The notes under the pieces: generated by a model
What the model was told of the DNA's origin: nothing
Database searches by the model: none
What the model saw: the letters and a program-made list of their open reading frames with translations, nothing else
Translations under genes and position numbers: made by a program
Part shown: piece after piece, positions 1 to 64,000 of the stretch
Layout of the letters: each line of letters starts with the position of its first letter
How positions within the stretch are numbered: the first letter of the stretch is position 1
From: a virus
Reading direction: 5' to 3' (one strand)
Virus record (IMG/VR): IMGVR_UViG_3300032242_003075
Coordinates: 1-64,000 of that record
Length of the DNA stretch: 64,000 nt

Positions 1-151
1 GTACTTGTCGTTGTCGGAGCTAATGTCGTAGTCGTCGTTGTTGCTCTAGTAGTTGTACTTGTCGTTGTCGGAGCTAATGTCGTAGTCGTCGTTGTTGCTC
101 TAGTAGTTGTACTTGTCGTTGTCGGAGCTAATGTCGTAGTCGTCGTTGTTG
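1..151 (-). repeat. 54-bp exact coding tandem repeat (about 2.8 copies visible) encoding TTTTTTLAPTTTSTTTRA
   Basis: Unit gtacttgtcgttgtcggagctaatgtcgtagtcgtcgttgttgctctagtagtt at 1-54, 55-108 and partial 109-151. Confidence 0.95.
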
Positions 152-2174
152 TCGGAACCGCAGTTGTCGTAGTCGTAGTGCCTATGTATCCTGAACAATC
201 AATTGAAGTAATTGTTTGAGCTGAATGACTAAATCTAAAACAGAATTCGCATGATCCAAGTATCACCTTAACATCTCCGTCTGCAATCGTTCTAGTGACA
301 GCGATTGGGATGACTCCTCCTGCAATAGGAACTCCGAACTGTTGTATTGAGTAATAAACACCACTAGGGCCATTTATTACGAAAGTTACAGCATCTTCTG
401 CAATCCTAGTGGCGGTTACCGTGAATTGTTGGCAGTATAGAGTGGTTGTAGTCGTAGGCATTACTGTGGTAGTCGTCGTTAAACCATGAGTCGTAGTGCT
501 AGTAGTAGTCGGGCTAGAAGTTGTTGTCGATGTAGTTGGGCCAAGAGTCGTAGTGCTTGTCGTGGTGGTTGTGCTAGCGATGTATCCTGAACAATCAATA
601 GGAGTAACGGTTTGATATGCATGACTGAATCTAAAACAGAACTCGCATGAACTTATTATAACTTTAACGTCTCCACCTGCTATTGTTCTGGTGACTGCTG
701 CTGGAATTACTCCACCTGCTATAGGAACTCCAAATTGCTGTATTGAATAATAAACACCGCTAGGACCATTTACCGTAAAGGTTATAACGTCTTGAGCTAT
801 TCTAGTTGCGGTAACTGAAAATTGTTGACAGTATAAAGTTGTGGTCGTTGTAGTCGGCGTAATTGTCGTCGTTGTGGTAGTCGTTGGACTAGAAGTTGTA
901 GTTGTAGTTGTTGTCGGACTATGAGTGGTTGTTGTCGTAGTAGGTACCGCAACGTAAGGAATCAAGAAAAATGGACTAAATGTTGAGACTCTAGCGTATA
1001 CTGTTCTAGTCGAATAATTTGGAGAATAAGGACCTGTTAAAATGGTCTGATCGACGTACACTCCACCAATTTCATGAAATATTCTAATTGCACTAAATTC
1101 GCTTGGACTTATTGAATTCGGAAGAGTGAATTTAACTCGTGCATTACCAGTTATTAAAGTTGATATATCGTAAGCTTCTAACGAATTCGTTAAAAGGTAG
1201 CCTTCCGGTAAACTGCCTGAGGGCGGATTCACGGTTGGAATTGGTACTGCACAGACGGTCACCGGCGAACTTGGAGTAACCGATGAATCGAATATTACCT
1301 GAATTCCAAAATTGTTGAAGGTTGCTGTAGTATCTCCAGCCTGAATTATTGAGGTTGAACAATAGATTCCAGCAGCTCCACAGTAAGGATCAGCGGTCTC
1401 GTACATTAACGTAACCGTATCACCCGAATCTAGATCATATCCGGCAATCGTTGGGTTCCAAAAAAGTTCGTCTAAAACGTCAACGTAACCGTAGTTAGTC
1501 GAAGTCGATCCAGAGTCTTTGCTAAAGTAGGCAGCCTCACTAACGTTTCCGTCCCCAACCAAAACTTCAAGGCCGTTAACGAATAGTAGAAATGGGCTCG
1601 TTGAAACTGGCGCAGGCATTGGATTTATTCCAAGTGAAATTAGGCCTGATGAACCTGAAACTGCATTTGACACCACTGATCTGGTGATCCACTGGGTGCA
1701 AATTCCAAAACCTCCACCGCTAAGTAATGTCCAGCCTGTCGTAGTTAGGTATCCGTAAAATCCTTCAATTCTGCCGCTTTGTGCTGTAATGTAAACGATT
1801 TCACCAGGAATACCGGTGGAAGGCAGAACACCGAAAACGTTTAGTCTTAATCGTTTGCCCTCAAGAACATCATCAACGATTGTGTTTTTCGCCGTTATTG
1901 TACCAGTAGGATACAATTTAATTACTTCTGGATAGGTTCCACCGGGCAATTGAGCTCCATACACGGTAACTCCATTTCTAGCAATGACTGTGTCTGCTGA
2001 TATTGCCTGAATGTCAACGCTTAATTGTGAACCCTGAGTGTAATTTATTGAGGTTAAAAAATCAGTTAATGCAGATTTTAGGGTGGTAAAATTAAAATTA
2101 GAGAGCTCAACGACATTGGTCAGGTTAGTCCCATTTATCGATTTTATCCCAGAAATACTTATTTGAACTGACAT
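1..2174 (-). CDS. Large Thr-rich (mucin-like) virion fibre/surface protein, 3' end runs off the window (absent from the ORF track)
   Basis: Hand translation from ATG at 2174 (MSVQISISGIKSINGTNLTNVVELSNFNFTTLKSAL...) is open to base 1 (>724 aa). It has Thr/Pro tracts, two 86-aa Cys-containing repeats and a late promoter motif at 2197-2203. Confidence 0.85.
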   Translation of the reverse strand, partial: MSVQISISGIKSINGTNLTNVVELSNFNFTTLKSALTDFLTSINYTQGSQLSVDIQAISADTVIARNGVTVYGAQLPGGTYPEVIKLYPTGTITAKNTIVDDVLEGKRLRLNVFGVLPSTGIPGEIVYITAQSGRIEGFYGYLTTTGWTLLSGGGFGICTQWITRSVVSNAVSGSSGLISLGINPMPAPVSTSPFLLFVNGLEVLVGDGNVSEAAYFSKDSGSTSTNYGYVDVLDELFWNPTIAGYDLDSGDTVTLMYETADPYCGAAGIYCSTSIIQAGDTTATFNNFGIQVIFDSSVTPSSPVTVCAVPIPTVNPPSGSLPEGYLLTNSLEAYDISTLITGNARVKFTLPNSISPSEFSAIRIFHEIGGVYVDQTILTGPYSPNYSTRTVYARVSTFSPFFLIPYVAVPTTTTTTHSPTTTTTTTSSPTTTTTTTITPTTTTTTLYCQQFSVTATRIAQDVITFTVNGPSGVYYSIQQFGVPIAGGVIPAAVTRTIAGGDVKVIISSCEFCFRFSHAYQTVTPIDCSGYIASTTTTTSTTTLGPTTSTTTSSPTTTSTTTHGLTTTTTVMPTTTTTLYCQQFTVTATRIAEDAVTFVINGPSGVYYSIQQFGVPIAGGVIPIAVTRTIADGDVKVILGSCEFCFRFSHSAQTITSIDCSGYIGTTTTTTAVPTTTTTTTLAPTTTSTTTRATTTTTTLAPTTTSTTTRATTTTTTLAPTTTS
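183..836 (-). repeat. Duplicated 258-bp (86-aa) Cys-containing domain, copies at 579-836 and 183-440, separated by a Thr-rich linker
   Basis: Both translate LYCQQF.VTATRIA.D..TF..NGPSGVYYSIQQFGVPIAGGVIP.AVTRTIA.GDVKVI..SCEFCFRFSH..QT.T.IDCSGYI. Confidence 0.9.
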
Positions 2175-2211
2175 TTAATGTTGGGCTCCTTTTGTTTATT
2201 TATTAACTGGT

Positions 2212-3564
2212 TTACTTTGAGACCGATTTACTTCCCTTAGTACCAGCAGGTAAAATCTCGGTCTTTTTATCGACCTTTGAGCCTAGAGCAATCACGCCTG
2301 ATCTAACGATGCACTCATTCAGGTTAGCATATATCACGCACTCCGGTGAGCTCTTAATGTAGCTCATGTCAATTCGATTATCCCCACCCTTATCGAATCG
2401 ACATTCGTCTAGCTGGCAGTATCGAATATCATTATTGGTCATGATTCTACATTCGGTGATATGTGATGATCTTACTTTACAGCTGTAAAGTGAGCAGTTT
2501 ACAATCTCGGATTCAAGGGTGCAGTTAATGAAGTCTAGATCATGAAGCCCAAATCCTTCCTTTATTGTCGAATCCTTTACTTGAACTCTTTTTGTTTGAG
2601 AATCGTAATTAACTTGGCCCTTTTTCATTTTACCGAAGGTTATTAAATCAAATAATGACTCTCTTATGTTTAGGTAATTTGAGGTAAGAACCCTAGGGTC
2701 ATCAACTAGATCAACGTAAAGGTTAATGTCCGGAAATGATTTTTTAAAGTTCTCGTAGGTCTTGATCGATAGAGTAGTTTCACGCTGAGTTTGCATGATT
2801 CCCTGAACCTTTTTTCTTTCATCAATCGAATACGAATAATTGTCCAATAAAGTTACATACAGGGTCTCAGCAACGTAATTTATTAGGTTAGTTGCGCTTG
2901 CTCTGTGATTCTGATAATCAGGTCCACCGGCGTATCTAACTTCCAAGTAACCTTGTGACAGCTTATCAAAATTTAGACCAAAGTACTTTGAATGAGGATA
3001 TTGATAGTCTAACGGACTGCCTGGGCTTGAGTAATTGATTGAAGTCTCAGATAAAAACTTATTCTTTGGATAGATGTCAAGCACCGAATTCTTATAGATT
3101 TTTTGAACCCTTGATTTAGCAGACGGCCACATCTCGAATATTCTTTCCTCGTTAAGACCGAGAATGTACTTAAACACGTTTAGATGTTGAAGTCTGTCCT
3201 TTAGGCCAAGATCAAACTCGTTTAACGAAATGTTGATGTGAAATCCTGTTCGATCAGTGGTGAATCCGTTTTCATCGATGAAGTTCATCACCTTGTACAT
3301 TACATGGATTGCTTCATCGTATGACATTACTCCAGTAATGAGCTCGTTCATCTTAAATCCACCCGAAAAATCAGGTTCTAATTTGAACTCATTCGCTGAG
3401 ACCTGGATGTCTGAATGATAATCATCTGTCCAGATGACTTTTTTATTTAGAGAAGATTCTAACATTCGTGCAAGTTCTTCCCTTTTTATCGGAGAAAAGA
3501 ATTCAAATTCGAATCCCAGCTTTACGTTGTCGAATAGTTTCTTTTGATTTAGGTCTTTATACAT
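2212..3564 (-). CDS. Putative amidoligase (COOH-NH2 ligase / glutamine-synthetase-like fold) with C-terminal beta-solenoid-like region
   Basis: Motifs LGFEFEF, LEPDFS, ELITG, TGFHINIS, KYFGLNF, YLEVRY; C-terminus has short Cys/Ser/Ile periodic repeats. Confidence 0.7.
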   Translation of the reverse strand: MYKDLNQKKLFDNVKLGFEFEFFSPIKREELARMLESSLNKKVIWTDDYHSDIQVSANEFKLEPDFSGGFKMNELITGVMSYDEAIHVMYKVMNFIDENGFTTDRTGFHINISLNEFDLGLKDRLQHLNVFKYILGLNEERIFEMWPSAKSRVQKIYKNSVLDIYPKNKFLSETSINYSSPGSPLDYQYPHSKYFGLNFDKLSQGYLEVRYAGGPDYQNHRASATNLINYVAETLYVTLLDNYSYSIDERKKVQGIMQTQRETTLSIKTYENFKKSFPDINLYVDLVDDPRVLTSNYLNIRESLFDLITFGKMKKGQVNYDSQTKRVQVKDSTIKEGFGLHDLDFINCTLESEIVNCSLYSCKVRSSHITECRIMTNNDIRYCQLDECRFDKGGDNRIDMSYIKSSPECVIYANLNECIVRSGVIALGSKVDKKTEILPAGTKGSKSVSK

Positions 3565-3571
3565 TTAGTAG

Positions 3572-5638
3572 TTATCTATTTATTGCAATGAATGGAACGT
3601 TAAGCCTTGGTCTAGCATTATCAATTATGTCAAGCAGAGATTCGTCCCTAACGAACAATTGGCTTATTATAAATTCGTGATCTTCGTCCTGAACCATCGT
3701 GTTAAACAGCCTCACGTTTGTGATTAGGTAATTGGCACTAGGTAAGCTCCAATTTTGGGTTGTTACGAATGAGAATGTGCCTATGTTTAACGAATTTGTG
3801 TATTCTCGATTGACTCCGTTTAAGTTCTTAACGTTCGATGGATCTTGATTAAACGAATATAGGTTAACCTCAACTTGACCGTATTGGGAAGAAACTGGAA
3901 CGATTAGAGCGTACCATGAACCTGCATTAATTTCTCCAACTGAAAATGAATGTGATGTTCCATTTATGTTAACGTAGACCACCATGGTTAGCGTGCCTGA
4001 GTTGTCAGAGAGTGCGCAGGAAATGACCAAACCCTTATCTAATAGGTTATCATATCCGTCGAATATTTTAATGGTCTGTGATCCCCTATTAAAATTTACA
4101 AGGGCTGAAAATGTCATGTTAGGAGTTCTATCAGTCGATGCGACTGATTTATAAATGACCGCATGCTCGGATTGTTTAAATTGTAGAACGCCTGATGAGT
4201 ATTCACTAAGAGATCTTCTATTTGACGAGGACAGAGATAACGTTCGATAACCTTCAACCGCCACGAACTTACCAAGAGAGGTGTGAGATTCCTTGGGGCC
4301 GTTCATTTTAACCGGAGTTAATCCAGTCAACGAGTCAACCGATGAATCGCCTGTGTTTAACTGTCTATTTAACCAGGCTTGGTATATTGAGCTGTTTTCA
4401 TAAGCAATGATCTCAAATGGTTCAACTGAGGTTAGACTCTGATCCTTACTATCACCATTTGAAACGATTGCGTAATTAGCAATGACCGGTTTGATTGAGC
4501 TCATATCGTAGTAGTACTCAATTAAAGGAGCATAATGATAGGTTAAGTCCTGGATCTTGTTAGTTAGGTCAGCGTGCAAGCTTTGTCGAGTTTCATCGAA
4601 CTTGGTTGAAATGGTGCTGAACTGTTGCTTATTCAGAGCGTCCTTCTTTTGAACCTCGGCAGGTTTACCAAAAAGCTCATCGCTTGTCATGATGATGTTG
4701 TCCAAGAACTTACGGTCATCCGCATTGGTCAACATGTCAATGTTAGGATGAAATTTGGTCAATTGAATCTTCCAGTAAAGAGGTTCCATCATGAATCCCC
4801 TAAACAGGTAGCTTCCCTGAATCTCGTACATTCGGTTAGTTAACGGAAAGTAGAGATAATCTCTCTTTCGAGGCTGTGAATCCGGCCCAAATATTGATTG
4901 AAAATATATGTGATCTACGTGTATTTCAAATGGAATCTCAAAATCGACTCCGAATTCGGTGAAGTTTGGTTTATTGTCCGGAAATACGTTATTCGGAACG
5001 ACAACCTTAACGCACTTACGTGAAGCCGTTTTATAGAGAGTCCATTCCTTAAAGATAAAATCACCGCTTGCTCTATCCGGCTCAGTTTTAAAGTAAATCA
5101 CCTCAAGCCCGAATATTTTGTTGGTTTGATAGCTCAATTCTCGATTAATTCCTATTGCTGAGCTAACGTCATACGGCTTAAACGATGACTCCCTTTCTCC
5201 TATTATGGCCGGGCATCTCTCGGTTGAACAGTAAACGGAAGGCGTGTACAGGGACTCTGAGAGTTTTGTGCTGCTTACCTTAAACTTAACTGAATTAACC
5301 GTTAGCTGGATGGCTAACTTATCGTATGTGGAATCGTCGTATTCGTATTTTACCTCAATGAATACTTCAGATTCTCCGAATTCCAGACCGGTTATGCTGG
5401 ATAGATCAGCTGGGCTGAAATTGTACCAAAGGGACCAATTTCCCCTATCTGTTGAGTACCTGAACTTTCTAATTAACCTAGTTAGGTCAGCTGACCCCAA
5501 CGTAAGATCCTCATCAAATCCCATGATTTGAACCGCTCCAAGTATCGGATCACCGGTTGAAAAAATTCTGTAATTCTTACTGTAAGTAATATGATTCTTA
5601 TCTAGGTCAGGGATGATCTTGTACGTAACTACCTGCAT
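3572..5638 (-). CDS. Neck/head-completion protein (T4 gp14-like core) with extra N- and C-terminal domains
   Basis: FGVDFEIPFEIHV...QPRKRDYLYFPLTNRMYEI resembles the gp14 P-x-x-x-D-x-x-YFP...FEI motif; beta-rich LamG-like C-terminus; late promoter upstream. Confidence 0.6.
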   Translation of the reverse strand: MQVVTYKIIPDLDKNHITYSKNYRIFSTGDPILGAVQIMGFDEDLTLGSADLTRLIRKFRYSTDRGNWSLWYNFSPADLSSITGLEFGESEVFIEVKYEYDDSTYDKLAIQLTVNSVKFKVSSTKLSESLYTPSVYCSTERCPAIIGERESSFKPYDVSSAIGINRELSYQTNKIFGLEVIYFKTEPDRASGDFIFKEWTLYKTASRKCVKVVVPNNVFPDNKPNFTEFGVDFEIPFEIHVDHIYFQSIFGPDSQPRKRDYLYFPLTNRMYEIQGSYLFRGFMMEPLYWKIQLTKFHPNIDMLTNADDRKFLDNIIMTSDELFGKPAEVQKKDALNKQQFSTISTKFDETRQSLHADLTNKIQDLTYHYAPLIEYYYDMSSIKPVIANYAIVSNGDSKDQSLTSVEPFEIIAYENSSIYQAWLNRQLNTGDSSVDSLTGLTPVKMNGPKESHTSLGKFVAVEGYRTLSLSSSNRRSLSEYSSGVLQFKQSEHAVIYKSVASTDRTPNMTFSALVNFNRGSQTIKIFDGYDNLLDKGLVISCALSDNSGTLTMVVYVNINGTSHSFSVGEINAGSWYALIVPVSSQYGQVEVNLYSFNQDPSNVKNLNGVNREYTNSLNIGTFSFVTTQNWSLPSANYLITNVRLFNTMVQDEDHEFIISQLFVRDESLLDIIDNARPRLNVPFIAINR

Positions 5639-5715
5639 TTGGAATTCTTTTTGTTATTTATCGCATAGCATTCAGGCTTTAGGTAGAAATAAATAATAAT
5701 AAACTTGGAAGAATT

Positions 5716-6507
5716 ATGAAACCTCTTAACCTTAAGCTGGTTCTCGATCCAATGTGGATTTGCTCAGCAAGTCATTTCGACCTAGAGTACTACACCTACG
5801 TTCTACTGGGTGCAAAGCAGACCTATTTAGCTAACTTAGAATCTGGCTTTATAAATTTCTATGAGATCGTATTTCACTACCTAAATCTAAACACAATAAT
5901 TGCGGATAAGAAGGTATACGACTCTCAGCTTAATGCTGTAAATTCTCACTTTAGAATAATGGAGCTCGTTAGTCAACTTACAAATAAGGAAGCTAATGAC
6001 GGTAAGGAAATTGTCAAGATAGCATCATCCGTTTTTGGGGATGTGATGCTTACTTACCTTAAGAAACAAATCCCAGCATTGGAAAATCTTCACTTTCACT
6101 TCAATAATTCACAAATTCATAAACAGGATAAGGTATACATCGTTTGTAAATCGGCTAAGTTGGACCGGTATGAGGTGTACTTGCTCAACTTTAAAAGCAA
6201 GAAAAACTTGGGATATTCAATAACCCGAAAGGTTGTGTTGGACTTACCTGATCTTAAGCAAAACGAATTTAAGAAAAGACTACTTGAACGTAGACCCCTT
6301 CTTACTGACTTTAACTCGGATCTTAATGTGATCGTTGTTTCAGGAATGGACCAGGTCGTTTTAGAAAACGGAGTTTGTCTTACAAAGGACATAATTCTTC
6401 TCAATAAACTAATGAATCTAGCTCATGGCTTTGATGCTAACGTGATGTTGGATTACGAAAGAATGCTTGAAAAGAAAAAGAAGATTCCGTTTAAGCTTAA
6501 GGTTTAA
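5716..6507 (+). CDS. Hypothetical protein
   Basis: 263-aa ORF with its own ATAAATA motif at 5689-5695; no recognisable family. Confidence 0.7.
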   Translation: MKPLNLKLVLDPMWICSASHFDLEYYTYVLLGAKQTYLANLESGFINFYEIVFHYLNLNTIIADKKVYDSQLNAVNSHFRIMELVSQLTNKEANDGKEIVKIASSVFGDVMLTYLKKQIPALENLHFHFNNSQIHKQDKVYIVCKSAKLDRYEVYLLNFKSKKNLGYSITRKVVLDLPDLKQNEFKKRLLERRPLLTDFNSDLNVIVVSGMDQVVLENGVCLTKDIILLNKLMNLAHGFDANVMLDYERMLEKKKKIPFKLKV

Positions 6508-8939
6508 GTAGCTGCTGTGTAGCTGCCGCTGACCCAAATTTCAACCGATTCTGAGTATTTAGAAGCCCCTGAATCATAAGGCTTTCTAGCGTTCCTATCA
6601 AATAATATGTACTGATTTAGCCTAGTTGTTGGAGCAGTAGTTGTGTCAGTCGGTAACACAGTTGGACTATACAAGTAAATAATTGATGTTGTATCTCCCT
6701 GAACTGCCTTGGTCATACCGACAAAATTAGTATAGCAAGTTTCGCCATACGGAATGCTTGCAACGCTAATGTACGGATCAGGTAAGGTGGTTAAATCTAG
6801 AACTGACACGCTAGAATGAAAATCTCCTGAAACTGCATAGGGCAGGTAAATTCCAAGTCCGGTGTACTGATGTGAGGTCCCTCCTGATGGAGTGTAATTA
6901 TCTGGCCAGTAATTTAAGTTAACTTGCATTCGAGCGGTAAAATTGACAAGCCTTCCAATCTTGGTGTATCGGTATGAGCTATAGTTGATGAACCCTAAAA
7001 AGGTACTGCAATCGATTGAACCGTTAACTGCGTTAGGTATGCCAAATCCGTCGACGTAAGTATACCCCATATTTATGAAGAATCTACCAGCTCCAGTAGA
7101 ATTAGTCCCTAATGTACCTTCAACGTAATCGTCCAACGTATTAGGATCAGAAGACGAAACTCGTGACGTTGCAAACGGTAAACCTTGAGCAAGTCGATCG
7201 TTTTTAATGACAATCGGTGCATTTGGAACATCTTCTGAAGAATTACCTATTTTAATTAATTTAGTCGCATCAGTTGCTGATATTGTGACGTTATCGGTAG
7301 TTGACGTTATGTTAGCTTGACCGTGAGCGGTCATTGTTAAATTACCGCTACTGTCAGCGGAAGCAGTTGATATGGTTAAATTTCCCGAACCGTCGATGCT
7401 AAGGTTACCTAGCCCGCTACCGTTCTTAAGCTCAATGCCAAGGCCGTCAAACTGCACTGCAGTTAAAGGAGTACCGGTGTTGGTGGAGCTGCCGGCTATT
7501 TTAATTCGGCTAACGTCGGTCGAAAATCCAATTCCAAAGTAGTAATTGTTAGCATCATTTGACGAGACTCCTTTTTTAATGAATATACCGTCAATTGAGA
7601 AACCAGCAGATGAATCGGTAGCTCCAATTATGTTGCTATTAGTTAGTCTCATTTCAATGACCCTAGAGTCATTTTTTGAATTTTCAGACTTGTTTATTTT
7701 CCATAGATGCTCGCTATTTCTTCTTGGTGAGAACGATGTTGCTGATTCGGAACCTACTGATGAAATATCGTACTCAGCTCTTAAAAAATAAGATCCAGGA
7801 TATGGGTTTGACCATCCTAAGTTTTCAATACGGTACTTACGAATCTTTAGATTCTCAAAGCTTGGACTTATTAAGTACTGGGACTGAGTTACAGTTCCTC
7901 CGCCTCCTCCGCTATTAGGATAGGTTGTTGAGATGTTATCGATTGATCCTAATTCCAATTGGTGTCTGTAACCTTTAGCGGTAGAAGCAAATTCTCTAGC
8001 TTCAGTTGCAATACCGTCGAAATAAGAATAAAGAGTTAGGTTTGCGGTGTTAGGAAATATCGTCTCGGAATCAGCTGATACTCTCAATAGGTTCTGTACT
8101 CCGGATCCAAGAGATGTTAAATTTACAGGAGTTGTTGATACTACGTCCGCTGGTGAAGCACATAGCTTGAAGTTATTCACGTCAACTACTAGTGCGTAGT
8201 ATGAAGTGGAGTTAGTTAGTCCGCCGATATTAGTACCTCCATTATTCGAATAGATCACATATTCTCCATTACTTAATCCATGAGTGTTAACGTTAATTGA
8301 ATCGGACCCAGTATTAACTGATAAGTTAGCATCGAAGCTTATCGGTGTCACACCATTCGTTGACATTACGATTGAGCCGCTTCCGTTTATTCTAACTGAG
8401 TACGTATTAGTTAGATTAAAATTGTGCAGCACCGTTTGATAATTATTACCTGTGCCAGGAGTGGAATAGGTTGGATCAGTTGGCTCGATAGAATTCGTTA
8501 AGTCAGTACCTATGGTTATTCTAGGAGTTATTATTCGTGAGCCTGACTTAAGTAGTGAATAGGGCGAAACGTTAACGCCTAACGCGGTTATTACAAGCTG
8601 GTTGAAATCGGTTGCTTTAGTCCAGTTGGTCAAATTCTTTTGCCAGATCGAATCACCGGTTATTAAAACGTCATTGACTCTAATCCCCGATGGAATTGTA
8701 ACGCCAGGAGATGAAGCTACTGTAGTTGAAGAACTATAGATCAATGATCCAGTTTCTCCAGCAGGTCCAGCAGGTCCAATTGGTCCAGCCGCTCCCTGTA
8801 ATCCAGTAGGCCCTATTTGTCCAGGTTGACCAACTCCCAATGCAATTAATTGGTTAAAGTTAAAGTTTATCTTAGACGATAGGTCCAATTGGCTATCGTT
8901 GGAGAAAACTTCCTTTAAATTTATTGTTACTGATGGCAT
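6504..8939 (-). CDS. Tail fibre-like protein with short collagen-like segment
   Basis: G-x-y run GQPGQIGPTGLQGAAGPIGPAGPAGETG; G/S/T/N-rich; C-terminal NTLDDYVEGT...YTKIGRLV motifs typical of phage fibre tips. Confidence 0.7.
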   Translation of the reverse strand: MPSVTINLKEVFSNDSQLDLSSKINFNFNQLIALGVGQPGQIGPTGLQGAAGPIGPAGPAGETGSLIYSSSTTVASSPGVTIPSGIRVNDVLITGDSIWQKNLTNWTKATDFNQLVITALGVNVSPYSLLKSGSRIITPRITIGTDLTNSIEPTDPTYSTPGTGNNYQTVLHNFNLTNTYSVRINGSGSIVMSTNGVTPISFDANLSVNTGSDSINVNTHGLSNGEYVIYSNNGGTNIGGLTNSTSYYALVVDVNNFKLCASPADVVSTTPVNLTSLGSGVQNLLRVSADSETIFPNTANLTLYSYFDGIATEAREFASTAKGYRHQLELGSIDNISTTYPNSGGGGGTVTQSQYLISPSFENLKIRKYRIENLGWSNPYPGSYFLRAEYDISSVGSESATSFSPRRNSEHLWKINKSENSKNDSRVIEMRLTNSNIIGATDSSAGFSIDGIFIKKGVSSNDANNYYFGIGFSTDVSRIKIAGSSTNTGTPLTAVQFDGLGIELKNGSGLGNLSIDGSGNLTISTASADSSGNLTMTAHGQANITSTTDNVTISATDATKLIKIGNSSEDVPNAPIVIKNDRLAQGLPFATSRVSSSDPNTLDDYVEGTLGTNSTGAGRFFINMGYTYVDGFGIPNAVNGSIDCSTFLGFINYSSYRYTKIGRLVNFTARMQVNLNYWPDNYTPSGGTSHQYTGLGIYLPYAVSGDFHSSVSVLDLTTLPDPYISVASIPYGETCYTNFVGMTKAVQGDTTSIIYLYSPTVLPTDTTTAPTTRLNQYILFDRNARKPYDSGASKYSESVEIWVSGSYTAAT

Positions 8940-11900
8940 TAGATGAATTTGATTTTTATTTTAGGGACTAATTTAACTCCGGTGTTAGGTTTAATTAGCA
9001 CCGAACCTTCGACGATTCCCGATTTAGTATTATTTATTTTAACTGTTCTAACTAGAGTATAGCCTAGAGAAGCTAATGAAGGATACGCAACTTGAGTGAA
9101 TTGTACTAAGTTTCCCTGAATGGTTCTATCGTCCAGTTCATAGAAATCAAATGAATCTATTTGATATAGCTTAACTAGGTTAGATAAACAGTATTGGTAC
9201 AAATACTGTTCAAACGCTAAATCTCCCAAAATGTCAGAATCTTTGATTATTTGGGAGCCGTCAGAGTACCTAAAGAATTTTTGAAATTCCGCACGGAGCC
9301 CGTTATCTGATAAGAATTTAGCGATCAGGTCATAAGTATTTAACTTAAACCTTACTTCATTATTAAATGTTGAATGAACTAGATTCACATCACTAACAGT
9401 TGACGATAGGTAATCCTTATTTGAAAGTTCGCTTGAAGTAAAGGATTCGATTAATAAGTCAGTCGGCAAGTTTAAAAGTTTGGACACAAATGAATAATCT
9501 TCGGTGACTCTCTTGGTTCCAGCCACTCTAGTTGAAGCGTTCTTTGTTGAGTACTCAAAATGGTAATTATAATCCCAACTTGATGATAATGTGTTAAAGT
9601 TTGACCTATTAATTGGAGTTTCGTCAATTAGCGGATATACTGGAGAATAATTCTGACTATTTTCTAGGTCAAGAATTGAAGTTTTTGAGTATTTAACGTG
9701 TTCAAAATCCGGAATCGCGAAGAACTGATCAACGTTTGGATTAATGCATGAATTTGAACCGGTTAATGTTATATCATTTATTGAAAAATCGTACTTGTAT
9801 CCTGCAAGAGGCTTAACAATCACATCATACTCACCAGAGTACCTATTAACTTGGTATGGAGTCGTGCCGACTTCGTTTAAAGTGAATCCGGCAATTCCGT
9901 TGATCTGGCCTGATCTTACTAAATCCTGTGAAACTTCCACCATCGTGGACTTGTCTATTGTGTCAGCCTCGATTATTTCAATCGCAATTTTTTTACGAGA
10001 TGAAAGTATTCCTCCCGTGTAAGATTCCCAACTTATTATCGATTGATTTTTGTCCAATAGTTCGATGAACTTTGCGAATGATAAATTTTCAAACACCTTT
10101 GAGAAGTAATTTACTCCACCAAATACTTGAAATTGTTCAGAATTTGACCAAGTTGAAGTAGCTCCAGCCGGCACAGGTGAACCTGAATATGAGTACAAAC
10201 TAAATGGAGAAACTAATTTGAAACTGACTCCACTAGTTAATGGAGTAAGCTTAATCGTATCGTGTGTCGCTCCATCCACTCCGTCTGCCGTTTTGGAAGA
10301 ATTGCCAAGATCGTCGATGGTCAATGATGCTGAGCTAGTTTGAATTAGAACCTGACCAATTCCTCCTGAAATTACATAAATAGGCGCGAATTGAGTGCTA
10401 ACTTGATTAATTTCTGAGTTCGCAAATGAGTCGTATCCTTGAAGACCATTTAATCTAATTGAATTGGCAAATGAAGAACCTGTAAAGAATCCATTGGCTG
10501 AAAAATCAATTCCCCTAGATAATTTGATCGTTGAAAAAGCCTTGGCTTTATTATTGTACTTTTTATTCTTTGCATAATATAGAAAGGAGTGAGTTAAATT
10601 CGATACTCCAGAATCATCAAAGCTTATTCTGTAGTCGCCGGTGATTGATTCAAATAGGTTATACCTAAATAGTCTAACTTGAGTTATTAGATCATCATTA
10701 GTAGAATCTTCTTCGTCAATGTCAAAATTAACCGACCATCCAGTTTGATAAACACCATGTAGTAGTTCTTGACGGCTACCTATAACTAATTCAATTAGCA
10801 CAGTTATTGATTGCGAATCGGTGTTCTCAATGACTCTGTATTTAACAGGTTGAGTTATTTTTCCAGGAGTCTCAGCTACTGGCTTTAGAATAACGCTAAA
10901 TTTATAGTCTTTAAATCGATCTGTGTTTGGTAAAGGCTTTTGTGATTCGTCAAGTTCATAGAACCTAAACATTGCTCCTTTAAACACGGTCTCGTATTGT
11001 TTTGTGAATTCGTTTTTGTAAAGTTCAGAATATCGATATTGAGGCCTATCTACTTGCAAACCGTTTAGTTTAGGCACATACGTGAAGTACTGATCAAAAT
11101 ACGCGGAATCATTTATTAGAGAAGATACGCTTAAAGATTCATCGAAGTAGCAATAATTTTTTCTAATTAAGTTGATGTCCTTTACGTAATCAAATTTAGA
11201 TTCAATGTAAAACCACTCATGAGTCATTTTCTCAGGAGTAGGTGAAGTTTCCCTATGTGATGGTCCAAAATTATCCTTTCCGAATAAAATGTCAGTGTTT
11301 AATCGATACGGATTGCCACGTGAGTCCAATGAATTGATTAGTCCCCATTTATTGATGTATGGAACTACTCTGCCATCTGAAGCAAAATCCTTAACAAAAT
11401 TCTCCAAGTAAACTTGGTATTCGCTTGAAACGTTCCCGTATGAGTACTTATCACGATACGGATATGTGATTCCGGTCTTATCCGGTGCAGCATGTTCCGC
11501 CTTTATTGTAAAAGGCCCAACGTAATTCACAGAATCTCCACTTTCATCATAGTAACCAACATCGATTCTATCAGGTTGAGAAGAATCATTTGGATCGTCA
11601 GTTGATCCAGGGTATTTTCTTGAAATTATAAGTATTGCATCTCCATTAACTATTGAGTACTTTGAAGGTATTTCAGTATTTTGCCAAACTAATTTTCTGG
11701 CACCGGATGCTGCAACATCAGATGATGCATACAGCTTACCATTTACGGAAATATCTCCAGAACCTATGATTTGATAGGAATACTTTGTGAAGTCTAAAAC
11801 GGAAGTCTCAGCTGGAATATAAAAATCCTTAACTAGGTCAAGAGTTAAGGTTCTAACGTAATCGCTCGTGTACGTTGAGAAATTAAAATCCTTGGTTTCA

Positions 11901-13921
11901 AATATTGAAAGTACGCCAACTGATGGGCTGTATAGCTGCCTGATCTCTACCTTATCATGATCAATTGACACTATTTCATTATCAGTTAACATTAAAACAG
12001 CTAATGAATTAAAATTTGAAATCGCAGAATTTTGATCCGGGTCTGATAATTTAGGTCGAATTAGATCAGTTGAGTGACTAACTCTGCTCACCTGTGACCA
12101 ATTAGTATTTGTTCTAACTACTATGTCTGAAATTGCAGGTAGCTTAGAAATATTACCGCTATCGATTAGTGGATGTGGAGTCGATAAGAAACCACCGTCC
12201 GCGTAAACAACCTCGTTAGTTATTAAGTTATTCAACTTGAACTTTGGAGTTGAAGAGCTAGCCTCTAATGACTTGATTTTAAGCTCCCCGTAAGTATCAC
12301 CAAGTTTAATTACTTGTAGGAATGCTAAATTTTTCATTCTTACTCCCATTATCGAAGCATTTTCAAACCTGGCAGAAATATCGCAGATCGCTTGAGCGAT
12401 CTCAAATAATGACTTATCGGAATTGATGTATATGACCGATTCTGATGAAGCATAATTCAATATGTAAGATTCTCCTTGAGTAAATATTGGAGGAGCTGAA
12501 AACGTTGATGAATACGAATCTGACACAAATACTAAATCATCGTATCGATTATGAGAATCTAAAGAATCCGTATGAGATCCGCTTGGATGATAGATCCTTA
12601 ATGCATCTAGATGCTGAGGAGCCGCTAATACTTCGATCGAAACAGTCGATCTTGTGTCAACCTTTGAAATTGAGTTAATTACTTCTTGGGTTATTAGAGT
12701 CGAAGGCCCGAAAGTTTGGCCTACGTCAAACGATGTATCATCTAACGAAAATTTAACGTTTGATCCGATCTGATTCCATGAGTTTGGTCTAATTAAGTGA
12801 ATGTTTTGGTCCTTTGTTTTTAAGTAAGGAAAAAACAGATGATCACCATCGGTTCGGTTTAATGATATGTCGGTTAGAGATGACGATAGATCCTTTCCAC
12901 GTAATTGGATTCCATTAGGGTTAGTTAAACTAAATGAAATATCATCAGACTGTTGGTATCTTGCAGGTAAAGGCTGATCATTGTCCAAGCTTCCGTCCAC
13001 GTACATGGCATCAATGTCAATCTTAAAGTTGGCAAGATCAATGTCATTACAGTAGAAACCGAAATATCTATTGAATTCATAGGGCTGTGAAGTATCATCG
13101 TTAAATAAGAATTCCATATTTAGAATTCTAGGATGGACGATACCGTTTCTTTCAAACCCTAGCGTTATGAACTGCTCTAATTTTAGCTGAGGTAATGCCC
13201 TGCTAAAAATTGTGCTGTGTAATTCCGGTATCTCGACGTAAGTCCCTGAGGATATTGAGGTACCTCTATACAAAGAATAACCGTTTGGTTGATAATTCAC
13301 ATACAATGGACTCTCAGTAAACATCGGCCCGCTAACTATATTATTAATGTACCGGCCTATGTTTGACGAACTAGATAGGTCAAATACCTTAACTACCATC
13401 GCATTCTCAAATAAAGAGGTTGCAAAGTCTTGAATGGATACATTCGGGATGGTATCTCTACCTACGCCAGCTGAATAATTTGAAGCTCCAGGAATTTTGA
13501 ATATGACGAATTTAGTAGGAAGTATCTTATCTAGGTACAACGGCGCGAAGTAGGCGAATTTTTCAGAATACTGCTTACTTGACAAGTATTTTGCACCGCT
13601 GGTGTAAAGATCAAAATCGTATTGATCCTTTAGGTCCTTGGCAACTGCGTTTTTTCCAATTGTAGAGCCAACCGAGTATGCAATAGAGGTTGGAGTTCTT
13701 CCGTTATCGTAGAATTTGTGAACGTTAATTTCATGGTTAGACGATGCATCTATCGGAAATCGTTTGTACTTTTGATTAGCAAGCTGTTCATTCGCTTCGA
13801 TTGAATTAAACCATAAACCGTTACTTGAATCCAAGGTCAACTTTAAATTAGTGGTTAACTTTGGATTGGTTCTAAGTAATTGAAAACTTGCGGTCCTTTC
13901 GGTTAATTTTTGATATGTCAT
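8939..13921 (-). CDS. Large virion structural protein (baseplate/tail region)
   Basis: 1660-aa ORF in the late minus-strand operon, stop/start overlap with the fibre gene; no enzyme motifs. Confidence 0.55.
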   Translation of the reverse strand: MTYQKLTERTASFQLLRTNPKLTTNLKLTLDSSNGLWFNSIEANEQLANQKYKRFPIDASSNHEINVHKFYDNGRTPTSIAYSVGSTIGKNAVAKDLKDQYDFDLYTSGAKYLSSKQYSEKFAYFAPLYLDKILPTKFVIFKIPGASNYSAGVGRDTIPNVSIQDFATSLFENAMVVKVFDLSSSSNIGRYINNIVSGPMFTESPLYVNYQPNGYSLYRGTSISSGTYVEIPELHSTIFSRALPQLKLEQFITLGFERNGIVHPRILNMEFLFNDDTSQPYEFNRYFGFYCNDIDLANFKIDIDAMYVDGSLDNDQPLPARYQQSDDISFSLTNPNGIQLRGKDLSSSLTDISLNRTDGDHLFFPYLKTKDQNIHLIRPNSWNQIGSNVKFSLDDTSFDVGQTFGPSTLITQEVINSISKVDTRSTVSIEVLAAPQHLDALRIYHPSGSHTDSLDSHNRYDDLVFVSDSYSSTFSAPPIFTQGESYILNYASSESVIYINSDKSLFEIAQAICDISARFENASIMGVRMKNLAFLQVIKLGDTYGELKIKSLEASSSTPKFKLNNLITNEVVYADGGFLSTPHPLIDSGNISKLPAISDIVVRTNTNWSQVSRVSHSTDLIRPKLSDPDQNSAISNFNSLAVLMLTDNEIVSIDHDKVEIRQLYSPSVGVLSIFETKDFNFSTYTSDYVRTLTLDLVKDFYIPAETSVLDFTKYSYQIIGSGDISVNGKLYASSDVAASGARKLVWQNTEIPSKYSIVNGDAILIISRKYPGSTDDPNDSSQPDRIDVGYYDESGDSVNYVGPFTIKAEHAAPDKTGITYPYRDKYSYGNVSSEYQVYLENFVKDFASDGRVVPYINKWGLINSLDSRGNPYRLNTDILFGKDNFGPSHRETSPTPEKMTHEWFYIESKFDYVKDINLIRKNYCYFDESLSVSSLINDSAYFDQYFTYVPKLNGLQVDRPQYRYSELYKNEFTKQYETVFKGAMFRFYELDESQKPLPNTDRFKDYKFSVILKPVAETPGKITQPVKYRVIENTDSQSITVLIELVIGSRQELLHGVYQTGWSVNFDIDEEDSTNDDLITQVRLFRYNLFESITGDYRISFDDSGVSNLTHSFLYYAKNKKYNNKAKAFSTIKLSRGIDFSANGFFTGSSFANSIRLNGLQGYDSFANSEINQVSTQFAPIYVISGGIGQVLIQTSSASLTIDDLGNSSKTADGVDGATHDTIKLTPLTSGVSFKLVSPFSLYSYSGSPVPAGATSTWSNSEQFQVFGGVNYFSKVFENLSFAKFIELLDKNQSIISWESYTGGILSSRKKIAIEIIEADTIDKSTMVEVSQDLVRSGQINGIAGFTLNEVGTTPYQVNRYSGEYDVIVKPLAGYKYDFSINDITLTGSNSCINPNVDQFFAIPDFEHVKYSKTSILDLENSQNYSPVYPLIDETPINRSNFNTLSSSWDYNYHFEYSTKNASTRVAGTKRVTEDYSFVSKLLNLPTDLLIESFTSSELSNKDYLSSTVSDVNLVHSTFNNEVRFKLNTYDLIAKFLSDNGLRAEFQKFFRYSDGSQIIKDSDILGDLAFEQYLYQYCLSNLVKLYQIDSFDFYELDDRTIQGNLVQFTQVAYPSLASLGYTLVRTVKINNTKSGIVEGSVLIKPNTGVKLVPKIKIKFI

Positions 13922-13933
13922 CTTCTTTTAATT

Positions 13934-16900
13934 TTATGCACCTATTGTAGAACTTAAAGAAACCGAAGAAGTTCCTAGCGAGCTAATTGGCGCGATTACG
14001 GCTGTGTCCTTTTCGTATTGGGCACTAACAGTTACGTCGAATGAAAACGCGGCGTCAGATGTATAAATGTCAATTCCAATAGTCTTAGCATATTTGATAT
14101 TCTTTAGCCCGGTTGTATTACTTGATCTCCAACCTCCAATGTATCCCAATTTATCCGATGCACGGAATTGGAAGATTAAAGGAACTTTAATAGCTGCGTC
14201 TACTCCGTATGGTAATTGTTTATAAGATCCAGCAGGGCTTAAACCTTCAACTGATATTGTACCGTAAGACGTTGGAGAAATTGATAAATATGCACCGCAT
14301 GTGAATTTACCTATTAACCATTCATCGTTTGGCTTAAACGAATTTTTGATAGGATAACGATTCTCTCTCATGTTAGGACTAGTACTATCTGATCCCAATG
14401 TGAATGTTGCTGGCTTCACGTATTCTGCTTGTTGGTTGTACTTTGCACCAAAAACGTTAGTGTTCTCGCCTTGTGCTATTTCAAAATGTATTCCATGACT
14501 AAATGGTAAGTACTTTTGGTTAGTGTCAGTGGTTAAGTACGCGGGTCTAGCAATGTTGTATGGGGTTGCATTCCAAACTAATTTAATGTCTGGATGATCC
14601 TTATGAATGCAAAATTCGGTAAGTAACCCTCCACCAATTGGTGTACTTGTTCCATCTAAATTACCGTTCCACACGTTTGAGTTGGTAGAAGGGGTGTAAC
14701 TAACACCTGTCGGCCAAGGATTTGAACCTCCAATCGTTAAAGTAGGATCGAACGGTACGTAATGACCTGACACGTAAGGAATTAGAGTAGATGAAATGGT
14801 TATTCCCTGGTAATTATAGTTCCCGGTAGTATCGGAGTACACTTGGAGACCTCTATTATCACCGCTATACAAATTACTAGCTAGTGTAACATTCTTAAAT
14901 CTAGAGTAGATGAATTGGCTCTTAACTTGAGATGATTGGTATCCGTCAGTTTGAGCAAAACTACCTATTTCTGGAGTTGAATTTGAATTTATTGTGATAG
15001 GGGCAACATCGTATCTTAAATTAACATGATAGTTACTTGTAGGATACGCCATTGAACTGGAAGCCGTCGCAGCTTCACCCGAACCTCCATTTAAAGTTGA
15101 AATTAGCTGTAACGGGGTCTGTGATGTATTTTGGATTTGAATTAAGTACTGAGCTGCAATTACCTTACCGTGATTGTATGCTACTGGAGTTACGCTCGTA
15201 TCCTTAATAGCATCCTTATAGTAACCTGCAAATAACGATAGAGATTGTCCGTTATTAATGCTAAGTTGATTGCCTGCTTGATCAATGATCGATACTGAGA
15301 TTGCACCCTTACCTGTGGTTAAAGAAGTTTGAATCGCATTAATTGCATCGGACACGCTCTTCAATTTAGTGTACAGGTCAACGATGTTACCGTCTGTTGC
15401 AAAGAATCCGCTAGCAATGTCCTCAGCCTTATGCGCAAAGTACTTATCCCTAGTCGTGAATGATGTGCTAAGGTGAGTGTCTAGTCCCTTTGAATTTAGC
15501 TCATCCTGAAAGGTTATTCTAGATTCATCGGCAAATGCCTGTTGTGAAACGACGGTTGCGTCCTCAGTCGTTGCAATGGATGCCGGAAATTCAACTAATA
15601 TTGAACTTGACCATTCAGACTCAATTGGAGATTCTGGCCAGCCGGCTTCTGATAAGCTTTTGATTCTAATTTCAATGACTTCGCCCTTTTTTATCGGAAT
15701 GTCAAGCTGATTTGAATTAACAATGTTCGGATCCGATACGGTTTCATCGGCCCATTCATAAAACCCAGTTTTATCGTTATATTTTTTAGCTCTAGCCTTG
15801 GTCAAGTACTCCGTCCATGGAGAAAAAGCTCCGGTTATGCGAGTTCCCTTAGAATCAACGAATTCTATTTGGTCGGCCGGTTTTGAACTTCCAGTTTTAC
15901 TTAGAGTTCGGTAAGAAACCTTAAATTGAATTACTTGCTGAGTTCCATGCAAAGTTTGAATCGGTTCCGGTATTGCCCAAAATCCTCTAACGTGATACGT
16001 TGGATTTGTCACAAAACTTGGAGTTGACTTGATCGAAGTTGTTATGTCCGACACTAAACTTTTTTGTGTATTAGTTAAGGTTAACCTAGTGTCAGCAAAC
16101 GTCTTTAAATCCTTTTGTAACTTTAACTTTTGAGATTCATTAAGAGAAGCATTCGTGTTTAAATTAGCACGAGTGTCTGTTATTTGCTTATCAATCTCTC
16201 GAATCTGAGCAGAGGCTTGTTCCTTAGCTGAGATCTTTTGCTTTATGTCAAGGGTATTATCTGCGTCCTGAATGTGAGAATCAACTTGAACAACTTTAAA
16301 ATTAGCTGAATTTAATGAGACCCGATTTGGAGTTTCACCTAACGATGCAGGTAATTTCTTGTCCTTTGCATAATTGGTGAACATTAGTCCAAAATCGGAA
16401 ACGAATGTCTGATAAAATTGAGTAAACGACATCTGTTTACCGTTATTCAGGGTTATGGTAAGGTCATTTGTGAATATTGCAAAACCTTGTGAAAGTTTAT
16501 CGGTTGTTATTCCAAGTCTTTCACTAATAGGCTTTAGGAAAATTACAAGTCTCTCATTATATCCGACGTTTAATTGAACTTGATTAGTTCTCAGCACCGC
16601 AGGTTTAATTCTTAATTGACCAGATCCCTGTGAAAGTCCGCCGGTTCCAAAAATCAATGTTAAAATTACGGTTTTATTAGCGGTGTCAATTGAACTAATT
16701 GAGTACTCTGTATTATCTGGAGTTAGAAGAATATCTCCGACCTTTAGTGATTTTTCGATTGAGTTGGCTGCATTAATGCTAGTGTAAGTGATCTTGTTTA
16801 ACTTGTACTTACGAATTGTATTAGTTAATGTCTGACCTCCTATTATTTCAGATTGAGAATCTTCTAATATGTTTAAAATATCAAATGTTCCCCTGGCTGT

Positions 16901-17539
16901 ATTTACTGCCGGTGGAATCGCTAAGGAAGTTGTGTCTTCAAAGTACTGTATTCCACGATTCTGTAGATCTTTGATTACTGAGGCGTAATCAAGGTTATTC
17001 TTGCCCTTGTAAGCAGTGTCAAAGTAGTCCAAGTCGGTCTGAATCTTGGAAGTAATGATGATTCTTCGTGCCTCAAATTTATTAACGTCAGGATCTGAAG
17101 AAATAGTTGAAGTGTCAAGATTAACGTATAGTAATGGATTTAAGAATGATTCGAAGAACCAATTGGTCTTATAGTTAAAATCAGCCGGAACTGCTAGCCC
17201 GGTAGAATTGATCTTTTCAAGGTCTGAAACTACTGCGGACATGTCCTTTAACTCAAAGGTTCTCAGGTTTCCGTTAGCATCTTTAACTCCAAGCCTATTG
17301 GCGTTTCCACCAAGTAAATCATTGAACTTCTTATCAATGTTGTTTATTCTATTGCTTAGGTACCCAAACGAAGGTACTAAATAAGTAGTGACGGTTCCGT
17401 CCTGGGCAGTCTGATTTATGTTAACTGAATCCGATGACGTTGATAGTACTTGAGATAATTTTAGTAGGAACTCTTGTAGGTTGTTAACGTCAACTCCAAG
17501 TTCAGCTAGGTAATCCGTTAATGATGAGTGAGTTTGCAT
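13934..17539 (-). CDS. Virion structural protein with central coiled coil
   Basis: 1201-aa ORF; heptad-like segment IKQKISAKEQASAQIREIDKQITDTRANL; structural operon context. Confidence 0.55.
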   Translation of the reverse strand: MQTHSSLTDYLAELGVDVNNLQEFLLKLSQVLSTSSDSVNINQTAQDGTVTTYLVPSFGYLSNRINNIDKKFNDLLGGNANRLGVKDANGNLRTFELKDMSAVVSDLEKINSTGLAVPADFNYKTNWFFESFLNPLLYVNLDTSTISSDPDVNKFEARRIIITSKIQTDLDYFDTAYKGKNNLDYASVIKDLQNRGIQYFEDTTSLAIPPAVNTARGTFDILNILEDSQSEIIGGQTLTNTIRKYKLNKITYTSINAANSIEKSLKVGDILLTPDNTEYSISSIDTANKTVILTLIFGTGGLSQGSGQLRIKPAVLRTNQVQLNVGYNERLVIFLKPISERLGITTDKLSQGFAIFTNDLTITLNNGKQMSFTQFYQTFVSDFGLMFTNYAKDKKLPASLGETPNRVSLNSANFKVVQVDSHIQDADNTLDIKQKISAKEQASAQIREIDKQITDTRANLNTNASLNESQKLKLQKDLKTFADTRLTLTNTQKSLVSDITTSIKSTPSFVTNPTYHVRGFWAIPEPIQTLHGTQQVIQFKVSYRTLSKTGSSKPADQIEFVDSKGTRITGAFSPWTEYLTKARAKKYNDKTGFYEWADETVSDPNIVNSNQLDIPIKKGEVIEIRIKSLSEAGWPESPIESEWSSSILVEFPASIATTEDATVVSQQAFADESRITFQDELNSKGLDTHLSTSFTTRDKYFAHKAEDIASGFFATDGNIVDLYTKLKSVSDAINAIQTSLTTGKGAISVSIIDQAGNQLSINNGQSLSLFAGYYKDAIKDTSVTPVAYNHGKVIAAQYLIQIQNTSQTPLQLISTLNGGSGEAATASSSMAYPTSNYHVNLRYDVAPITINSNSTPEIGSFAQTDGYQSSQVKSQFIYSRFKNVTLASNLYSGDNRGLQVYSDTTGNYNYQGITISSTLIPYVSGHYVPFDPTLTIGGSNPWPTGVSYTPSTNSNVWNGNLDGTSTPIGGGLLTEFCIHKDHPDIKLVWNATPYNIARPAYLTTDTNQKYLPFSHGIHFEIAQGENTNVFGAKYNQQAEYVKPATFTLGSDSTSPNMRENRYPIKNSFKPNDEWLIGKFTCGAYLSISPTSYGTISVEGLSPAGSYKQLPYGVDAAIKVPLIFQFRASDKLGYIGGWRSSNTTGLKNIKYAKTIGIDIYTSDAAFSFDVTVSAQYEKDTAVIAPISSLGTSSVSLSSTIGA

Positions 17540-17543
17540 TTAG

Positions 17544-19772
17544 TTATCTTAGTATTTTATCGACTGTGAACGTTAAAGTTTTTGAATCCGTACAAACGAT
17601 ATCGATTATCGGTTGGCCAGTTCTACCGAACGTAGTTGGAAAATCTACAGCCGATAGATTAACCATTGATATTGAATACGGGGCGATTGAATTTGTGATG
17701 TTTTGAGCATCAGTTTTAACAAATATATTATACGAACCCGGTATTACTTGAGAATCGAAAACAAGCCTTAATATTTGGCCGGTCTTCCAGTTATTTGTAG
17801 TATCGTTAATCGCTAGGATAACGTCGCTAGTTAAAGTCCACGGAATTGGCGAACCTGATCCGTTAACCCTAAGATGTCTTACTTGGGTTCCACCGTAACC
17901 TAAAGAAACCGTTTTAATTCCGCTGGAATTTGAGCTTATGTCAACGGGTACTGTCGTTTGGTATGCCTGAACGTCAGCAGAGAAAATCACCTGACCTGGA
18001 GTATTTTTGTCCAGGCTCATGCCGGTTCCCTGTCTAAATGAATCCGTTAAAAAGCTTACTTGCAGAGAAGTATTGCCCTTTAATAATTGGTCAATTCGAT
18101 CGTTCGTGTTATCGATTAACTTCATTATTGAAGTTGCTTCTGAGAATGCAGCGGTCGATACGGAAACTGTAGTTTCTAAGGAAGAAATTCGCTTAGCTAA
18201 GCTTGAAAGTGCGGTTGTATTTAATAGAGCATCCTTTGCTAATTCAACGTCGGTCGCTAAATTTTGAAGTTCAAGTATTTTATCATTAAACTTGGTCTGT
18301 AGCAGTCTCATTTGGGTTAGGACATCCGTGAACAGGTCAAGGGAAAACGTATTATAATCGTTTATCGATCGCTCAACTGTAACGTCCTCAATTGAGGTAT
18401 CAAATTTGAAATTTACCTTAAATGCAAATGAGTTTCCGTTAGTCTTGTTAATTACGTCCGGCTTTTTCTTAGATATGATCGGTATTATGAACTCGCTACC
18501 GGATTGAACGACCTTATTTAAGAAATAAATTCCATATAGGTTAGTCGCGCTAGCAGGTTCTCCTCCATTGGAAGTTCCAGTTGGATCATAAACATCGTAA
18601 TAGATTAAAACTGCATTGAACTCAAAATCAGAATTTGAATAGCTATCGTTTAATTGAGCTAGAGATTTTATGTTAGTATTCTCGGCAGCAATCTTATAGT
18701 GATTTAGGTCAAAATCAATCACTGCACCATCAAGGGTTGATCTAACGTATTCTACCGTTCGTGTTCCCGTAACTGGATCAACGTATGATTTATGAATTCG
18801 TTGATTCTTAATTGTTGACGAGCTTACCCCATGAGGAGTTCCAAAGAAAGCAGCTTGGTCCGTGTAGTACGAATTTTGAATTGATGATGGACCCCACCAA
18901 AATCCAACTCCCTGGCCTGAACCTGTCGTGTAAGGTGAAGTTATGCTCGACCAATTAATTACGCCGGACGTAGTGTCAGAAAGTTTGGTGACGACTGAAT
19001 CAGCATCAAGATCGTAAAACGCCTGTAGTGACATTCCGGAATAAGGATGAGTATCGTAGTAGTGTCTGCCGTTTAAGTATTCTAGGTCAAGAGGATCGCC
19101 TGGGGTGTTTACGACCAGCGTAGCCGGACCGTAATTATCATCAGGAACTGAATTAAATAGAACAGTTGGCGATGATCCGACGTTTGTTGGAACGTGAATG
19201 TAAATTTCGCTATACGAATTTTGATTATTCTGTACAGTGTTAACAACGTCAATGTCTCCAATGTACTTAACCACTCGATTATAGGAACTAATTGATGGAT
19301 CTGCAAAATCCTCAGCCCAACGATTTTCCCCAGCTGGCAAGGTCGGAATGACTTCAAGCGAAGTAGCGTTCCTCCAGCGAATCGCACCAAGTTCCTTTAG
19401 CCATTTCCAAAAAACTCTTTCGGAAACGTTTAGTTTTTTTTCTCTTTTATAAGTATCTTGAGAAATTAATAAGCTTTCCAGGTTTAGGGCGTAGTTCTGG
19501 AAACTATTAGCAAGGTTTAAATTCTGGTTAGTTGAAACGTTTGCAATTAATGGAGTTTCACCAAGAGCTAGGAATTGGACCTTGTTATCGGTGTAATTAA
19601 CCGTGTCGGTCGGAATTCCAATTTCAGGAATGCGAAGCAGAGCGAACTTTGAAAACTTAAACTTGTTTGAATTATTACTAAAGGTCAAGCTAAGATCTTC
19701 AATCGAACTTTGGAATGTGTAGAACATTCCCTTTTGAGTCTGTATCGGTTTTATTAATGGTGCAACTGCCAT
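17544..19772 (-). CDS. Virion structural protein
   Basis: 742-aa ORF with a coiled-coil segment then a beta-rich C-terminus; structural operon context. Confidence 0.55.
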   Translation of the reverse strand: MAVAPLIKPIQTQKGMFYTFQSSIEDLSLTFSNNSNKFKFSKFALLRIPEIGIPTDTVNYTDNKVQFLALGETPLIANVSTNQNLNLANSFQNYALNLESLLISQDTYKREKKLNVSERVFWKWLKELGAIRWRNATSLEVIPTLPAGENRWAEDFADPSISSYNRVVKYIGDIDVVNTVQNNQNSYSEIYIHVPTNVGSSPTVLFNSVPDDNYGPATLVVNTPGDPLDLEYLNGRHYYDTHPYSGMSLQAFYDLDADSVVTKLSDTTSGVINWSSITSPYTTGSGQGVGFWWGPSSIQNSYYTDQAAFFGTPHGVSSSTIKNQRIHKSYVDPVTGTRTVEYVRSTLDGAVIDFDLNHYKIAAENTNIKSLAQLNDSYSNSDFEFNAVLIYYDVYDPTGTSNGGEPASATNLYGIYFLNKVVQSGSEFIIPIISKKKPDVINKTNGNSFAFKVNFKFDTSIEDVTVERSINDYNTFSLDLFTDVLTQMRLLQTKFNDKILELQNLATDVELAKDALLNTTALSSLAKRISSLETTVSVSTAAFSEATSIMKLIDNTNDRIDQLLKGNTSLQVSFLTDSFRQGTGMSLDKNTPGQVIFSADVQAYQTTVPVDISSNSSGIKTVSLGYGGTQVRHLRVNGSGSPIPWTLTSDVILAINDTTNNWKTGQILRLVFDSQVIPGSYNIFVKTDAQNITNSIAPYSISMVNLSAVDFPTTFGRTGQPIIDIVCTDSKTLTFTVDKILR

Positions 19773-19796
19773 GAGTTAGGTTTAATTTGGTTATAT

Positions 19797-20849
19797 TTAG
19801 TTGACAACGATGTTATGCGATCCGGTGATCACAAATCTTGTGTAAGCGTTAGCTGGTCCGTTTTCGAATTTAGTAAGAGTGACCGAGCCTCCGTAATTTC
19901 TAGAATAACTTGTGCTGCTAGAATTAGTGTTCACGTTACTATTAAAGAAGGTTACTTTGTTAATGTGATGAGTTGCAAAATCACCGTAGGCAGCGTTAAA
20001 AGTAGCAACTCCAGAAGTTAGTTGACTGTTATTAATTACGATTGGAGTTTTAACAACCAATGTTGTGCTATCAAAACCTGGCATGATCACTATATTTCCC
20101 CAAGCAGAAGTTGCAACTGAGGTTCCTGCGCTATTTTGATAATCCTTAACGATGATTGTGAACGATTGGCCGACGTTAGGACGAGCCGTTGAATCTTCAT
20201 ATAAGCTTAAGTACACTCCATTTGAGCTGGACGGAGTCTGGCCTGATGGCGCAAGAATGGTTACGTAAATGAACTGCTTGCTAGTAGAAGTGACTTTAAT
20301 CTCTCCATAATAGTGACCTGATGTCGCATCGTAGTAGGTCTGAACCGGCGTTATTACTTCAGAACTTTGAGTTATCGATTGAGAAGCAAAGCTCACCGGT
20401 CCATAGAAGGTGGAAGGAACTAGTACTCCGTCCTTTCCGATGAATAGCCCATCTGATGCTAGATCAGTAATTGCAATTCCAACTCCCAATCGTTTGATTG
20501 CCATCGTATTTCCAGCTCCTGTCATATCAATTGATCCTCCAGCTTGAATTACTAACTTATCAATGGAAAGAATTGACTTACCTGCGGATTGAGATAAGCT
20601 ACCGATTATCGAAGAAGAATTCATGAACGATATGCCATGACCTAAAACTAGGTCATTTGTCTTCACTTGATTTAGGTAGTTATCAACGCCGATGTACTTA
20701 TTGACTAGGTCAATCTCAAGAACGTTAATTACGTCCTGTAGCTTATTTTGTAATAGTGTCGTATTTGCATTAATTATTAATCGCATGTCCGAGATGAACG
20801 TTGTCTCTAATAGCGATTGAGTTGATAATGTTACGTTAGTGAATGCCAT
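19797..20849 (-). CDS. Fibre/appendage-like structural protein
   Basis: 350 aa, S/T/G-rich; N-terminal IN-x-N helix similar to the other fibre proteins; late promoter at 20874-20880. Confidence 0.55.
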   Translation of the reverse strand: MAFTNVTLSTQSLLETTFISDMRLIINANTTLLQNKLQDVINVLEIDLVNKYIGVDNYLNQVKTNDLVLGHGISFMNSSSIIGSLSQSAGKSILSIDKLVIQAGGSIDMTGAGNTMAIKRLGVGIAITDLASDGLFIGKDGVLVPSTFYGPVSFASQSITQSSEVITPVQTYYDATSGHYYGEIKVTSTSKQFIYVTILAPSGQTPSSSNGVYLSLYEDSTARPNVGQSFTIIVKDYQNSAGTSVATSAWGNIVIMPGFDSTTLVVKTPIVINNSQLTSGVATFNAAYGDFATHHINKVTFFNSNVNTNSSSTSYSRNYGGSVTLTKFENGPANAYTRFVITGSHNIVVN

Positions 20850-20899
20850 TTGTATGTAGTTTTTTGTCTTTTTTATTTATTAGTAAGTTTACCGGTCGA

Positions 20900-23800
20900 T
20901 CACATTTGAGACTTTCGGTAATTAAGTTGATTCTCAACATGATTTCGATAATCGTTAATGTCACTCACGTGAACTATTTTTACTGGAGATGAAGTTTTAT
21001 AAACGCTACCATTTGCATCCGTAACCTCAGCGGATATTGTGTACTCTCCTGGCTCATCAAATTTCCAAATGAAGTACGATTTTGATTTTATCCTTACGAT
21101 TCTTTCACCTGAATGATATAGGTCCCAAATTACCTGTTTTTTTGAATTGATGTTCGATACGGCTATGAACACAGGTTGAAATACTGGAACGCGTAGTCCA
21201 TCCGGCCCAATCTTCAAGCGAGTTAAGTCAAATGAATTATGATCTAAGTTAGAAGGTAAAAAACCCGTCATCTCAAAATTTGGAGTTAGCTCGTTAAAGC
21301 TTACAAAACCTCTATCGACCCAGTACGACATATCACTTGCAGCGGCAAATGTTGACTGAGTGTCGGAGGTTAGGGTCACGTAACTAAATGCCCAATCCGA
21401 TCGGGTGTTTGCGATTCCGGAACTTGAGATAACGTCAAGAACTAGTAGATTTGCTGTGCTGGCTGAGTTATACGAACCTATCATCCAATCGGTTGGATGA
21501 GATATGCTGTATGCCTTAATTAAAGGATACGTTAAAAAATCGGTTGATTTAGTTAATTTGAAGCTAACCGTTGTTGTGAATGATGTTGGTACTACGATTG
21601 AATCGCTTGAATTACAAGTTTCTCCAGTTTTACGTAAGATGTCGGAGAACGGTGCATTAAGTAAAAGTAGTCCATCGTCTATTTGTATGCCTATTTGAGA
21701 AAGTTTAGCATTTAGCTCATCAATTAAGGTCGGCGAGTACGCTCCAGCTGGATAACAAAACGTGTAAACCTTTCTTGTTGTGCCCGCTGAATCTCTTACT
21801 AATAATATTCGATTTAGGGACCTGTTTTGGAGTTTTGCGGTTGCATGCACGTTCCCATTTATTGCAACGTAATTGAAATTACTGATTTCTGGATTGGTTG
21901 ATGATCTTAGTTGGGAAACTAGATCATTAACGTCAGAGTATGAAGCTACTGAGAAATCTTGCAGCGGATCTCCACTTCCGAAATTAATGGCAACTATTGA
22001 ATTTCCAGGATTATCTACTAGATTTAAAATGAATCCGTTTATTCGATCGGGCATGTAAGTTAGATCGCAAAATCTATTTAGCGAAAGTTCCTTAATTTGA
22101 GCGATTCTGTATTCTCCAAGAGTCGGCTGGTTCGAAGTTGGCCCGGTTCCCCATAATTTTGCAATTGGATCGGTTGAACTTGAGATTTTAGAGTAGCCAG
22201 TTAGATCGCTCCAGATTTCAGCATCGCCCTGAGGCTCACCAACCCCGAATCTATTCGAGTAAGTTACCCAATCTAAATAATGGGTTGATAACATTGAGGA
22301 ATTATCGCTAAGCTGAAATACGTTTACGTAAGGTGAGTAGATAGGACTATCCGCTAGGTCTCCGAGCGTTACGTTATTTAGGTCCTTAAACCTATAACTA
22401 TTTTTATCGGGTATTTTGGTGTAAACTTCAAAAGAAGGTTCCTCGCTAAGAACCGTTAAGTTGATGAAGCTTACGTTCTGTCCACCTTGCATATCGTACA
22501 CGGTCGATTGAATCGTGTACTGGCCCGAAGTTGGTAGGATATGAGGTATCTTAACTAGCTCAAACAAATTTCCTCTCCAATTAAAGGTGTATCCCTGTGG
22601 ACCCTTAACTGTCCATTCGATTTCAAAACCGTTTTTGTATCTTAGATTTCCGATCGTAAAATGAGAATCATCAAAATCAGAGAAAACTGAACCTCGTAAA
22701 TCCCTTAGCGTTAAATCGGGTAAATAGGCCTCAAGGTTAACCGGGCAGCCTAATTTACCGTCAGCATCGTCGCCGGTGAACATCTGATTAACTTCACCAT
22801 GATGATTAAATTCAAAGAATTTTAAGTTTTCATAATAGCTCTCGATGGCTGAGGCAAAACCTCTTAGTCCAGTAATATTGTATCTCTGATCGTTAGAATA
22901 GGGTCTAACACCGGATAGGTTAAACGATTGGTCCGGGAAACTTGAAGTATTTTGGTACTTAGGATATAGCGTCTTAATGTCACGAATTAGTAAAGATTGA
23001 GCTCGTGTGTCGGGAAAGTTTAAGATTAACTTGTATGCATCGTTAACCTCCAGTGCCTCAACGTCGGTGGAATCCGACCAGTCCCTAAGGTTTAACTTAT
23101 TAAAGTAGATGAATTCTCCAATGATGTCCTTAATTATCACGTTCACCGGTAAAATCTCGGTCTTTAGCTTGGTCGCCAATCGATTCATCTTGTAGAAGAT
23201 TTCATCAACTTCAAAGTTGGTGGTAAATTCAACCTCCGGCATTCCATCATCGTCGAACCTATTTGATGCAACTGAGAACTCGTACGCAAGGGCCAAGAAT
23301 TCTGACTTTTGAAATTTACCGCCCCTTTTTATTTGGCCGTTTAGATCGACCAGGTCAATTGCGTCCAACTTGCCGATGCTCATTAGGTCGGTGATGTCGA
23401 CTAATGCAAACTTATTGTAGTAAGAGGACTTTGGATCAACGTCCCTCCAGTATTCCTTAACCCTTAGCACGTCCCTATACCCCAAAATGTCAATTAGGTT
23501 AATTAGGCCCTTATAGGTACCAACGTAAGGATAAATCTGATCCCGGTTTACCAACAACTGCTTTCTGATTGAATTTATCTGTTGCCAATCCGGTAGGCTC
23601 TCCTTAAGATCGTAGTCCTTAAGGATTAGGGCATCTTCCCTGTTAAATTTTATTCCGAAATTGCTTAGCCAAATCCTAAACCTTTCGTCCTCGTCCTCTC
23701 CCTCACCGTAAAGGTCAAAAGATAGAACTTGAACGGTTGAGCTGTTGGTGACGTAATATATTTGCAAATTCCTAGAATAAGAAATCTCCTCCTGTGGAGA

Positions 23801-24187
23801 AAATCCAACGTTTAATTGTAGCGGATATGATAAATTTAGGTCTCCGCTGAGCTGCCCAAAATCGGAATAACTAATGGTTATCGAGTCATGTCGTTGAATG
23901 TACGTGGTTGAATCAGTGTGCTGATCTTCCCTAGCTATTGTGAACAAAAAGAAGTTTTCTGCCGAGTCAGCTGTTGTCCATTTGGCAATAAGCTGAGAAC
24001 CTGGTTGCATTACCGGAAATTTATAGGTTCCTGCAACATTTTCTAGGATGAATATGTTAGAAACGTCATACAGCGATGTTGATATTGGTTGAAGGTAGTC
24101 TGTACCTGTCCAAACACCGTTTGAATCCTGTGAAAAATTATAAGATTGACCGTTTCGGTCAAAGAATGCTAAGTTGTTAATGTTCAT
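20900..24187 (-). CDS. Baseplate wedge-like protein with PKD/Ig-like domains
   Basis: IYPYVGTYKGLINLIDILGY resembles the wedge GT-x-x-x-L motif; PKD-like FDEPGEYTISAEVTDANG and PTSGQYTIQSTVYD. Confidence 0.5.
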   Translation of the reverse strand: MNINNLAFFDRNGQSYNFSQDSNGVWTGTDYLQPISTSLYDVSNIFILENVAGTYKFPVMQPGSQLIAKWTTADSAENFFLFTIAREDQHTDSTTYIQRHDSITISYSDFGQLSGDLNLSYPLQLNVGFSPQEEISYSRNLQIYYVTNSSTVQVLSFDLYGEGEDEDERFRIWLSNFGIKFNREDALILKDYDLKESLPDWQQINSIRKQLLVNRDQIYPYVGTYKGLINLIDILGYRDVLRVKEYWRDVDPKSSYYNKFALVDITDLMSIGKLDAIDLVDLNGQIKRGGKFQKSEFLALAYEFSVASNRFDDDGMPEVEFTTNFEVDEIFYKMNRLATKLKTEILPVNVIIKDIIGEFIYFNKLNLRDWSDSTDVEALEVNDAYKLILNFPDTRAQSLLIRDIKTLYPKYQNTSSFPDQSFNLSGVRPYSNDQRYNITGLRGFASAIESYYENLKFFEFNHHGEVNQMFTGDDADGKLGCPVNLEAYLPDLTLRDLRGSVFSDFDDSHFTIGNLRYKNGFEIEWTVKGPQGYTFNWRGNLFELVKIPHILPTSGQYTIQSTVYDMQGGQNVSFINLTVLSEEPSFEVYTKIPDKNSYRFKDLNNVTLGDLADSPIYSPYVNVFQLSDNSSMLSTHYLDWVTYSNRFGVGEPQGDAEIWSDLTGYSKISSSTDPIAKLWGTGPTSNQPTLGEYRIAQIKELSLNRFCDLTYMPDRINGFILNLVDNPGNSIVAINFGSGDPLQDFSVASYSDVNDLVSQLRSSTNPEISNFNYVAINGNVHATAKLQNRSLNRILLVRDSAGTTRKVYTFCYPAGAYSPTLIDELNAKLSQIGIQIDDGLLLLNAPFSDILRKTGETCNSSDSIVVPTSFTTTVSFKLTKSTDFLTYPLIKAYSISHPTDWMIGSYNSASTANLLVLDVISSSGIANTRSDWAFSYVTLTSDTQSTFAAASDMSYWVDRGFVSFNELTPNFEMTGFLPSNLDHNSFDLTRLKIGPDGLRVPVFQPVFIAVSNINSKKQVIWDLYHSGERIVRIKSKSYFIWKFDEPGEYTISAEVTDANGSVYKTSSPVKIVHVSDINDYRNHVENQLNYRKSQM

Positions 24188-24227
24188 GTAATAGCCGAGC
24201 CCTTTAGCCTTATTTATTATAAACTAC

Positions 24228-24647
24228 TTACAGAGTATATATTTCACTTTCACCAGATTGGCTTAACGAGATGAATTCGACCTTTTCGCCCTTACCGATG
24301 TGCTTATAGATCTTCTTGTATTCTTTTGCGTACCCATTTTTAGCGATTTGGGTGAAATACGCAAAGGCATTATTTGACTTTTCTTCGTTAAAGTTCCGCC
24401 AATACCTTAAAAGGTCCAATAGAGCTGACTGAATGCAGTCCTCCTTGTCCAATGGATTGCTGAATCTTAACTTTAGTATTGCTCGATTCGCCAGGGTTAT
24501 GAAGTAATTAATGGCCTTTGGAGAAAGTTCGCCGGCTTTATGCTGGTAACCTGTCTCCTCGTCCAGATGTCCGTGCTTACACCTAATTATTTCGTTTGTG
24601 AACTCACGGTTGTTGATGTAGTACTTACTATCTTTTGCTTTTGCCAT
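24228..24647 (-). CDS. gp55: Late-transcription sigma factor (T4 gp55-like)
   Basis: YYINNREF and RYWRNFNEEKSNNAFAYFTQIA match gp55-family YVNN and NF...NAFAYFTQI motifs. Confidence 0.85.
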   Translation of the reverse strand: MAKAKDSKYYINNREFTNEIIRCKHGHLDEETGYQHKAGELSPKAINYFITLANRAILKLRFSNPLDKEDCIQSALLDLLRYWRNFNEEKSNNAFAYFTQIAKNGYAKEYKKIYKHIGKGEKVEFISLSQSGESEIYTL

Positions 24648-24648
24648 T

Positions 24649-25326
24649 TTAGTTTTGATCCTTTAAGGAATTGTGTATTTTTAGAACTGCCAAGTACGCA
24701 TCGATCATGTCGGTGAATGGCGATTTAACTGTTTCTCCCTTAACTATTAGGTCCTCGTAGTTTACGACTGCCCTGTGTAAAGCGCTATCCTCAGCTAATT
24801 GGGGAGAGTTCTTGAATTGGTTAAATATATCGAACTTACCGGCATTACCCTTTGCACCGATAGCATTTTTAAGCTCGCCTGGAGAAAAAACAAACAGGCT
24901 TTGACCTTGACCAGTTAAGGTGCTATCCAACATGCTCTTTCTAAGCATTCCGGTAGCTTGGCAAATGTCGATTAGCGCATTACCTTGTGCTCCGTACGCA
25001 ACTCCCTCAATTGAAACTATGATGTGGTCAGGATTTTTATCTAGCGAAATTATTTCATTGATCCTATCTACTAACGTATCGACGAGCAACGAATAATTTA
25101 ATAGCTTAGCTCTCTCAGTGCCAGAATAGGTGGACTGCTTTAGCTGCTTTGGAGGAAGGGTTAAAAATTCAAGCTCTGGAAATTCTATCTGAACGTCATC
25201 GAGCAATTTTGAATGAGCTTTTGTTAAGTTAGAATTAACGCAGGAGACCCATCTAAAACTTTTAAAGTCTCGACTGATGCAAGCTGATGGAAATTGAATT
25301 GAGAAATCTATGCCGATTACGTGCAA
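24649..25326 (-). CDS. RuvC-like Holliday junction resolvase
   Basis: IGIDFS, SIEGVAYG, P-x-ELK...GNAGK, DMIDAY catalytic motifs. Confidence 0.75.
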   Translation of the reverse strand: MHVIGIDFSIQFPSACISRDFKSFRWVSCVNSNLTKAHSKLLDDVQIEFPELEFLTLPPKQLKQSTYSGTERAKLLNYSLLVDTLVDRINEIISLDKNPDHIIVSIEGVAYGAQGNALIDICQATGMLRKSMLDSTLTGQGQSLFVFSPGELKNAIGAKGNAGKFDIFNQFKNSPQLAEDSALHRAVVNYEDLIVKGETVKSPFTDMIDAYLAVLKIHNSLKDQN

Positions 25327-25353
25327 TTTTCATATTTGTAATTTTGAATAAGT

Positions 25354-25414
25354 ATTCTACTGCCTAAATTTTTTTAGGTTTTATAAAAAACTTTTTTGTA
25401 AACAGCTGTAAAAT
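25354..25414. promoter_or_regulatory. Divergent pair of phage early/middle promoters (AAAC-N16/17-GTANAAK)
   Basis: Minus strand: AAAC (25381-25378), 17 nt, GTAGAAT (25360-25354). Plus strand: AAAC (25388-25391), 16 nt, GTAAAAT (25408-25414). The same motif recurs at six other operon starts. Confidence 0.7.
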
Positions 25415-25530
25415 AAGGGTGTTAGGGCGGGTTTAGAAACTTAGTCTTAGTATACTTAGTCTACTTATTTAAGTTAAACTAAAGATTCTATTACCTTAGA
25501 TTCTAAGTATATTAACAAAAAGCTAATGCT

Positions 25531-26277
25531 ATGTTCGATCAACCGCAACTAGAAAAAATCCTCTTCTTTGACATTGAAACAGCAGGAGAAAAACCATCGT
25601 TCAATGATCTTTCTCCTAAAATGCAAGAGCTCTGGTCAAAAAGAGCAATAATCTTACGAAACCAACTTGGTGATAAATACCCCGATAATAAGGACAAATC
25701 GGATGAGGTCCTATACGAAATGAAATCAGCTCTTCAGGCTGAGTTCGGCAGAGTTGTTTGCGTTTCATTTGGTAAAATTAAAATGGTTGACGGAGAAATG
25801 ACCGCTCAAATAATTTCCTATTCTGGAGAAGATGAGGTCGACATTTTAAATAAAACATTTAAGTTAATGACCGGCCTTGCAAAAACTGGAACAATTAAGA
25901 TAGCCGGTCATAACGTTAAGAGATTCGACGTTCCGTTCCTATGTAAAAGAGCATTCATTCATGGAATTAAACCATCAGGAGTTCTTCAAACTTGGGATAA
26001 GAAACCTTGGGAAACTGCAATAATTGATACATCAGAGCTTTGGTCTTTCGGTGCATGGCAAGAAGGTTTTACTTCCCTTGATCTACTAGCGACCGTCCTA
26101 GGCATAGATTCACCAAAGGACGATATTGATGGGTCAGAAGTTCATTCAAATTACTACCGAGGAAATATCGCTAGGATTTCAGAGTACTGTCAAAAGGATG
26201 TGGTGACTCTAATTCAAGTTGCTTTAAAATTATCTGGCTTAAACCAAATTGAGCAGTCCAGTATAATAATAAAGTAA
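25531..26277 (+). CDS. PolB-type 3'-5' exonuclease (stand-alone DnaQ-like)
   Basis: FFDIET, GHNVKRFDVPFL, YCQKDV = Exo I/II/III; AEFGRVVCVS and KKPWE motifs. Confidence 0.85.
   Translation: MFDQPQLEKILFFDIETAGEKPSFNDLSPKMQELWSKRAIILRNQLGDKYPDNKDKSDEVLYEMKSALQAEFGRVVCVSFGKIKMVDGEMTAQIISYSGEDEVDILNKTFKLMTGLAKTGTIKIAGHNVKRFDVPFLCKRAFIHGIKPSGVLQTWDKKPWETAIIDTSELWSFGAWQEGFTSLDLLATVLGIDSPKDDIDGSEVHSNYYRGNIARISEYCQKDVVTLIQVALKLSGLNQIEQSSIIIK
26241..26267 (+). promoter_or_regulatory. Early/middle promoter for groEL
   Basis: AAAC-N16-GTATAAT. Confidence 0.65.
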
Positions 26278-26296
26278 GAAAAAACAAAATTAATAA

Positions 26297-27865
26297 GTGA
26301 AACAAACAAAATTTAAAGCTGAAGCTCGTCAGGAGTTAGCTAAGGGTATTAATGCACTGGCGGATGCAGTAAAAATAACTTTAGGCCCAAGAGGTCGAAA
26401 CGTTATCATTTCTAGGGACAATTCAGTTGCCATAACCAAGGACGGAGTTACTGTTGCTCGTGAGGTTCACCTTGAAAATTTCTTAGAGGACGTTGGTGCT
26501 CAGGTAATAAAACAGGTTGCAAATAAAGTTGCATTGGAAGCAGGGGACGGTACAACAACAGCAACCGTACTAGCTCATGCAATCTTCACTGAGGGTAACC
26601 GTTACGTTGAGACGGGCTCTCATCCGATGGACCTTAAAAAGGGAATCGAAATAGGCATGAAAGCTATCGTTAACCATCTTAAGGGTCAAAGCCAACAAAC
26701 TACAGATCTTAATAAGATTAAACAGGTCGCAACCATATCCGCAAATAACGATGAAGAAATAGGCACAATCATTGCTTCTGCCATGGAATCTGTAGGTTTT
26801 GATGGAATCATCACAGCCGGCGAAAGTAAAACAAGCGAGACCTTCGTTGAGGTGGTTAAGGGAATGCAAATTCAAAGCGGATACGTATCACCGTACTTCA
26901 TTACTGACACGGAAACTAATTCCGTTGAATTTACAAAACCGATCGTTATGTTGTACGATGGTAAGATCAAAAATCTTACGGACATTCTTCAGTTCTTAGA
27001 ATATTCAAATAAACAAAAGCAACCTCTATTAATAATAAGCGATGGTGTTGACGGAGAAGCGCTAAGCACTCTACTTGTTAATAAATTACAGGGAATTCTT
27101 AAAGTTGCCGCGGTTAGAGCTCCAGGCTTTGGAGAAAACCGTAGATCAAGGTTGCTTGACATTGCCACATTAACCGGTGCGACTCTAATTTCAGAAATGG
27201 ACGGAGTCACCATTAAGGAGGTAATCGCTGCAAACTATGTGGGATCATGTGATTCAATCTCAGTTACCAATGATTCAACCACAATAATTGGAGGTCATGG
27301 ATTTCCGGATGAAATCACGGATTTAATAAATGACATTAAGTCTCAAATTGAAGCGACCGATAATGAGTCCAGTAAGATTTTACTAAGGGAACGTCTTTCT
27401 AAATTTGAAGGTGGAGTCGCCATCATTAAAATAGGTGCAAATTCCGAAATTGAAGCTCGTGAAAAGGCCGATAGAATTGACGATGCTCTTGGAGCAACTA
27501 GAGCTGCCGTTGCTGAGGGAATCGTTGAGGGAGGCGGTATTGCCCTAATGAGAGCGGTTAGCGAAATTCAGGTAACTTCTCCAATTAGAGATATTCAGTT
27601 GGGAATTGACCTAATTAAAAAGGCTTGCACCCAACCGTTTAAAACCATTTTAGAAAATGCAGGTATCAATCCGGAGATCGTTTGGACTAAGATCCAAGAT
27701 GGTGCTCCAGGTTTTAACGCTAAGACCGAAGAGTACGTTAATATGATTGAGTCAGGTATAATTGACCCGGTTAAAGTTACCAGAACTGCATTGGAAAACG
27801 CAGTTTCAATCGCAAGTTTACTAATAACGACCGACTGTTTAATGGTTCAAAAACCAAAGGAATAA
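26297..27865 (+). CDS. groL: Chaperonin GroEL (phage-encoded)
   Basis: ADAVKITLGPRGRNV, ITKDGVTVA, AGDGTTTATV, VRAPGFG, EGIVEGGG, GIIDPVKVTRTALENA; lacks the GGM tail. Confidence 0.97.
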   Translation: MKQTKFKAEARQELAKGINALADAVKITLGPRGRNVIISRDNSVAITKDGVTVAREVHLENFLEDVGAQVIKQVANKVALEAGDGTTTATVLAHAIFTEGNRYVETGSHPMDLKKGIEIGMKAIVNHLKGQSQQTTDLNKIKQVATISANNDEEIGTIIASAMESVGFDGIITAGESKTSETFVEVVKGMQIQSGYVSPYFITDTETNSVEFTKPIVMLYDGKIKNLTDILQFLEYSNKQKQPLLIISDGVDGEALSTLLVNKLQGILKVAAVRAPGFGENRRSRLLDIATLTGATLISEMDGVTIKEVIAANYVGSCDSISVTNDSTTIIGGHGFPDEITDLINDIKSQIEATDNESSKILLRERLSKFEGGVAIIKIGANSEIEAREKADRIDDALGATRAAVAEGIVEGGGIALMRAVSEIQVTSPIRDIQLGIDLIKKACTQPFKTILENAGINPEIVWTKIQDGAPGFNAKTEEYVNMIESGIIDPVKVTRTALENAVSIASLLITTDCLMVQKPKE

Positions 27866-27979
27866 TCCACATCAGCATACAAAAAACTATTAGCCATCTG
27901 TGAGCATGCGCCTGTCGAGTAATACTCACGGGCGCTGTTCTATTATAGAGAACCAATAGATAAAATAAAGAGTAAGTCA

Positions 27980-30900
27980 TTGCCGATTCAAAATTTTAAA
28001 CAACTCATAAATGACATTAAGTGCGGTAAGCTAGCATCCCCCATTTTCACGGAAGCTGATTTAGCTGCAATTAAAGCCTGTTTACCGGCACCTCAAGACA
28101 TTCCGACCTCAAACCCGTCGATTACCAACCCAGTCATTACGAGCTGCGTTAACGATGGAATCTCTGAGGTCCAAAAAATAGTTAGGCAACAGACGAATAG
28201 ACAAGGTTTTGTGATCGAACTTGCCACCGTGAAAGCAAAGGTCCAAGAGGCCCTAGACCATTACTCGTTCATTTTAGAGTACTTCAAAGAGAGGCTTAAA
28301 TTCTTCAATGACACATTAACTAGAGTTGAACCGTTCACCTCGCAATACCTTTACTTTGGGGCTGAAGTTTCCAAATACGATAATTTAATCAAGTCACAAC
28401 TAGCCGTTCTTAGCAATTCAGGTTACGACATAACTGCTCTACAATCAATTAGCGATTCCTTAATACTAAAGTTAAGTGACGATTTTAGTAATTCATCTAA
28501 CGTTCTCAGTAATTTAACTATAACCTCACCTGTTAAGCAGTATCTAAGCTTAAGAAAACTAAAGATATCTGCTGACGGTTCTGCATTGATAGCAAAAAGG
28601 GGCGGGGCCTCCGCCCTAGCTAAAAAGATTGAATCCCTGACTCCTTTGCCTGAGCTAGCAATCGATGCTCAAGCCGAATTAGCTAAAATTTGCTCAAGTT
28701 ACAGCAGTCAGTTGAATCCAATTTTTACATCATTGACTAATTTAGTGCCATCCGAAATTAAACCTCCGAATAGGACAGCTGCTTTTGGAATTAGAATAAT
28801 AGGGCTTAATGGCTCAACAATATCAGTTTCTCACGTTGATGATCATGGTAAGTCAACTAATTCTGATAAGCAAATTAACGTGTTAACTAACGTTAACCTA
28901 ACTAAAAATCCATTCAGAAAAACTTCTGGTGAGTACTGTTACGGCATTGACCCAATGTCCAAACCTTTAGAACTTTCCGATTACGATAAGCTAGTTGGAG
29001 CTCTTTATAATAAGACCTCTTCAGGTTACGAAGGGCTTTATCGAAAATTGGCTAAACCTGTCCAATTTCTTTATTCACTTGAAGAAAGGGGACTAACAAT
29101 TGATCCATCAAAGACCGATCCTATGCTTAACGGCATTAAGGATGCCCCGGTCTCAATCAAAATTGAAGATCAAACCCTATTCATTAGCAATCAATCAACC
29201 TATGAGAAATTCTATGAAACCTTAACTTCGACACTACCGACCAAAATTAAAATTGAAAGGGCTAAAAATTTCCCAAAGGAAATATCAACAACTCTTTCCA
29301 AACTTCGAGATTTTGCTCAAAGGGAAGTTGCTGATCAATTTAGGGGAATTACTAGCATTGGTTCAGGTCTTTCGGATAAGTTAGCCTACTATAAAAAAGC
29401 GCACGATGAACTTGTTGAAAAAATAGCGGATTGTAATTCTCAAATCGATCTGTTGGACACAGCAATTAATCAAAATTCAATGAGCCCCGACTCCTTAGCC
29501 AAGGACATTTCCGTAATACCCTGTTTTTCTAGTGTCTTTTCATCACCTCAACAGATTCAAAATTGTGAGGCCGAGACCATGAAGAAGTTAGGAACCGACC
29601 CACTTCTAATAAGAACCCTTTCTGGTAATGACGCTAATCTCCCCGACCTGAACACTCCATGTTACTGGAGAGAATTTTGCAAAGAGCTAAATAAGGTTTC
29701 TTTACTTCCTGTTCCCGACCTAACTTCTCCGCCGTTTAGGTATTATCCGGTGAATAACATAATACCGACTCCGGTTGGCGTGGTGCTAGTAACGCTACCT
29801 CAAAAATGGAAACCGTTATTCGTACTACCTTCGGCTCTTGGCACGTTAATCACCTTTTTGGTGATGCCGGTCGCAGTAGTCGGAATACCTTTACCTTCAA
29901 TTTTCATGCTATACCTTTCGCCCGACGGTAGAAAGTACATGATATTTGCTCCAAACCTACCGGTTTTATATCCAAGTGCAATTCAATACGGTTATGAATT
30001 CGATTCTAATGCAATAAATCCAACCGGGCTAAGCGGGCCGCATAAAGGTCTATTCACAAAAGGTTCATTAAGTTCACCCTTATCGATTTCAGCCGCTTCG
30101 TCCAAGGCTTCCAGGCTTACTTCGATTGCCGCTGACTTGGCCCTAGGCAATAAATCCGTAATTAGATCAAAGGACGGAACTAAGATTGGCGAAATTGATT
30201 CAACCACGTATCTTGATAAGTACCTATCGACTTCTGAAAGGGCGAAAAACTCTGCCGATTTTGATCCAGCCAAGGATTTCGATAAGACGCTAACAAAGTT
30301 TAGAAAGAACGTAAATAGGCAGTTCGATAAGCTAGGCGAAATGCAAATAACAGCTGTGTCCAAATTAAAGGATAAAACCAGATCAGCTAGACACACTGGT
30401 GTGATGGATGCTGAAAATGAAAAAGATTCAAAAAACCGTAGAAATCTTAAAAATGCGGCCAGGAAAATTGATCCGATTGAACTAGGCTCAAAGATCGATA
30501 GCATACTTTCCGACGTAAATTCGTACATTGATAAGATAAAATTAGGAACGATATACTTTCCTGAGGATCCCACTAAAATGAATCCTAAATTACCTGGATC
30601 AATAAGCGGCTTAATTTCAACCCTTGAGCATGCATCCGTGGGTGGAATGATGAAACCTTCGGACTCAACTAACCTATTAAAAAAAATTAAACGATCGGCC
30701 GCCAGCATTGACCCTAATAAATTACCGGGAAAAAAGACGTTTAACTTAATCAACCCAGAAGACTTTAAAGATTTCAAGAAAGCACTAAGCGATTATTCAA
30801 GTAAAGCTCTTAAGTACCTATCGGGTGAAGAATCTCCAGCTGATGACATTGATCCGAACCTACCGGAGAAGGACCAAGCAAAGATAAAAAAGGCTGCAAC

Positions 30901-32209
30901 TTTAAGAAAAAGTCGTCTCAAAACCGCCTTAGCCTTCACGACATTAGCGGTCGCGACTCCGTCTCTCAAACTATTTGATCCAGCTGCTCCATGTTGTGAA
31001 ACCTCTCCAAACCTATTGGAAAACGCAATACCTCCTCAAGTCAAAGCCTCAATTGCAGTATTCACCGCTTTATTCGATGCATTCATTAATGGATTAACGA
31101 TAGACTCATTGCGATCAATCCTTGGCGAATCGGTTGGAACCGTTGGAATTTCCACAGTTTCGGTTATGTTCGATACGGTAGTTTCAATGTTTCCACCCAT
31201 TACGTTACCTGAAAAGCCTGACCTAGTTTCAATATCTCAAGCTTTATTAATTCCAATATTAACTGCGATTAGCATTCCACAGGCTCCAAATCCTTTGGGA
31301 GTTCCTTTACCCATACAGATAGCAATTCCGTTGGACTCAATCGTGAAACCTCTGCTCAAAGCTGCGATCGCTTATCTAATTGAGCTAATTTTAAGAATGC
31401 TAGCCGATTCGGCTAATTTATTAAAGTCAGATTCAATTAGCGGATCATCGGTTACCGTTCAGCAAATAGTTCAGCAAATTCCATGTGGAGGTTCACAAAC
31501 TGCTACAGTAACAACGACTAACGTGTCAAATACTGTCTCAATAACTTTACCTAATGGAGTTAAGGTTGACCTTAAGAAAGTTCCGACCATTCCGTTAGAC
31601 ATCATTCAGTACTTTAGCCTACTAACCTCAACCGATTTAGTAACCTTAATCCGGAACCTAGTACTGGTTTCTATCGATTCAATTCTAGTTCCTTTAAAAA
31701 CAATAATCGAGCCGATACTCTCCGTTGCAACCAGCTTGAAGGATTTATCGTACAACATAATCGAGGCCAGCAATCCTTTCATATCAACCATTAAATTGAT
31801 AAAAATGGCGATTGAATTACAGATCCCAAATTCATCAAAAATTCAAATTGCTAATTTCGATGCACTAAATGCGGTCAAAGCAGCCTATTTTCCTGTAATT
31901 GAGGCGACCGAGCCGGTGGTTTCTGAGATTGCATGGCTTGGTTCAATCGTTGCATGCGCAACTGGCCCAACTGGAATTACCTTAGCTAGAACTGCAGCAA
32001 ATCCATTTTTAAACCAGGATGATCTTCCTCCTTGGGAAAGGCTTACTCGTAAAAATCCACTGTTTGCCATCTTTTTAGATGAAATTGCATGGAGAAGTAG
32101 CCTAGTTTCGACCGGGTCTCTACTTTTTCAAACAAAAATGCCAGGGCTTTACCCAACCGCTTGGAGCCCAACCATTTTCTCAGATCCTGGAGCATTATAT
32201 CATAACTAA
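27980..32209 (+). CDS. Large hypothetical protein with coiled coils and Pro-rich hydrophobic segments
   Basis: 1409-aa ORF (TTG start); hydrophobic stretches such as LGTLITFLVMPVAVVGIPLPSIFMLYL. Confidence 0.75.
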   Translation: MPIQNFKQLINDIKCGKLASPIFTEADLAAIKACLPAPQDIPTSNPSITNPVITSCVNDGISEVQKIVRQQTNRQGFVIELATVKAKVQEALDHYSFILEYFKERLKFFNDTLTRVEPFTSQYLYFGAEVSKYDNLIKSQLAVLSNSGYDITALQSISDSLILKLSDDFSNSSNVLSNLTITSPVKQYLSLRKLKISADGSALIAKRGGASALAKKIESLTPLPELAIDAQAELAKICSSYSSQLNPIFTSLTNLVPSEIKPPNRTAAFGIRIIGLNGSTISVSHVDDHGKSTNSDKQINVLTNVNLTKNPFRKTSGEYCYGIDPMSKPLELSDYDKLVGALYNKTSSGYEGLYRKLAKPVQFLYSLEERGLTIDPSKTDPMLNGIKDAPVSIKIEDQTLFISNQSTYEKFYETLTSTLPTKIKIERAKNFPKEISTTLSKLRDFAQREVADQFRGITSIGSGLSDKLAYYKKAHDELVEKIADCNSQIDLLDTAINQNSMSPDSLAKDISVIPCFSSVFSSPQQIQNCEAETMKKLGTDPLLIRTLSGNDANLPDLNTPCYWREFCKELNKVSLLPVPDLTSPPFRYYPVNNIIPTPVGVVLVTLPQKWKPLFVLPSALGTLITFLVMPVAVVGIPLPSIFMLYLSPDGRKYMIFAPNLPVLYPSAIQYGYEFDSNAINPTGLSGPHKGLFTKGSLSSPLSISAASSKASRLTSIAADLALGNKSVIRSKDGTKIGEIDSTTYLDKYLSTSERAKNSADFDPAKDFDKTLTKFRKNVNRQFDKLGEMQITAVSKLKDKTRSARHTGVMDAENEKDSKNRRNLKNAARKIDPIELGSKIDSILSDVNSYIDKIKLGTIYFPEDPTKMNPKLPGSISGLISTLEHASVGGMMKPSDSTNLLKKIKRSAASIDPNKLPGKKTFNLINPEDFKDFKKALSDYSSKALKYLSGEESPADDIDPNLPEKDQAKIKKAATLRKSRLKTALAFTTLAVATPSLKLFDPAAPCCETSPNLLENAIPPQVKASIAVFTALFDAFINGLTIDSLRSILGESVGTVGISTVSVMFDTVVSMFPPITLPEKPDLVSISQALLIPILTAISIPQAPNPLGVPLPIQIAIPLDSIVKPLLKAAIAYLIELILRMLADSANLLKSDSISGSSVTVQQIVQQIPCGGSQTATVTTTNVSNTVSITLPNGVKVDLKKVPTIPLDIIQYFSLLTSTDLVTLIRNLVLVSIDSILVPLKTIIEPILSVATSLKDLSYNIIEASNPFISTIKLIKMAIELQIPNSSKIQIANFDALNAVKAAYFPVIEATEPVVSEIAWLGSIVACATGPTGITLARTAANPFLNQDDLPPWERLTRKNPLFAIFLDEIAWRSSLVSTGSLLFQTKMPGLYPTAWSPTIFSDPGALYHN

Positions 32210-32213
32210 ATAA

Positions 32214-32240
32214 AAACTCTAATCAACTTCGGTGTATAAT
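32214..32240 (+). promoter_or_regulatory. Early/middle promoter for the S1-like gene
   Basis: AAAC-N16-GTATAAT. Confidence 0.65.
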
Positions 32241-32264
32241 TAGTTAGTCACTTAAATTAAAAAC

Positions 32265-33455
32265 ATGACCAACGAACTTAATAACTCTGAAGAGATCACA
32301 AACCTCGAACATTTATTCAATCAAGGAAATAAGCGCCTAAATTCCAAGCTTAAATTAACTAGCGCTGATAAAAAAGCCGGTTTAAAAGTCTTTTGTACTG
32401 AACCTTACGCTCAAGACATGTACGACAAGTACTACTCAACAATGAGCTCATCATCCCCAGTCGCAAGCAAGGACTTTCAAATTGGGCAGATATGCAAGGT
32501 AACGGTAAAAGGAATAAACTTTGACACCAAAATGATCGAAGTTCAGGATAACCTATCCCTATCCACCATTTTTGTTCCGTTTCGTGAATTTAGCGAAGAA
32601 CCTGCTCTACTTATAAATAGTGAAGCTAACCAATCGTTTAAGGTCATGATTTATAAAACGGACGGTGGCGAATTCTTAGGTTCCGAGAGACGTTGCATTG
32701 CAATATCATATCGTGAAGATCTTGAAGAGTTCATGAAGACTGATAAGTGGTTCTACGTTAAAGTAATTAGCCTAGTTAAGGGCGGATACTTAGCGCTATA
32801 CAAAGGCACAGTGAACTGCTTTTTACCTGGCTCTCATGCAGCAGCCAATGTCATTAGAGATTTTAATGAATACCTAAATAAGGAGATCCCGGTCATGATT
32901 GAGAACTTTGATTCTGTGAATAACTTGTTCATAGTTTCATATAAGAAGTACATCAAACAAACTCTACCTCAAAGAGTCCATGAACTTAAATTTGGTGAAA
33001 AATATACAGGTACTTTAACCAATAATCCATACGAATTTGGAATGTTCATTGAATTCCAAAATTATTTCACAGGTTTACTCCATAAGACCGAGCTGTCTAA
33101 TTACTCCGAAATGACTAGATCATACAGAGTTGGTAGTTCAATAGATTTCTACATCAAGGACATCGTAATGAAGAAGGGCGAACCTAGGATCATCCTAACC
33201 GACTCTTATGATAAGATCAGCGATGAGACTCTTGCTTGGCAAGATTTAAAAAATCGAATAGACGGTAAAACTTTAGATTACACCTTAGACAAGAGAGATT
33301 TTAACCTTGAGGTTGAGCTTCCGGATAATGGATCAATTTTCAGAACGGACGTAAATCACCTAAAAGGCAGAAGTAGAATTGCTGACTCCGGTAAAATAAA
33401 AATTCAAAGAGTTGACATGATTCGTAGACAATTAAAGTTTGAATTTGTTAACTAA
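32265..33455 (+). CDS. Ribosomal protein S1-like multi-S1-domain protein
   Basis: Tandem S1/OB repeats: VKVISLVKGGYLA...CFLPGSH...IPVMIENFD...IVSYKK and LKFGEKYTGTL...FGMFIEF...TGLLHKTELS. Confidence 0.8.
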   Translation: MTNELNNSEEITNLEHLFNQGNKRLNSKLKLTSADKKAGLKVFCTEPYAQDMYDKYYSTMSSSSPVASKDFQIGQICKVTVKGINFDTKMIEVQDNLSLSTIFVPFREFSEEPALLINSEANQSFKVMIYKTDGGEFLGSERRCIAISYREDLEEFMKTDKWFYVKVISLVKGGYLALYKGTVNCFLPGSHAAANVIRDFNEYLNKEIPVMIENFDSVNNLFIVSYKKYIKQTLPQRVHELKFGEKYTGTLTNNPYEFGMFIEFQNYFTGLLHKTELSNYSEMTRSYRVGSSIDFYIKDIVMKKGEPRIILTDSYDKISDETLAWQDLKNRIDGKTLDYTLDKRDFNLEVELPDNGSIFRTDVNHLKGRSRIADSGKIKIQRVDMIRRQLKFEFVN

Positions 33456-33656
33456 TTAACGACTTCTTAATAGCCTGGAGATAAATAATACAGATGAAAT
33501 GCTCTAACTTTAGATCAACTTTTTCTAGCAGTTCGCTGTACATTCGGTTAACAATTAGCAGTGTAATCACTCATCCATTAACCTTAAACGCAACTCCAAT
33601 TATTGAGAATTTCATCAACCTTTATAAAGACTTAAATTTTATAAGAACTTAAACGA

Positions 33657-33685
33657 CGCTACCCTAGTCAATAACTAGGGTAGCG
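33657..33685 (+). terminator. Perfect 12-bp hairpin upstream of nrdJ (terminator/attenuator-like)
   Basis: cgctaccctagt-caata-actagggtagcg followed by ctgtctttgttt. Confidence 0.6.
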
Positions 33686-33719
33686 CTGTCTTTGTTTAAC
33701 TGATTCACAAAATAACAAA

Positions 33720-36305
33720 ATGAAACACAGAATGATAGATAATGAATTATCTAAAAAAGACCCTTTGTCGAAAACCGTATACACCAGAGAAGAAGCTGAA
33801 ATTGCTTCATTGGCTTACTTTAACGGAGACGAGCTAGCTGCAAACGTTTGGATAAACAAATACGCGTTAAAGGATTCATCCGGCAACCTTTATGAAAGTA
33901 ATCCGGAGATGATGCATCATAGAATTGCATCTGAGCTTGCAAGAATTGAAAACAACTATAAAAATCCATTAAGCGAAGATTACATTTTTTCCCTATTGGA
34001 TAAGTTTAAGTACATCATTCCGCAAGGTTCTCCAATGTCCGGCATAGGTAATGATTTTCAAACAGTTTCTCTCTCTAACTGTTTCGTGATCGGAGTTAAT
34101 GGGCCGTCCGATTCCTATGGAGCTATCATGAAAACTGATCAAGAACAGGTCCAGCTAATGAAACGCCGTGGCGGAGTAGGTCATGATCTATCAGACATTC
34201 GCCCATCCGGTTCCACCGTTAATAATTCAGCCTTAACCTCAACCGGCATAGTTCCATTTATGGAACGCTACTCAAATTCAACCCGTGAAGTAGCTCAAGG
34301 TGGTCGACGTGGAGCTCTAATGCTTTCATGTTCGGTTAGACACCCCGAAATTGAAGCTTTCGTTAACGCAAAATTGGACAGCACCAAAGTTACCGGAGCT
34401 AACATTTCAATTAAGATCCATGATGATTTTATGAATGCTGTTAAGTCAGGTACTCAGTACACTCAAAAGTACCCAATTTGGTCAGAGACCCCAAGCATAA
34501 CTCAACAAATAGACCCAAAATTTTTATGGGACAAGATCATTCATAATGCCTGGAAATCAGCTGAACCTGGAATTTTATACTGGGATCAGATTATCAGAGA
34601 ATCGTTCGCTGATCGATACGCTGACTTAGGTTACAGAACTGTGTCGACAAATCCTTGTGGAGAACTTCCTTTGTGTCCTGATGATTCTTGTAGGCTTTTA
34701 GCCGTTAACTTATTATCTTATGTCGTTAACCCTTTCACCAAGGATGCATATTTTGATTTTAATCTATTTAAAGAACACGCTCAAGTAGCTCTTCGCCTAA
34801 TGGATGACATCATTGACCTTGAAATTGAAAAAATTAGTTCAATCATTAGTAAAATTCAAAGTGATCCTGAATCGGATGAGGTTAAACGAACCGAGCTTGA
34901 GTTATGGCAAAGAATTCAGGCCAAGTGTAAAGACGGCCGCCGAACTGGTGCAGGTATCACTGCCGAGGGAGACATGCTAGCCGCCTTAAATTTACGGTAC
35001 GGTACTCCAGAAGCTACAGAATTCGCAGTTAAGGTTCATAAAACCTATGCATTAGAGGTATTTCGCTCATCTAATATTTTAGCAAGGGAACGAGGTGCAT
35101 TTAAAATATGGGACCCAACTAGAGAAGAAGGTCATCCATTTTTAGCTAGAATTAAACAATGCGACGAATCTTTATACGAAGATTTAATGAAATACGGTAG
35201 ACGAAACATAGCTCTTCTAACCATTGCACCGACTGGTACAGTTTCATTAATGTCCCAAACCACATCAGGCATTGAACCAGCTTTCATGGTATCATATAAG
35301 CGCAGAAAGAAAATCAATCCAAACGATAAGAATTCTAAAACAGATTTCATCGATTCAGTTGGAGATCATTGGGAAGAGTATCACGTATTTCATCATGGAT
35401 TTAAAAAATGGATTATGGCAAAAGGTCATAAATTCATTCCTGCTGGGGAACCTGTACATCTTGACAAATTGTCTGACTCCACCATTGAAATGCTCATCGA
35501 AAAATCTCCTTACTACAAAGCCATGGCTAACGACGTTGATTGGGTGGAAAAGGTTAGAATGCAAGGTAAAATACAGCAATGGGTGGATCATTCAATCTCA
35601 GTAACTGTTAACCTTCCCGAACATGTGACCGAGGAACTTGTTAATCAGGTGTACATGACCGCATGGGAAGAGGGCTGTAAGGGTTGCACAATATACCGTG
35701 ATGGTTCCAGATCGGGAGTCTTGGTTTCCAAGGATGAAAAAAAGAAAAATGAACTTTTTAAAGATTCGCAAGCCCCAAAGAGACCAATTGAGCTGGAATG
35801 TTCGGTTACTAAATTCATGAACAGCGGAGAACGTTGGGTCGGATTCATTGGTCTACTTAACGGAAAACCTTATGAAATTTTTACCGGCAATCATGAGAAT
35901 TTTCCCATACCAAATTATGTCGATACAGCAAAGATAGTTAGGTCTAAAAAGGACGGACAATCATCGTATGACGTTGTCTACACTGATAAACTTGGTGAAT
36001 CAATTAAAATTCCGAACTTAAATCATGCATTTGACGCTAAGTACCATGACATGGCAAAAACAATTTCAGCCGTGCTACGCCACGGAATGCCATTACCATA
36101 CGTCATCGAACTTTTAGATTCGTTGAATTTAGACGGTGATCTTATTACTACTTGGAAAGCCGGAGTTAAGCGAATGCTTAAAAAATTCGTTAAGGACGGA
36201 ACGACTATTTCCGGTAAAACCTGTAAGACGTGTGGATCCGATTCTCTTGTTTACACCGAAGGTTGTTTAACTTGCAAGAACTGTGGAGATTCAAAGTGCG
36301 GATAA
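33720..36305 (+). CDS. nrdJ: Class II (adenosylcobalamin-dependent) ribonucleotide reductase
   Basis: SLSNCFV, GGRRGALM, TNPCGELPLC, TIAPTGT, TSGIEP, KGCTIYRDGSR; C-terminal CxxC...EGCLTCKNCG zinc ribbon. Confidence 0.92.
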   Translation: MKHRMIDNELSKKDPLSKTVYTREEAEIASLAYFNGDELAANVWINKYALKDSSGNLYESNPEMMHHRIASELARIENNYKNPLSEDYIFSLLDKFKYIIPQGSPMSGIGNDFQTVSLSNCFVIGVNGPSDSYGAIMKTDQEQVQLMKRRGGVGHDLSDIRPSGSTVNNSALTSTGIVPFMERYSNSTREVAQGGRRGALMLSCSVRHPEIEAFVNAKLDSTKVTGANISIKIHDDFMNAVKSGTQYTQKYPIWSETPSITQQIDPKFLWDKIIHNAWKSAEPGILYWDQIIRESFADRYADLGYRTVSTNPCGELPLCPDDSCRLLAVNLLSYVVNPFTKDAYFDFNLFKEHAQVALRLMDDIIDLEIEKISSIISKIQSDPESDEVKRTELELWQRIQAKCKDGRRTGAGITAEGDMLAALNLRYGTPEATEFAVKVHKTYALEVFRSSNILARERGAFKIWDPTREEGHPFLARIKQCDESLYEDLMKYGRRNIALLTIAPTGTVSLMSQTTSGIEPAFMVSYKRRKKINPNDKNSKTDFIDSVGDHWEEYHVFHHGFKKWIMAKGHKFIPAGEPVHLDKLSDSTIEMLIEKSPYYKAMANDVDWVEKVRMQGKIQQWVDHSISVTVNLPEHVTEELVNQVYMTAWEEGCKGCTIYRDGSRSGVLVSKDEKKKNELFKDSQAPKRPIELECSVTKFMNSGERWVGFIGLLNGKPYEIFTGNHENFPIPNYVDTAKIVRSKKDGQSSYDVVYTDKLGESIKIPNLNHAFDAKYHDMAKTISAVLRHGMPLPYVIELLDSLNLDGDLITTWKAGVKRMLKKFVKDGTTISGKTCKTCGSDSLVYTEGCLTCKNCGDSKCG

Positions 36306-36349
36306 CTAAAGATACGACAGTCAAACAATAAAACTTTTGTTTTAGGATT

Positions 36350-36373
36350 AGGAGGCTCCGGCCTCCTTTTTTT
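36350..36373 (+). terminator. Rho-independent terminator after nrdJ
   Basis: aggaggc-tccg-gcctcct followed by a T tract. Confidence 0.85.
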
Positions 36374-36405
36374 GTATAAATAACCGTAACCTTGATAATA
36401 AATAC

Positions 36406-36933
36406 ATGAAAATTCTAAAATTTGAAGAATATAGATTAGTCCTAGAGGCAGAGATTGACGCTACACCTGAACCTGTCGAGCCGTTACCTCAAACTTCCCC
36501 AACTCAACCTTCTCAGCCCAGCCCATCTCCTTTACCGGACTTCGGTGAACCATCAACCTTACCGCCAGATCCAAATGCACCCGTCGTTAATAATGCACCC
36601 GTTAACATTAAGCTGGTGATGTTGGACCCAGACCGTAAGTGGCATACGTCCTACACCGATGGAGGAGGAGTCAAACGTTATCCGGAGTATGAGATCGTGC
36701 CCGCTGACCTTGAAAAATGGATAACTGATTCAAACTTAACCGCTCAGCGAGATGCAATTATGCAAGCTATTCAGGGTAAAAAATCTATGGACAAAGAGAT
36801 TTTTACTAAGTTTAAGTCAGCCTTAGCCACCTCAAAGTTAGGTAAGAATCGAGGTGACCTTGACATTCAATACGATCCAAATAAGGAACCGTCAACCACC
36901 AATCTTGACATTATTTTCGTTAAGCCAGTCTGA
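36406..36933 (+). CDS. Late protein with capsid-targeting-like leader and Pro-rich linker (putative head-internal protein)
   Basis: TATAAATA at 36375-36382; N-terminus MKILKFEEYRLVLE. Confidence 0.6.
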   Translation: MKILKFEEYRLVLEAEIDATPEPVEPLPQTSPTQPSQPSPSPLPDFGEPSTLPPDPNAPVVNNAPVNIKLVMLDPDRKWHTSYTDGGGVKRYPEYEIVPADLEKWITDSNLTAQRDAIMQAIQGKKSMDKEIFTKFKSALATSKLGKNRGDLDIQYDPNKEPSTTNLDIIFVKPV

Positions 36934-37005
36934 TTTATTTTCCATTTTTTAAAAACCGAATGATGCAGTTTAGTAAAAGATTTTAACTAAAAAATCATTT
37001 GAACA

Positions 37006-38046
37006 ATGGAAGATCTATTTAACCTTAATCTAGACGATTTCTCCGGTAAATCGCAAAGCACTGCACGTAAAATTGACGAAAACATGTACAACCCCGGGCC
37101 GGACCAAGGACAAAATGGAATTTACAAATCTATAGTCCGTTTCATTCCGTGGGCACAAGACACTTCAAAAAGTCGTTACAAAAAGTACGCGGCTAAGCTA
37201 ACTAATCCTTTAACCAACGAAAGACTGTACGTTGATTGTCCTTCAACCACAGGATCATCATCGATTTTATGGTCCCTTGACCTTGAATTAAAAAGGTTAT
37301 CAACTGAGGAACCTGCAATAGTTGAAGAAATCAAAAAATACTTTAACAGGTACTACAACTACTACTCTTGCGTTTACATCAAAAAGGACCCACAATTTCC
37401 TAATTTAGAGGGACAAATCAAAGTGTACTCGTATGGATACACAATTGATAATTTAATCCAACAGGAGATCAATCCTGAATCGGAGCTTGTCGTAACTCAA
37501 AAGATAAATCCGTTCTCTCTTACTGAGGGTAAGGATTTCGTATTAGTCATTAAACGTAAGACTAAATCATGGAGAGATTTTAGCTCAAGTAAATTCATGA
37601 ACGAGGTTAGTCCACTAATCATTTCAACTCAAGGTAAAGAAATAGCTGCTTCAACCGAACCTAAGGTAATGGGATTCATCGGCGACTACCTTAAAAAGAA
37701 TTCTCCTGATATGAGCCCGTACTTCTTTAAGGAATGGACAGATCACGAATACGAAAAGGTTGCGGATTACATTAAAGCGATCATACCTTACAAACAGATC
37801 ATCGATAACCTAGTTTCAACGACCAAGGATGAACGTATGAAGAAACATTTTACTAACACTAAATCGATTTCTCGTACCGAAGCCCCAATGGGAGAAGCTA
37901 TGGAATTCTCTGCAGCTCCGACCAAAAGTTCAAGCGTTTCGGTTAGCTTAGATGATTTAGACATTGCTGAACCTAAGTCATCATCAGTTAAACCTAGCTC
38001 ACCCGCTAAGTATGCTGAGGTAGATGATCTTTTTGCAGATTTATAA
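37006..38046 (+). CDS. gp32: Single-stranded DNA-binding protein (gp32-like)
   Basis: IVRFIP, YIKKDPQFPNLEGQIKVYSYG, INPFSLTEGKDFVLVIK, acidic tail EVDDLFADL; promoter AAAC-N16-GTAAAAG at 36953-36979. Confidence 0.8.
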   Translation: MEDLFNLNLDDFSGKSQSTARKIDENMYNPGPDQGQNGIYKSIVRFIPWAQDTSKSRYKKYAAKLTNPLTNERLYVDCPSTTGSSSILWSLDLELKRLSTEEPAIVEEIKKYFNRYYNYYSCVYIKKDPQFPNLEGQIKVYSYGYTIDNLIQQEINPESELVVTQKINPFSLTEGKDFVLVIKRKTKSWRDFSSSKFMNEVSPLIISTQGKEIAASTEPKVMGFIGDYLKKNSPDMSPYFFKEWTDHEYEKVADYIKAIIPYKQIIDNLVSTTKDERMKKHFTNTKSISRTEAPMGEAMEFSAAPTKSSSVSVSLDDLDIAEPKSSSVKPSSPAKYAEVDDLFADL

Positions 38047-38062
38047 AAATACCTAACCTAAT

Positions 38063-38335
38063 ATGTCTGATCAAATCAACACAACTGAACCTACAGCTGA
38101 GTCTGCTCCAATAGCAACTCTACTTTCCTCAATTAGTTACTCAAATCTAACAGACTACGAGAATTTTCTAGCTAATTTAACAACCGAGCATGCAGTCCTA
38201 GTTTTAATTTCTGCAGCTAATCACAGTCAATCTAAGGGTATATTTAACCTTGACGAAGCTGAACTCATAGCTAAAGCCATTAAAAGACTTAGCTCAAAAC
38301 CGGATGACCAATCACCACAAGAACCAACCAATTAA
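38063..38335 (+). CDS. Hypothetical protein
   Basis: 90-aa ORF in the replication operon. Confidence 0.7.
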   Translation: MSDQINTTEPTAESAPIATLLSSISYSNLTDYENFLANLTTEHAVLVLISAANHSQSKGIFNLDEAELIAKAIKRLSSKPDDQSPQEPTN

Positions 38336-38345
38336 CTAAAAATAA

Positions 38346-39455
38346 ATGAACTTAATCATCGATGGAAATGCATTTTTAAATGTAGCTGTAAGTATCGTCA
38401 AAAACATTCTTCTAAATGATAAACGAGTTGGTGAAAAGTACTACGTGTCCGACATTCTAGAAGATGATAAGTTCATGTTAAAACAGGCTAGCAAAGATGC
38501 GTTCAGAAGTTTTTCAATAAATTATTTTGGAAGCATTCTTGCGCCCTTTAAGGATAATATCAGCTCAGTCTTTTTCGTATTTGACTCTAAGAGTTGGAGA
38601 AAGAAATACATTAAAGAGCATTTTGAAGCACATGGTGAAGGAGACTTTAGTTACAAGGGACAGCGTAAGTACGATGATAAAATCTATCTCTTTTTCGAGT
38701 ACTTTCAAAATGAGATACTAAACGGCATAGCTGAAGAATACGGAGTAGTCGTTAACCGAGTGCCTGGAGCTGAGGGAGACGATCTAATTGCTTACATTTG
38801 TGAAAATCTAAATGAAGACATTTGCATTTGGTCAGTTGATAAGGATCTTACTCAATTGCTAGAAAGCGATAAACGTAAGATCATCTTAATCATGCCAAAG
38901 CAGATGACCAAGTACAAAAAGATCTATACAACTGAAGATTTTGATATGACAGAAACATCAAACGTTGATCTATTTAACTTTGATATTTCAATGATCGATA
39001 ATTCCGCTGTTACTACCATCGTACATGATTTAACCCAAAAGGATTATAAGCATTTCACAGTTGATCCAACCCTTGACGTTGTGACAAAATTCTTAGCCGG
39101 TGATGATTCGGATAATATCCCAAGAATTCATCCAAAGATGACAGCTTCTAAAGTTGCTAGAGTAATCGAGCAAGTTAAGAATTCCAACGATTGGAAATCA
39201 ATACTTTCTAGAATTGACTCAGGTGATTCTAAGTTCATTGATCAATTACGTGATATAACATGTGAAATTCTAAAAATAAAGGAACCTGGTGAATCTCAAA
39301 CGATCCAGAATAACCTTAACCGCAATCGAACGCTAGTTAGACTAAATACAAAGGTTTTTCCTTCAGAAATTAGGGAATCTTTAATCGCAAACGTTGATCT
39401 AACTGTTCGAAGAAAGTTTAACTACTCTAAATTTAAAAAAAATTACAAACACTAA
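38346..39455 (+). CDS. rnh: RNase H / 5'-3' flap exonuclease (T4 rnh-like)
   Basis: LIIDGN, VFDSKSWR, YKGQR, EGDDLI, SVDKDLTQL, GDDSDNIP. Confidence 0.88.
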   Translation: MNLIIDGNAFLNVAVSIVKNILLNDKRVGEKYYVSDILEDDKFMLKQASKDAFRSFSINYFGSILAPFKDNISSVFFVFDSKSWRKKYIKEHFEAHGEGDFSYKGQRKYDDKIYLFFEYFQNEILNGIAEEYGVVVNRVPGAEGDDLIAYICENLNEDICIWSVDKDLTQLLESDKRKIILIMPKQMTKYKKIYTTEDFDMTETSNVDLFNFDISMIDNSAVTTIVHDLTQKDYKHFTVDPTLDVVTKFLAGDDSDNIPRIHPKMTASKVARVIEQVKNSNDWKSILSRIDSGDSKFIDQLRDITCEILKIKEPGESQTIQNNLNRNRTLVRLNTKVFPSEIRESLIANVDLTVRRKFNYSKFKKNYKH

Positions 39456-39787
39456 TGAGCACCGAAATACAAACCGGCTTTTTGCCACTATTCGAAAGAG
39501 TCCTAGTTCTACCGGATTCAGTTGAGACTAAAACTGAGACAGGAATCATTTTGCCGCCTGAGGCTCGAAAGAGACCTAACACCGGGACCGTAATTTCACT
39601 AGGTCATTTGGTTGCAACTAATTCAGGTTGCCCAGTAAAGGAAGGCAATCGCGTCCTCTATCAAAGATACTCCGGACTGGACGTTAAATGGGACAATAAA
39701 GATTATCATTTAATAATGGCTAACGATCTATTAGCAATTATTGATAAGGATCAAGAAACAACACTTGAGCTAAAGGAAAATGTTTAA
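39455..39787 (+). CDS. groS: Co-chaperonin GroES
   Basis: PLFERVLV, ETKTETGIILP mobile loop, GTVISLG, VKEGNRVLYQRYSG, DLLAII. Confidence 0.92.
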   Translation: MSTEIQTGFLPLFERVLVLPDSVETKTETGIILPPEARKRPNTGTVISLGHLVATNSGCPVKEGNRVLYQRYSGLDVKWDNKDYHLIMANDLLAIIDKDQETTLELKENV

Positions 39788-40385
39788 AAAGTTCGATCAG
39801 TTTCTTCTTGAAAGAAGGGGCGGAGATTTTAGAATATTTTGCGATCTAGACGGAGTCTTGGTCGATTTCATAAGAGGTTTTAAGGAAATCCCAGCCAATT
39901 CTAAGAGTCAATCACCCGCTGATTACGAAAAGGCTCACGGTAAGGGCTCAATATGGCCAATGATAAATGCTCTTGGAGAAAGCTTTTGGGCTAACCTTGA
40001 CTGGACTGAGGATGGCCGTGAATTATGGGACTATTTGAAACAATACGATCCGATAATTCTATCGTCACCAAGTAGGCATCCTGGATGTTTAACTGGTAAA
40101 GCTAAGTGGGTTCACCGTAATCTAGGAATTGATCAGGACCCTGTGCTTAATCCAACCGATTTCACTAAGGATACTAGACTAATTCTATCTAATCATAAAC
40201 ACGATTACGTTGAACCTTGTAAAAACCTGTTGGGTAAACAACCTATCCTAATAGACGATTTTGATAAGAAATTGAAGATGTGGACAGATTCAGGTGGAAT
40301 CGGCGTCCTACATAACGATTCAACTGACACAATTAGGGTAGTTGAGGATATTATGAGAGAGTCCAAGAGACCTGATTTCAATTAA
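39780..40385 (+). CDS. HAD-family 5'(3')-deoxyribonucleotidase with capsid-targeting-like leader
   Basis: IFCDLDGVLVDF (HAD motif I), ILSS, GKAKW, ILIDD; N-terminus MFKKFDQFLLE. Confidence 0.85.
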   Translation: MFKKFDQFLLERRGGDFRIFCDLDGVLVDFIRGFKEIPANSKSQSPADYEKAHGKGSIWPMINALGESFWANLDWTEDGRELWDYLKQYDPIILSSPSRHPGCLTGKAKWVHRNLGIDQDPVLNPTDFTKDTRLILSNHKHDYVEPCKNLLGKQPILIDDFDKKLKMWTDSGGIGVLHNDSTDTIRVVEDIMRESKRPDFN

Positions 40386-40434
40386 AAAAAAGGTTCTCGG
40401 ACCTAAACTAAGTGGTAGCCTTTAAAACTGGCAA

Positions 40435-40462
40435 AAAAAAGGACTCTATAGAGTCCTTTTTT
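40435..40462. terminator. Bidirectional terminator between convergent operons
   Basis: aaaaaa-ggactc-tata-gagtcc-tttttt. Confidence 0.85.
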
Positions 40463-40483
40463 GTTTTAATATGTCCATTATAA

Positions 40484-43400
40484 TTAGAACGATGGTGTAA
40501 AACCTGTTGATTGAGACGAAAGTTGACCGTTTGCTCTTGTGATTGTGATACGGTTGATGAACTTTTGAATTCCTCTTGGGAAGTTAACAATTATATCAAC
40601 CACACCAGCATTATTTTCAAGAACAGTTACTCCGTTATTTGAATCGTCAAATACAATATCGAACGTTGTGATACCGTTAGCATCTTGAACTGCAGTTAAG
40701 TAATTCTTGATAAGAGTCTTAACTCTTAACCTAGTGGTAGGATCGTTAAACTCAAAAAGATAGTTTAATAAGATTCGTTCAACGTCCCTTTCGATTGTAA
40801 CCAGGGCTTCTCTAACGTGAATGTTGTTAAGGGCTGACTTAACCGTTTGATAACCTGTGTTGTTTGAGAATATCATAACTCCAAAACCTCTACGCCTAAC
40901 GATTAAGTTAAAACCTGCAGGTTCCAAGAAATCTCTATCATCATTGGTTAAATCATATTCAACACCAGTAATTTCAGGTTCGGTGATAATTCCCCTTTTA
41001 CCTGCAACAATTGAGAAAGTATTTCCATTTGAGTACTTTTTCATGTACGTATTAGCAACATAAGTGGCTGGCGGAATTGACTTGTTTTTTCCGTTTTCAT
41101 AAATGATTAAGTTTGGCATGAAGTATCCAGCATAGGTTGAAATCGGAATTCCATTCTTATCTCCGCTAGCGAATCCGAAAGTAAAGCTTGGATTTGAAAG
41201 CAAGTTACCTCCGGTTGAAATGTATTCAGTTGACACCAAGTTAGTATTAATATCAATGAATCCTGGGTCGCTTGACCTTTCGTACTGGGCAAATGATGGA
41301 GAGTTTAGAATGGCAAAGGCTTTTCCATGATCCGCCGCTAGTTGCACTAAGTACTGCTTAGACGCGTGTGATATTTGACCCTCATACGAATCAATTATGT
41401 ATCTGAAATCTAATGTTTCGTTATCCGCTACTGTTGCTGCAATGTTCGTATTATCGTACATGTAGCTTAGAATATCGTCCTGTCTTTGAGACGTTCCGTT
41501 AGGGTACATTGCAGTTTCATCAACGATCATAGCTGGAACGTAAAATCCGTGCAAGTTAGTCACGAAATTCTTAATTCCTTTGTAGCACGTTAGCTTACTG
41601 TCAGTAAGATCAATTCCTCTAATGTTTGAATCCGTGTAACCGTCAACCTTGATCGTATATTGTAAAGTTGTTGCAGGTAAACTGTCCGGACCAATTGATG
41701 GAACTGATACTTTCACAGCAGAAATTGATTTAATCTTTAAGAACCTCTCTCTAATTACCGGATCACCATTAAGGTCAGTCGTTATTTTAGCTTTAACGTA
41801 TTGACCGGTTTTAAAGAAGTTATCAATATCGGCTCTGCTGTCTGAGTTATAAGTGAAACCTGGATTAGGTCTTTCCTTTTTAGCTGGATTACCGTATAGC
41901 GTTGGATCCAGCGTAACCACTAATTGGTTTGGCGAGGAATATTTAAAGTTGTAAGGTGAGCTAGTTATGAATCTAGTAGAATCAGTTAAATCGAATTCAT
42001 ACTTAAAAAGATTTTCAGTTGCTTGAATGATGTGTAAATAGTGGAATCCACCATCTGTTGTGTAGTAAGCGTCTGCTTGGTTAGTGAATGTTGCATCGCT
42101 ATAGACAAAGAATTCAATGTACTTAATTTGACCAGTAGACTGAATATTCACTACTCCATTAGTCGATATGTACTTATTGACTTGAGCAGAAGAGACTGGA
42201 TCAATCCAATTAATCTTGTCTCCAGTTTTTACGAAACCTGAGGCCCATGCCGAGTACAACTTACTTCCGTATGTTGCAACAATGTACTTATTACCTCCAC
42301 CGTTAACAATGTAGGTCTCACCATTAGCGTATGTTGAACTATAACTAGTAGAAGTTAGCTTAAAGTAATAATCAGAAGCAATGGGCTTTCTGTGACTTAA
42401 TACGTCAATTAGAGCGACCGCGTTCTGTAGTGAAGTACCATCATCAACTCCATAAGTAGCTAAGTCCATTTCATCAACTCCATAACCTACTAGATCAAGT
42501 CGTTGTTCTGATACTGGCTCAGTCGATGTACCGCTTGCGAATGTTGCATTAGTTAAGTCAATCATGTCGATCTTTTTATGATCTAATGATAAGAAAAGAC
42601 CACTTTGACTAAATGATCTATTGAATAAAGTATCGATTGATGCAACAGCTCCAGTTAAATCCGTGAAGTCTGGTATAATCGATCCGATTGTTCGGTTAAC
42701 CAAAGTTACTTCTCTCAGAGACGTAAAATTAGTTAATTGACCTAATTTTAAGCCGGTCTCGTCAAAATACTGGCGATATACTGGATCTTTTGCTAATCTT
42801 CTGTAATCTGTCCAATTTCCTTCAACTGCAATGACCTCAATGAAATAGTCGGCCATGTAGTCATCCGGGTGTAAGTATTCCGGTATTTCAACCTTTTCTC
42901 CAAGTAACTTGTAGTAATCCTTAACCGTAATGTCATAACCGTTTGTGTCAGCGATTCTTGCCCATACCGTAACTTGTTTCTTTGATAAGTTAACTAAACT
43001 AATCAATTTATTTGAATCACGAGTTACTGTTCCGGAAGCCGGAAACGTATCTCCAAGTTTAAGATTTTTGTACTTACTTAATTGATCAGCATCAGCAAAC
43101 CATAACTTTTGAGTGTTATAAAAGTGAGAAATGCTATCGTGGTAAGCAGAAGAGGTCCAAGTAGCATTATTTGACGCTGATTCTGTGTTAAACGTTGTGA
43201 AGTATGCAATGTCAGTATCTGTCACCGGCAAGATATTCAGTGCGTATACTGGGCCTTGTCTTAGAGCTACATCAATCGTTCTGTGAAAGTAGCTTCCGTT
43301 CTTTTCAAGCTTAGTATCAATTTCTCCATACACCGCTGATAAGGCCTTAGTATCATTGATGACCACGACTGAGTTAATTGGTCCTTTTTTGCTAGAGCCA

Positions 43401-43510
43401 ATTACCAACCGACCAGTTGAGTTAGGGAGGCTAAGGTTTATGCTCTCATCTATTTCAACTGTGTAGACACCGCTTGACTTGTATCTATTCAGATTTAATT
43501 TTTCTGCCAT
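40484..43510 (-). CDS. gp18: Contractile tail sheath protein
   Basis: SGVYTVEIDES, G-x-SKKGPIN; C-terminal SALNNIHVREALVTIE...YLFEFND..TR motif. Confidence 0.92.
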   Translation of the reverse strand: MAEKLNLNRYKSSGVYTVEIDESINLSLPNSTGRLVIGSSKKGPINSVVVINDTKALSAVYGEIDTKLEKNGSYFHRTIDVALRQGPVYALNILPVTDTDIAYFTTFNTESASNNATWTSSAYHDSISHFYNTQKLWFADADQLSKYKNLKLGDTFPASGTVTRDSNKLISLVNLSKKQVTVWARIADTNGYDITVKDYYKLLGEKVEIPEYLHPDDYMADYFIEVIAVEGNWTDYRRLAKDPVYRQYFDETGLKLGQLTNFTSLREVTLVNRTIGSIIPDFTDLTGAVASIDTLFNRSFSQSGLFLSLDHKKIDMIDLTNATFASGTSTEPVSEQRLDLVGYGVDEMDLATYGVDDGTSLQNAVALIDVLSHRKPIASDYYFKLTSTSYSSTYANGETYIVNGGGNKYIVATYGSKLYSAWASGFVKTGDKINWIDPVSSAQVNKYISTNGVVNIQSTGQIKYIEFFVYSDATFTNQADAYYTTDGGFHYLHIIQATENLFKYEFDLTDSTRFITSSPYNFKYSSPNQLVVTLDPTLYGNPAKKERPNPGFTYNSDSRADIDNFFKTGQYVKAKITTDLNGDPVIRERFLKIKSISAVKVSVPSIGPDSLPATTLQYTIKVDGYTDSNIRGIDLTDSKLTCYKGIKNFVTNLHGFYVPAMIVDETAMYPNGTSQRQDDILSYMYDNTNIAATVADNETLDFRYIIDSYEGQISHASKQYLVQLAADHGKAFAILNSPSFAQYERSSDPGFIDINTNLVSTEYISTGGNLLSNPSFTFGFASGDKNGIPISTYAGYFMPNLIIYENGKNKSIPPATYVANTYMKKYSNGNTFSIVAGKRGIITEPEITGVEYDLTNDDRDFLEPAGFNLIVRRRGFGVMIFSNNTGYQTVKSALNNIHVREALVTIERDVERILLNYLFEFNDPTTRLRVKTLIKNYLTAVQDANGITTFDIVFDDSNNGVTVLENNAGVVDIIVNFPRGIQKFINRITITRANGQLSSQSTGFTPSF

Positions 43511-43685
43511 CGAGTTTGCTTATTATTTTGAGTTATTTATTTATCAACTTAGCTCCAAAAAAGTGATTTTTGTATATGCTAAGTTAACCGTTAATGTTAT
43601 TTATTAGCACGAGACTCCTTAACTTAAACCCTTTTCTATTTTCCAGGTAAAAGAATGAGACTACTCATATAACATAAGCAACTTA

Positions 43686-44123
43686 ATGAAAATTTCAAGA
43701 ATCAGGGACGTTAAGATCCCAACTAGAGGAACTGAAAGATCAGCCGGCATAGATTTCTACGTGCCTAATGATTACCCAACCACAATAATCGCTCCAGGTA
43801 AATCAGTTTTAATTCCGACTGGCATCAAGGCCCAAATCCCTTCTGGGTACATGTTAACCGCCTTTAATAAGTCAGGCGTTGCTTTAAAACAGTGCCTAAT
43901 AAAGGGAGCGGAAGTATGTGATGAAGATTATCAGGGAGAAATTCACATACACGTCATTAACGTGGGTCAAGGTCACCAAACCATAACTCCTGGCCAAAAG
44001 TTAATTCAATTCATCCTAGTTCCGGTCTTTTACGATACTGTGGAGGAAGTTGACATCTCTGATCTATACCCTGAGGTTAGCGAGCGTGGAGAGGGCGGAT
44101 TCGGTTCAACTGGCACCAACTAA
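43686..44123 (+). CDS. dut: Trimeric dUTPase
   Basis: SAGIDF, KSG, DEDYQGEI, IQ, RGEGGFGSTG; promoter AAAC-N17-GTAAAAG at 43626-43653. Confidence 0.95.
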   Translation: MKISRIRDVKIPTRGTERSAGIDFYVPNDYPTTIIAPGKSVLIPTGIKAQIPSGYMLTAFNKSGVALKQCLIKGAEVCDEDYQGEIHIHVINVGQGHQTITPGQKLIQFILVPVFYDTVEEVDISDLYPEVSERGEGGFGSTGTN

Positions 44124-44147
44124 TAATAACTCACATAGAACAAATAC

Positions 44148-45530
44148 ATGATAGTAAGCACAGAATTTCATACTGAGGATTCCTCATTGCTTATTTCCTA
44201 TTATAATGCAGAAGGACTTTTAGAATTGATTAAGAAACCAATTCTACCTCATGATCTCTTTAACTGGACATTAACTCCAAATCCAAGCGAGTTTAGGAAC
44301 TGGGATGATAGGTTTCTTAAAAAGACCCAAGGCAAATGGTTAAGCCGATTCAGGCTTGAGGAACTGACTCAGACTAGACTTAGCGAGTCTGAATTAGCCG
44401 CAATCTACTCGGATTACAGCCCTAAGAAGTACTACCTGGATATTGAGATTCAATTAACATCAAATGAGTTTCCGGATCCGGCAAAAGCAGCAATGCCCGT
44501 TAATTTAATAACCTTTGTGAACGAGGAAAACATTTGCTTCATACTATCGACCATGAAGCATCTAGAAAAGCCAGCAATTGAACAGATGCAATCAGAGGTG
44601 AACGATTACTTTAAATCGCATAACCAGAATTTCACTCTTAAGTACCTATTTTTTGAACAGGAGGAAGAGCTATTAAAGATGTTCTTTCATAAGGCTCTAC
44701 CTAAAATTCCTTTATTAACAGGTTGGAACGTTATTGGGTTTGACTGGGTTTACCTAATTAATCGATGCAAGAATTTAGGTATCGACCCGATGGAAACCAT
44801 GCCTTCCAAAACTTTGATCGGTAAAAGTAAAATGCCAACTCACTTAGGCCTACTTGACTACATGGAAGTTTTCATGAACACTAAACCTTACAAAGTCGTT
44901 GAGAATTATAAGTTAGACTACATTGCTAACCTGGTTCTTGGAACCACCAAACTTCATAGCGAGTATGCTACAATGATCGAGGCTCAACAAGATATTGAAA
45001 ATTTCATCAAGTATAACATAATAGATACGGTTCTGGTTAAATTGATTGAGGATAAGCTTGGCTTGCTTGACGTTGCGTTTGCAATCTCTAAATTTGCAAA
45101 GGTTGACGTGTCCAAGGTGTTTAGCGCCGTGTACATCACCGAGACATTAATGTGTCGTGAATTCTTAGAAAGGGGTCGATACATGGCAAATGATCGTCGA
45201 GACGTTCAGGAGGAGGCTACCTATGTAGGAGCATACGTTGCAAAACCTGTGCCGGGTTACTACAAGTACGTATCTTGCTTTGACTTTGCTTCGATGTACC
45301 CAAACATCCAAATACAGTTTAACATTTCACCGGATGCATACTTAGGTAAAATTCAAGAAGGTCAGACCATTCAAGATGATCAAATCTTAACAAAGAACAA
45401 TACAGTATTTTCTAAAAAGACCGATTCGGCTGCTAGAACGATCTTAACTAGGCTGTATAACGGTCGTGTTGATACTAAGGCCGAGATGAAAAAATTAGAA
45501 GAACAACTGACTGGTGCTAAAGTTGCTTAA
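44148..45530 (+). CDS. gp43: Family B DNA polymerase, N-terminal subunit only (exonuclease + motif A)
   Basis: LDIE, GWNVIGFD, YKLD, YNIID, YVGAYV, FDFASMYP..FNISPD; ends in the first fingers helix with no KxxxNSxYG or YGDTDS. Confidence 0.88.
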   Translation: MIVSTEFHTEDSSLLISYYNAEGLLELIKKPILPHDLFNWTLTPNPSEFRNWDDRFLKKTQGKWLSRFRLEELTQTRLSESELAAIYSDYSPKKYYLDIEIQLTSNEFPDPAKAAMPVNLITFVNEENICFILSTMKHLEKPAIEQMQSEVNDYFKSHNQNFTLKYLFFEQEEELLKMFFHKALPKIPLLTGWNVIGFDWVYLINRCKNLGIDPMETMPSKTLIGKSKMPTHLGLLDYMEVFMNTKPYKVVENYKLDYIANLVLGTTKLHSEYATMIEAQQDIENFIKYNIIDTVLVKLIEDKLGLLDVAFAISKFAKVDVSKVFSAVYITETLMCREFLERGRYMANDRRDVQEEATYVGAYVAKPVPGYYKYVSCFDFASMYPNIQIQFNISPDAYLGKIQEGQTIQDDQILTKNNTVFSKKTDSAARTILTRLYNGRVDTKAEMKKLEEQLTGAKVA

Positions 45531-45549
45531 AAAAATAAAAAACTCAATT

Positions 45550-46194
45550 ATGAACAATTTCGATATGGAAACCTTGATCTCAATAAAATCAAGCTTTCAA
45601 TCAAACAAATTCCAATGGATAAAAACCAATGATCGTGCAAAGGTCGGCAAGATTGTTGAGGTTAGGGACGTTGTTCCCAGCCGAAACGGTAGATTCACAG
45701 CAATTCTATCTGACGGAACCCAGGTCGATACTGATCGAGTTTCTTCGGACTTAATGATGATCACCGATGACCAACCCCCAATGTCAATGGCCGAGATACA
45801 ATCGATCAATTACATTCCTTCCCTATCTGAGGAGGTTTCAGTTTCTCCTGATATACCTGATGAATTTGCTAAGGAAGTTAAATCAAACATCACAACTGCC
45901 AAACCTGCTAACCTTGAACCTCCAGCTCAACCTAAATTAATCTCGCAAGCCGATACTACTGATCTATTTGGAATGTTTGAACTGGAAGATTCAGAGATAA
46001 ACGTTCCTATTAAAGTTAAGCTGCCAAGCAAGGCCCTGCTACAGATGATGTACGTAAGCTTCAAGAACAAGGAGGACTTTTTGACAAAGTTATCAAACTA
46101 TATAAATAACAACATAACGGTCGATGCGATCAAGGAGACCATGAAAAAATCTCTAGATTCTGACCCAAAAAAGAATGTGCTAGATAATGAATAA
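45550..46194 (+). CDS. Hypothetical protein
   Basis: The ORF track starts at GTG 45514; the in-frame ATG at 45550, after an A-rich leader and clear of the polymerase stop, is the likelier start. Confidence 0.65.
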   Translation: MNNFDMETLISIKSSFQSNKFQWIKTNDRAKVGKIVEVRDVVPSRNGRFTAILSDGTQVDTDRVSSDLMMITDDQPPMSMAEIQSINYIPSLSEEVSVSPDIPDEFAKEVKSNITTAKPANLEPPAQPKLISQADTTDLFGMFELEDSEINVPIKVKLPSKALLQMMYVSFKNKEDFLTKLSNYINNNITVDAIKETMKKSLDSDPKKNVLDNE

Positions 46195-46750
46195 CCAATT
46201 CACATCGGACGAACACAGTCAATTCGGAAAATTTAACGTATTGACAAAGACTCGAGATTCTCATTCTTCCCAGTACCTATCCGCTCAGTCAAAGTACATC
46301 GCGATAATTCCATTCGAAAGAAACTCTGAGAATAACATCAAATCCATTTATTTGCTTGATTTTCCGAATTACTCAACCGGTCGATCAGCTCAATCGCTAA
46401 TAATAGATGAAATCGACCAGACTAAGGATAAGACTGTCTTTGATTCTGTGTGTCGAGCTTTGGTTGAGGAGGCAGGCCTCGATATTGATGCTTTATCAAT
46501 AAACGAGAATAACATTTTTTATCTTGGTGAAATTACCACAACCTGGCCGGTGTCATCAACTCTTCAATGTTATGGAATTGATCTCACCGGTAAAGCTTCC
46601 CTAGAATTCACCAGAAACTTATCTAAGGATCCTTTCATCAAAGATGAATCTTCTATAATCCAAGCAAACTTTCATCAAGTAGTTAACGGAGATTACTCAG
46701 ATTCAACGGTTTTAGCTGGATCATTTCTCCTAGTTTCATATTTTAACTAA
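46187..46750 (+). CDS. NUDIX-fold hydrolase-like protein
   Basis: Degenerate Nudix box DSVCRALVEEAGL followed by FYLG. Confidence 0.6.
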   Translation: MNNQFTSDEHSQFGKFNVLTKTRDSHSSQYLSAQSKYIAIIPFERNSENNIKSIYLLDFPNYSTGRSAQSLIIDEIDQTKDKTVFDSVCRALVEEAGLDIDALSINENNIFYLGEITTTWPVSSTLQCYGIDLTGKASLEFTRNLSKDPFIKDESSIIQANFHQVVNGDYSDSTVLAGSFLLVSYFN

Positions 46751-46801
46751 AACAATTTCCGCATCTTATGTACAAGATGCTAAAGACAATTTTTAACACA
46801 C

Positions 46802-47692
46802 ATGGCAAAAACACCAATGGACGCATTCGCCAAGTTTAACGACTTGCTCGAAAAGAAAGTCAAGTCCAAAATAGACATCAAGGGATTTTCAGACATTGAT
46901 GAATACATCCCAACCGGTAATTACCTCTTAAATGCTCAAATGTCAGGCTCTTTGTTCGGAGGTTATCCGAACACTCGAAGCATTGGTATCGCCGGTGACT
47001 CAGGTTCAGGTAAAACGTTCTTGTGCTTGAATGCCGTACGTGAACTTCAAAAGCTAGGATACGTAGTTTTCTATATCGATACTGAGGGAGCTATTGACCG
47101 ATCTGACTATCTTAAATTTGGAGTCGATCTTGACAAGCTCACTTACCTTCGTATGGGTTACATTAGCGAGGTTAAATTTTTCATTAACGATTTCATTGAA
47201 ACTATGAAAGAAAATCCAGGTTTAAAAGTTGCAATATTTGTTGACTCGGTGGGGATGTTAGACACAGACAAGAGTAAAAGGGACATGGAGGCCGGTAAAA
47301 ACGCCGCTGACATGGGTCTTCGCTCAAAGGAGATGAGATCTCTTTTTAAATCGTTCACCCTTGAGCTTTCAAATTTACGAGTGCCATTTATTTTTACGAA
47401 TCACACTTACGCTTGCCTTTTAGGAGACCATAAAATTCTAACACATCAAGGTGAACTTATGATTTCTGAACTTAAAGTAGGACAATTAGTAGAAACTTTA
47501 GAAGGTTTAAAACCTATTGAAAACATATTTCAATACGATTGTCCAAAATTGATTGAAATAGTATTAGAGGATGACACAGTTATCAAGTGTACGCCTAATC
47601 ATAAGTTTTTAATCGGCGATGATTGGTCAAATGAAGATCATTGGGTAGAAGCAATGGATTTAATTGATGGAGCTGAAATAGTTTATAAATAA
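46802..47692 (+). CDS. uvsX: RecA/UvsX recombinase N-terminal part (204 aa) fused to split intein N-fragment (92 aa, from Cys codon 47414)
   Basis: Walker A GDSGSGKT, YIDTEGA, FVDSVG, DMGLR, TNHTYA, then CLLGDHKI...CTPNHKF...WVEAMDL; promoter AAAC-N16-GTACAAG at 46750-46776. Confidence 0.93.
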   Translation: MAKTPMDAFAKFNDLLEKKVKSKIDIKGFSDIDEYIPTGNYLLNAQMSGSLFGGYPNTRSIGIAGDSGSGKTFLCLNAVRELQKLGYVVFYIDTEGAIDRSDYLKFGVDLDKLTYLRMGYISEVKFFINDFIETMKENPGLKVAIFVDSVGMLDTDKSKRDMEAGKNAADMGLRSKEMRSLFKSFTLELSNLRVPFIFTNHTYACLLGDHKILTHQGELMISELKVGQLVETLEGLKPIENIFQYDCPKLIEIVLEDDTVIKCTPNHKFLIGDDWSNEDHWVEAMDLIDGAEIVYK

Positions 47693-47746
47693 AAAATTCT
47701 TGCATGTCTGTGATATATAAAAATAAAGGGACATGCAAGATTTTTT
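47691..47746 (+). promoter_or_regulatory. Hairpin covering the endonuclease start codon, with a late-promoter-like loop
   Basis: tcttgcatgtc (47698-47708) is the exact reverse complement of gacatgcaaga (47730-47740; ATG at 47733), extended by A6/T6; loop contains GATATATAA. Confidence 0.75.
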
Positions 47747-48785
47747 ACAACGAATTATAACATCATCAAATCTAGGATTAGCGTCTCTATCTAAGTCGAT
47801 TCGAAAAGATCGAGAATTTTATGATTTCTTAATTTCACAAACTTCATTTCTTTCAGAAAATGCAAACGTTCCATTTAGACTATATCATATTAGGCAAGGA
47901 TTAACTGAACAAGTTAGATGTAAACACTGCAAAAATCGATTGTTTAAAATTAGAATTGAATTCTGTAATAGGAAATGTGCAGCTATGTTTAATAGCAGAT
48001 TAATTGAAGTTCAGAAAAAGAGATCAAATTCATTAATCGAATCTTTCAGTAAAAAGACAGATTCTGAAAAACTTGAAACTCGTAAAAAACGTGAATCTAC
48101 TAATTTAGCGAAAGGCGGGCATGTTTCGAATCTTCATTCAGTTGAAGGAAAACAAAAAGTCAAAGAAACTTTCATTTCTAAATATGGATATGAAAACCCA
48201 AATACAAATTCATCAATTAAGGCAAAAATTTCAGCTGCAAATAAATTAACCTCAAATCATGCTTTAGTTGTACGTAAGAGCACCTGTTTAGAAAGATATG
48301 GTGTTGATAATGTTATGAAAACTCAAGAGGTTAAAGATAAAATAAAAGAGACTTGCTTTTCTAAATACGGCTCACAAAGCCACATGCAAAATGACAAGTT
48401 CTTAGAAAAATTTTTTAATGAATATCACAAAAGGTACAAATCTAAAGACTATGTATTACCTAGCGGAAAAACAGTTAAATTACTAGGATATGAACCTCAC
48501 GTATTGGACTATTTATTGACTAAATTTAATGAGTCTGACATAATTATCGGGTATTCAGCATACCGAAAAATAAAATGTAACTACATTCAAACTGGAAAAA
48601 CCCATCGATATATACCAGATTTCTATATTGAGTCAAAAAATTTAGTAATCGAAGTTAAATCAAACTATACGTACAATTTCGCTGATCCAAATAAGAGAAA
48701 GTCAGTACAAGAAAAAGGAATCAACTTTGTTTATGCAGTAGTTGATATAAAGAAAAAGAAAATATCATTTAATCGTTATGAATAA
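47733..48785 (+). mobile_element. Free-standing putative homing endonuclease (PD-(D/E)XK) between the split-intein halves
   Basis: CKHC...FCNRKC zinc motif, four T-x-x-x-K/R-Y-G-type repeats, C-terminal YIPDFYIESKNLVIEVKS; visibly more AT-rich than the flanks. Confidence 0.82.
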
Positions 48786-49476
48786 AATTAAAATTAAATC
48801 AGTAAAAGTCATTGAAAATTCTGAAAAAGTGTATGACATACAAGTAAAAGATGTGCATCACTACATCCTATCAAACAGGGTAGTTTCGCATAACTCAATG
48901 GATCAGTACACACCAAAGGGCATGTCCGGTGGTGGAGGTCCTGAATTCTCCGCATCAATCATTTTAATGTTGAGCAAGGGAACTCTTCGAGATGAAAGTA
49001 AGACGACTACTGGTATAATTGTAAGATCAAAAACGAAAAAGAACAGATTAGCCAAACCCATTGATATTGAGTTTCACATATCGTTTCATAAGGGTATGAA
49101 TCCTTACGTCGGGCTGGAACAATTTGTTAATTGGGAAAATTGCGGAATAGTTAGGGGTTCAAAATTAACCGAAAAGGAATTCAATAAGCTTAAACCTGAG
49201 GATCAGGCCAAATGTCATACGTTTGAAGTGAATGGGGAAACTTTCTACGTTAAACCGAGCATTCAAGCTAAGAACTTCATCGTTAGAGGAACCGGTGCGG
49301 AAGTCCCAGTAAGAGAATTTTTCTCAGCCAAGCTATTCACCGATGCAGTGCTAAAAGAATTGGACGAAAAGATAATTCAGCCAACCTTCAAATTCCCGGA
49401 AGGTCAAGAGGGCATAAATGTCATGGAAACTGATGAACTTGAGAACTTAACTGATACCTCAGACAATGATCTTTAA
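48778..49476 (+). CDS. uvsX: Split intein C-fragment (39 aa, ends HN at 48894) fused to RecA/UvsX C-terminal part (193 aa)
   Basis: KIKSVK...VYDIQVKDVHHYILSNRVVSHN|SMDQYTPKGMSGGGGPEFSASIILML, KKNR, GMNPYVGL. Confidence 0.93.
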   Translation: MNKIKIKSVKVIENSEKVYDIQVKDVHHYILSNRVVSHNSMDQYTPKGMSGGGGPEFSASIILMLSKGTLRDESKTTTGIIVRSKTKKNRLAKPIDIEFHISFHKGMNPYVGLEQFVNWENCGIVRGSKLTEKEFNKLKPEDQAKCHTFEVNGETFYVKPSIQAKNFIVRGTGAEVPVREFFSAKLFTDAVLKELDEKIIQPTFKFPEGQEGINVMETDELENLTDTSDNDL

Positions 49477-49810
49477 GCCGACTGACCATCTTCCTCTTAA
49501 GTACTTACTTGATATTCAGGCAAACCTACCGAGCTATCCAACTTCACAGGACTTTCTATTTGACGTCATCTCTTACCTAGTACGAGTTGCCGAATCAAAA
49601 TCCAAAGAATGGGACTCTGACTTAATTAAATTTTCCACTAAAACCTTAAAATACGTATTCGGTGAAAAACTTACACCCGAATTCTTAGATAAGCTAAAAC
49701 TTATCATGCGTGACTTAATACAAGATGGCACGTTAGTAAAAAATGGAGAATACTTAATAATTAATCAATCCGCATTTAACCGCTTTTACACGATATTACA
49801 ACCTGACTAA
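49466..49810 (+). CDS. Hypothetical protein (possible winged helix)
   Basis: 114-aa ORF between recombinase and helicase; LIQDGTLVKNGEYLII wing-like end. Confidence 0.6.
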   Translation: MIFKPTDHLPLKYLLDIQANLPSYPTSQDFLFDVISYLVRVAESKSKEWDSDLIKFSTKTLKYVFGEKLTPEFLDKLKLIMRDLIQDGTLVKNGEYLIINQSAFNRFYTILQPD

Positions 49811-49813
49811 ACT

Positions 49814-51337
49814 ATGATGATAGACTTTAAGGAGAACATTGAGCTCCTAGAAAAAATAATATTCAATTTTGTTTTAACCGAAGACGATAATGAGGTAATA
49901 ATAAAACCTAAAAACTACGATTCTTTGGATAAACGAGAAGTTATTCCATTAATTAAAGCGACCTATTTTAACGATGATACATTACAACGCCTTTATAGAA
50001 TAGCCAAGAAATTTTTTCTTGAGTATTCTAAAGTCCCAACCCGAAACGAACTTAGAGAATTAGCGAACCTTTCTAACTTAGACATTTCCGAATCTAAATT
50101 TAACTCAGTATTCGCCGTCGACCTAAGTAGCTATAACTATGACTTTTTATTTAAGTACACCAAGTCCTTTGTATTTTACAAGAACCTAAATGCTTCGGTG
50201 ATAGATGTTCTTTCTTACTTAAAAACGACCGACATTAACCCCGAAAACGTTGAACTAATCACAAACGAAGTAAGATCAAAATTCAACGAAAAGCTAAACG
50301 TATCATTTACAAATGCAGAATCAGGTCTAAACTTTTTCAATCCGGTCGATCACGTCCAGCTATCAAAGATTGGAAATCCGACCGGCTTTAAATTCTTTGA
50401 TAAAACGTTAGGCGGTGGTTGGAATCCAAAAACTCTAGTTGTATTTCAAGGTAGACCAAAGGTCGGAAAATCAATGGTCCTATCAAATATTGCAGGTCGA
50501 GCATTCATGTCAGGCTGTAACGTTGGAATAGCCACCCTTGAGCTATCGGATCGTAAGTACATGAAAAGATTGGGCTCAATGATACTAAACATCCCATTTA
50601 ATGAATACGATTCAATGTTAGATTCATCTCAGGTATCCGAGGTTCAGGAGAAGATGACTAATTTACAAAAGACCATTCCTAACCTTGGTGAGCTTGTTGT
50701 CAAAGAATTTCCAACTGGTACAGCTTCAGCAATTGACGTAGAAAATTACTTTCTAAAGGTTCAACAGAACACAGGTAAGAAATTTAAGATAATCGTCGTT
50801 GACTACATTAACTTAATGAGACCAATGCGAGAGCAGGGTAACGTGTATGAAAAGATTAAAGTCATTTCCGAGGAGCTTAGGGCGATCGCCATCAGAAATG
50901 AATGGTGCGTCATTACCGCTACTCAAATTAAGAGAGATGCGGTTGATGACCAAGACTTAAGCATGTCAGATATCGCAGAATCTTTCGGACTAGTACACAC
51001 AGTTGACTCACTATTCGGACTGATTAGGGGACCCATGGAAAAGAGAATGAAAATTAAGCTTATCGCCAATCGTGATGGAGGTTATACCGAAAGCTTTAAG
51101 ATGTACCGTATGAGCTACGAATTTGCTAAATTAACCGAGGAAAATGATCCAGCTTCTGAATTCTATTCTGATGATGATGATACTAAGTCTCTTGAGAGTC
51201 AAATGAGAACTCAGTACCAAACGGTTTACACAACGACTCTACCTCCAAATTTAATTCCAATGGCAGAGGCTTTGGCTAAAACTCATACCATGAATACGTC
51301 AAGCAATTATGATGACATACTTGCTGACATAAAATAA
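49814..51337 (+). CDS. gp41: Replicative DnaB-like helicase (gp41-like)
   Basis: PTGFKFFD..LGGG, GRPKVGKS, TLELS, VKEFPTG, IVVDYINLM, TATQ, IAESFGL. Confidence 0.93.
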   Translation: MMIDFKENIELLEKIIFNFVLTEDDNEVIIKPKNYDSLDKREVIPLIKATYFNDDTLQRLYRIAKKFFLEYSKVPTRNELRELANLSNLDISESKFNSVFAVDLSSYNYDFLFKYTKSFVFYKNLNASVIDVLSYLKTTDINPENVELITNEVRSKFNEKLNVSFTNAESGLNFFNPVDHVQLSKIGNPTGFKFFDKTLGGGWNPKTLVVFQGRPKVGKSMVLSNIAGRAFMSGCNVGIATLELSDRKYMKRLGSMILNIPFNEYDSMLDSSQVSEVQEKMTNLQKTIPNLGELVVKEFPTGTASAIDVENYFLKVQQNTGKKFKIIVVDYINLMRPMREQGNVYEKIKVISEELRAIAIRNEWCVITATQIKRDAVDDQDLSMSDIAESFGLVHTVDSLFGLIRGPMEKRMKIKLIANRDGGYTESFKMYRMSYEFAKLTEENDPASEFYSDDDDTKSLESQMRTQYQTVYTTTLPPNLIPMAEALAKTHTMNTSSNYDDILADIK

Positions 51338-51350
51338 TAAACAAACACCA

Positions 51351-52004
51351 GTGATTACTGACGACAACCACCACGAATTTGACGAATTTAGCAATGTACA
51401 TGAGTCAATTGACGATATTGAATACGATGATTCGTATGATGAATTAGAAGAAGACTCCGATTACGACGATGTTGAACTCGAAAGGCGCAGAGTGGCCTAT
51501 TCTGATCTAAAGAAGTCAGATAAGATATTCAATAACACCTATAACTTAGGTCTTGAAAATCATGACGAGGATGAATATTCTCAGCTAAACTCAAAATCTG
51601 AGATTAAAATAGATAGCGGTTCTCCTGACTATCACATGTACGATCCCGAGAGATATTCGGATCATGTTGATCTCTCGATCATACATCGAGACATTGACAT
51701 TTACGTTAAAGGTAATCAACGCGTGAACGAATTACTGGGAGATGAACCTGAAAGAAAAAAATTCACAAGGTCCGAAATAAATGAACTTTTTGAAATTTTA
51801 ATAAACGGCCTAACCAAAGGTCCACAGACGAACGTTTTTATCAATTCAATTCACGTATTGGATGCAATTTCCGCTTTACTTAGCGTTGAGTATAAAAAGC
51901 TTTTTGACACTCTAACCTACGAAAACAAAGAAATCCTGCTAATAGAATTAAATGCAAAATACGGATTTTTAGACAGTACCGGTAGAAACCATAAGATATT
52001 TTAA
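51351..52004 (+). CDS. Hypothetical protein with acidic N-terminus
   Basis: 217-aa ORF coupled to gp47 by a TAATG overlap. Confidence 0.7.
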   Translation: MITDDNHHEFDEFSNVHESIDDIEYDDSYDELEEDSDYDDVELERRRVAYSDLKKSDKIFNNTYNLGLENHDEDEYSQLNSKSEIKIDSGSPDYHMYDPERYSDHVDLSIIHRDIDIYVKGNQRVNELLGDEPERKKFTRSEINELFEILINGLTKGPQTNVFINSIHVLDAISALLSVEYKKLFDTLTYENKEILLIELNAKYGFLDSTGRNHKIF

Positions 52005-53119
52005 TGCAACTTAATAACATTAGAAAAATAACGTTGATAGGCGATCTCCATCTAGGAATCAAGAATAACTCAATGGAATGGCTTCAGATACAAAAAAGCT
52101 TTTTACTTGATTTTTTGATTAGTAAGGTTGATGAAGATTTCAATCAAGCTCAGGATATTCTTTTGTTTGAGGGAGACATCTTTCATTCTCGTGAATCAAT
52201 TAACGTTAGAGTTCACGATGAGGCTCTAACCATCTTTAAAACTCTTGCTGAAAAATTCAAGCGTGGAATCTACATCATAATTGGAAACCATGACGTGTAT
52301 TACAAAGATCGAAACGTGGTTCACTCATTAAAGGCAATATCTCACCTGTCCGATAACATTCACGTGTTTGAAAATCCTAAAACTTTAAGCATAAACGGAT
52401 CTCATAATTTTTTAATGTTACCTTGGGTTGAAGATACGTCAAAGATCTCCGGCATAATATCCGATAATAAGGATTTTTGTGATTACGTAATTTGTCACAC
52501 CGACGTTAAGGGAGTTAAGTACAATCGTTGGACCAAAGTCGATCATGGAGTTGAAGTTTCCGACCTAGAATCGTATAAGCGAGTTTATTCCGGTCACATT
52601 CATCATCGTCAAGAGTTTAAAAATGTTCTCTACACTGGGACTCCTTACCAAATGGACAGGGGAGATCGCGGAAATACTAAGGGTTTCTATCAGTTGGACG
52701 TTTCTAGTTCAAAGATAATTGAAACCTTCATTGAGAACACTCAATCGCCAGTTTACAAGAAATTCGATGTGTATGATCTACTAGAGAAACCTATGTCTGA
52801 TATAATCGATGAATTCAATAATTCATTCGTTGACATTATGATAAGCGTTAGCTTAGTTAATAAATTCTCGGTGAATAGATTCTTGGAATTGATTTCTAAG
52901 TCGACTCACAGAAAGATTGAATTTTTTACCTATGCTAATGATGATTCAAAGTCAGATTCAACGAGTGTTGAATTTAATCCTGAGGACCAATTTAACGTAA
53001 TTGACATTTTTAAAAGTTACATTAAATCCAAGGAATACTCTCAGACGTTTAAACAATCTCTCGCTAAAAAATTCGTTGAGATTCATAATACTGTAAAATT
53101 ACAAGACCTAAATGATTAA
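52004..53119 (+). CDS. gp47: Mre11/SbcD-like recombination nuclease
   Basis: GDLHLG, GDIFH, GNHD, SGHIH, YTGTPYQ metallophosphoesterase motifs. Confidence 0.92.
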   Translation: MQLNNIRKITLIGDLHLGIKNNSMEWLQIQKSFLLDFLISKVDEDFNQAQDILLFEGDIFHSRESINVRVHDEALTIFKTLAEKFKRGIYIIIGNHDVYYKDRNVVHSLKAISHLSDNIHVFENPKTLSINGSHNFLMLPWVEDTSKISGIISDNKDFCDYVICHTDVKGVKYNRWTKVDHGVEVSDLESYKRVYSGHIHHRQEFKNVLYTGTPYQMDRGDRGNTKGFYQLDVSSSKIIETFIENTQSPVYKKFDVYDLLEKPMSDIIDEFNNSFVDIMISVSLVNKFSVNRFLELISKSTHRKIEFFTYANDDSKSDSTSVEFNPEDQFNVIDIFKSYIKSKEYSQTFKQSLAKKFVEIHNTVKLQDLND

Positions 53120-53609
53120 TCCTGCAATACTACAAACACTAATCGTTAATAAAACACCGGACGGTGAGTTCGGAGTCTTTACCAATGCGCAAATACACAA
53201 ACATACGACGGTTGAAATTTGTGCCTGGCTACCTATCACCAAAAAAGTCCAAATCTTACTTAAATCAAACGGCTCAAGTTTAGCCAACGCTATATTTGAA
53301 AATCCTGACGGAATGGACAGGGAAAGAGCTTTCATTGAAAAGCTGGCTGACATGGAATTACAGAAGAGATTGGACGCAGGGCTGATTAGCCAAAGTCAAT
53401 TTACCGATCTTATACTCAGTTCATTTGACCCAACTAAATTACTTCACGTAGAGTCTCATGCTCTACTTTTAGGGTTCGGTTCAATTTATCGAAGATCACA
53501 AGTATCCCCTAACCTTAATTGGGAATATGATAGTTCCTCTAAACTATACAAATTCTTTGCAGTACAAGATATTCAAGCGGGTCAAGAACTCACGTATTTT
53601 ACCAACTAA
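53112..53609 (+). CDS. SET-domain protein (degenerate NHS motif)
   Basis: GEFGVFTNAQI...VEIC, LGFGSIYRRSQVSPNL, FFAVQDIQAGQELT. Confidence 0.75.
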   Translation: MINPAILQTLIVNKTPDGEFGVFTNAQIHKHTTVEICAWLPITKKVQILLKSNGSSLANAIFENPDGMDRERAFIEKLADMELQKRLDAGLISQSQFTDLILSSFDPTKLLHVESHALLLGFGSIYRRSQVSPNLNWEYDSSSKLYKFFAVQDIQAGQELTYFTN

Positions 53610-55270
53610 TGAAGATTCACGAATTCTCATTTCGAAATATTTGCTCTTACGGCAATAAATTACAGACCTTTAAGTTTACGGATGATCCAAAGCTAATTCT
53701 TGTTCAAGGTAAGAACGGAAGCGGCAAATCCTCAATTTCCGACGCGCTGACCGTTTCGATTTACGGAAAGTCAGCGACTCGTAAGATCAAGGAAATTCCC
53801 AACCGGATCAACAAGAACGCTTACACTCACATCAAATTAACAACTTACGGCGGTAGGGAGGTCGAAATTGAACGTGGAATAGAACCTAATTTTTCAAGGG
53901 TAACGATCGACGGTGCCGATTACAATTTACCGGATAAGCGAAGGGTCGATGATTTCATTGAGGAAGAGTTAACCAAAATTCCATTCAATGTTTTCTCAAA
54001 CACAATAAGCCTATCAGTTAATGATTTTAAAAGTTTCGTTAAATTAAGTCCGGCTGACAAGCGTCAAATCATCGATAAGATATTTGGACTTGACATTGTG
54101 AATGACATGTCAAAGGTTTCAAAGGAGGAGACAAAGAAGATTAAGGGCGAAATAACTCCGCTTGAAACTTCAATCCAAAGTAATCAACGACTTTTAGAAT
54201 CTTCGGTTAATCAGCTGGAGTCACTAAAGACTGAGATAGAAGCGACCAATACTGCAAAGCTTGAGGAGTTAACTAATCAAATCACTGAATTATCTGAACA
54301 GAAAGAGACTCACCGATTGAAAGCTGGCGAATTTACAACACAGATCAATGAAATACAGAAAATCATTAGACAGCAACGTGAATCAATAGGCACGATAAGA
54401 TTAAACGTTTCTGAAATACAGAAAAAGTTGGACATTTACAGCAAAAACAAGTGTCCACATTGTTTATCTGATCTTACTGATGAACTTCACAGTCAAATTA
54501 AAGACAAGTTATTGGCTAAGAAGTCCGAGCAAGAATCTCTTGCACCAAGCATTACTGAAAAGATTTCAGAGTTTGAATCTCAATTATCTGAGGTTCAAAA
54601 CACTCAAACTTCAATCAAGAACCAGTTCTATCAAGTAGATGCTCAAATAACCTCCATTAAGCGTGAGCTATCTGAACTATCTAAACAGACATCAAATACT
54701 TCCGATAAGCATTTATCAGAAGTAATTAAAAGAATCAGAACTGAGATTCAAGACAGATCAGTTGAATTAACTGAGTGTCAAGAACGACTTAAGATCTCCC
54801 AAGAAATGGAACAAATACTCTCTGACAACGGCATGAAAAAGATGCTAATGAGTCAAATAATTCCATTGCTTAACAAGAAAATTCTTAAAACGGCTAAGGT
54901 TCTGGAGTTTAAATTTGCATTTGAGTTTGACTTGGAGTTCAATCCAATAATCACCCATTTGGGAATGCAAATTTCTCCGGATTCACTATCCGCTGGAGAA
55001 CAAAAGAAGATGAACTTAATCGTTTTATTGTGCATTCTTGAGCTTATTAAGCTTAAGCATAATAAGGTGAACGTGCTATTTCTAGATGAGATTTTTTCAT
55101 CGTTAGACGTTGACTCAATATTTAGAGTAGTTGATCTACTTAAAACTTTCTCCAAGAAGTACAATATGACAGTATTCGTCATTTCTCACGATCCTCTTCC
55201 TGAGGAATACTTCGACACCAAAATTCTGGTGGAGAATTTTGACCATTTTTCGGATTTAACGATCATTTAG
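53609..55270 (+). CDS. gp46: Rad50/SbcC-like ATPase
   Basis: GKNGSGKS, CPHC hook, LSAGE signature, LFLDE, ISH. Confidence 0.93.
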   Translation: MKIHEFSFRNICSYGNKLQTFKFTDDPKLILVQGKNGSGKSSISDALTVSIYGKSATRKIKEIPNRINKNAYTHIKLTTYGGREVEIERGIEPNFSRVTIDGADYNLPDKRRVDDFIEEELTKIPFNVFSNTISLSVNDFKSFVKLSPADKRQIIDKIFGLDIVNDMSKVSKEETKKIKGEITPLETSIQSNQRLLESSVNQLESLKTEIEATNTAKLEELTNQITELSEQKETHRLKAGEFTTQINEIQKIIRQQRESIGTIRLNVSEIQKKLDIYSKNKCPHCLSDLTDELHSQIKDKLLAKKSEQESLAPSITEKISEFESQLSEVQNTQTSIKNQFYQVDAQITSIKRELSELSKQTSNTSDKHLSEVIKRIRTEIQDRSVELTECQERLKISQEMEQILSDNGMKKMLMSQIIPLLNKKILKTAKVLEFKFAFEFDLEFNPIITHLGMQISPDSLSAGEQKKMNLIVLLCILELIKLKHNKVNVLFLDEIFSSLDVDSIFRVVDLLKTFSKKYNMTVFVISHDPLPEEYFDTKILVENFDHFSDLTII

Positions 55271-55320
55271 GTAACCTTTTTTGATTTTAGTAGTAAAAGA
55301 TAGAAAATCTTTACTCAACT

Positions 55321-56211
55321 ATGATCACCTTCAAAGCTAATTCATTTGCTGAATGTTATTCTGACTCACTTAAGTCACTTTTAGAAAATGGCTTAGTTAA
55401 TAACGCTAGGGGTACCACAAGTAAAGAATTACTGGACGTTGCCCTAGTCATTGAGGATCCGACTAAATGCCTATATTCTAATCAGGTCAGAGGTTCACAA
55501 TTAAAGTACATAGCTGCTGAATTTCTTTGGTATTATTCTGGCCGAAATGACGTAGAGTTCATTTCAAAATGGGCAAAGTTCTGGGAAACGATTCAGAATC
55601 CTGACGGTACAGCTAATTCGGCTTACGGTAACTTAATATTCACCGAGACTAACGAGCATGGGTTTTCTCAGTATCAATGGGCAATACAGAGTCTAATCAA
55701 TGACGCTAATACTCGTCAAGCAATACTTCATTTTAATAAACCTAAACACCAGAATTCTTCTAATAAGGATTTCGTTTGTACTATGTACGCGAACCTACAC
55801 ATTAGACGAAATAAGCTCTACATGAGCGTTTTCATGAGAAGCAATGATGTTATTTTGGGAACTCCGACCGACGTAGCATTTTTTTGTTCCTTACAAATGC
55901 AAATTCATTCTCATCTTAAAGAATTTTATCCGGATCTGGAACTAGGTTCGTATACACACGTTGCTAATTCCTATCATGTGTACGACCGACATTACGATCT
56001 AGTTAACAGAATGTTAGACTCTGAATTTAACCCTGAAAGTCTTCCACCGATAATTTCAGATCTAATTGAAATTGATGGAACTCAATCCAATGACTTCAAA
56101 TCAGTTTTTGATTCAATTAACTCGCCGAGCGACGACATCTTGATATTTCAGGACAGTTTTGATCTTTTAAAATGGATCTTTCTAAATCTATCCAACATTA
56201 ACCCCGAATAA
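55321..56211 (+). CDS. Thymidylate-synthase-fold enzyme, dCMP (hydroxy)methylase-like
   Basis: EFLWY, NSAYG, TRQA, DFVCT (catalytic Cys), MRSNDVILGTPTD with Asp at the specificity site, SYHVY; promoter TAAC-N17-GTAAAAG at 55272-55299. Confidence 0.8.
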   Translation: MITFKANSFAECYSDSLKSLLENGLVNNARGTTSKELLDVALVIEDPTKCLYSNQVRGSQLKYIAAEFLWYYSGRNDVEFISKWAKFWETIQNPDGTANSAYGNLIFTETNEHGFSQYQWAIQSLINDANTRQAILHFNKPKHQNSSNKDFVCTMYANLHIRRNKLYMSVFMRSNDVILGTPTDVAFFCSLQMQIHSHLKEFYPDLELGSYTHVANSYHVYDRHYDLVNRMLDSEFNPESLPPIISDLIEIDGTQSNDFKSVFDSINSPSDDILIFQDSFDLLKWIFLNLSNINPE

Positions 56212-56217
56212 CTAATC

Positions 56218-56676
56218 ATGATGATTGATAAACAACATAAATTCGACATAGCTTACATTAAGATGGCTCAAGTTTGGTCAGAGTTGTCTTATGCAACTCG
56301 CAAAAAGGTCGGAGCTCTAATCGTCAAAAACAACACAATCATTGCCGACGGATTCAATGGAACTCCTACCGGTTTTGAAAATGAATGTGAAATTGCAATA
56401 AACCACGAGGACGGGTCCTTTATTGAATACCAAACTAAGTGGTACGTTCTACATGCTGAATCTAATGCCCTAGCTAAAGTTGCTAAATCGACCCAAAGCT
56501 CAGATGGTGCAACACTATACATCACATACTCTCCATGTCGAGAGTGCAGTAAATTGATCCTACAAGCCGGAATCAAACGAGTCGTCTATCTAGAAGAGTA
56601 TCGAGATATTTCAGGTCTTGACTTTTTAAGAAGGGCTGGTGTCGATGTAAAAAAAATAGACAGTCAATCAATATGA
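56218..56676 (+). CDS. dCMP deaminase
   Basis: VGALIV, GFNGTP, HAESNA, SPCRECSK. Confidence 0.93.
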   Translation: MMIDKQHKFDIAYIKMAQVWSELSYATRKKVGALIVKNNTIIADGFNGTPTGFENECEIAINHEDGSFIEYQTKWYVLHAESNALAKVAKSTQSSDGATLYITYSPCRECSKLILQAGIKRVVYLEEYRDISGLDFLRRAGVDVKKIDSQSI

Positions 56677-57074
56677 TAGATTCAACAGATCGCCGACTTG
56701 AAATAGTCTTTGTTAGAGATCAGCGACAATTTATTCAAGTTTTTAACAAAAAACAAAAATGCGATTATTTACTTAACGTGAATAAAATAATTAGGGAAAA
56801 ATTTGAGCAAGAGATCATTGTCCCCAATAAGATTCAGTCCTTTTTAATTAATTATGAAATTAAAAAACTAATTGACAAAGCGGTAAACGTTAGGAATCGA
56901 AAGTACAATCGAATAATTTACGTAAATTCAGGATTAAGCGTTAGTAGCATAAACAATGCAATAAAATTCTTAACTCTTGCGTATGATGAGATAACGTTTG
57001 TCCCGAAGCTAATTGATACCGACTCTGATTTTAATGAACTTGCCGGAGTTGAAATCATAAAAAAAGGGCTTTAG
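56673..57074 (+). CDS. Hypothetical protein
   Basis: 133-aa ORF overlapping the deaminase stop (ATGA). Confidence 0.7.
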   Translation: MIDSTDRRLEIVFVRDQRQFIQVFNKKQKCDYLLNVNKIIREKFEQEIIVPNKIQSFLINYEIKKLIDKAVNVRNRKYNRIIYVNSGLSVSSINNAIKFLTLAYDEITFVPKLIDTDSDFNELAGVEIIKKGL

Positions 57075-57085
57075 AGCCCTTTTTT
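57061..57085. terminator. Bidirectional terminator
   Basis: aaaaa-gggct-ttag-agccc-tttttt between convergent operons. Confidence 0.85.
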
Positions 57086-57102
57086 ATTAGATATTAGTTT
57101 AA

Positions 57103-57492
57103 TTATGCTCGATTTATCTTAACTTGTCCAGAATAAACTTGAGAATCTTCAGGTTTATTAACATCGTCTATTAGTACAATATCAAATTCACCAGCTTTAT
57201 CCTTTCTAGTCGAGATCATTACTGCAGAATCTTTTTTTGAATTCGAAGTCATTGGCTCAATTACCTTAAAATTTCTAACCTCCTTGCTATCTTCGCTTGG
57301 TTCTCCCAATGCGGTAAATTCAAAGGACTTTCCGTCAGCAGTCGTGACTGAGATTTTGTAATTGTTGTTAGTTGGCTCAGCCGGTTTAATCGTTGTAGTT
57401 TCGACGGACTTCTGATCAATGTCTCCTGTTCCAGGCATTGCTACTGCATCCTCCTCAGATAACCATTGTTCGTATAGTTTAATCGCTCTCAT
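57103..57492 (-). CDS. Putative head-internal protein
   Basis: N-terminus MRAIKLYEQWLSEE; late operon. Confidence 0.55.
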   Translation of the reverse strand: MRAIKLYEQWLSEEDAVAMPGTGDIDQKSVETTTIKPAEPTNNNYKISVTTADGKSFEFTALGEPSEDSKEVRNFKVIEPMTSNSKKDSAVMISTRKDKAGEFDIVLIDDVNKPEDSQVYSGQVKINRA

Positions 57493-57500
57493 TAAGATGA

Positions 57501-58139
57501 TTATTCTTCGTCCTCAGGATTTTCAGATTCTTCAGAATCTTCTTCTTCTTCCTCAGCTGGAGCTTCGCTCATTCTCTTAACTGCTGTACATAGCAGTTCA
57601 GCAACTTCTTCTCTATCAATTTCCATCTTTTCTGCTATGTCAGATATAAGATCTTCGATTTCTTCTCCGAACTCATCCATTAAGTTTTCAAGTTGTTCTG
57701 CATCAACCTCAACGTCTTCCGGCGATCCTTCCATGGGCTCATCCGTTAATGGTTCATCGGTTTCAGCTTCAGCGAACATGTTGAATCCTTCACTCTCGTT
57801 TAGAAATTCTTCGAAAGTTCTGATTCTTGCGGCTTCTTCAACAGCGTCAACTGTTGCAATTGTTGGTTTTGCGTACATTGGATCAAATGGTTTTTTCTTT
57901 GACGTTCTTGAAATGAGGTCACGAGTTACCGCTTTCCAAGTTGGGTCGTAATTATGATTGAACTTTCCACCTTCAAAGTCAGCATTTCTGTCAACTACTC
58001 GTTGGTATGGTTCTAGTGATTTTCTTTTTGATTTATCGAAAGGTTCAGCTGAATTAGGTCCGCCGAATCCAGGTTTCTTTAGGTCAGAATACTTATCCAT
58101 TGAAGGATTGTCCCTGCGTTTTATGTTAAACATGTCCAT
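57501..58139 (-). CDS. Putative prohead core/scaffold-like protein (basic N-half, very acidic C-half)
   Basis: Internal RIRTFEEFLNESE motif followed by an E/D-rich helical tail. Confidence 0.55.
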   Translation of the reverse strand: MDMFNIKRRDNPSMDKYSDLKKPGFGGPNSAEPFDKSKRKSLEPYQRVVDRNADFEGGKFNHNYDPTWKAVTRDLISRTSKKKPFDPMYAKPTIATVDAVEEAARIRTFEEFLNESEGFNMFAEAETDEPLTDEPMEGSPEDVEVDAEQLENLMDEFGEEIEDLISDIAEKMEIDREEVAELLCTAVKRMSEAPAEEEEEDSEESENPEDEE

Positions 58140-58158
58140 GATTTAGGATTTAATTATT

Positions 58159-58758
58159 TTATTGACCGATTCGAGTCTCTGTGTAAGAATCTGCAGAGAA
58201 CTGAACCGAAAGTTTAAGTATAGTTTCGTTAGTGTAATCCAATTCTGTCTCGGTCATTTTCTCAGGACCTATGAAGACTGGTGAGAACACAAAATCTCTA
58301 AAGATTGCACCTGCTCGGTTGAATTGAGTTACTTGAATTGAAGCTGGGTTGTTTGCCGGTCCAGCGTACGCTGACTTTAAACCTTGTCTACCGGTTAACG
58401 GGTTATAAATTAAATCAGCCCATGCTCTTAGTGCATTGTAGATGTAGTTATCGTTATTGTCGTTTAAGTTAACCTCAAAGTCAATCTTGAACTGGTGATA
58501 TGTTTGAGCAGGCTTAGCTGGAGCGTATATCCTGTCAGAGAATTTATAGTGTTGAACAATTACTCCTGAACCTGAACCTGCGTATTCCGGAAGCTTATCC
58601 ACCTTCAATACGTGTTCCAACATTAGATTGTTTCCAAATCCGATTTTTCCTGCTACTGCCGGCGGTGGTGTGATGATGACTTCAAACTGATTTAAGTAAA
58701 TCGGTTCGTATCTTCCTGGACCTGCAGTTGAATTTTTAAAATGTGGTAGACCTGCCAT
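58159..58758 (-). CDS. gp19: Tail tube protein (gp19-like)
   Basis: EPIYLNQFEVIITPP, LRAWADLIYNPLTG, QFNRAG, ELDY, VQFSADSY; 199 aa; late promoter at 58779-58785. Confidence 0.75.
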   Translation of the reverse strand: MAGLPHFKNSTAGPGRYEPIYLNQFEVIITPPPAVAGKIGFGNNLMLEHVLKVDKLPEYAGSGSGVIVQHYKFSDRIYAPAKPAQTYHQFKIDFEVNLNDNNDNYIYNALRAWADLIYNPLTGRQGLKSAYAGPANNPASIQVTQFNRAGAIFRDFVFSPVFIGPEKMTETELDYTNETILKLSVQFSADSYTETRIGQ

Positions 58759-58777
58759 CGTATGTCTTAGTTTTTAG

Positions 58778-59827
58778 TTATTTATTAGTGATGGTCTCAC
58801 TTTGTTTACTTGTTTTACGAGTCCTTAAACCTGACTCCCTTGCCGCAATCTCTGCCTCCAGTTTATTCTGAAGAGCTTTAATTTCAGGGGTCGTTTTATT
58901 GCCTAGCGTAATTCCAGTAGCCTTAATAACATCGGCAAAATCAATCTCAGGTTTCTCCTTTGAATAGACCGAATTTTGATCTGGCGTAAAGCTTAGTTCA
59001 ACCGAAGGTAATACCTGCACAAGTAAATTTCCTCCCAACCTGCCGCTAGCTTCGTCCGACTTAACATTAAAGTCTTCGAACTTAAACTTATGGGAAACTC
59101 CGTTAACGATTGCCTCTGCCCAAATCAGTTTGGTGTTATCAACACTTTCTCCGGAGATTACCTTAGTTAGGTTCTGTGAAACTTTATAAAGAAAGCTAAT
59201 TCCGGATGAGTACGAGCCCTTTTCTAATTGACCGTCAATGAACCTCAGCTTTTCTCCGTGCACTATTACTGTGTATTCGAAATTACCCTTGGGTGATTCT
59301 TGATTAGGCGCTTGAGTTGTAGTGCTAGTCACTTCCTCGGTTCCTTCTGGTCCACTCAATAGCTTTGGACTATTATCTATATTAGCTTTAGGTTTAGCGT
59401 CACGAATCACATCTACTTCACCTCCTCTAGCTGGAAAAGCGATTAACGACCGACCTATGTCCGAGCCTTTGACAAGCTCTCTCTTACCGGTGTTCTGTAA
59501 TGCTCTTGACGGCTGATCGCCTGATGCTAATTGTTTTGGCTGATCCGGTCCAGGTGGCAATGCTGCCTCCTTTAGGATTCCTAGCTTAGCGTCAATTATC
59601 GAATTAATCTCCATTAGTAGACCGTTTAACTGTTCCCCGGAGGTGTACTTAACGTACTTCGGAGAAGCATAGGCCGAGGTGTAAATTAGGTCAGGGTAAA
59701 CATCAGTCTCATAGATTTCGATTAATTGATCGTTTTGATTCCATTTCGGCTGTTTACCCCTGCCTAAACTCTTCCAAGTTATCTTGAATCCTATTATTGA
59801 TTCAGCTATTACGCCCTGTACTGCCAA
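58778..59827 (-). CDS. Hypothetical late protein
   Basis: 349-aa ORF in the head/tail operon. Confidence 0.7.
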   Translation of the reverse strand: MAVQGVIAESIIGFKITWKSLGRGKQPKWNQNDQLIEIYETDVYPDLIYTSAYASPKYVKYTSGEQLNGLLMEINSIIDAKLGILKEAALPPGPDQPKQLASGDQPSRALQNTGKRELVKGSDIGRSLIAFPARGGEVDVIRDAKPKANIDNSPKLLSGPEGTEEVTSTTTQAPNQESPKGNFEYTVIVHGEKLRFIDGQLEKGSYSSGISFLYKVSQNLTKVISGESVDNTKLIWAEAIVNGVSHKFKFEDFNVKSDEASGRLGGNLLVQVLPSVELSFTPDQNSVYSKEKPEIDFADVIKATGITLGNKTTPEIKALQNKLEAEIAARESGLRTRKTSKQSETITNK

Positions 59828-59830
59828 TTA

Positions 59831-60133
59831 TTATCCTATTTCTTTTTCACCCTGGAATTCCTTTCCACGATTTGATTTTTTCTTGCTAGGATCGACAGGC
59901 TTGTAGTTGGCCCAGATCTCGTTATACACTCTGCAAGAAGCTCCCATGAAGTTAACTATTCCGACGTATTTTTTACGGTCATCGCCCTTCATTTTTGAAA
60001 TTTTCTTACCTATTGTACGAGCATCGTCCAGGTCCAATTCTTCATCGTCCGACTTTCCGACCAAATCCTTTATTGAGCTTTCGTTGGTGACGAAGTCCTT
60101 AAAAGATCTAATCCTGCTATTATTTTGATCCAT
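59831..60133 (-). CDS. Putative head-internal protein
   Basis: N-terminal SRIRSFKDFVTNESS. Confidence 0.55.
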   Translation of the reverse strand: MDQNNSRIRSFKDFVTNESSIKDLVGKSDDEELDLDDARTIGKKISKMKGDDRKKYVGIVNFMGASCRVYNEIWANYKPVDPSKKKSNRGKEFQGEKEIG

Positions 60134-60147
60134 TAGTTAGAGTTTAA

Positions 60148-60516
60148 TTATTTCCTTGGCAATTTAGCCATCTTAGAGTCAACTTGCCTGTTGGAAGTTT
60201 TACCCTTAATTAGGATATTAGCCATCTTAGGGTCAACTTGCTTATTGGAAGCAGTTCCCCTACCCTTAGGTAAATCAGCAGTATTTGTCTTTACCGACTT
60301 TGTGATGCTCGAGCCCTTTCCTTTTGGAAGCTGTGCCATTTCAGGCTTTACTGATTTAGCGATGTTTTTACCTTTACCTTTAGGTAGCTCAGACACTTTA
60401 TTATCAACCTGTTTGGTGATTTTTGAACCTTTAGCCGGAGCTCCTTTTGAAAGTTCTTGGTCGATTGATTTCTTTTCTAAAAGAAATTCTTGGTAGCTTA
60501 ATACTGACTTAATCAT
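60148..60516 (-). CDS. Lys-rich repeat protein, putative DNA-binding head-internal protein
   Basis: Leader MIKSVLSYQEFLLE, then about five 18-19-aa repeats LPKGKG...K.V....A; late promoter at 60560-60566. Confidence 0.65.
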   Translation of the reverse strand: MIKSVLSYQEFLLEKKSIDQELSKGAPAKGSKITKQVDNKVSELPKGKGKNIAKSVKPEMAQLPKGKGSSITKSVKTNTADLPKGRGTASNKQVDPKMANILIKGKTSNRQVDSKMAKLPRK

Positions 60517-60597
60517 TCTGTTTTATTTTTTTGTTGCGTTATGCTTTATCTATGAATGTTATTTATTTAAGCACACGTCGTTAAAATATGAGGCGAT

Positions 60598-62307
60598 TTA
60601 TAAATTATCGGCTGACCATTCAAATTTCCAATTACCGCATTCAAATGTTCGGTATAGACCCCTTTCGTGCATTATCTGAAGTTCAGTTTTAGTTGGGTCC
60701 TCGCCCTGTAGAACAAGCTTGTGTTTCATGAAGTTATTCCTGGGCATCCTGATTCCGTTGACCACCCACGAATACGAATTTGATCTACCCAATAGCTTAA
60801 ATCCAAGTTTATGATACACGGTACAGGTTGGATCCGGTGAAATGTCTACGTCGCAAAAGCTTATCACCCGGGCAGGTCCTATTTCTCGTACGAATCTTGA
60901 GAATAACTTTGAGGCTCCTCCTATTACTGACGTGTTCAACTTTGTGCAAAGTCGTTCAAGCTCCCAAATTTCGGACTTTCTGACGAATGTCATGACCTCA
61001 ACTAATTCTGACTCGTAGAACAGGCCGTATGCAATCGTACATCTCTTTCCTCCCTTTAAATGATTTTCCTCGCAAAAATCCTTTGCCTTTTTCGAATCCA
61101 TTCTATCGATGGTGCATTTTCTTGCGAATATTCTCGATTTGGACATCCCCACAAAGTTATTAATCATGCTCTCAACTATCGGTCTTTTGGTTGACCAGTC
61201 ATCTTCCCAGACATGATGTAGTTTTATTCCATGTGAATGAGCTAGCATCGTTTTATTAATGTGGTATTGAGAAGGTTTTTCCATTTCACTATGCCAGTAA
61301 GTTCCGTTAAATTCAATCGCAATCATTTCTTTCGGTAAAAAAATGTCCAATTCTGTTCCCTTTAAAACGTATTTTCTATTTAATAGAACGTTAGGGCCGT
61401 ATACTGATATGACGTAATCAGCTAAACTTTTTTCAGCCTTTGAGAATCTTCTGTTTGATATGTCTGACTTATTACAGAAAGGGCAAGGATCAGCGCCTCT
61501 TCTTAGCTTAACGTTAACGCATGAATTTGCAAGCACGAACGAGTTACTGCATTTATTGCACAGTAATGAATAGTACTGAGTTGTAGTATCGTGATCAACT
61601 AATTCAATCTGGTAGGACTTTAACTTGGCTGAGGCAGCGATTGCTAGCTTGATCTTATTTGATTTTCCAACCTTACTTGAAATTTCTGGGCTTTTAGCAG
61701 CATTTTCAAAACCGTACCTACTTAAATTAGTATCTTTGGTTTTTTTAATACCAAGCATGTTTAACGTTCCCTGAGAATCAATCGTTGACTGCTGTTGTTT
61801 TTTTAATATATCATAATTCTGTAAAGCATGTTTAGCTCCATACCTCTCAACCATGGTCTTTTCCATAGATTCTCTCGGTTTTCCGGACCAATTGTGCTCA
61901 GAACCGTATCGTTCCATCATGGTTTTTCGGTAATTATCCCTAGTTGATTTCAGCTTGGTTGGATGATCAACTCCGTGCTTAAGCATGGTGCTTTCCCTTA
62001 AAGTTAGTAGGCGATTACTATCAATGCATGATTTATCCCCACATGTCTCTAAGTAGCCTTTAGAATATGTATTGAATTTTCTAAGTTTACCGCATTCGCA
62101 TCTAACTCCATTTTCTGAGTTGACGATGGACCATAATATCTGCTGTGGATTGTCAGGTACTTGAAACTTATTGATTAAAAAATCTTTAAACTCTTTGTCC
62201 TTTCTTAATATGGTCAATTCGCTTTGAATTCTAACGTTTGCCATTTTTTTCTCTAATAGTTTCTCCCTGAGTGAATCTAGTTTTTCTTGATTAGTTAGAG
62301 GTTCCAT
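60598..62307 (-). mobile_element. Free-standing putative homing endonuclease (Hef-like) downstream of the capsid gene
   Basis: Zinc motifs, T-x-x-x-R-Y-G repeats, ELDIFLP...IAIEFNGTYWHS nuclease, then IFARKC...ELERLC...VIGGASKLF domain; own TATAAATA at 62335-62342. Confidence 0.78.
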
Positions 62308-62367
62308 GTATCCAATGATTAGGTATTTGTAATCTATTTATACAAGACAGGTCAGACATAGGTTCAT

Positions 62368-62396
62368 AAAAAAAGCAGGCATTTCTGCCTGCTTTT
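62368..62396 (-). terminator. Terminator after the major capsid gene
   Basis: gcaggca-ttt c-tgcctgc stem flanked by an A tract (T tract on the minus strand). Confidence 0.85.
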
Positions 62397-62423
62397 ACTT
62401 ATTACTAATATAGTATATTAATC

Positions 62424-64000
62424 TTAGTAAGATGATGCTGGTCTAGTTGATCCAGTTAATACACCTAAACCGTTTACAGTTAAAGTGATGTATTGAGTTT
62501 CTGGGTGCCATCCTGCTTCTGTGATTGCATAACGTGATTTCATACCAATTTTTGGAGAGAATGTACCTTCTGCAATTGTTTGAAGAGATTCAGCCATAAT
62601 ATACGGCATGAATTTAACACCTGGTTCTTCATCTGCACCTTTACGGCCGATGTGGATTCTGTTATCTCCGAATTTTAAGTTTGGATCCACATACACAGTT
62701 AAACCGTGTACTTTACCTGCTGGATATAATTGTCCTGCAGTTGATGGAAGATCATTATTAAACGGAGAGAATGTGTAACCTGCTACGTCAGCAAGAGCTG
62801 AAGCAACACGACCGTTAGTTACGATGTAAGTACCGGCTCCGAAACGACCTCTGTGATAAATCAAGTTAGCCATTTCAAGAATTTTAGTTACAACTCGACG
62901 TTGTAGAGTTGAGATGTTCTCAAAACCAGTTGAACCTACTGTAAGGTCTAAGTTAGTAATGTCAGAACCTTCAACTCCTGCGATTTCAGTGTTATGAGCT
63001 GTTCCTAATTGGAATACTCTGTCTACTAATTTCTTGTTGATCGATTGAGCAAGTTCGTTAACCGCTACGTTTTCTAACATTGAGATTACGTCGAAGTTCC
63101 AAACTCTGTTAAGATCTTGGATTTGCTCAACTGTTGCAGAGATAGCAACTTGGTCTCCTTTTGCTTCGATGAACTTGGTGAACATACGAAGACCCATTTG
63201 ACGGAATTTTGAAGTTTCTGCAACTGCTCTGGTCATTCCATCCATTTGACTTCCGTTAGCTCCTAAGTAAGGACCGTTAAAGTCAGTAGTTGAGTAATCA
63301 GCATCTGATACTGAAGTGAAACCTGAAATGTGGTTTTCTAAAGCAGATACTAATTCAACTTTGTTATCAGCTGTACGGAAAGTTACTACCGAAGTACCTG
63401 AAACGTCAGTGTTATTAGCTGGTTGAATATCAACGTCTGCTGCGAAGTAATCAGCAAGAGTACCGCTATCATGAGATAAGATAACCTTGAAGATTGGAGT
63501 TCCGTCAACACGTGATTTACCAACGTATTGCATAACTAAGTCAGTGTTGGCTTCGTTTACACCGTAGTTGTTACCTTCGGTGAACGGTAGAGTAGCTGAG
63601 CTAAACTTAGCACCATTTGCGACACCGTTTACTGTAGAACCAGCAGCGTTTTCTAACAAACCTGTGATCTTGATTAAATACGGTTCGTATTGTTTGTCAA
63701 TGTTACCACCTTGGTACACGTAATCCAAGTAAGGTAAGAAACCTACTGGAGAATCCATAGGAACTACACCAACTAGGTCGAAACCAATAGTTTTAGCAGC
63801 CACTTGGATTGCTACAGGTAAAAGGCTTGGGAATTTATCACCAGAACCTGATACTGAAGCACCGTATCCGTTTTTAATACCTGCTGTGAACGGAGTCATT
63901 GAGCTAGTAGGAGAAGTGATTGCTCCCATTGCGCTAATAGAACCCGGTTGTTGTAAGAATAAACCTGGAGCTACACCAGTGTTTGATTCATTGATTGCAC
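62424..64000 (-). CDS. gp23: Major capsid protein (gp23-like), 5' end outside the window
   Basis: DLVGVVPMDSPVG, EQIQDL, ELAQSINK, VYVDP, FMPYI, TFSPKIGMKSRYA. The frame stays open upstream of 63929 to the window edge (...AINESNTGVAPGLFLQQPGSISAMG). Confidence 0.93.
   Translation of the reverse strand, partial: AINESNTGVAPGLFLQQPGSISAMGAITSPTSSMTPFTAGIKNGYGASVSGSGDKFPSLLPVAIQVAAKTIGFDLVGVVPMDSPVGFLPYLDYVYQGGNIDKQYEPYLIKITGLLENAAGSTVNGVANGAKFSSATLPFTEGNNYGVNEANTDLVMQYVGKSRVDGTPIFKVILSHDSGTLADYFAADVDIQPANNTDVSGTSVVTFRTADNKVELVSALENHISGFTSVSDADYSTTDFNGPYLGANGSQMDGMTRAVAETSKFRQMGLRMFTKFIEAKGDQVAISATVEQIQDLNRVWNFDVISMLENVAVNELAQSINKKLVDRVFQLGTAHNTEIAGVEGSDITNLDLTVGSTGFENISTLQRRVVTKILEMANLIYHRGRFGAGTYIVTNGRVASALADVAGYTFSPFNNDLPSTAGQLYPAGKVHGLTVYVDPNLKFGDNRIHIGRKGADEEPGVKFMPYIMAESLQTIAEGTFSPKIGMKSRYAITEAGWHPETQYITLTVNGLGVLTGSTRPASSY

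Follow-up and report, generated by a model that had tools for sequence, protein, structure and literature searches.

Tagged genes and their genomic setting

The DNA analyzed here (the window, 64,000 nt) opens a phage contig of 89,882 bp and about 38% G+C; contig coordinates share the numbering of the window. It comes from an uncultured jumbo phage, a distant relative of T4, and the lineage is one of abundant environmental jumbo phages. The genomes of relatives are 253–270 kb in size, and two near-complete ones were examined. The major capsid gene (62424–64145, minus strand, of which 62424..64000 lies in the window) is of the gp23 type (Pfam Gp23, E = 2.9e-42). Its product is only 25–28% identical to T4 gp23, and the deposited phage with the most similar capsid protein is an uncultured one (40.6% identity).

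Six short peptides had been singled out by a sequence-only reading of this DNA as copies of one leader, and re-translation recovers all six where they were reported. Two are on the plus strand. Gene A (ORF 36406–36933, 175 aa) begins with MKILKFEEYRLVLE (36406..36447) and has a Pro-rich linker and an acidic mature part; Pfam and PHROG searches with it gave no match. Gene B (ORF 39780–40385) begins with MFKKFDQFLLE (39780..39812) and encodes a 5′-3′ deoxyribonucleotidase (phrog_2643, E = 2.9e-20), the match running from residue 18 onward. The remaining four are on the minus strand. Gene C (ORF 57103–57492, 129 aa) starts with MRAIKLYEQWLSE (57454..57492). Gene D (ORF 57501–58139, 212 aa) carries an internal copy, RIRTFEEFLNE|S (57795..57827, residues 105–115), that separates a basic N-terminal half from an acidic tail. 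(The tail resembles that of T4 gp67, a resemblance only.) Gene E (ORF 59831–60133, 100 aa, basic) has the leader MDQNNSRIRSFKDFVTNE|S (60080..60133); in this ORF, SRIRSFKDFVTNE is preceded by MDQNN. Gene F (ORF 60148–60516, 122 aa) has Lys-rich repeats, a pI of 10.5 and the leader MIKSVLSYQEFLLE|K (60475..60516), whose core YQEF-L-x-E corresponds to YQEF-I-x-E of T4.

Outside the window, the minus strand carries further tagged genes: G (73851–74348), O (74929–75429, with an internal tag and a DUF5824 match), H (75441–75728), I (75730–76701, phrog_7595), J (76708–77130), K (77139–78695, with the motif at both the N- and the C-terminus), L (86152–86958), M (87601–89055) and N (89056–89508), both with LRV/HEAT repeats, and P (89509 to the contig end). 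Few of the carriers are named by Pfam or PHROGs (B, M, N, O, and I). PDB sequence searches with K, I, L, and A gave no match below E = 0.05; K has no recognisable enzyme domain, and none of its 112 homologues has a name.

Form and conservation of the tag

The consensus proposed earlier, basic-x-[FY]-x-[EQD]-[FWY]-x(1-4)-E, describes four of the six instances from which it came, and misses those at 36406 and 60516. Written as a regular expression, it finds three N-termini (39780, 57492, and 60133) and the internal copy, and matches 4 of 77 N-termini in the contig. Since this is too strict, we used instead a scoring matrix trained on the six strings only, with a threshold of at least 8 bits; MKILKFEEYRLVLE, a training instance, scores 18.5 bits.

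The positions that are conserved in the tag are an aromatic residue, two variable residues, a second aromatic, L/I/V, any residue, and Glu (Ar-x-x-Ar-[LIV]-x-E). The aromatic-x-x-aromatic element begins at residue 4–11 in 14 contig genes, and the tag is 10–20 residues long. The first Glu follows three residues past the second aromatic in 31 of 55 cases. P3 is L/I/V in 37/55, and Asn is the commonest residue at P2 (18/55). Some leaders have a non-hydrophobic P3, such as the WDQE of M and N, and 12 of the 67 matrix matches in the lineage have no Glu within 8 residues. NES was considered as a special cleavage signature and was rejected: with 13 occurrences against an expected 9.4, the tripeptide shows no overall enrichment. 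Six of the 13 follow leaders, one is at the capsid site discussed below, and one lies past the protease domain.

Among orthologues, variation affects the neighboring residues and spares the four key positions. In gene B orthologues from IMG/VR, F-x-x-F-[VIL]-x-E is kept in 16/16 and the rest of the leader varies. The leader of gene C is conserved in 10 distinct orthologues, and the following 20 or so residues are hypervariable. The internal tag of gene D is conserved among 32 distinct orthologues, and both aromatic residues and the Glu are retained in 30 distinct orthologues of gene E. Since the leaders share little nucleotide identity (median only 40%) and orthologues hold the four key positions, selection, as judged from these comparisons, acts on the leader peptide.

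In T4, internal protein IPIII is targeted under the control of residues 4 and 7 (Tyr and Phe) and processed under that of residues 8 and 10, and the protease gp21 cleaves after L/I-X-E, as described in PMC9026906. The T4 record confirms that IPII and IPIII carry MKTYQEFIAE, as had been asserted earlier, and the conserved positions of the tag coincide with the targeting and processing residues of IPIII.

Enrichment at N-termini

The part of the contig unseen in training (64–90 kb) has 8 of 29 gene N-termini at 8 bits or above, vs. 5 of 1738 internal blocks (Fisher p = 2e-12). (Of the eight, the match at 67982 is probably false, and that at 89509 belongs to a true family member whose start was mis-called.) Across 80 related loci, the corresponding figures are 69/1364 for N-termini and 173/29,013 for internal blocks. 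The two near-complete relatives have 27/318 and 27/316 tagged N-termini, vs. shuffle means of 2.1 and 2.2. The expectation that a motif built from the six strings would be found at N-termini above chance is thus borne out.

Could these matches reflect no more than the composition of N-termini or common ancestry of the carriers? The genome is AT-rich (about 38% G+C), and K, I, and F abound at the N-termini; a codon bias toward A and T early in genes would favor K, I, F, N, and E. Yet when residues 2–22 of all 71 non-training genes were shuffled 1000 times with composition preserved, the mean number of matches was 0.61 and the maximum 5, vs. the 8 observed. The contig-trained matrix also finds no N-terminal enrichment in phiKZ (3/354 matches vs. 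a shuffle mean of 1.6), PTm1 (4/304 vs. 2.5 for the T4-type tag), or S-PM2. A single paralogous family fares no better: when 16 carriers were all compared with one another by BLASTP, similarity past the leader was confined to M, N, and P, with D vs. J borderline (E = 0.002). We regard composition or paralogy as an extremely improbable explanation. The earlier description of the cargo as unrelated holds accordingly, save for this one set of LRV-repeat paralogues.

In T4, used as a control, the matrix places ipIII, ipII, and ipI within the top 4 of 261 ORFs. It also flags gp61.1, a protein of unknown location. The matrix further misses T4 Alt, which ranks only 85 of 261. Together with the 12 of 67 lineage matches that lack a nearby Glu, these two results make the earlier suggestion that the injected proteome could be listed from sequence alone too strong.

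Capsid protein, protease, and scaffold

The capsid protein has AINE|S in its N-terminal region, as had been noticed before (63984..63998, minus strand; residues 50–54, counted from the ORF start at 64145, outside the window). It is likely the maturation cleavage site. Among 56 distinct N-termini of the capsid protein, Glu is present in 56/56 and P3 is I/L/V/M in 56/56, and no further Glu occurs from residue 54 to about 140. Being invariant and the last Glu ahead of the conserved core, it was kept as the best candidate for capsid cleavage. An attempt to equate it with the LTE|A site of T4 failed, as the two sites do not align.

The protease gene adjoins the capsid gene (64166–66148, minus strand, beyond the window) and, by Pfam and PHROG profile matches, encodes an S77 protease fused to a scaffold. 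The protease belongs to the gp21 family: Peptidase_S77 scores 40.9 bits vs. a cut-off of 27, and outscores S80 (29.6 bits). The catalytic residues of gp21 are H85 and S140 (PMC12991175), and the aligned His and Ser are present here. Within the fusion are tandem 14-residue scaffold repeats (64841–65260, minus strand), and eight of them have the form Y-x-x-Y-[LIV]-[AG]-E, the four-position pattern of the leaders and of T4 YQEFIAE. New here is the fusion of the protease to a scaffold with the tag motif in its 14-residue repeats. The best BLASTP match of the fusion protein to T4 gp22 has E = 0.008 over 29 residues only. Tenacibaculum phage PTm1 also has a protease-scaffold fusion, with different repeats (W-I-x-x-x-F-T-K-x-L-S-E). 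A co-variation test in PTm1 found no N-terminus family that matches its own scaffold repeats.

The presence of the motif in a protease substrate raises the question of whether it is simply an extended signal for the prohead protease, on a removable propeptide that holds proteins inactive until late and has no role in loading. Ar-x-x-Ar-[LIV]-x-E is found both in the scaffold repeats here and in T4 gp23 (FGSFLTE|A, cut at the position marked), each a protease substrate. According to a preprint, gp21 cleaves non-virion proteins in the cell as well (PMC12991175). However, the specificity of gp21 is described as requiring only L/I-X-E (PMC9026906, PMC12991175), so that the conserved aromatic pair is left unexplained by cleavage alone, and in T4 the two aromatic positions matter for targeting, not for processing (PMC9026906). 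Moreover, a cut at the C-terminal tag of K would free just 3 or 4 residues. A cleavage-only role thus appears unlikely to us.

Docking on some other partner was also considered. The phage encodes GroEL (26297–27865), GroES (39455–39787), and a J-domain-like protein (66213–67112), the gene for the last sitting beside the protease gene, and the leader might be a helix that docks on one of these, or else a membrane or localisation signal. We know of no chaperone signal of such form, and the charge and shortness of the leaders do not fit a Sec-type signal. Residue for residue, the motif agrees with the tag of T4, and it singles out the internal proteins of that phage; a docking helix of this kind would leave unexplained both the Glu in cleavage register and the S77 protease. 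We give this explanation very little weight.

Possible late expression

Gene A has TATAAATA 23 nt upstream (36375..36382, plus strand), a perfect copy of the T4-type late-promoter box. The contig also carries a gene for a gp55-like late sigma factor (24228..24647, minus strand; E = 1.2e-17 to phrog_234, late sigma transcription factor), and its presence speaks for late transcription of the tagged genes in the manner of T4. In the two relatives, a late-promoter-like box precedes 13/27 tagged genes vs. 46/291 other genes, and 13/27 vs. 43/289 (p about 1e-4). Within the contig, by contrast, the box is no more frequent among tagged genes than among the others (2/13 vs. 14/64). Gene B has no late-promoter box upstream, and its operon looks early. 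Both points weigh against the capsid-targeting reading.

Comparison with known systems

Encapsulin cargo is a familiar parallel, in that a short terminal peptide sends unrelated enzymes inside an HK97-fold shell. Cargo-loading peptides of encapsulins bind the shell protein directly, and no protease removal and no scaffold are involved.

In the giant phages phiKZ, 201phi2-1, and SPN3US, which are of comparable genome size, a gp21-related protease cleaves many inner-head and ejection proteins behind a Glu (PMC5694885, PMC9026906). Their propeptides are described as mostly long, over 100 residues, with S/A-x-E or A-x-E sites (PMC5694885), whereas P3 here is mainly L/I/V and the tags are short. 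A phiKZ-type propeptide system (S80, S/A/G-x-E) was rejected for the contig, as P3 is mostly not a small residue and S77 beats S80.

The closest likeness is to IPI, IPII, and IPIII of T4. There too, unrelated proteins begin with a short tag that has aromatics three apart and then [LI]-x-Glu (compare MKTYQEFIAE with SYQEFLLE on the contig), the protease is of family S77, and the capsid protein is of the gp23 type. Propeptides of the IP type have 10–19 residues. The T4 CTS by itself packages a foreign protein, and the idea that it lets T4-like phages load varied proteins has been stated (both in PMC9026906). Going by their titles, none of the listed papers on the 'capsid targeting sequence' deals with uncultured or distant T4-like phages. 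There are differences from T4. The relatives have about 27 tagged proteins per genome, vs. 4 to 6 matches in T4; Asn is the P2 residue seen most often here; some tags are internal or C-terminal; the scaffold, with its motif-bearing repeats, forms one protein with the protease; and the lineage is known from sequence alone. Protein K, with motifs at both ends, recalls T4 Alt, a head-packaged ADP-ribosyltransferase that is trimmed by gp21 and has propeptides at both termini (PMC9026906), although the N-terminus of Alt is unlike an IP-type tag.

By analogy with T4, we consider it likely that the leaders constitute a T4-type capsid-targeting propeptide system, through which their carriers would be packaged and cleaved. 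As the tag is nearly identical to the T4 head-loading tag, the tagged proteins are probably packed into the virion. The earlier reading of the tag as an address label for the head gains support at the sequence level from the enrichment, the detection of ipI, ipII, and ipIII, the coincidence with the T4 determinants, and the protease.

How the tag may work

Each cargo protein would be synthesized bearing a short tag, in most cases at the N-terminus. In analogy to T4, the aromatic pair may dock the cargo onto the core of the assembling prohead, which here would be built of the protease-scaffold fusion protein. The S77 prohead protease would then cut behind the Glu of the tag and so release the mature protein into the interior of the head. 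There it may act in scaffolding, or it may exit with the DNA at infection.

The repeats of the fusion suggest a more specific possibility, which we hold only tentatively: that the tag is one unit of the scaffold repeat, copied as a separate element. The cargo would slot a putative repeat-like helix into the assembly of repeats and be released by the very cleavage that takes the scaffold apart. In T4, the binding partner of the CTS was called 'mysterious' by a 2023 review (PMC9958956). If the tag does copy the scaffold repeat, this would be a concrete answer, and the many docking repeats would explain how a genome can have about 27 tagged proteins, candidate anti-defence enzymes among them.

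Implications

If the leaders are a T4-type capsid-targeting system, the head-loading tag of T4 would persist far beyond the T-even phages, in a lineage whose capsid protein is about a quarter identical to that of T4, and would have spread to some 8% of the lineage's genes. The tagged proteins of relatives include cell-wall hydrolase domains, NUDIX enzymes, and a 2H/Acb1-like enzyme, all of which are plausible candidates for ejected proteins. With the nucleotidase, they make up a candidate, though incomplete, cargo list, whose members may serve in first-strike takeover of the host or in anti-defence. The motif-bearing scaffold repeats offer a lead on the binding partner of the tag. Finally, the tags described here would add to those usable for packaging proteins into phage heads.

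The contig and its lineage

The 64,000-base window covers the start of a single virus contig of 89,882 bases, whose ORFs were called by a greedy longest-ORF rule. On the minus strand, positions 62424-64145 carry the gene of a gp23-type major capsid protein (Pfam Gp23, E = 2.9e-42). Directly upstream on the same strand lies the gene of a 660-residue protein (64166-66148, minus), the protease-scaffold, whose N-terminal part (about residues 1-270) is a prohead protease of the T4 gp21 family (Peptidase_S77 with 40.9 bits, the cut-off being 27; phrog_207, E = 1.5e-37). Tail sheath, tail tube, a gp55-like late sigma factor, replication genes and the phage's own GroEL (26297-27865; phrog_5725, E = 1e-152) and GroES (39455-39787; E = 1.8e-17) are also encoded. 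With T4 gp23 the capsid protein shares only 25-28% identity; its top match among deposited phages is from an uncultured huge phage (40.6%), followed by Lak phages (~35%). IMG/VR contains many relatives, with capsid proteins 62-90% identical and contigs reaching 271 kb, and two of them are near complete (270,136 bp, CheckV estimate 100%; 253,137 bp, 94%). From the genome sizes of the relatives and the capsid distances, the contig represents about one-third of the genome of a jumbo phage that belongs to a distant branch of the T4 superfamily.

A RecA/UvsX-like gene is apparently split into two parts (46802-47692 and 48778-49476), and an endonuclease-like ORF (47733-48785) lies between them. An end-open ORF (3-2174, minus) has long Thr-rich linkers and two near-identical modules of ~110 residues (LYCQQF...CEFCFRFSH); its product is probably a tail-fibre or surface protein.

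Leaders and their enrichment at N-termini

Re-translation found all six leader strings of the sequence-only reading where they had been placed (36406, 39780, 57492, an internal copy at 57795-57827, 60133 and 60516). The consensus written for them is too narrow, missing two of its own six instances. An eight-column scoring matrix was therefore trained on these six instances only, with genes beyond 64 kb as the held-out set and 8 bits or more as a match. Among held-out N-termini 8/29 match, vs. 5/1738 internal blocks (Fisher p = 2e-12), the five including one training instance, the internal copy. In 1000 shuffles of residues 2-22, run over all the 71 genes outside the training set, matches averaged 0.61 and peaked at 5. 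The proposed enrichment over shuffled controls is thus borne out. One held-out match, in a baseplate-region protein at 67982, is probably false; another, at 89509, is a true family member with a mis-called start. At 80 related loci, 69/1364 N-termini match vs. 173/29,013 internal blocks, and the near-complete relatives have 27/318 and 27/316 matching ORFs, with shuffle means of 2.1 and 2.2. The leader pattern is real and strongly non-random.

Further leaders lie in the part of the contig beyond 64 kb, all on the minus strand: MIRAATFKGFVINES in gene G (73851-74348), MKYLKTYQQYDVSE in H (75441-75728), MMSHVLKFTQFNES in I (75730-76701), MQLIKTFENFMNHHEES in J (76708-77130) and MLTFSEYLKIKHGKKTVNES in L (86152-86958). 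The leader MKYVKLFESWDQES occurs twice, in M (87601-89055) and N (89056-89508), with a third copy in P (from 89509) cut by the contig end. Gene O (74929-75429) has an internal copy, and the 518-residue protein K (77139-78695) a weaker leader. At the DNA level the leaders are not copies: they share a median of 40% nucleotide identity, and M/N is the sole identical pair. The carriers show BLASTP similarity only among the three LRV-repeat proteins.

Alignments of orthologues show selection on the leader peptide. In family C (gene C, 57103-57492) a conserved leader is followed by ~20 hypervariable residues. In all 16 orthologues of the nucleotidase B (39780-40385), F-x-x-F-[VIL]-x-E is kept while the remaining leader residues vary; the nucleotidase profile begins only at residue 18, so the leader of B is an add-on.

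Match with the T4 tag

Applied to T4 (261 greedy ORFs, named from the annotation of the T4 record), the matrix ranks at the top ipIII and ipII (13.0 bits) and ipI and gp61.1 (12.8 bits). A review of T4 head assembly (PMC9026906) states that gp21 cleaves after L/I-X-E, that IPIII packaging requires only the first 10 residues, and that residues 4 and 7 serve targeting and residues 8 and 10 processing. In MKTYQEFIAE these are Y, F, I and E, exactly the positions conserved in this lineage. When the contig and its two near-complete relatives are pooled, the first Glu stands three residues past the second aromatic in 31/55 leaders, P3 (third before the cleaved bond) is L/I/V in 37/55 and P2 is Asn in 18/55; 12 of 67 matrix matches have no Glu within 8 residues.

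The gp61.1 protein (NC_000866, 18966-19130) is an uncharacterised product of 54 residues that begins MKTFKEFIKE and stands among the top 4/261. As it scores like the internal proteins, it may be a packaged T4 protein that has gone unrecognised. T4 Alt is missed (rank 85/261). The idea that the packaged proteome could be listed from sequence therefore holds for flagging candidates, but a complete list is not possible, since Alt escapes and proteins of unknown location are flagged.

Prohead protease and likely capsid cleavage site

The protease retains a His and a Ser that align to T4 gp21 H85 and S140, residues named in PMC12991175. The AINE|S of the capsid protein, its likely maturation cleavage site, was confirmed at residues 50-54 of its ORF. 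The predicted cut would follow LVLE, LLE, LSE, VTNE and LLE in the leaders of A, B, C, E and F, and AINE in the capsid protein. Its Glu is invariant across 56 distinct capsid N-termini, with P3 always I/L/V/M, and is the final Glu ahead of the conserved capsid core. In alignment with the T4 capsid protein, AINE|S does not align with the gp23 site LTE|A.

Two neighbors of these genes may be mentioned. A 569-residue homing endonuclease (60598-62307, minus; phrog_3339, E = 1.3e-99) is encoded directly downstream of the capsid gene, the same relative place as that of segD in T4, and a protein beside the protease gene (66213-67112) has a J-domain-like N-terminus.

Scaffold repeats bearing the motif

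Residues 297-436 of the protease-scaffold (contig 64841-65260) form ten tandem 14-residue repeats, eight of which read Y-x-x-Y-[LIV]-[AG]-E. In the proteome of 28,452 residues, a strict form of the leader pattern, [FYW]-x-x-[FYW]-[LIVM]-x-E, is present 19 times (shuffle mean 3.7, maximum 10): eight in the scaffold, four in leaders and two in K. As the repeats derive from one ancestral unit, they are counted as one event. Between 5 and 10 copies are retained in full-length homologues of the protease-scaffold (654-677 aa; identity 44-78%). These observations suggest that the tag imitates the scaffold repeat. FGSFLTE, at the cleavage position of T4 gp23, also fits the strict pattern, and it could equally be that scaffold repeats, leaders and the gp23 site are alike simply as good protease substrates.

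No protein with at least two strict-pattern copies was found in T4, KVP40, S-PM2, HTVC008M or phiKZ. PTm1, a Tenacibaculum phage, has two copies in one unrelated ORF. Its S77 protease is likewise fused to a repeat-bearing scaffold-like tail (217778-219547, 589 aa), which uses another repeat, of the form W-I-x-x-x-F-T-K-x-L-S-E. A test in PTm1 for co-variation of N-termini with the fusion repeats was negative.

Putative cargo proteins and their expression

Among the tagged proteins of the contig are a 5'-3' deoxyribonucleotidase (B), three LRV/HEAT repeat proteins (M, N and P) and a basic protein of Lys-rich repeats (F, 60148-60516; pI 10.5); the acidic tail of D (57501-58139) resembles T4 gp67. 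O carries DUF5824 near its end (E = 3.3e-15), a part that matches, in addition, the C-terminus of a PHROG family with a cytidyltransferase annotation, and I has phrog_7595 as end domain (E = 1.1e-11); both domains are widespread in phages. The remaining contig carriers gave no match. In the two near-complete relatives, a domain scan of 52/54 tagged proteins gave two NUDIX proteins, a VanY/M15 peptidase, CHAP and peptidoglycan-binding domains, a helicase and, slightly under the Pfam cut-off, a 2H/Acb1-like match.

K has 112 unnamed homologues, and in 53 of the 102 full-length ones the final 25 residues contain F-x-x-F-[LIV]-x-E. The motif can thus occupy the C-terminus too, as is also the case for T4 Alt according to the review (PMC9026906).

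A second short motif, [DEN]-x-L-x-x-[ML]-G-[LF] (e.g., DRLVRMGL), is found preferentially in tagged proteins. On the contig (73851-89882) it has five matches in 4/13 tagged genes vs. one in 64 untagged genes, the latter in G, whose leader is weak. In relative G001 there are five in tagged genes vs. one in 291 untagged; in G003, two vs. three.

Structural genes have [TGA]ATAAATA 16-27 nt upstream. A perfect TATAAATA precedes gene A (36406-36933) by 23 nt, although A is sited with replication genes; B has no late box upstream. Such a box lies within 70 nt of 13/27 tagged genes in each of the two near-complete relatives, vs. 46/291 and 43/289 untagged genes (p ~1e-4). On the contig itself it is not enriched (tagged 2/13, untagged 14/64).

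Use of the tag among T4-like phages

The T4 tag and its use in packaging foreign proteins are well known. The review reports CTS-like (capsid-targeting) sequences in T2, T4D and T6 and considers the tag a possible general loading route for varied proteins in T4-like phages (PMC9026906). Our literature search, in the portions of the sources available, found no paper that describes these tags for T4-like jumbo phages that are uncultured or distant, or scaffold repeats with the tag motif.

With the same matrix, N-terminal matches of at least 8 bits number 13/79 on the contig (shuffle mean 0.7), 6/261 in T4 (1.9), 5/381 in KVP40 (2.0), 5/187 in HTVC008M (1.3), 4/304 in PTm1 (2.5), 3/354 in phiKZ (1.6) and 0/236 in S-PM2 (1.5). 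In sum, the leader is best read, on sequence comparison, as a T4-type tag for capsid targeting and cleavage. Its putative cargo set is unusually large, and its link to the scaffold is suggestive. The counts across genomes indicate that the tag is present outside the T-evens and is used far more in this uncultured lineage.

Follow-up and report, generated by a model that had tools for sequence, protein, structure and literature searches.

The uvsX gene of an uncultured large phage is probably fractured by a split mini-intein with a putative homing endonuclease gene between its halves

The window (the whole 64,000-nucleotide stretch of DNA analyzed here) carries a UvsX/RecA-like recombinase gene whose coding sequence is distributed over two open reading frames (ORFs), with a third ORF lying between them. 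The locus is composed of the following features.

46802..47692, plus strand: N-half ORF, 296 aa, comprising UvsX/RecA residues 1-204 and a putative 92-aa intein N-half
46802..47413, plus strand: N-extein, UvsX/RecA-like recombinase residues 1-204, with the Walker A motif GDSGSGKT and the end ...FTNHTYA
47414..47692, plus strand: putative split-intein N-half (IntN), 92 aa, with Cys1, block B ..KCTPNH.., and the TAA stop at 47690-47692
47684..47691, plus strand: TATAAATA, T4-late-promoter-like element overlapping the IntN stop
47690..47747, plus strand: predicted RNA hairpin, its 3' arm lying over AAGGG and the nuclease gene's ATG (47733)
47714-47721: second T4-late-promoter-like element, TATATAAA, within the hairpin loop
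47733..48785, plus strand: free-standing putative homing endonuclease gene, 350 aa, DUF7487
48778..49476, plus strand: C-half ORF, 232 aa, comprising the putative intein C-half, Ser+1, and the C-terminal part of UvsX
48778..48894, plus strand: putative split-intein C-half (IntC), 39 aa, with block F VYDIQVKDVHH and block G VVSHN
48895..49476, plus strand: C-extein, Ser+1 and UvsX residues 205-397 (SMDQYTPKGMSGGGGPEFSAS...), then stop

The product of 46802..47692 ends with ...FTNHTYA followed by CLLGDHKILT...CTPNH...EIVYK and the stop, and the product of 48778..49476 starts with MNKIKIKS...VYDIQVKDVHHYILSNRVVSHN, followed by S MDQYTPKGMSGGGG. The start codon of IntC lies within the nuclease ORF, 8 nt from its 3' end. 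The N-half, nuclease, and C-half ORFs lie in three different frames and therefore cannot be fused by read-through. An initial annotation of 46802-49476 had given the same gene coordinates and sequences, reading gene 1 as a RecA N-terminal part ending in TNHTYA plus a 92-aa intein N-fragment, and gene 3 as a 39-aa intein C-fragment plus Ser+1 and the RecA C-terminal part; the intein and RecA family matches agree with the former, and the TIGR01443 match and the collinearity with the latter. The source of the locus is an uncultured large phage, and the IMG/VR record is about 33% complete according to CheckV; relatives suggest a full genome of about 250-270 kb. There was no DNA-level match for the locus among 50,697 phage records, and no close cultured relative there.

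The N-extein matches the PHROG family of UvsX-like recombinases phrog_97 (E value 7.9e-42), the Pfam RecA family (53.4 bits, cut-off 27), and a UvsX structure (PDB ID 9gbg, E value 4.8e-24), and the C-extein matches the PHROG recombinase family phrog_18112 (E value 2.6e-9) and also positions 227-317 of phrog_97. The RecA core with the Walker A and NQ/NH-L2-GG region is present in the products of the locus, and the identity of the N-extein is at most 39%, the best being to huge uncultured phages. Both exteins are collinear with intein-free alleles of 391-401 aa, which are tiled without gap or overlap by residues 1-204 of the N-half ORF and residues 40-232 of the C-half ORF (alignment A1); two adjacent ORFs on the same strand are thus jointly collinear with an uninterrupted homologue. 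The extein lengths of 204 and 193 aa add up to 397 aa, and the computed mass of the ligated protein is 44.5 kDa. Intein-free alleles in related phages, which the initial annotation had suggested looking for, read ...FTNHTYA and then SMDQYTPKGMSGGGG... (junction letters FTNHTYA followed by SMDQYTPKG), being exactly the predicted join, residue for residue. Its reading of the joined exteins as colinear with UvsX at loop L2, with about 397 aa in total, matches these alleles. The intein-free allele P0023 aligns across the site with E. coli RecA and phage UvsX structures, mapping the join to I195-R196-M197 and K198 of E. coli RecA. This site, between M197 and K198, lies inside the DNA-binding loop L2.

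Searching both fragments with intein HMMs and against known split inteins, as proposed at the outset, placed IntN at the end of the N-half ORF (NCBIfam TIGR01445 intein_Nterm, 28.4 bits, cut-off 24.5, residues 205-271) and IntC at the start of the C-half ORF (NCBIfam TIGR01443 intein_Cterm, 25.5 bits, cut-off 15.6, residues 17-40), both above the curated cut-offs and with the boundaries at Cys1 and Asn/Ser+1. The two halves match the Pfam Intein_splicing model in register, at positions 37-86 and 122-155 of its 155, though below its own cut-off. In the PDB, a profile of nine N-halves matches the gp41-1 intein structure (PDB ID 6qaz, E value 1.2e-7, positions 7-65) and also the DnaE, DnaB, and RadA inteins; IntN of the window alone matches 6qaz with an E value of 4.4e-4, and IntC aligns best with the C-terminal end of the Pho RadA intein (E value 3.8e-3). 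These sequence profiles suggest that the two halves form a Hint fold.

The window has the residues of a class 1 intein, namely C1, T60-P-N-H63, H38-N39, and S+1. C1, T60, and H63 are invariant in the alignment of N-halves (A3), and a Cys start with T(P/Q)NH is found in all 19 split N-half clusters and in a contiguous allele (P0121). All 18 C-half clusters have HN followed by Ser, as well as their own ATG on the C-half, and of the divergent metagenome loci whose sequence extends to the junction, eight have HN followed by S and one (L055) has HN followed by T. The inteins include two sublineages, typified by CILGDHK... and CFPGEQL.... Together with the selection described below, the conserved residues suggest that the UvsX halves are joined by trans-splicing. 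The net charges are -12 for IntN (pI 4.4) and +3 for IntC (pI 9.5); the description of the halves as acidic and basic holds for the opposite signs, but IntC is only mildly basic.

The middle ORF, called an endonuclease gene from the start, has relatives that are annotated as homing endonucleases. Its product matches Pfam DUF7487 (E value 2e-40) and the PHROG homing endonuclease family phrog_3339 (E value 4.3e-14), and, below the cut-offs, the Pfam families TnsA-like N (E value 5.8e-4) and phage endonuclease I (E value 8e-3); the first two of these matches place a free-standing putative endonuclease gene between the two halves. It has a CxxC...C region, tandem (K/R)YG repeats, and a C-terminal ..YIPDFYI..VIEVKS.., with a D...ExK motif consisting of D296, E307, and K309. 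D296 and E307 are invariant in the eight sequences compared, and K309 is found in seven, being Q in L051. Searches of the PDB at an E value of 10 or lower gave only chance matches, with the single sequence as well as with the eight-sequence profile, and there was no matching NCBIfam family. The Pfam matches at an E value of 1 or lower included no GIY-YIG, HNH, or LAGLIDADG family and no Vsr family, where sequence methods could overlook a shared fold; the motif is PD...ExK and not the composite EDxHD of the Vsr-like I-Bth0305I. The gene may encode a homing endonuclease of the PD-(D/E)xK type.

A hairpin and a late-promoter-like element are found at the 5' end of the endonuclease ORF, as in other fractured genes. 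The predicted fold of 47676-47760 has an energy of -24.3 kcal/mol (z -7.4), with none of 200 shuffles as good. Equivalent hairpins with z of -3.4 or lower and different stem sequences are present in five of seven other loci, making six of eight with the window, and the hairpin is weak in the remaining two (L003, z -0.7; L050, z -1.2). Matches to TATAWAWA occur 14 times in the 64 kb, three of them in the region of the hairpin and the IntN stop.

An identical stop position and layout is seen in 19 N-half protein clusters (P0001-P0018 and P0022, where P0001 is the window's own N-half cluster), alongside 18 C-half clusters; the sequences come from independent assemblies in ENA, JGI, Logan, and NCBI. 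The architecture is also found at the IMG/VR loci L003/L004 and at the metagenome loci L047, L050, L051, L052, L054, and L055. At least 24 of the 150 best 50%-identity representatives have the look of a split UvsX N-half, and the fractured form of uvsX is common in metagenomes. Among 43 IMG/VR loci, all of which share flanking genes, 41 are uninterrupted at the site, one is split (L004), and one is cut by the contig end (L036). P0121 is a contiguous mini-intein of the form IntN-LNLNG-IntC, to which the split allele P0012 is identical at 298 of the first 299 residues. L058 is also contiguous, L057 has a 109-aa nuclease remnant, and L048 is split with only TAA, 17 nt, and ATG between the halves and no nuclease gene. 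The relatives therefore include uncut alleles, contiguous mini-inteins, fractured alleles with the nuclease gene, an allele with a decayed nuclease, and a split allele without it.

The Lak megaphages were considered as a published case of a fractured uvsX. Their loci have free-standing nuclease copies on both sides of uvsX, but uvsX itself is uninterrupted (...VVNHVYQSMSFIPQN...). The in-frame stops at the Lak loci presumably reflect recoding.

All parts of the fractured locus are under purifying selection. Comparison of the window with L003 gave dN/dS values of 0.10 (IntN), 0.16 (nuclease gene), and 0.04 (IntC). No cassette part exceeds 0.2, and the N-extein is at 0.025. Codons are identical at a share of 0.64-0.69 of the conserved residues in the cassette, against 0.42-0.51 in the exteins, which may indicate a younger cassette, an argument that is qualitative only because the extein dS is near or beyond saturation. 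In the helicase tree, the window falls in a clade of 32 rows as the sole intein carrier, whereas its C-extein groups with L004, L047, L007, and L008 of the other clade (support 99). Holding the C-extein with the helicase clade of the window is rejected (p-AU 9.6e-7, for a group chosen after the trees were seen), and vertical descent of the N-extein is not rejected (p 0.29). The gene trees point to the cassette having been imported, along with the 3' portion of uvsX, from a different phage clade.

We consider it likely, with a probability of roughly 85% for the joint reading, that the uvsX gene of this phage is a fractured gene, with a split mini-intein, a nuclease gene between its halves, trans-splicing, and homing. 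The UvsX halves might instead assemble non-covalently, with the intein halves serving only as dimerization domains and no peptide bond being formed, as has been described for a fragmented ribonucleotide reductase whose pieces come together through interaction domains that stem from a mobile element (PMC3045599). The charge-complementary halves would support association alone, but none of the alleles examined has lost Cys1, TxxH, His-Asn, or Ser/Thr+1 although their exteins are only 32-47% identical, which counts against mere interaction, since that would not require these residues; the unspliced complex would moreover leave 131 extra residues inside loop L2. We regard such an assembly as rather improbable. 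That uvsX is a decaying pseudogene inactivated by the insertion is very unlikely: a second recombinase on which the phage relies could be encoded elsewhere, as the record covers about a third of the genome, but the low dN/dS values, the lack of frameshifts and internal stops in the ORFs of the locus, and an architecture kept in all the N-half and C-half clusters and in deeply divergent lineages speak against decay.

The interval 47690-48777 could also be a self-splicing RNA intron with a nuclease ORF, whose removal would leave an mRNA encoding the mini-intein precursor in one piece. The reading frame would be preserved if codon K296 were joined to the ATG at 48778, and phage recA genes are known to harbor group I introns with an endonuclease ORF (I-Bth0305I; PMC3239194). 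However, there is no group I or II intron at an E value of 1 or lower in an Rfam search of 46500-49800 on both strands, where the only matches were three hairpin-like miRNA chance matches below the gathering scores. The same split in L048 leaves an interval too short for an intron, and the C-half start codon is retained in every cluster, so that an RNA intron is highly improbable. No RNA run is among the sequencing runs containing the stretch. An assembly or sequencing artefact, through a false stop or a chimeric insertion, is scarcely credible: the sole sequencing run that contains the stretch is probably the source sample, so that there are no independent reads, but the architecture recurs in assemblies of four origins and at the further loci named above. 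An erroneous stop at 47690, which had been named as a refutation, is likewise disfavored by its recurrence across the N-half clusters.

In the fractured-gene reading, a mini-intein would lie within the codons of the L2 loop of UvsX, and a free-standing putative nuclease gene would have inserted into the endonuclease-insertion loop of this intein, splitting both the intein and its host gene between two ORFs. Translation would yield an N-half of 33.4 kDa and a C-half of 26.2 kDa, which would associate via the acidic IntN and the basic IntC and undergo class 1 trans-splicing, with an acyl shift at Cys1, attack by Ser+1, and cyclization of the terminal Asn. The predicted product is a 397-aa UvsX of 44.5 kDa with the native junction ...NHTYA-SMDQ... 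and the junction peptide NHTYASMDQYTPK; the excised IntN and IntC would have masses of 10.5 and 4.6 kDa. The nuclease probably cuts uvsX alleles free of the intein (or of the nuclease gene) in mixed infections, and the cassette would therefore be copied in with flanking extein DNA. The hairpin over the start codon might hold down translation of the nuclease, and the late-promoter-like element in its loop may relieve this block.

It is doubtful that the cassette also puts the recombinase under its own temporal control, and the available evidence does not favor this. The hairpin would then shut the nuclease ORF, a late promoter in the loop could bypass it, and, if translation of the C-half were coupled to that of the nuclease, active UvsX would appear only along with the nuclease. 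Independent initiation on the C-half is plausible because most genes here lack a Shine-Dalgarno sequence. If temporal control were true, a selfish element would time recombination to its own DNA cutting from within the gene whose product repairs the cut.

Fractured phage genes with split inteins and endonucleases are a known kind, as the initial annotation had stated: Dassa 2009 described them for gp41, IMPDH, DnaE, NrdA, NrdJ, DNA ligase, and terminase (PMC2677866). What is new here is the host gene uvsX and a nuclease family unreported in such loci. We found no published description of a fractured uvsX in the searchable literature, to which the supplementary locus table of Dassa 2009 does not belong; the suggestion that the recombinase host and intein pair may be new therefore stands as far as published descriptions go, but the form is frequent in public metagenomes. 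Another fractured gene is the split PolB of the Pseudomonas jumbo phage MIJ3, with a split intein and an HNH endonuclease ORF (PMC6892783), which differs from the window in the PolB host, the HNH endonuclease, and an intein starting with Ser.

The host is a RecA-family recombinase also in the contiguous inteins of Mycobacterium RecA and Pyrococcus horikoshii RadA (PDB IDs 2lqm and 4e2t), which are cellular, whereas that of the window is split and from a phage. In bacteria, a survey put the number of RecA inteins at 56 (PMC4760082), and in the literature covered no split RecA/RadA intein is reported among the cellular ones. Among the 50,697 GenBank phage records, the best match to IntN is gp204 of Salicola phage SCTP-2 (MF360958.1, "hypothetical protein"; 37% identity, E value 3e-6), which is likewise RecA/UvsX-like and whose intein N- and C-terminal regions exceed the NCBIfam cut-offs. 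Unlike the window, gp204 has contiguous mini-inteins without a nuclease gene, the related one following ...KISGG, at a point 14 residues further downstream than in the window, and another lying in the P-loop. A search of GenBank phages with the window's IntN turned up no uvsX that carries this intein at the same position.

The solved intein nearest in sequence is the gp41-1 split intein (PDB IDs 6qaz and 6riz), which belongs to another host protein and insertion site and resembles the window's intein only across the first two thirds of IntN. The gp41-1 mini-intein is presumably similar in size to the halves of 92 and 39 aa. The charge polarity is opposite, IntN being positive in gp41-1 (PMC2677866) and negative in the window.

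Like the loci of Dassa 2009, uvsX of the window is split at the endonuclease-insertion region of the intein, and a hairpin and a T4-late-promoter-like element precede the endonuclease start; moreover, the nuclease-less allele among the uvsX relatives is similar to gp41-7 (PMC2677866). In that study, supplementary table aside, uvsX appears only as the upstream neighbor of gp41 loci, whereas here UvsX/RecA, cut in its DNA-binding loop L2, joins the host genes fractured by split inteins. Unlike the endonucleases there (PMC2677866), the nuclease is neither GIY-YIG nor Vsr-like/EDxHD but a DUF7487 protein with a canonical D...ExK motif; DUF7487 would be a further, uncharacterized homing endonuclease family. 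The element resides in the enzyme performing the strand invasion needed for homing, and its numerous divergent split pairs found in nature are possible sources of orthogonal trans-splicing tools. Every proposed step in the origin of split inteins is represented within one gene and at one site, which allows the stepwise model of Dassa 2009 to be tested on natural alleles.

The uvsX gene of the window is divided between two of three plus-strand ORFs, each in another frame:

46802-47692, plus strand: N-half ORF, 296 aa, a UvsX/RecA-like recombinase to residue 204, followed by a 92-residue intein N-half (IntN)
47733-48785, plus strand: nuclease ORF, 350 aa, between the halves
48778-49476, plus strand: C-half ORF, 232 aa, a 39-residue intein C-half (IntC), followed by Ser and the remaining recombinase

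The N-half ORF matches PHROG family phrog_97 (E 7.9e-42), Pfam RecA (53.4 bits, cut-off 27) and the phage UvsX structure 9gbg (E 4.8e-24), and the recombinase part of the C-half ORF matches phrog_18112 and positions 227-317 of phrog_97. IntN starts with Cys and contains KCTPNH; IntC ends in VVSHN, with Ser next. The intein proposed at both ORF ends in the initial annotation is recognised by the NCBIfam models TIGR01445 (intein_Nterm; N-half residues 205-271, 28.4 bits, cut-off 24.5) and TIGR01443 (intein_Cterm; C-half residues 17-40, 25.5 bits, cut-off 15.6). Pfam Intein_splicing aligns to both halves in register, at positions 37-86 and 122-155 of its 155-position model, with scores below its own cut-off. 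A profile from nine N-halves finds the structure of the gp41-1 split intein (E 1.2e-7), followed by DnaE, DnaB and RadA inteins. The halves had also been described as charge-complementary, which holds for the acidic IntN (net -12, pI 4.4), whereas IntC is basic only mildly (net +3, pI 9.5). Judged from sequence, the two products would be joined by trans-splicing.

We searched the N-half ORF against a collection of 5.8 billion proteins. The best 120 of 840 proteins at E <= 1e-5 include 19 clusters built like the window's N-half (P0001-P0018 and P0022, P0001 being that of the window), together with dozens of proteins of 391-401 aa that are 84-95% identical in the N-extein, the recombinase part upstream of the intein. 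The uninterrupted alleles read ...PFIFTNHTYA SMDQYTPKGMSGGGGPEFSAS..., with nothing lost or gained, exactly as the extein join had been predicted. The N-half was also used to fetch 43 IMG/VR loci: in 41 of them the site is uninterrupted, one is split alike (L004, which shares a contig with L003) and one stops before the site. All 43 share their neighbours: a pair of small ORFs precedes the gene, which is followed by a 114-aa ORF and a DnaB-like helicase. An alignment of an intein-free allele with Escherichia coli RecA places NH opposite N-Q and TYA|SMD opposite IRM|KIG, which, by the usual numbering and loop limits, we take to be an insertion between RecA residues 197 and 198 in loop L2. The first 14 bases past the insertion site, TCAATGGATCAATA, are near-invariant DNA, synonymous positions included, in the intein-free alleles bearing SMDQY (IMG/VR loci L005-L046); the window has CAG where these have CAA. 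This stretch may belong to the nuclease target or reflect a codon preference.

A search for longer proteins yielded P0121, a 535-aa UvsX with a contiguous mini-intein at the window's site (IntN-LNLNG-IntC), and the split N-half P0012 is identical to its first 299 residues at 298 positions. Metagenome contigs were scanned with an N-intein profile and 80 loci were kept, 13 of which (L047-L059) have a UvsX-type N-extein beside the intein. A homologous nuclease gene lies between the halves in eight of these (L047, L049, L050, L051, L052, L054, L055 and L056, with L049 and L056 cut by the contig end). In L057 the nuclease is reduced to a 109-aa remnant, and L048 is split with no nuclease gene, its TAA stop being followed by 17 nt and ATG. 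The intein is contiguous in L058, L053 stops at the contig edge, and L059 carries a related intein three residues further on. Identity between the exteins of L051-L058 and those of the window is low (32-47%), so deeply diverged phage lineages share the arrangement. When 1.84 billion representatives were searched by profile, 3281 proteins matched at E <= 0.001; a UvsX-like N-extein is present in 33 of the best 150, of which 24 end at most 15 residues past the N-intein (split or contig-cut), 5 are contiguous and 4 are unclear, showing the fractured form to be widespread.

That the split is an assembly error is excluded, since many independent assemblies show it. Removal of the interval as an RNA intron is unlikely: an Rfam search found no intron family, L048 is too short between the halves to house one, and every C-half has its own ATG. 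Selection on the parts likewise makes a pseudogene unlikely, with dN/dS between the window and L003 of 0.025 for the N-extein, 0.10 for IntN, 0.16 for the nuclease gene and 0.044 for IntC, and similar values against L047. Assembly of the halves by non-covalent contact, without splicing, is quite improbable and would leave unexplained why Cys1, TxxH, His-Asn and Ser/Thr+1 are kept without exception.

The 350-aa ORF of this fractured uvsX matches Pfam DUF7487 (E 2e-40), PHROG families labelled homing endonuclease or endonuclease and, weakly and under their Pfam cut-offs, the TnsA-like N domain and phage endonuclease I. Eight homologues aligned from fractured uvsX loci share an N-terminal CxxC...C region and tandem (K/R)YG repeats; the Asp of PDFYI and the Glu of IEVK are invariant and the Lys of IEVK is present in seven, a sequence signature of the PD-(D/E)xK pattern. 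Neither sequence nor profile searches matched a solved structure, and no mention of DUF7487 was found in the literature. Relatives in GenBank phages, 26-34% identical, carry the labels HJR family nuclease, homing endonuclease or Hef-like homing endonuclease. The nuclease gene of L051 (3847-5109) keeps the N-terminal repeats and has a longer C-terminal part, with ...LLIEMQGDYWH... instead of ...VIEVKS..., perhaps because the catalytic module was swapped or has diverged. A second ORF of the window (about 61597-62073, minus strand), in an open frame of 579 aa, is similar to the DUF7487 repeat region (E 1.6e-8 and 2e-6) and is another relative, in the same genome, of the nuclease's DNA-binding repeats. 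The Prevotella phages Lak-A2 (L127, MK250019.1) and Lak-A1 (L128, MK250016.1) have an uninterrupted uvsX with free-standing nuclease homologues directly upstream and downstream, suggesting that the family targets uvsX even without an intein.

RNA of 47676-47760 is predicted to fold into a hairpin (-24.3 kcal/mol, z -7.4), whose 3' arm spans the nuclease gene's AAGGG and ATG. At the equivalent position in other loci, hairpins with unrelated stem sequences have z-scores of -5.6 in L047, -6.3 in L051, -6.5 in L052, -3.4 in L054 and -4.3 in L055, and weak ones in L003 (-0.7) and L050 (-1.2). The promoter-like word TATAAATA (47684-47691) lies across the IntN stop and TATATAAA (47714-47721) in the hairpin loop, and similar words are also found in the hairpin loops of the other loci. 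By analogy, these elements may act as in T4. A hairpin with a promoter-like word at the nuclease start resembles the loci described in Dassa 2009 (PMC2677866). In the window and L003, the C-half ATG precedes the nuclease stop by 8 nt. At 14 gene starts in the region 37006-51351, the leaders are A-rich without a Shine-Dalgarno-like sequence, the sole exception being the nuclease gene (AAAGGGAC), a hint at how the host initiates translation.

The share of identical codons at conserved residues is 0.64-0.69 in the cassette (IntN, nuclease gene and IntC) versus 0.42-0.51 in the exteins, a comparison that is qualitative because extein dS is saturated. The helicase-gene tree has two clades separated by long branches (100% support). 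The window is the sole intein carrier among the 32 rows of its clade, and the other carriers in the tree (L004, L047, L048 and L050) all fall in the other. In the tree of the C-extein, the window joins four members of the other clade, L004, L047, L007 and L008 (support 99). A constraint that keeps the window in its own helicase clade costs 48.8 log-likelihood units for the C-extein (p-AU 9.6e-7) and is not rejected for the N-extein (p 0.29), a test weakened because the group was named after the trees were seen. In its third quarter, the window's C-extein shares 73-77% identity with L004, L047 and L007 versus 50-52% with its own clade. On these sequences, the simplest reading would be that the cassette came from the other clade and the downstream extein was co-converted. 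The N-extein tree joins the intein-free L005 and L006 to the window and the other helicase clade, but the C-extein tree joins them to their own clade; more than one phage of the group has a mosaic uvsX.

Upstream, a family-B DNA polymerase ORF (44148-45530, plus strand) has only 460 aa, covering the exonuclease domain and, in the 453-position polymerase domain, positions 16-143. No intein signature was seen at its end and no second part was found in the 89,882-base record; this polymerase is probably encoded by two separated genes.

The layout of the locus is that of the fractured genes in Dassa 2009, where the text names gp41, IMPDH, DnaE, NrdA, NrdJ, ligase and terminase as hosts and UvsX only as a neighbour (PMC2677866). 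The endonucleases described there are of GIY-YIG or Vsr-like/EDxHD types, unlike the PD-(D/E)xK pattern of the window; a characterised EDxHD member is I-Bth0305I (PMC3239194). Also described are a later fractured gene, in which the PolB of phage MIJ3 is paired with an HNH gene (PMC6892783), and contiguous inteins in bacterial RecA (PMC4760082). Searches of article full texts turned up no description of split inteins in uvsX or recA. The window's IntN has its nearest relative among 50,697 GenBank phage records in the RecA-like gp204 of Salicola phage SCTP-2, which, unlike the window, has two contiguous mini-inteins at other sites. Gene 204 (MF360958.1; L133 1403-3373) is annotated 'hypothetical protein', but encodes a RecA/UvsX-like recombinase, with inteins in the P-loop (GDSG|C...HN|SGKS) and in the L2 region after ...KISGG. 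The fractured uvsX is well supported as real, and it is useful; its mechanism is unsurprising.

Follow-up and report, generated by a model that had tools for sequence, protein, structure and literature searches.

The window is a 64,000-base stretch of viral DNA, corresponding to positions 1 to 64,000 of an 89,882-base record that is 33% complete. It carries a three-gene operon consisting of a gene for a thymidylate synthase (TS)-fold protein, a dCMP deaminase gene, and a third gene that we designate ORF133 (Table 1). The TS gene ends with a TAA stop codon, whose last base is 56211, and is separated from the ATG of the deaminase gene by 6 bases (CTAATC). The genes around it form a replication module (Mre11/Rad50, helicase, polymerase, and RNR). 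One terminator-like site was found, compared with a mean of 1.3 in shuffled sequences, a count that is not significant by itself.

Table 1. Features of the operon and of associated genes, in window coordinates
Feature	Positions	Strand	Description
5'(3')-deoxyribonucleotidase-like HAD protein	39780–40385	+	phrog_2643, E = 2.9e-20; dNMP pool context
Canonical trimeric dUTPase	43686–44123	+	Directly upstream of the PolB piece; PF00692, E = 8.4e-23
TS-fold enzyme, predicted T4 gp42-type dCMP hydroxymethylase	55321–56211	+	296 aa; core of ~235 aa, C-terminal extension of ~60 aa
S100-A-Y102	55618–55626	+	Ser-x-Tyr water-holding pair, equivalent to T4 S94/Y96
D150-F-V-C153	55768–55779	+	Catalytic Cys; Asp at Cys-3 in the position of E. 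coli L143 / T4 D145
R173-S174-N-D176 ... D184	55837–55872	+	Ser174, deoxyribose determinant; Asp176 on E. coli D169; Asp184 on N177/D179
Zinc-dependent dCMP deaminase	56218–56676	+	152 aa; HAE at 56452–56460, PCREC at 56533–56547
ORF133, third operon gene	56673–57074	+	Clade-specific; start codon overlapping the stop codon of the deaminase gene (ATGA)
Hairpin, likely two-way terminator	57060–57085		11 pairs with flanking A/T runs; border between the operon and convergent minus-strand genes

The original prediction had recognized the first two genes by their motifs and their 6-nucleotide spacing, and both ORFs were confirmed by profile searches. The TS-fold protein matches Pfam Thymidylat_synt (PF00303) with E = 5e-24 (85.3 bits, cut-off 24.3) and a PHROG family with E = 5.1e-43; the deaminase matches dCMP_cyt_deam_1 (PF00383; E = 3.4e-22) and phrog_174 (E = 6.4e-49). 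These matches are not due to chance. The zinc-binding and catalytic motifs of the deaminase are HAE (residues 79–81) and PCREC (residues 106–110). Its best solved relative is the 138-aa deoxycytidylate deaminase of cyanophage S-TIM5 (4p9c, E = 4.1e-38; also 4p9d and 4p9e), ahead of T4 Cd (1vq2, E = 1.9e-22). The S-TIM5 enzyme is 51.8% identical, similar in length, and has the HAE and PCxxC motifs, but its gene has no TS-family neighbour and is followed by a small ORF that shows no kinship with ORF133. By contrast, the deaminase gene directly follows the TS gene in all 78 related loci with room downstream, and ORF133 is present at 78 of 80 loci.

ORF133 has no family match in Pfam, PHROG, or NCBIfam, and its 293 homologues are unnamed or "hypothetical" save for 2 stray automatic names. 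The AF2 model (pLDDT 85.4) is an α/β structure resembling P-loop kinases, in which the Walker A motif is absent; Foldseek returned weak matches only, to kinase folds (best E = 3.7e-3 in the PDB; best non-orthologue in BFVD, 7.6e-4). Two assignments were rejected: (i) a glycosyltransferase, for which the Atlas leads scored 0.84 (chance level) and the fold gave no backing; and (ii) a relative of T4 gp1, for which the hhalign probability was 0.9%. Among sequencing runs, one DNA run contained the sequence of the locus, possibly that of the source sample, and no RNA run was listed.

Structure and active site of the TS-fold enzyme

The AF2 model of the TS-fold protein (pLDDT 96.5) retrieved TS-family folds with E-values of 1e-17 to 1e-20. 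The top fold was MilA, the CMP 5-hydroxymethylase of mildiomycin (5jnh and 5b6d; TMq 0.76–0.77), and T4 dCMP hydroxymethylase (T4 dCH; 0.63) ranked among the ThyA structures. MilA was also closest in a sequence search of the PDB (E = 1.6e-20), followed by T4 dCH (9.2e-16) and the best ThyA (3.2e-13). Canonical ThyA (EC 2.1.1.45) was rejected as the identity of the protein, which has Asp, Asp, and Thr where ThyA has Asn177, Leu143, and His147 and scores below all NCBIfam ThyA equivalog cut-offs (best 67.5 bits vs 327).

The active-site motifs are NSAYG (S100 and Y102), DFVCT (D150, C153, and T154), and MRSNDVILGTPTDVAFF (R173, S174, D176, and D184). C153 aligns with E. coli C146 and T4 C148. 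The original prediction had taken the specificity site to be Asn in E. coli ThyA (N177) and Asp in T4 gp42 (D179), and alignments with both proteins place D184, the Asp of GTPTD, at this site. Asp occupies the position in 262 of 268 homologues, which, together with the sequence scores of MilA and T4 dCH above any ThyA and the top fold rank of MilA, supports the predicted use of dCMP as substrate. The residue 3 positions before the catalytic Cys (Cys-3; D150) is Asp in 263/268 homologues and the E. coli D169 position (D176) is Asp in 264/268, where 3 rows without a residue at the Cys column were scored as misses. The combined Asp/Asp/Asp signature at the Cys-3, D169, and N177 positions, which is that of T4 gp42, occurs in 258 of the 268 (118/119 close homologues and 140/149 representatives); the same positions are Asn/Asp/Asp in the Xp12 TS, Glu/Asn/Asp in RB69 gp48, and Leu/Asp/Asn in ThyA. 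The Ser-x-Tyr pair and the Cys-3 Asp are invariant in a 60-sequence alignment containing 59 chosen homologues. S-A-Y is also present in the Xp12 TS, and Ser-x-Tyr alone is thus non-discriminating.

According to a study of dCMP hydroxymethylases (PMC6400193), Asp or Glu at Cys-3 (T4 D145) activates the substrate water, the D145N mutation of the T4 enzyme abolishes 5hm-dCMP formation, and Ser(Thr)-x-Tyr is part of the hydroxymethylase signature. The Cys-3 rule is a correlation supported by a single mutant. The E. coli D169 position is described as Asn in 5-hydroxy-dCMP synthases in PMC13326640. Ser at TS S167 and Arg at TS R126' are determinants of deoxyribose and are replaced by Ala and Lys in MilA (PMC5175136); S174 and R132 occupy these positions here. 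Thus, all the marks that the literature gives for dCMP hydroxymethylase sequences (C153, D150, S100-x-Y102, D176, D184, S174, and R132) are present, and with this set complete the protein matches neither Xp12-type methylases nor RB69-type hydroxylases. Three related identities were rejected: (i) an Xp12-type dCMP methyltransferase (EC 2.1.1.54), as Cys-3 is Asp and a well-supported tree branch (described below) lies between the two; (ii) a 5-hydroxy-dCMP synthase, as Asp176 is kept where Asn is expected; and (iii) a CMP-specific MilA- or BcmA-like enzyme, as Ser174/Arg132 replace Ala/Lys.

A tree was built from 86 rows, comprising the first 75 by rank of 126 representatives (225–345 aa), 5 of the 119 close homologues, and 6 rows of query or reference sequences. 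A branch with an SH-aLRT support of 99 separates E. coli ThyA, the ThyA of the relatives, and the Xp12 TS from a set of 83 rows, which contains the TS-fold protein, T4 gp42, and RB69 gp48. The order inside this set is poorly supported, and T4 gp42 and RB69 gp48 lie on long branches. A 61-row subset contains both RB69 gp48 and the TS-fold protein, but the placement of RB69 gp48 is unreliable because its branch length is 4.15.

Comparison with T4 gp42 (1b5d, 1b5e, and 6a9a; partners Cd, Td, gp56, and gp1) revealed the same fold and a common catalytic set, namely the Cys, the Cys-3 Asp, Ser-x-Tyr, a Glu, RSND, and the cytosine-reading Asp (DFVCT vs DFMCT; MRSND in both). The differences are as follows: (i) the 2 proteins are only 29% identical over 218 residues; (ii) the C-terminal extension of ~60 residues is present in the TS-fold protein and MilA and missing from T4 gp42; (iii) the second phosphate-binding Arg of T4 gp42 is Gln133 here; and (iv) the putative hydroxymethylase and the deaminase share one operon with a third gene, whereas the T4 hydroxymethylase and deaminase genes are scattered in the genome. 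MilA likewise has Asp at the Cys-3 and N177 positions, but its Ala176/Lys133 prefer ribose, Ser174/Arg132 being of the deoxyribose type, and it belongs to an antibiotic gene cluster rather than a phage replication module.

ThyA and nucleotide-pool genes in the record and its relatives

The original prediction had noted no canonical thyA or thyX in the window, and this holds for the entire 89,882-base record, in which the TS gene is the single PF00303 match and PF02511 (ThyX) has none. This absence says little, because the record is 33% complete. Of 8 relatives with a completeness of at least 83%, however, 7 encode a canonical ThyA, at a distance of 45–122 kb from the Asp-type gene. These proteins have 380–401 aa and the motifs LPPCH, QRSVD, and GLPFN, and they exceed the NCBIfam cut-offs (TIGR03284, 327.8 bits vs 108; another model, 331.1 vs 325). 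ThyX was found in none of 5 relatives searched, and DHFR in none of 4 complete or near-complete ones.

Among the products that the original prediction had left side by side (5mC, 5hmC, dTMP, or hmdUMP), Asp150, Ser-x-Tyr, and Asp176 point to the hydroxymethyl type. The proposed bypass of ThyA to dTMP is unlikely: it requires a methyl product, and the Cys-3 Asp, the tree branch, and the canonical ThyA of 7 of the 8 relatives all speak against it. A new route to thymidine is not opened here; the idea has been published for Xp12-type systems and is ill-fitting for this enzyme.

The canonical dUTPase scores above its NCBIfam cut-off (TIGR00576, 108.5 bits vs 102.55) and matches PDB dUTPases with E-values down to 2.5e-23. 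At this slot, about half of the related records instead carry a homologue of the T4 gp56-like dCTPase/dUTPase (phrog_173): 9 of the 20 have it, among them every one of the 6 with a completeness of 93% or more. No phrog_173 match was found in the window's own 33%-complete record, in which the trimeric dUTPase occupies the slot of the gp56 homologue, and for the gp56-like ORF of the relatives a search of solved structures gave nothing at E 0.01. The exclusion of dCTP is not explained by the genes in the available third of the genome.

No kinase of the T4 gp1 type (PF21448) was matched in 6 records, near-complete relatives included, and phrog_139 gave short matches only, with internal stop codons. 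Among 5 near-complete relatives, none had a thymidylate kinase above the cut-off, and one (G005) had a sub-threshold match (E = 0.004). A 202-aa P-loop ORF at positions 82446–83054 of the 89,882-base record resembles thymidylate kinase and AAA_28 proteins, with no solved relative below E 0.37; by its sequence it is a candidate kinase, yet it may serve in NAD salvage. The deoxyribonucleotidase-like HAD protein has no Pfam match at E 0.1.

The original prediction had noted no glucosyltransferase in the window, and no GT1, GT2, or T4 β-glucosyltransferase match was found in the whole record. PF09198 (T4 β-glucosyltransferase) gave no match in the relatives either, a result that carries no information because control genomes were equally silent. 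GT1/GT2 genes were found in 4 of 5 relatives, at shifting places, and lie 10–13 kb from the TS gene in 2 of them (G005 and G017). PRA-PH, MazG, and carbamoyltransferase genes were found in none of the complete or near-complete relatives searched. Like T4, these phages have a dCMP deaminase, and their relatives encode a canonical ThyA of their own and, in half of the cases, a gp56 homologue; neither a gp1-type kinase nor a T4-type glucosyltransferase was found in the records of this clade that were searched.

Predicted pathway and competing explanations

The TS-fold enzyme is probably a gp42-type dCMP hydroxymethylase (EC 2.1.2.8) that acts with the deaminase at the dCMP branch point; its predicted product, hm-dCMP, would be built into the phage DNA. 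In the proposed mechanism, Cys153 would attack C6 of dCMP, Asp184 would read and protonate the cytosine ring, and methylene-tetrahydrofolate would supply the one-carbon unit. Asp150, Ser100, and Tyr102 would position a water molecule for addition to the exocyclic methylene, yielding 5-hydroxymethyl-dCMP and releasing the folate as THF rather than DHF; the absence of DHFR from the relatives fits, as weak evidence, a reaction without folate oxidation. The deaminase would share the substrate dCMP and convert it to dUMP for the phage's own separate canonical ThyA, which would be encoded beyond this fragment. At the branch point, the three-gene operon would set how much hm-dC precursor is made relative to dT precursor, similar to gp42, Cd, and Td of T4. 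Phosphorylated hm-dCMP would enter the DNA, where it would replace part or all of the cytosine and might be decorated further.

Both a methylate-then-deaminate route and the combination of an Asp177-type TS homologue with a deaminase in cis have been published (Yang et al., bioRxiv 10.1101/2024.12.05.627091). In that preprint, a deaminase gene within 3 kb of the TS gene marks metavirome contigs with modified cytosine (104/149 vs 17/277), the candidate set numbers 284, many in-cis deaminases prefer 5-substituted cytosine, and products are predicted from the same residues as used here. The same pair within 3 kb is strongly enriched in modified-cytosine contigs in that work and in MetaGPA (eLife 2021, PMC8670742). 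Of the features of the 5mC/5hmC-selective deaminases (mSCD) of Yang et al., the genomic context is seen here, the deaminase gene of this operon having a TS homologue of the Asp177 type in cis. The operon differs in that the TS partners of mSCD-B5 and 6 others are predicted 5-methyl-dCMP makers (5/7 confirmed), whereas the partner here is of the predicted hydroxymethyl type; the contigs described there often carry PRA-PH and PolA, both of which this clade lacks, having PolB.

An hmC pathway with parts unlike those of T4 is an unlikely reading. In such a pathway, the operon would be a self-contained dCMP branch-point module with ORF133, kinase-like in its modelled fold, as a new third component that might be a regulator or an hm-dCMP kinase of a derived type. 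The dUTPase-bearing half of the clade would exclude dCTP by deamination and dUTP hydrolysis, with a deaminase active on both dCTP and dCMP followed by dUTPase and then ThyA, or would replace cytosine only partly.

A further explanation, which we regard as quite unlikely, is that much of the 5hm-dCMP made by the TS homologue, or of the 5hm-dCTP, is converted by the coupled deaminase to a 5hm-dU nucleotide, so that 5-hydroxymethyluracil or a derivative replaces or joins 5hmC in the DNA. The 2 genes are 6 nucleotides apart and adjacent at every locus with room, and, in Yang et al., 7 of 90 in-cis deaminases gave 5hmdU in DNA in a 5hmdC-producing strain; a preference for 5mC over C, described there as polyphyletic, was seen in 34 of the 56 enzymes active in a later screen. 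However, those 7 deaminases are all tied there to predicted 5-methyl-dCMP TS homologues. The deaminase studied here is close to that of S-TIM5, its best solved match being a deoxycytidylate deaminase, and is only 28% identical to the Xp12 deaminase, and the canonical ThyA of the relatives makes ordinary thymidine, which would compete with hmU.

It is very unlikely that the product stays out of DNA and serves to reshape the nucleotide pool, for example as a drain on dCMP during host takeover, or is a 5hm-pyrimidine for some other use, as with MilA and its antibiotic. This explanation would account for the lack of a recognized hm-dCMP kinase in the searches and of a dCTPase in this record, and MilA is the top structural match, C-terminal extension included. 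Against it, Ser174/Arg132 are of the dCMP type and unlike the MilA pair, the gene sits in the replication module, and the characterized phage enzymes of this kind in the literature covered all feed DNA.

We give slightly less credence still to an Xp12-type methyltransferase whose 5-methyl-dCMP would enter DNA and, in part, be deaminated within the nucleotide pool to a dT nucleotide. The Xp12 module (TS, dCMP deaminase, and DHFR) has Asp at N177 and the same TS–deaminase order, and experimental support exists for such systems (Yang et al.); the 89.9-kb record has neither ThyA nor ThyX, but its incompleteness makes a missing ThyA uninformative. The Xp12 TS has Asn at Cys-3 and Pro after the Cys, whereas the TS-fold protein has Asp150, where ThyA has Leu, and Thr. 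The Xp12 TS is 26% identical and lies on a separate deep branch, across the branch of support 99. DHFR, which adjoins in Xp12, was not found in the 4 relatives of this clade that were searched, and 7 of the 8 near-complete relatives have their own ThyA.

Also very unlikely is a 5-hydroxy-dCMP synthase that uses flavin, as in the RB69 gp48 or DLP3 gp80 group, and would provide 5-hydroxycytosine for glycosylation: an acidic Cys-3 residue and Asp at N177 are common to that group, RB69 gp48 shares the tree subset, and glycosyltransferase genes lie near the TS gene in 2 relatives, but the D169N change is missing, the long RB69 gp48 branch deprives its placement of weight, and PDB entries 9iqu and 9iqc ("Thymidylate synthase", 234–238 aa), which we guess to be the flavin enzyme, match only with E = 6e-8.

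Spread and significance of the clade

With a limit of E 1e-10, 494 homologues of the TS-fold protein were found, and IMG/VR contained 278 loci. One of the database names, UFOVP, may point to a freshwater origin. A literature search found no account of this clade.

Hydroxymethyl-cytosine in phage DNA is a known anti-restriction strategy. If the gp42-type reading is true, widespread uncultured jumbo phages with genomes of ~250–270 kb would carry 5-hydroxymethylcytosine or a derivative in their DNA. This would bear on how such DNA can be sequenced and cut, on which host defences are effective against these phages, and on how their abundance in metagenomes is to be read. The fact that close relatives carry, at one slot, either a plain dUTPase or a dCTPase of the gp56-like type would then be a natural experiment on the need for a dCTPase in cytosine replacement.

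Assignment of the thymidylate synthase homologue

A sequence search against solved structures returned the CMP hydroxymethylase MilA as the best match of the thymidylate synthase (TS) homologue (E 1.6e-20), with T4 dCMP hydroxymethylase at 9.2e-16, the best ThyA at 3.2e-13, and E. coli ThyA at approximately 1e-9. The AlphaFold model, built from 60 sequences, had a pLDDT of 96.5; its top folds were MilA structures (TMq 0.76–0.77), which also covered the C-terminal extension, and next came ThyA structures and T4 dCMP hydroxymethylase (TMq 0.62–0.68).

We aligned the homologue, whose catalytic cysteine is C153, with public records of E. coli ThyA, the relatives' ThyA, Xp12 TS (product 5-methyl-dCMP), T4 gp42 (5hm-dCMP), and RB69 gp48 (5-hydroxy-dCMP). 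The alignment revealed that (i) the residue three before the catalytic cysteine (Cys-3) is Asp150, where ThyA has Leu, Xp12 Asn, T4 Asp, and RB69 Glu; (ii) the position of E. coli D169 is Asp176, RB69 alone among the references having Asn; (iii) the cytosine/uracil-reading position of E. coli N177 is Asp184, ThyA alone among the references having Asn; (iv) Ser100-x-Tyr102 matches T4 S94/Y96; and (v) the sugar-site residues are Ser174 and Arg132, in place of the Ala and Lys of MilA, which prefers ribose. Earlier studies give N177D, L143D/E, and D169N as substrate and product markers (PMC13326640), propose Asp at Cys-3 plus Ser-x-Tyr as a hydroxymethylation signature and report that T4 D145N yields no product (PMC6400193), and describe the sugar determinants (PMC5175136). 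At every published discriminating position, the homologue reads as a dCMP hydroxymethylase, and all assay-free sequence tests place it in the predicted dCMP hydroxymethylase group; product, substrate, and DNA content are alike predicted from sequence. Four other identities, namely ThyA, an Xp12-type methylase, an RB69-type hydroxylase, and a MilA-type CMP enzyme, failed the tests applied to them.

The Asp/Asp/Asp signature was found in 258 of 268 homologues, made up of 118 of the 119 close homologues and 140 of the 149 cluster representatives. Of the remaining rows, 3 end the signature with Asn, 2 have Ile or Val at Cys-3, 2 are partial, and 3 lack the Cys column. We also built a quick maximum-likelihood tree from 86 rows; in it, E. 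coli ThyA, Xp12 TS, and the ThyA of the relatives were set apart, by a branch with an SH-aLRT of 99, from the query, T4 gp42, RB69 gp48, and all 80 metagenomic rows. The query side was not resolved internally and the T4 and RB69 rows were on long branches, so what the tree supports is a position outside the methylase/ThyA lineage.

The operon and its genomic setting

In Pfam, the TS-family ORF hit Thymidylat_synt at E 5e-24, and the ORF after it hit the zinc-binding family of dCMP/cytidine deaminases at E 3.4e-22; PHROGs concurred for both. All three motifs quoted in the original prediction, which claimed a dCMP-acting TS homologue paired with a deaminase, were found in place, and the pair is real. 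Together with ORF133, these genes close a plus-strand block of replication and nucleotide-metabolism genes; structural genes lie downstream of the operon on the other strand. The hairpin between the operon and the convergent minus-strand genes is plausibly a terminator, in a scan that saw one terminator-like site against 1.3 expected.

Coordinates of the operon, the upstream block, and further genes of the record (window positions unless stated otherwise)
Feature	Position	Strand	Remarks
Chaperonin (GroEL)	26297-27865	+	block gene
Class I ribonucleotide reductase large subunit		+	block gene
gp32-like single-strand-binding protein		+	block gene
GroES	39455-39787	+	block gene
HAD 5'(3')-deoxyribonucleotidase-like gene	39780-40385	+	block gene; phrog_2643, E 2.9e-20
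Trimeric dUTPase	43686-44123	+	block gene; slot upstream of the polymerase piece, compare L095:1486-1965 and L094:1513-1980 (related DNA stretches)
Family B polymerase piece	region 44148-46750	+	block gene; 460 aa
RecA/UvsX	46802-49476	+	block gene; broken by intein halves and an endonuclease gene
DnaB-type helicase; Mre11-like nuclease; Rad50-like ATPase		+	block genes
SET-domain ORF	53112-53609	+	block gene; Pfam E 3e-7; between Mre11-like and Rad50-like genes
TS-family ORF	55321-56211	+	296 codons
Deaminase ORF	56218-56676	+	152 codons; ATG six bases past the TS-homologue stop
ORF133	56673-57074	+	133 codons; start overlaps the deaminase stop as ATGA
Hairpin	57060-57085		11 pairs; between the three-gene set and convergent minus-strand genes
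DnaJ-domain protein	record 66213-67112		
Three-gene cluster	record 80578-83581 (L100:16578-19581)	-	
202-aa protein	record 82446-83054		N-terminal P-loop; beyond the window

The source record, an IMG/VR virus entry whose initial 64,000 bases form the window, has 89,882 bases and a CheckV completeness of 33%, so that two thirds of the genome are absent. Among 1080 candidates from a set of 5.8 billion proteins, 494 were related to the TS homologue at E 1e-10 or better, on contigs of up to 294,724 bases, and 278 of 281 candidate stretches in IMG/VR encode a relative. Several related IMG/VR records are 252–271 kb long and 93–100% complete, one with terminal repeats. The phage is a member of a large uncultured group.

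Several features of the record were observed in passing. With GroEL, GroES, and a protein carrying a DnaJ domain, the phage has its own chaperone set. RecA/UvsX is split: the two parts of the gene match intein-splicing domains where they are broken, and a DUF7487/TnsA-like endonuclease gene separates them. In the polymerase region, the match is limited to the one 460-aa ORF, which spans the exonuclease domain and, of the polymerase profile, positions 1 to 143; the two ORFs that follow (226 and 187 aa) had no family match, which may point to a split or highly divergent polymerase. The SET-domain ORF was detected by tblastn in 49 of 80 related loci, some of which stop short of that point. The deoxyribonucleotidase-like HAD gene is part of the replication block; Xp12, too, has a HAD hydrolase, adjoining its TS homologue.

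The deaminase and thymidylate supply

The deaminase carries HAE and PCxxC motifs. Among solved structures it matched 4p9c best (E 4.1e-38), a deoxycytidylate deaminase of 138 aa that we take to be the cyanophage S-TIM5 enzyme, and T4 Cd came next (1.9e-22); identity is 51.8% to the S-TIM5 deaminase and 28% to that of Xp12. The TS-then-deaminase order was found in all 78 related loci that extend 520 bases or more beyond the TS gene; the remaining 2 of the 80 end too early to show a deaminase. The simplest reading of the pair, by analogy, is the T4 scheme: the hydroxymethylase and the deaminase would share dCMP, the former yielding hm-dCMP and the latter dUMP for ThyA, and the shared operon would set the ratio of the two enzymes.

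According to Yang et al. (bioRxiv 10.1101/2024.12.05.627091), a deaminase that lies no more than 3 kb from a TS gene marks modified-cytosine contigs (104/149 vs 17/277), and most such TS homologues have dCMP-type residues. Many of these deaminases favour 5-methyl- or 5-hydroxymethyl-cytosine, a preference that is common and polyphyletic, so the substrate of the window's deaminase is not readable from sequence. The same preference lends some support to a minor alternative, in which dCMP would be hydroxymethylated and then deaminated to give hmU. The seven deaminases followed up in that study were all tied to predicted 5-methyl-dCMP TS homologues, five of them confirmed. A methylate-then-deaminate route to thymidine nucleotide is already proposed there for Xp12-type phages, and this piece of the original prediction is therefore not new.

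Under the T4 scheme, dUMP would pass to a ThyA. The claim that the window has no thyA or thyX holds for the whole 89,882-base record, which covers one third of the genome. Five relatives that are 93–100% complete each have two TS-family genes, one of them Asp-type; the second encodes 380–401 aa with LPPCH, QRSVD, and GLPFN motifs and the residues Leu143, His147, Asp169, and Asn177, and in the related record G001 it lies 122 kb from the Asp-type gene. These second genes exceed the NCBIfam ThyA equivalog cut-offs (the window's gene scores 67.5 bits vs 327). Canonical ThyA was also found in records G006 (100% complete) and G019 (84%) and was not found in G017 (83%), which brings the tally to 7 of the 8 records with a completeness of 83% or more; ThyX was absent from the five relatives searched. 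G019 belongs to the same trimeric-dUTPase sublineage as the window, so canonical ThyA is not restricted to the other sublineage. The relatives in this argument are 61–80% identical in the TS homologue. Given their canonical ThyA and the predicted hydroxymethyl product, the suggested bypass of ThyA is neither required nor chemically available. Compared with the 264-aa E. coli enzyme, the ThyA of complete relatives (L082:866-2032, L083:730-1872, L084:685-1890; 380–401 aa) has three insertions in the alignment: past approximately residue 90, past the catalytic Cys region, and ahead of the C-terminus.

Other pathway genes and ORF133

Of 20 related records, 9 carry a homologue of T4 gp56 (dCTPase/dUTPase), an ORF of 155–159 aa with 39% identity to gp56 across 94 residues, immediately upstream of the polymerase piece. 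A further 9, the window among them, have a canonical trimeric dUTPase (TIGR00576, 108.5 bits, cut-off 102.55) in this slot; no record has both, and 2 matched neither. Records of the two types share 81% identity in the adjoining polymerase piece, and the alternation looks like a non-orthologous swap within one phage clade. It bears on whether dCTP is kept from DNA: with a dUTPase in the gp56 slot, the dCTP-excluding enzyme that T4 requires is not in evidence for the window's phage.

Six-frame-translation family searches, which may overlook divergent genes, found no match to PF21448 (the T4 gp1 dNMP kinase family) in six records, no thymidylate kinase over cut-off in relatives, and no MazG, PRA-PH, DHFR, or carbamoyltransferase in the relatives searched. 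T4 beta-glucosyltransferase had no match in relatives, but control genomes were equally silent. GT1/GT2 glycosyltransferase domains occur at differing positions in 4 of 5 relatives and were not found in the window's record.

The 202-aa P-loop protein resembles viral thymidylate-kinase/AAA_28/dNK-like clusters of the ESM Atlas (feature scores 0.95–0.98, TM 0.65–0.83), whereas its PHROG match to thymidylate kinase is only faint (E 0.0053). The neighbouring gene encodes 620 aa with a cytidylyltransferase-like domain, so the P-loop protein may instead serve NAD salvage; the third gene of the cluster (176 aa) has faint nucleotidase/polynucleotide-kinase matches. The cluster would thus represent the missing nucleotide kinase or, alternatively, a NadR-like set for NAD salvage.

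ORF133, whose translation is coupled to that of the deaminase, occurs in 78 of 80 loci and is restricted to the clade (293 homologues, none meaningfully named). Its model, from 25 sequences, reached a fairly confident pLDDT of 85.4. In both PDB and BFVD, all leading Foldseek matches were P-loop kinase folds (APS kinase, gluconate kinase, PFK-2 kinase domain, T4 polynucleotide kinase, and dNMP kinases), at weak scores (best E 3.7e-3 in PDB and 7.6e-4 in BFVD; TM approximately 0.5). Many Lys, Arg, Asn, and Tyr residues are invariant, no Walker A motif is present at the expected place, and profile comparison with T4 gp1 found nothing. We regard ORF133 as an unexplained conserved partner and do not designate it a kinase.

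As judged from its genes, the system would work like the T4 arrangement of gp42, Cd, and the thymidylate synthase Td. A TS–deaminase neighbourhood as a sign of cytosine-modified phage DNA is already published by Yang et al. (bioRxiv 10.1101/2024.12.05.627091). Three details were less expected, namely the alternation of the gp56-like gene with dUTPase, the lack of a detected gp1-type kinase, and ORF133; they leave the predicted enzyme class unchanged.
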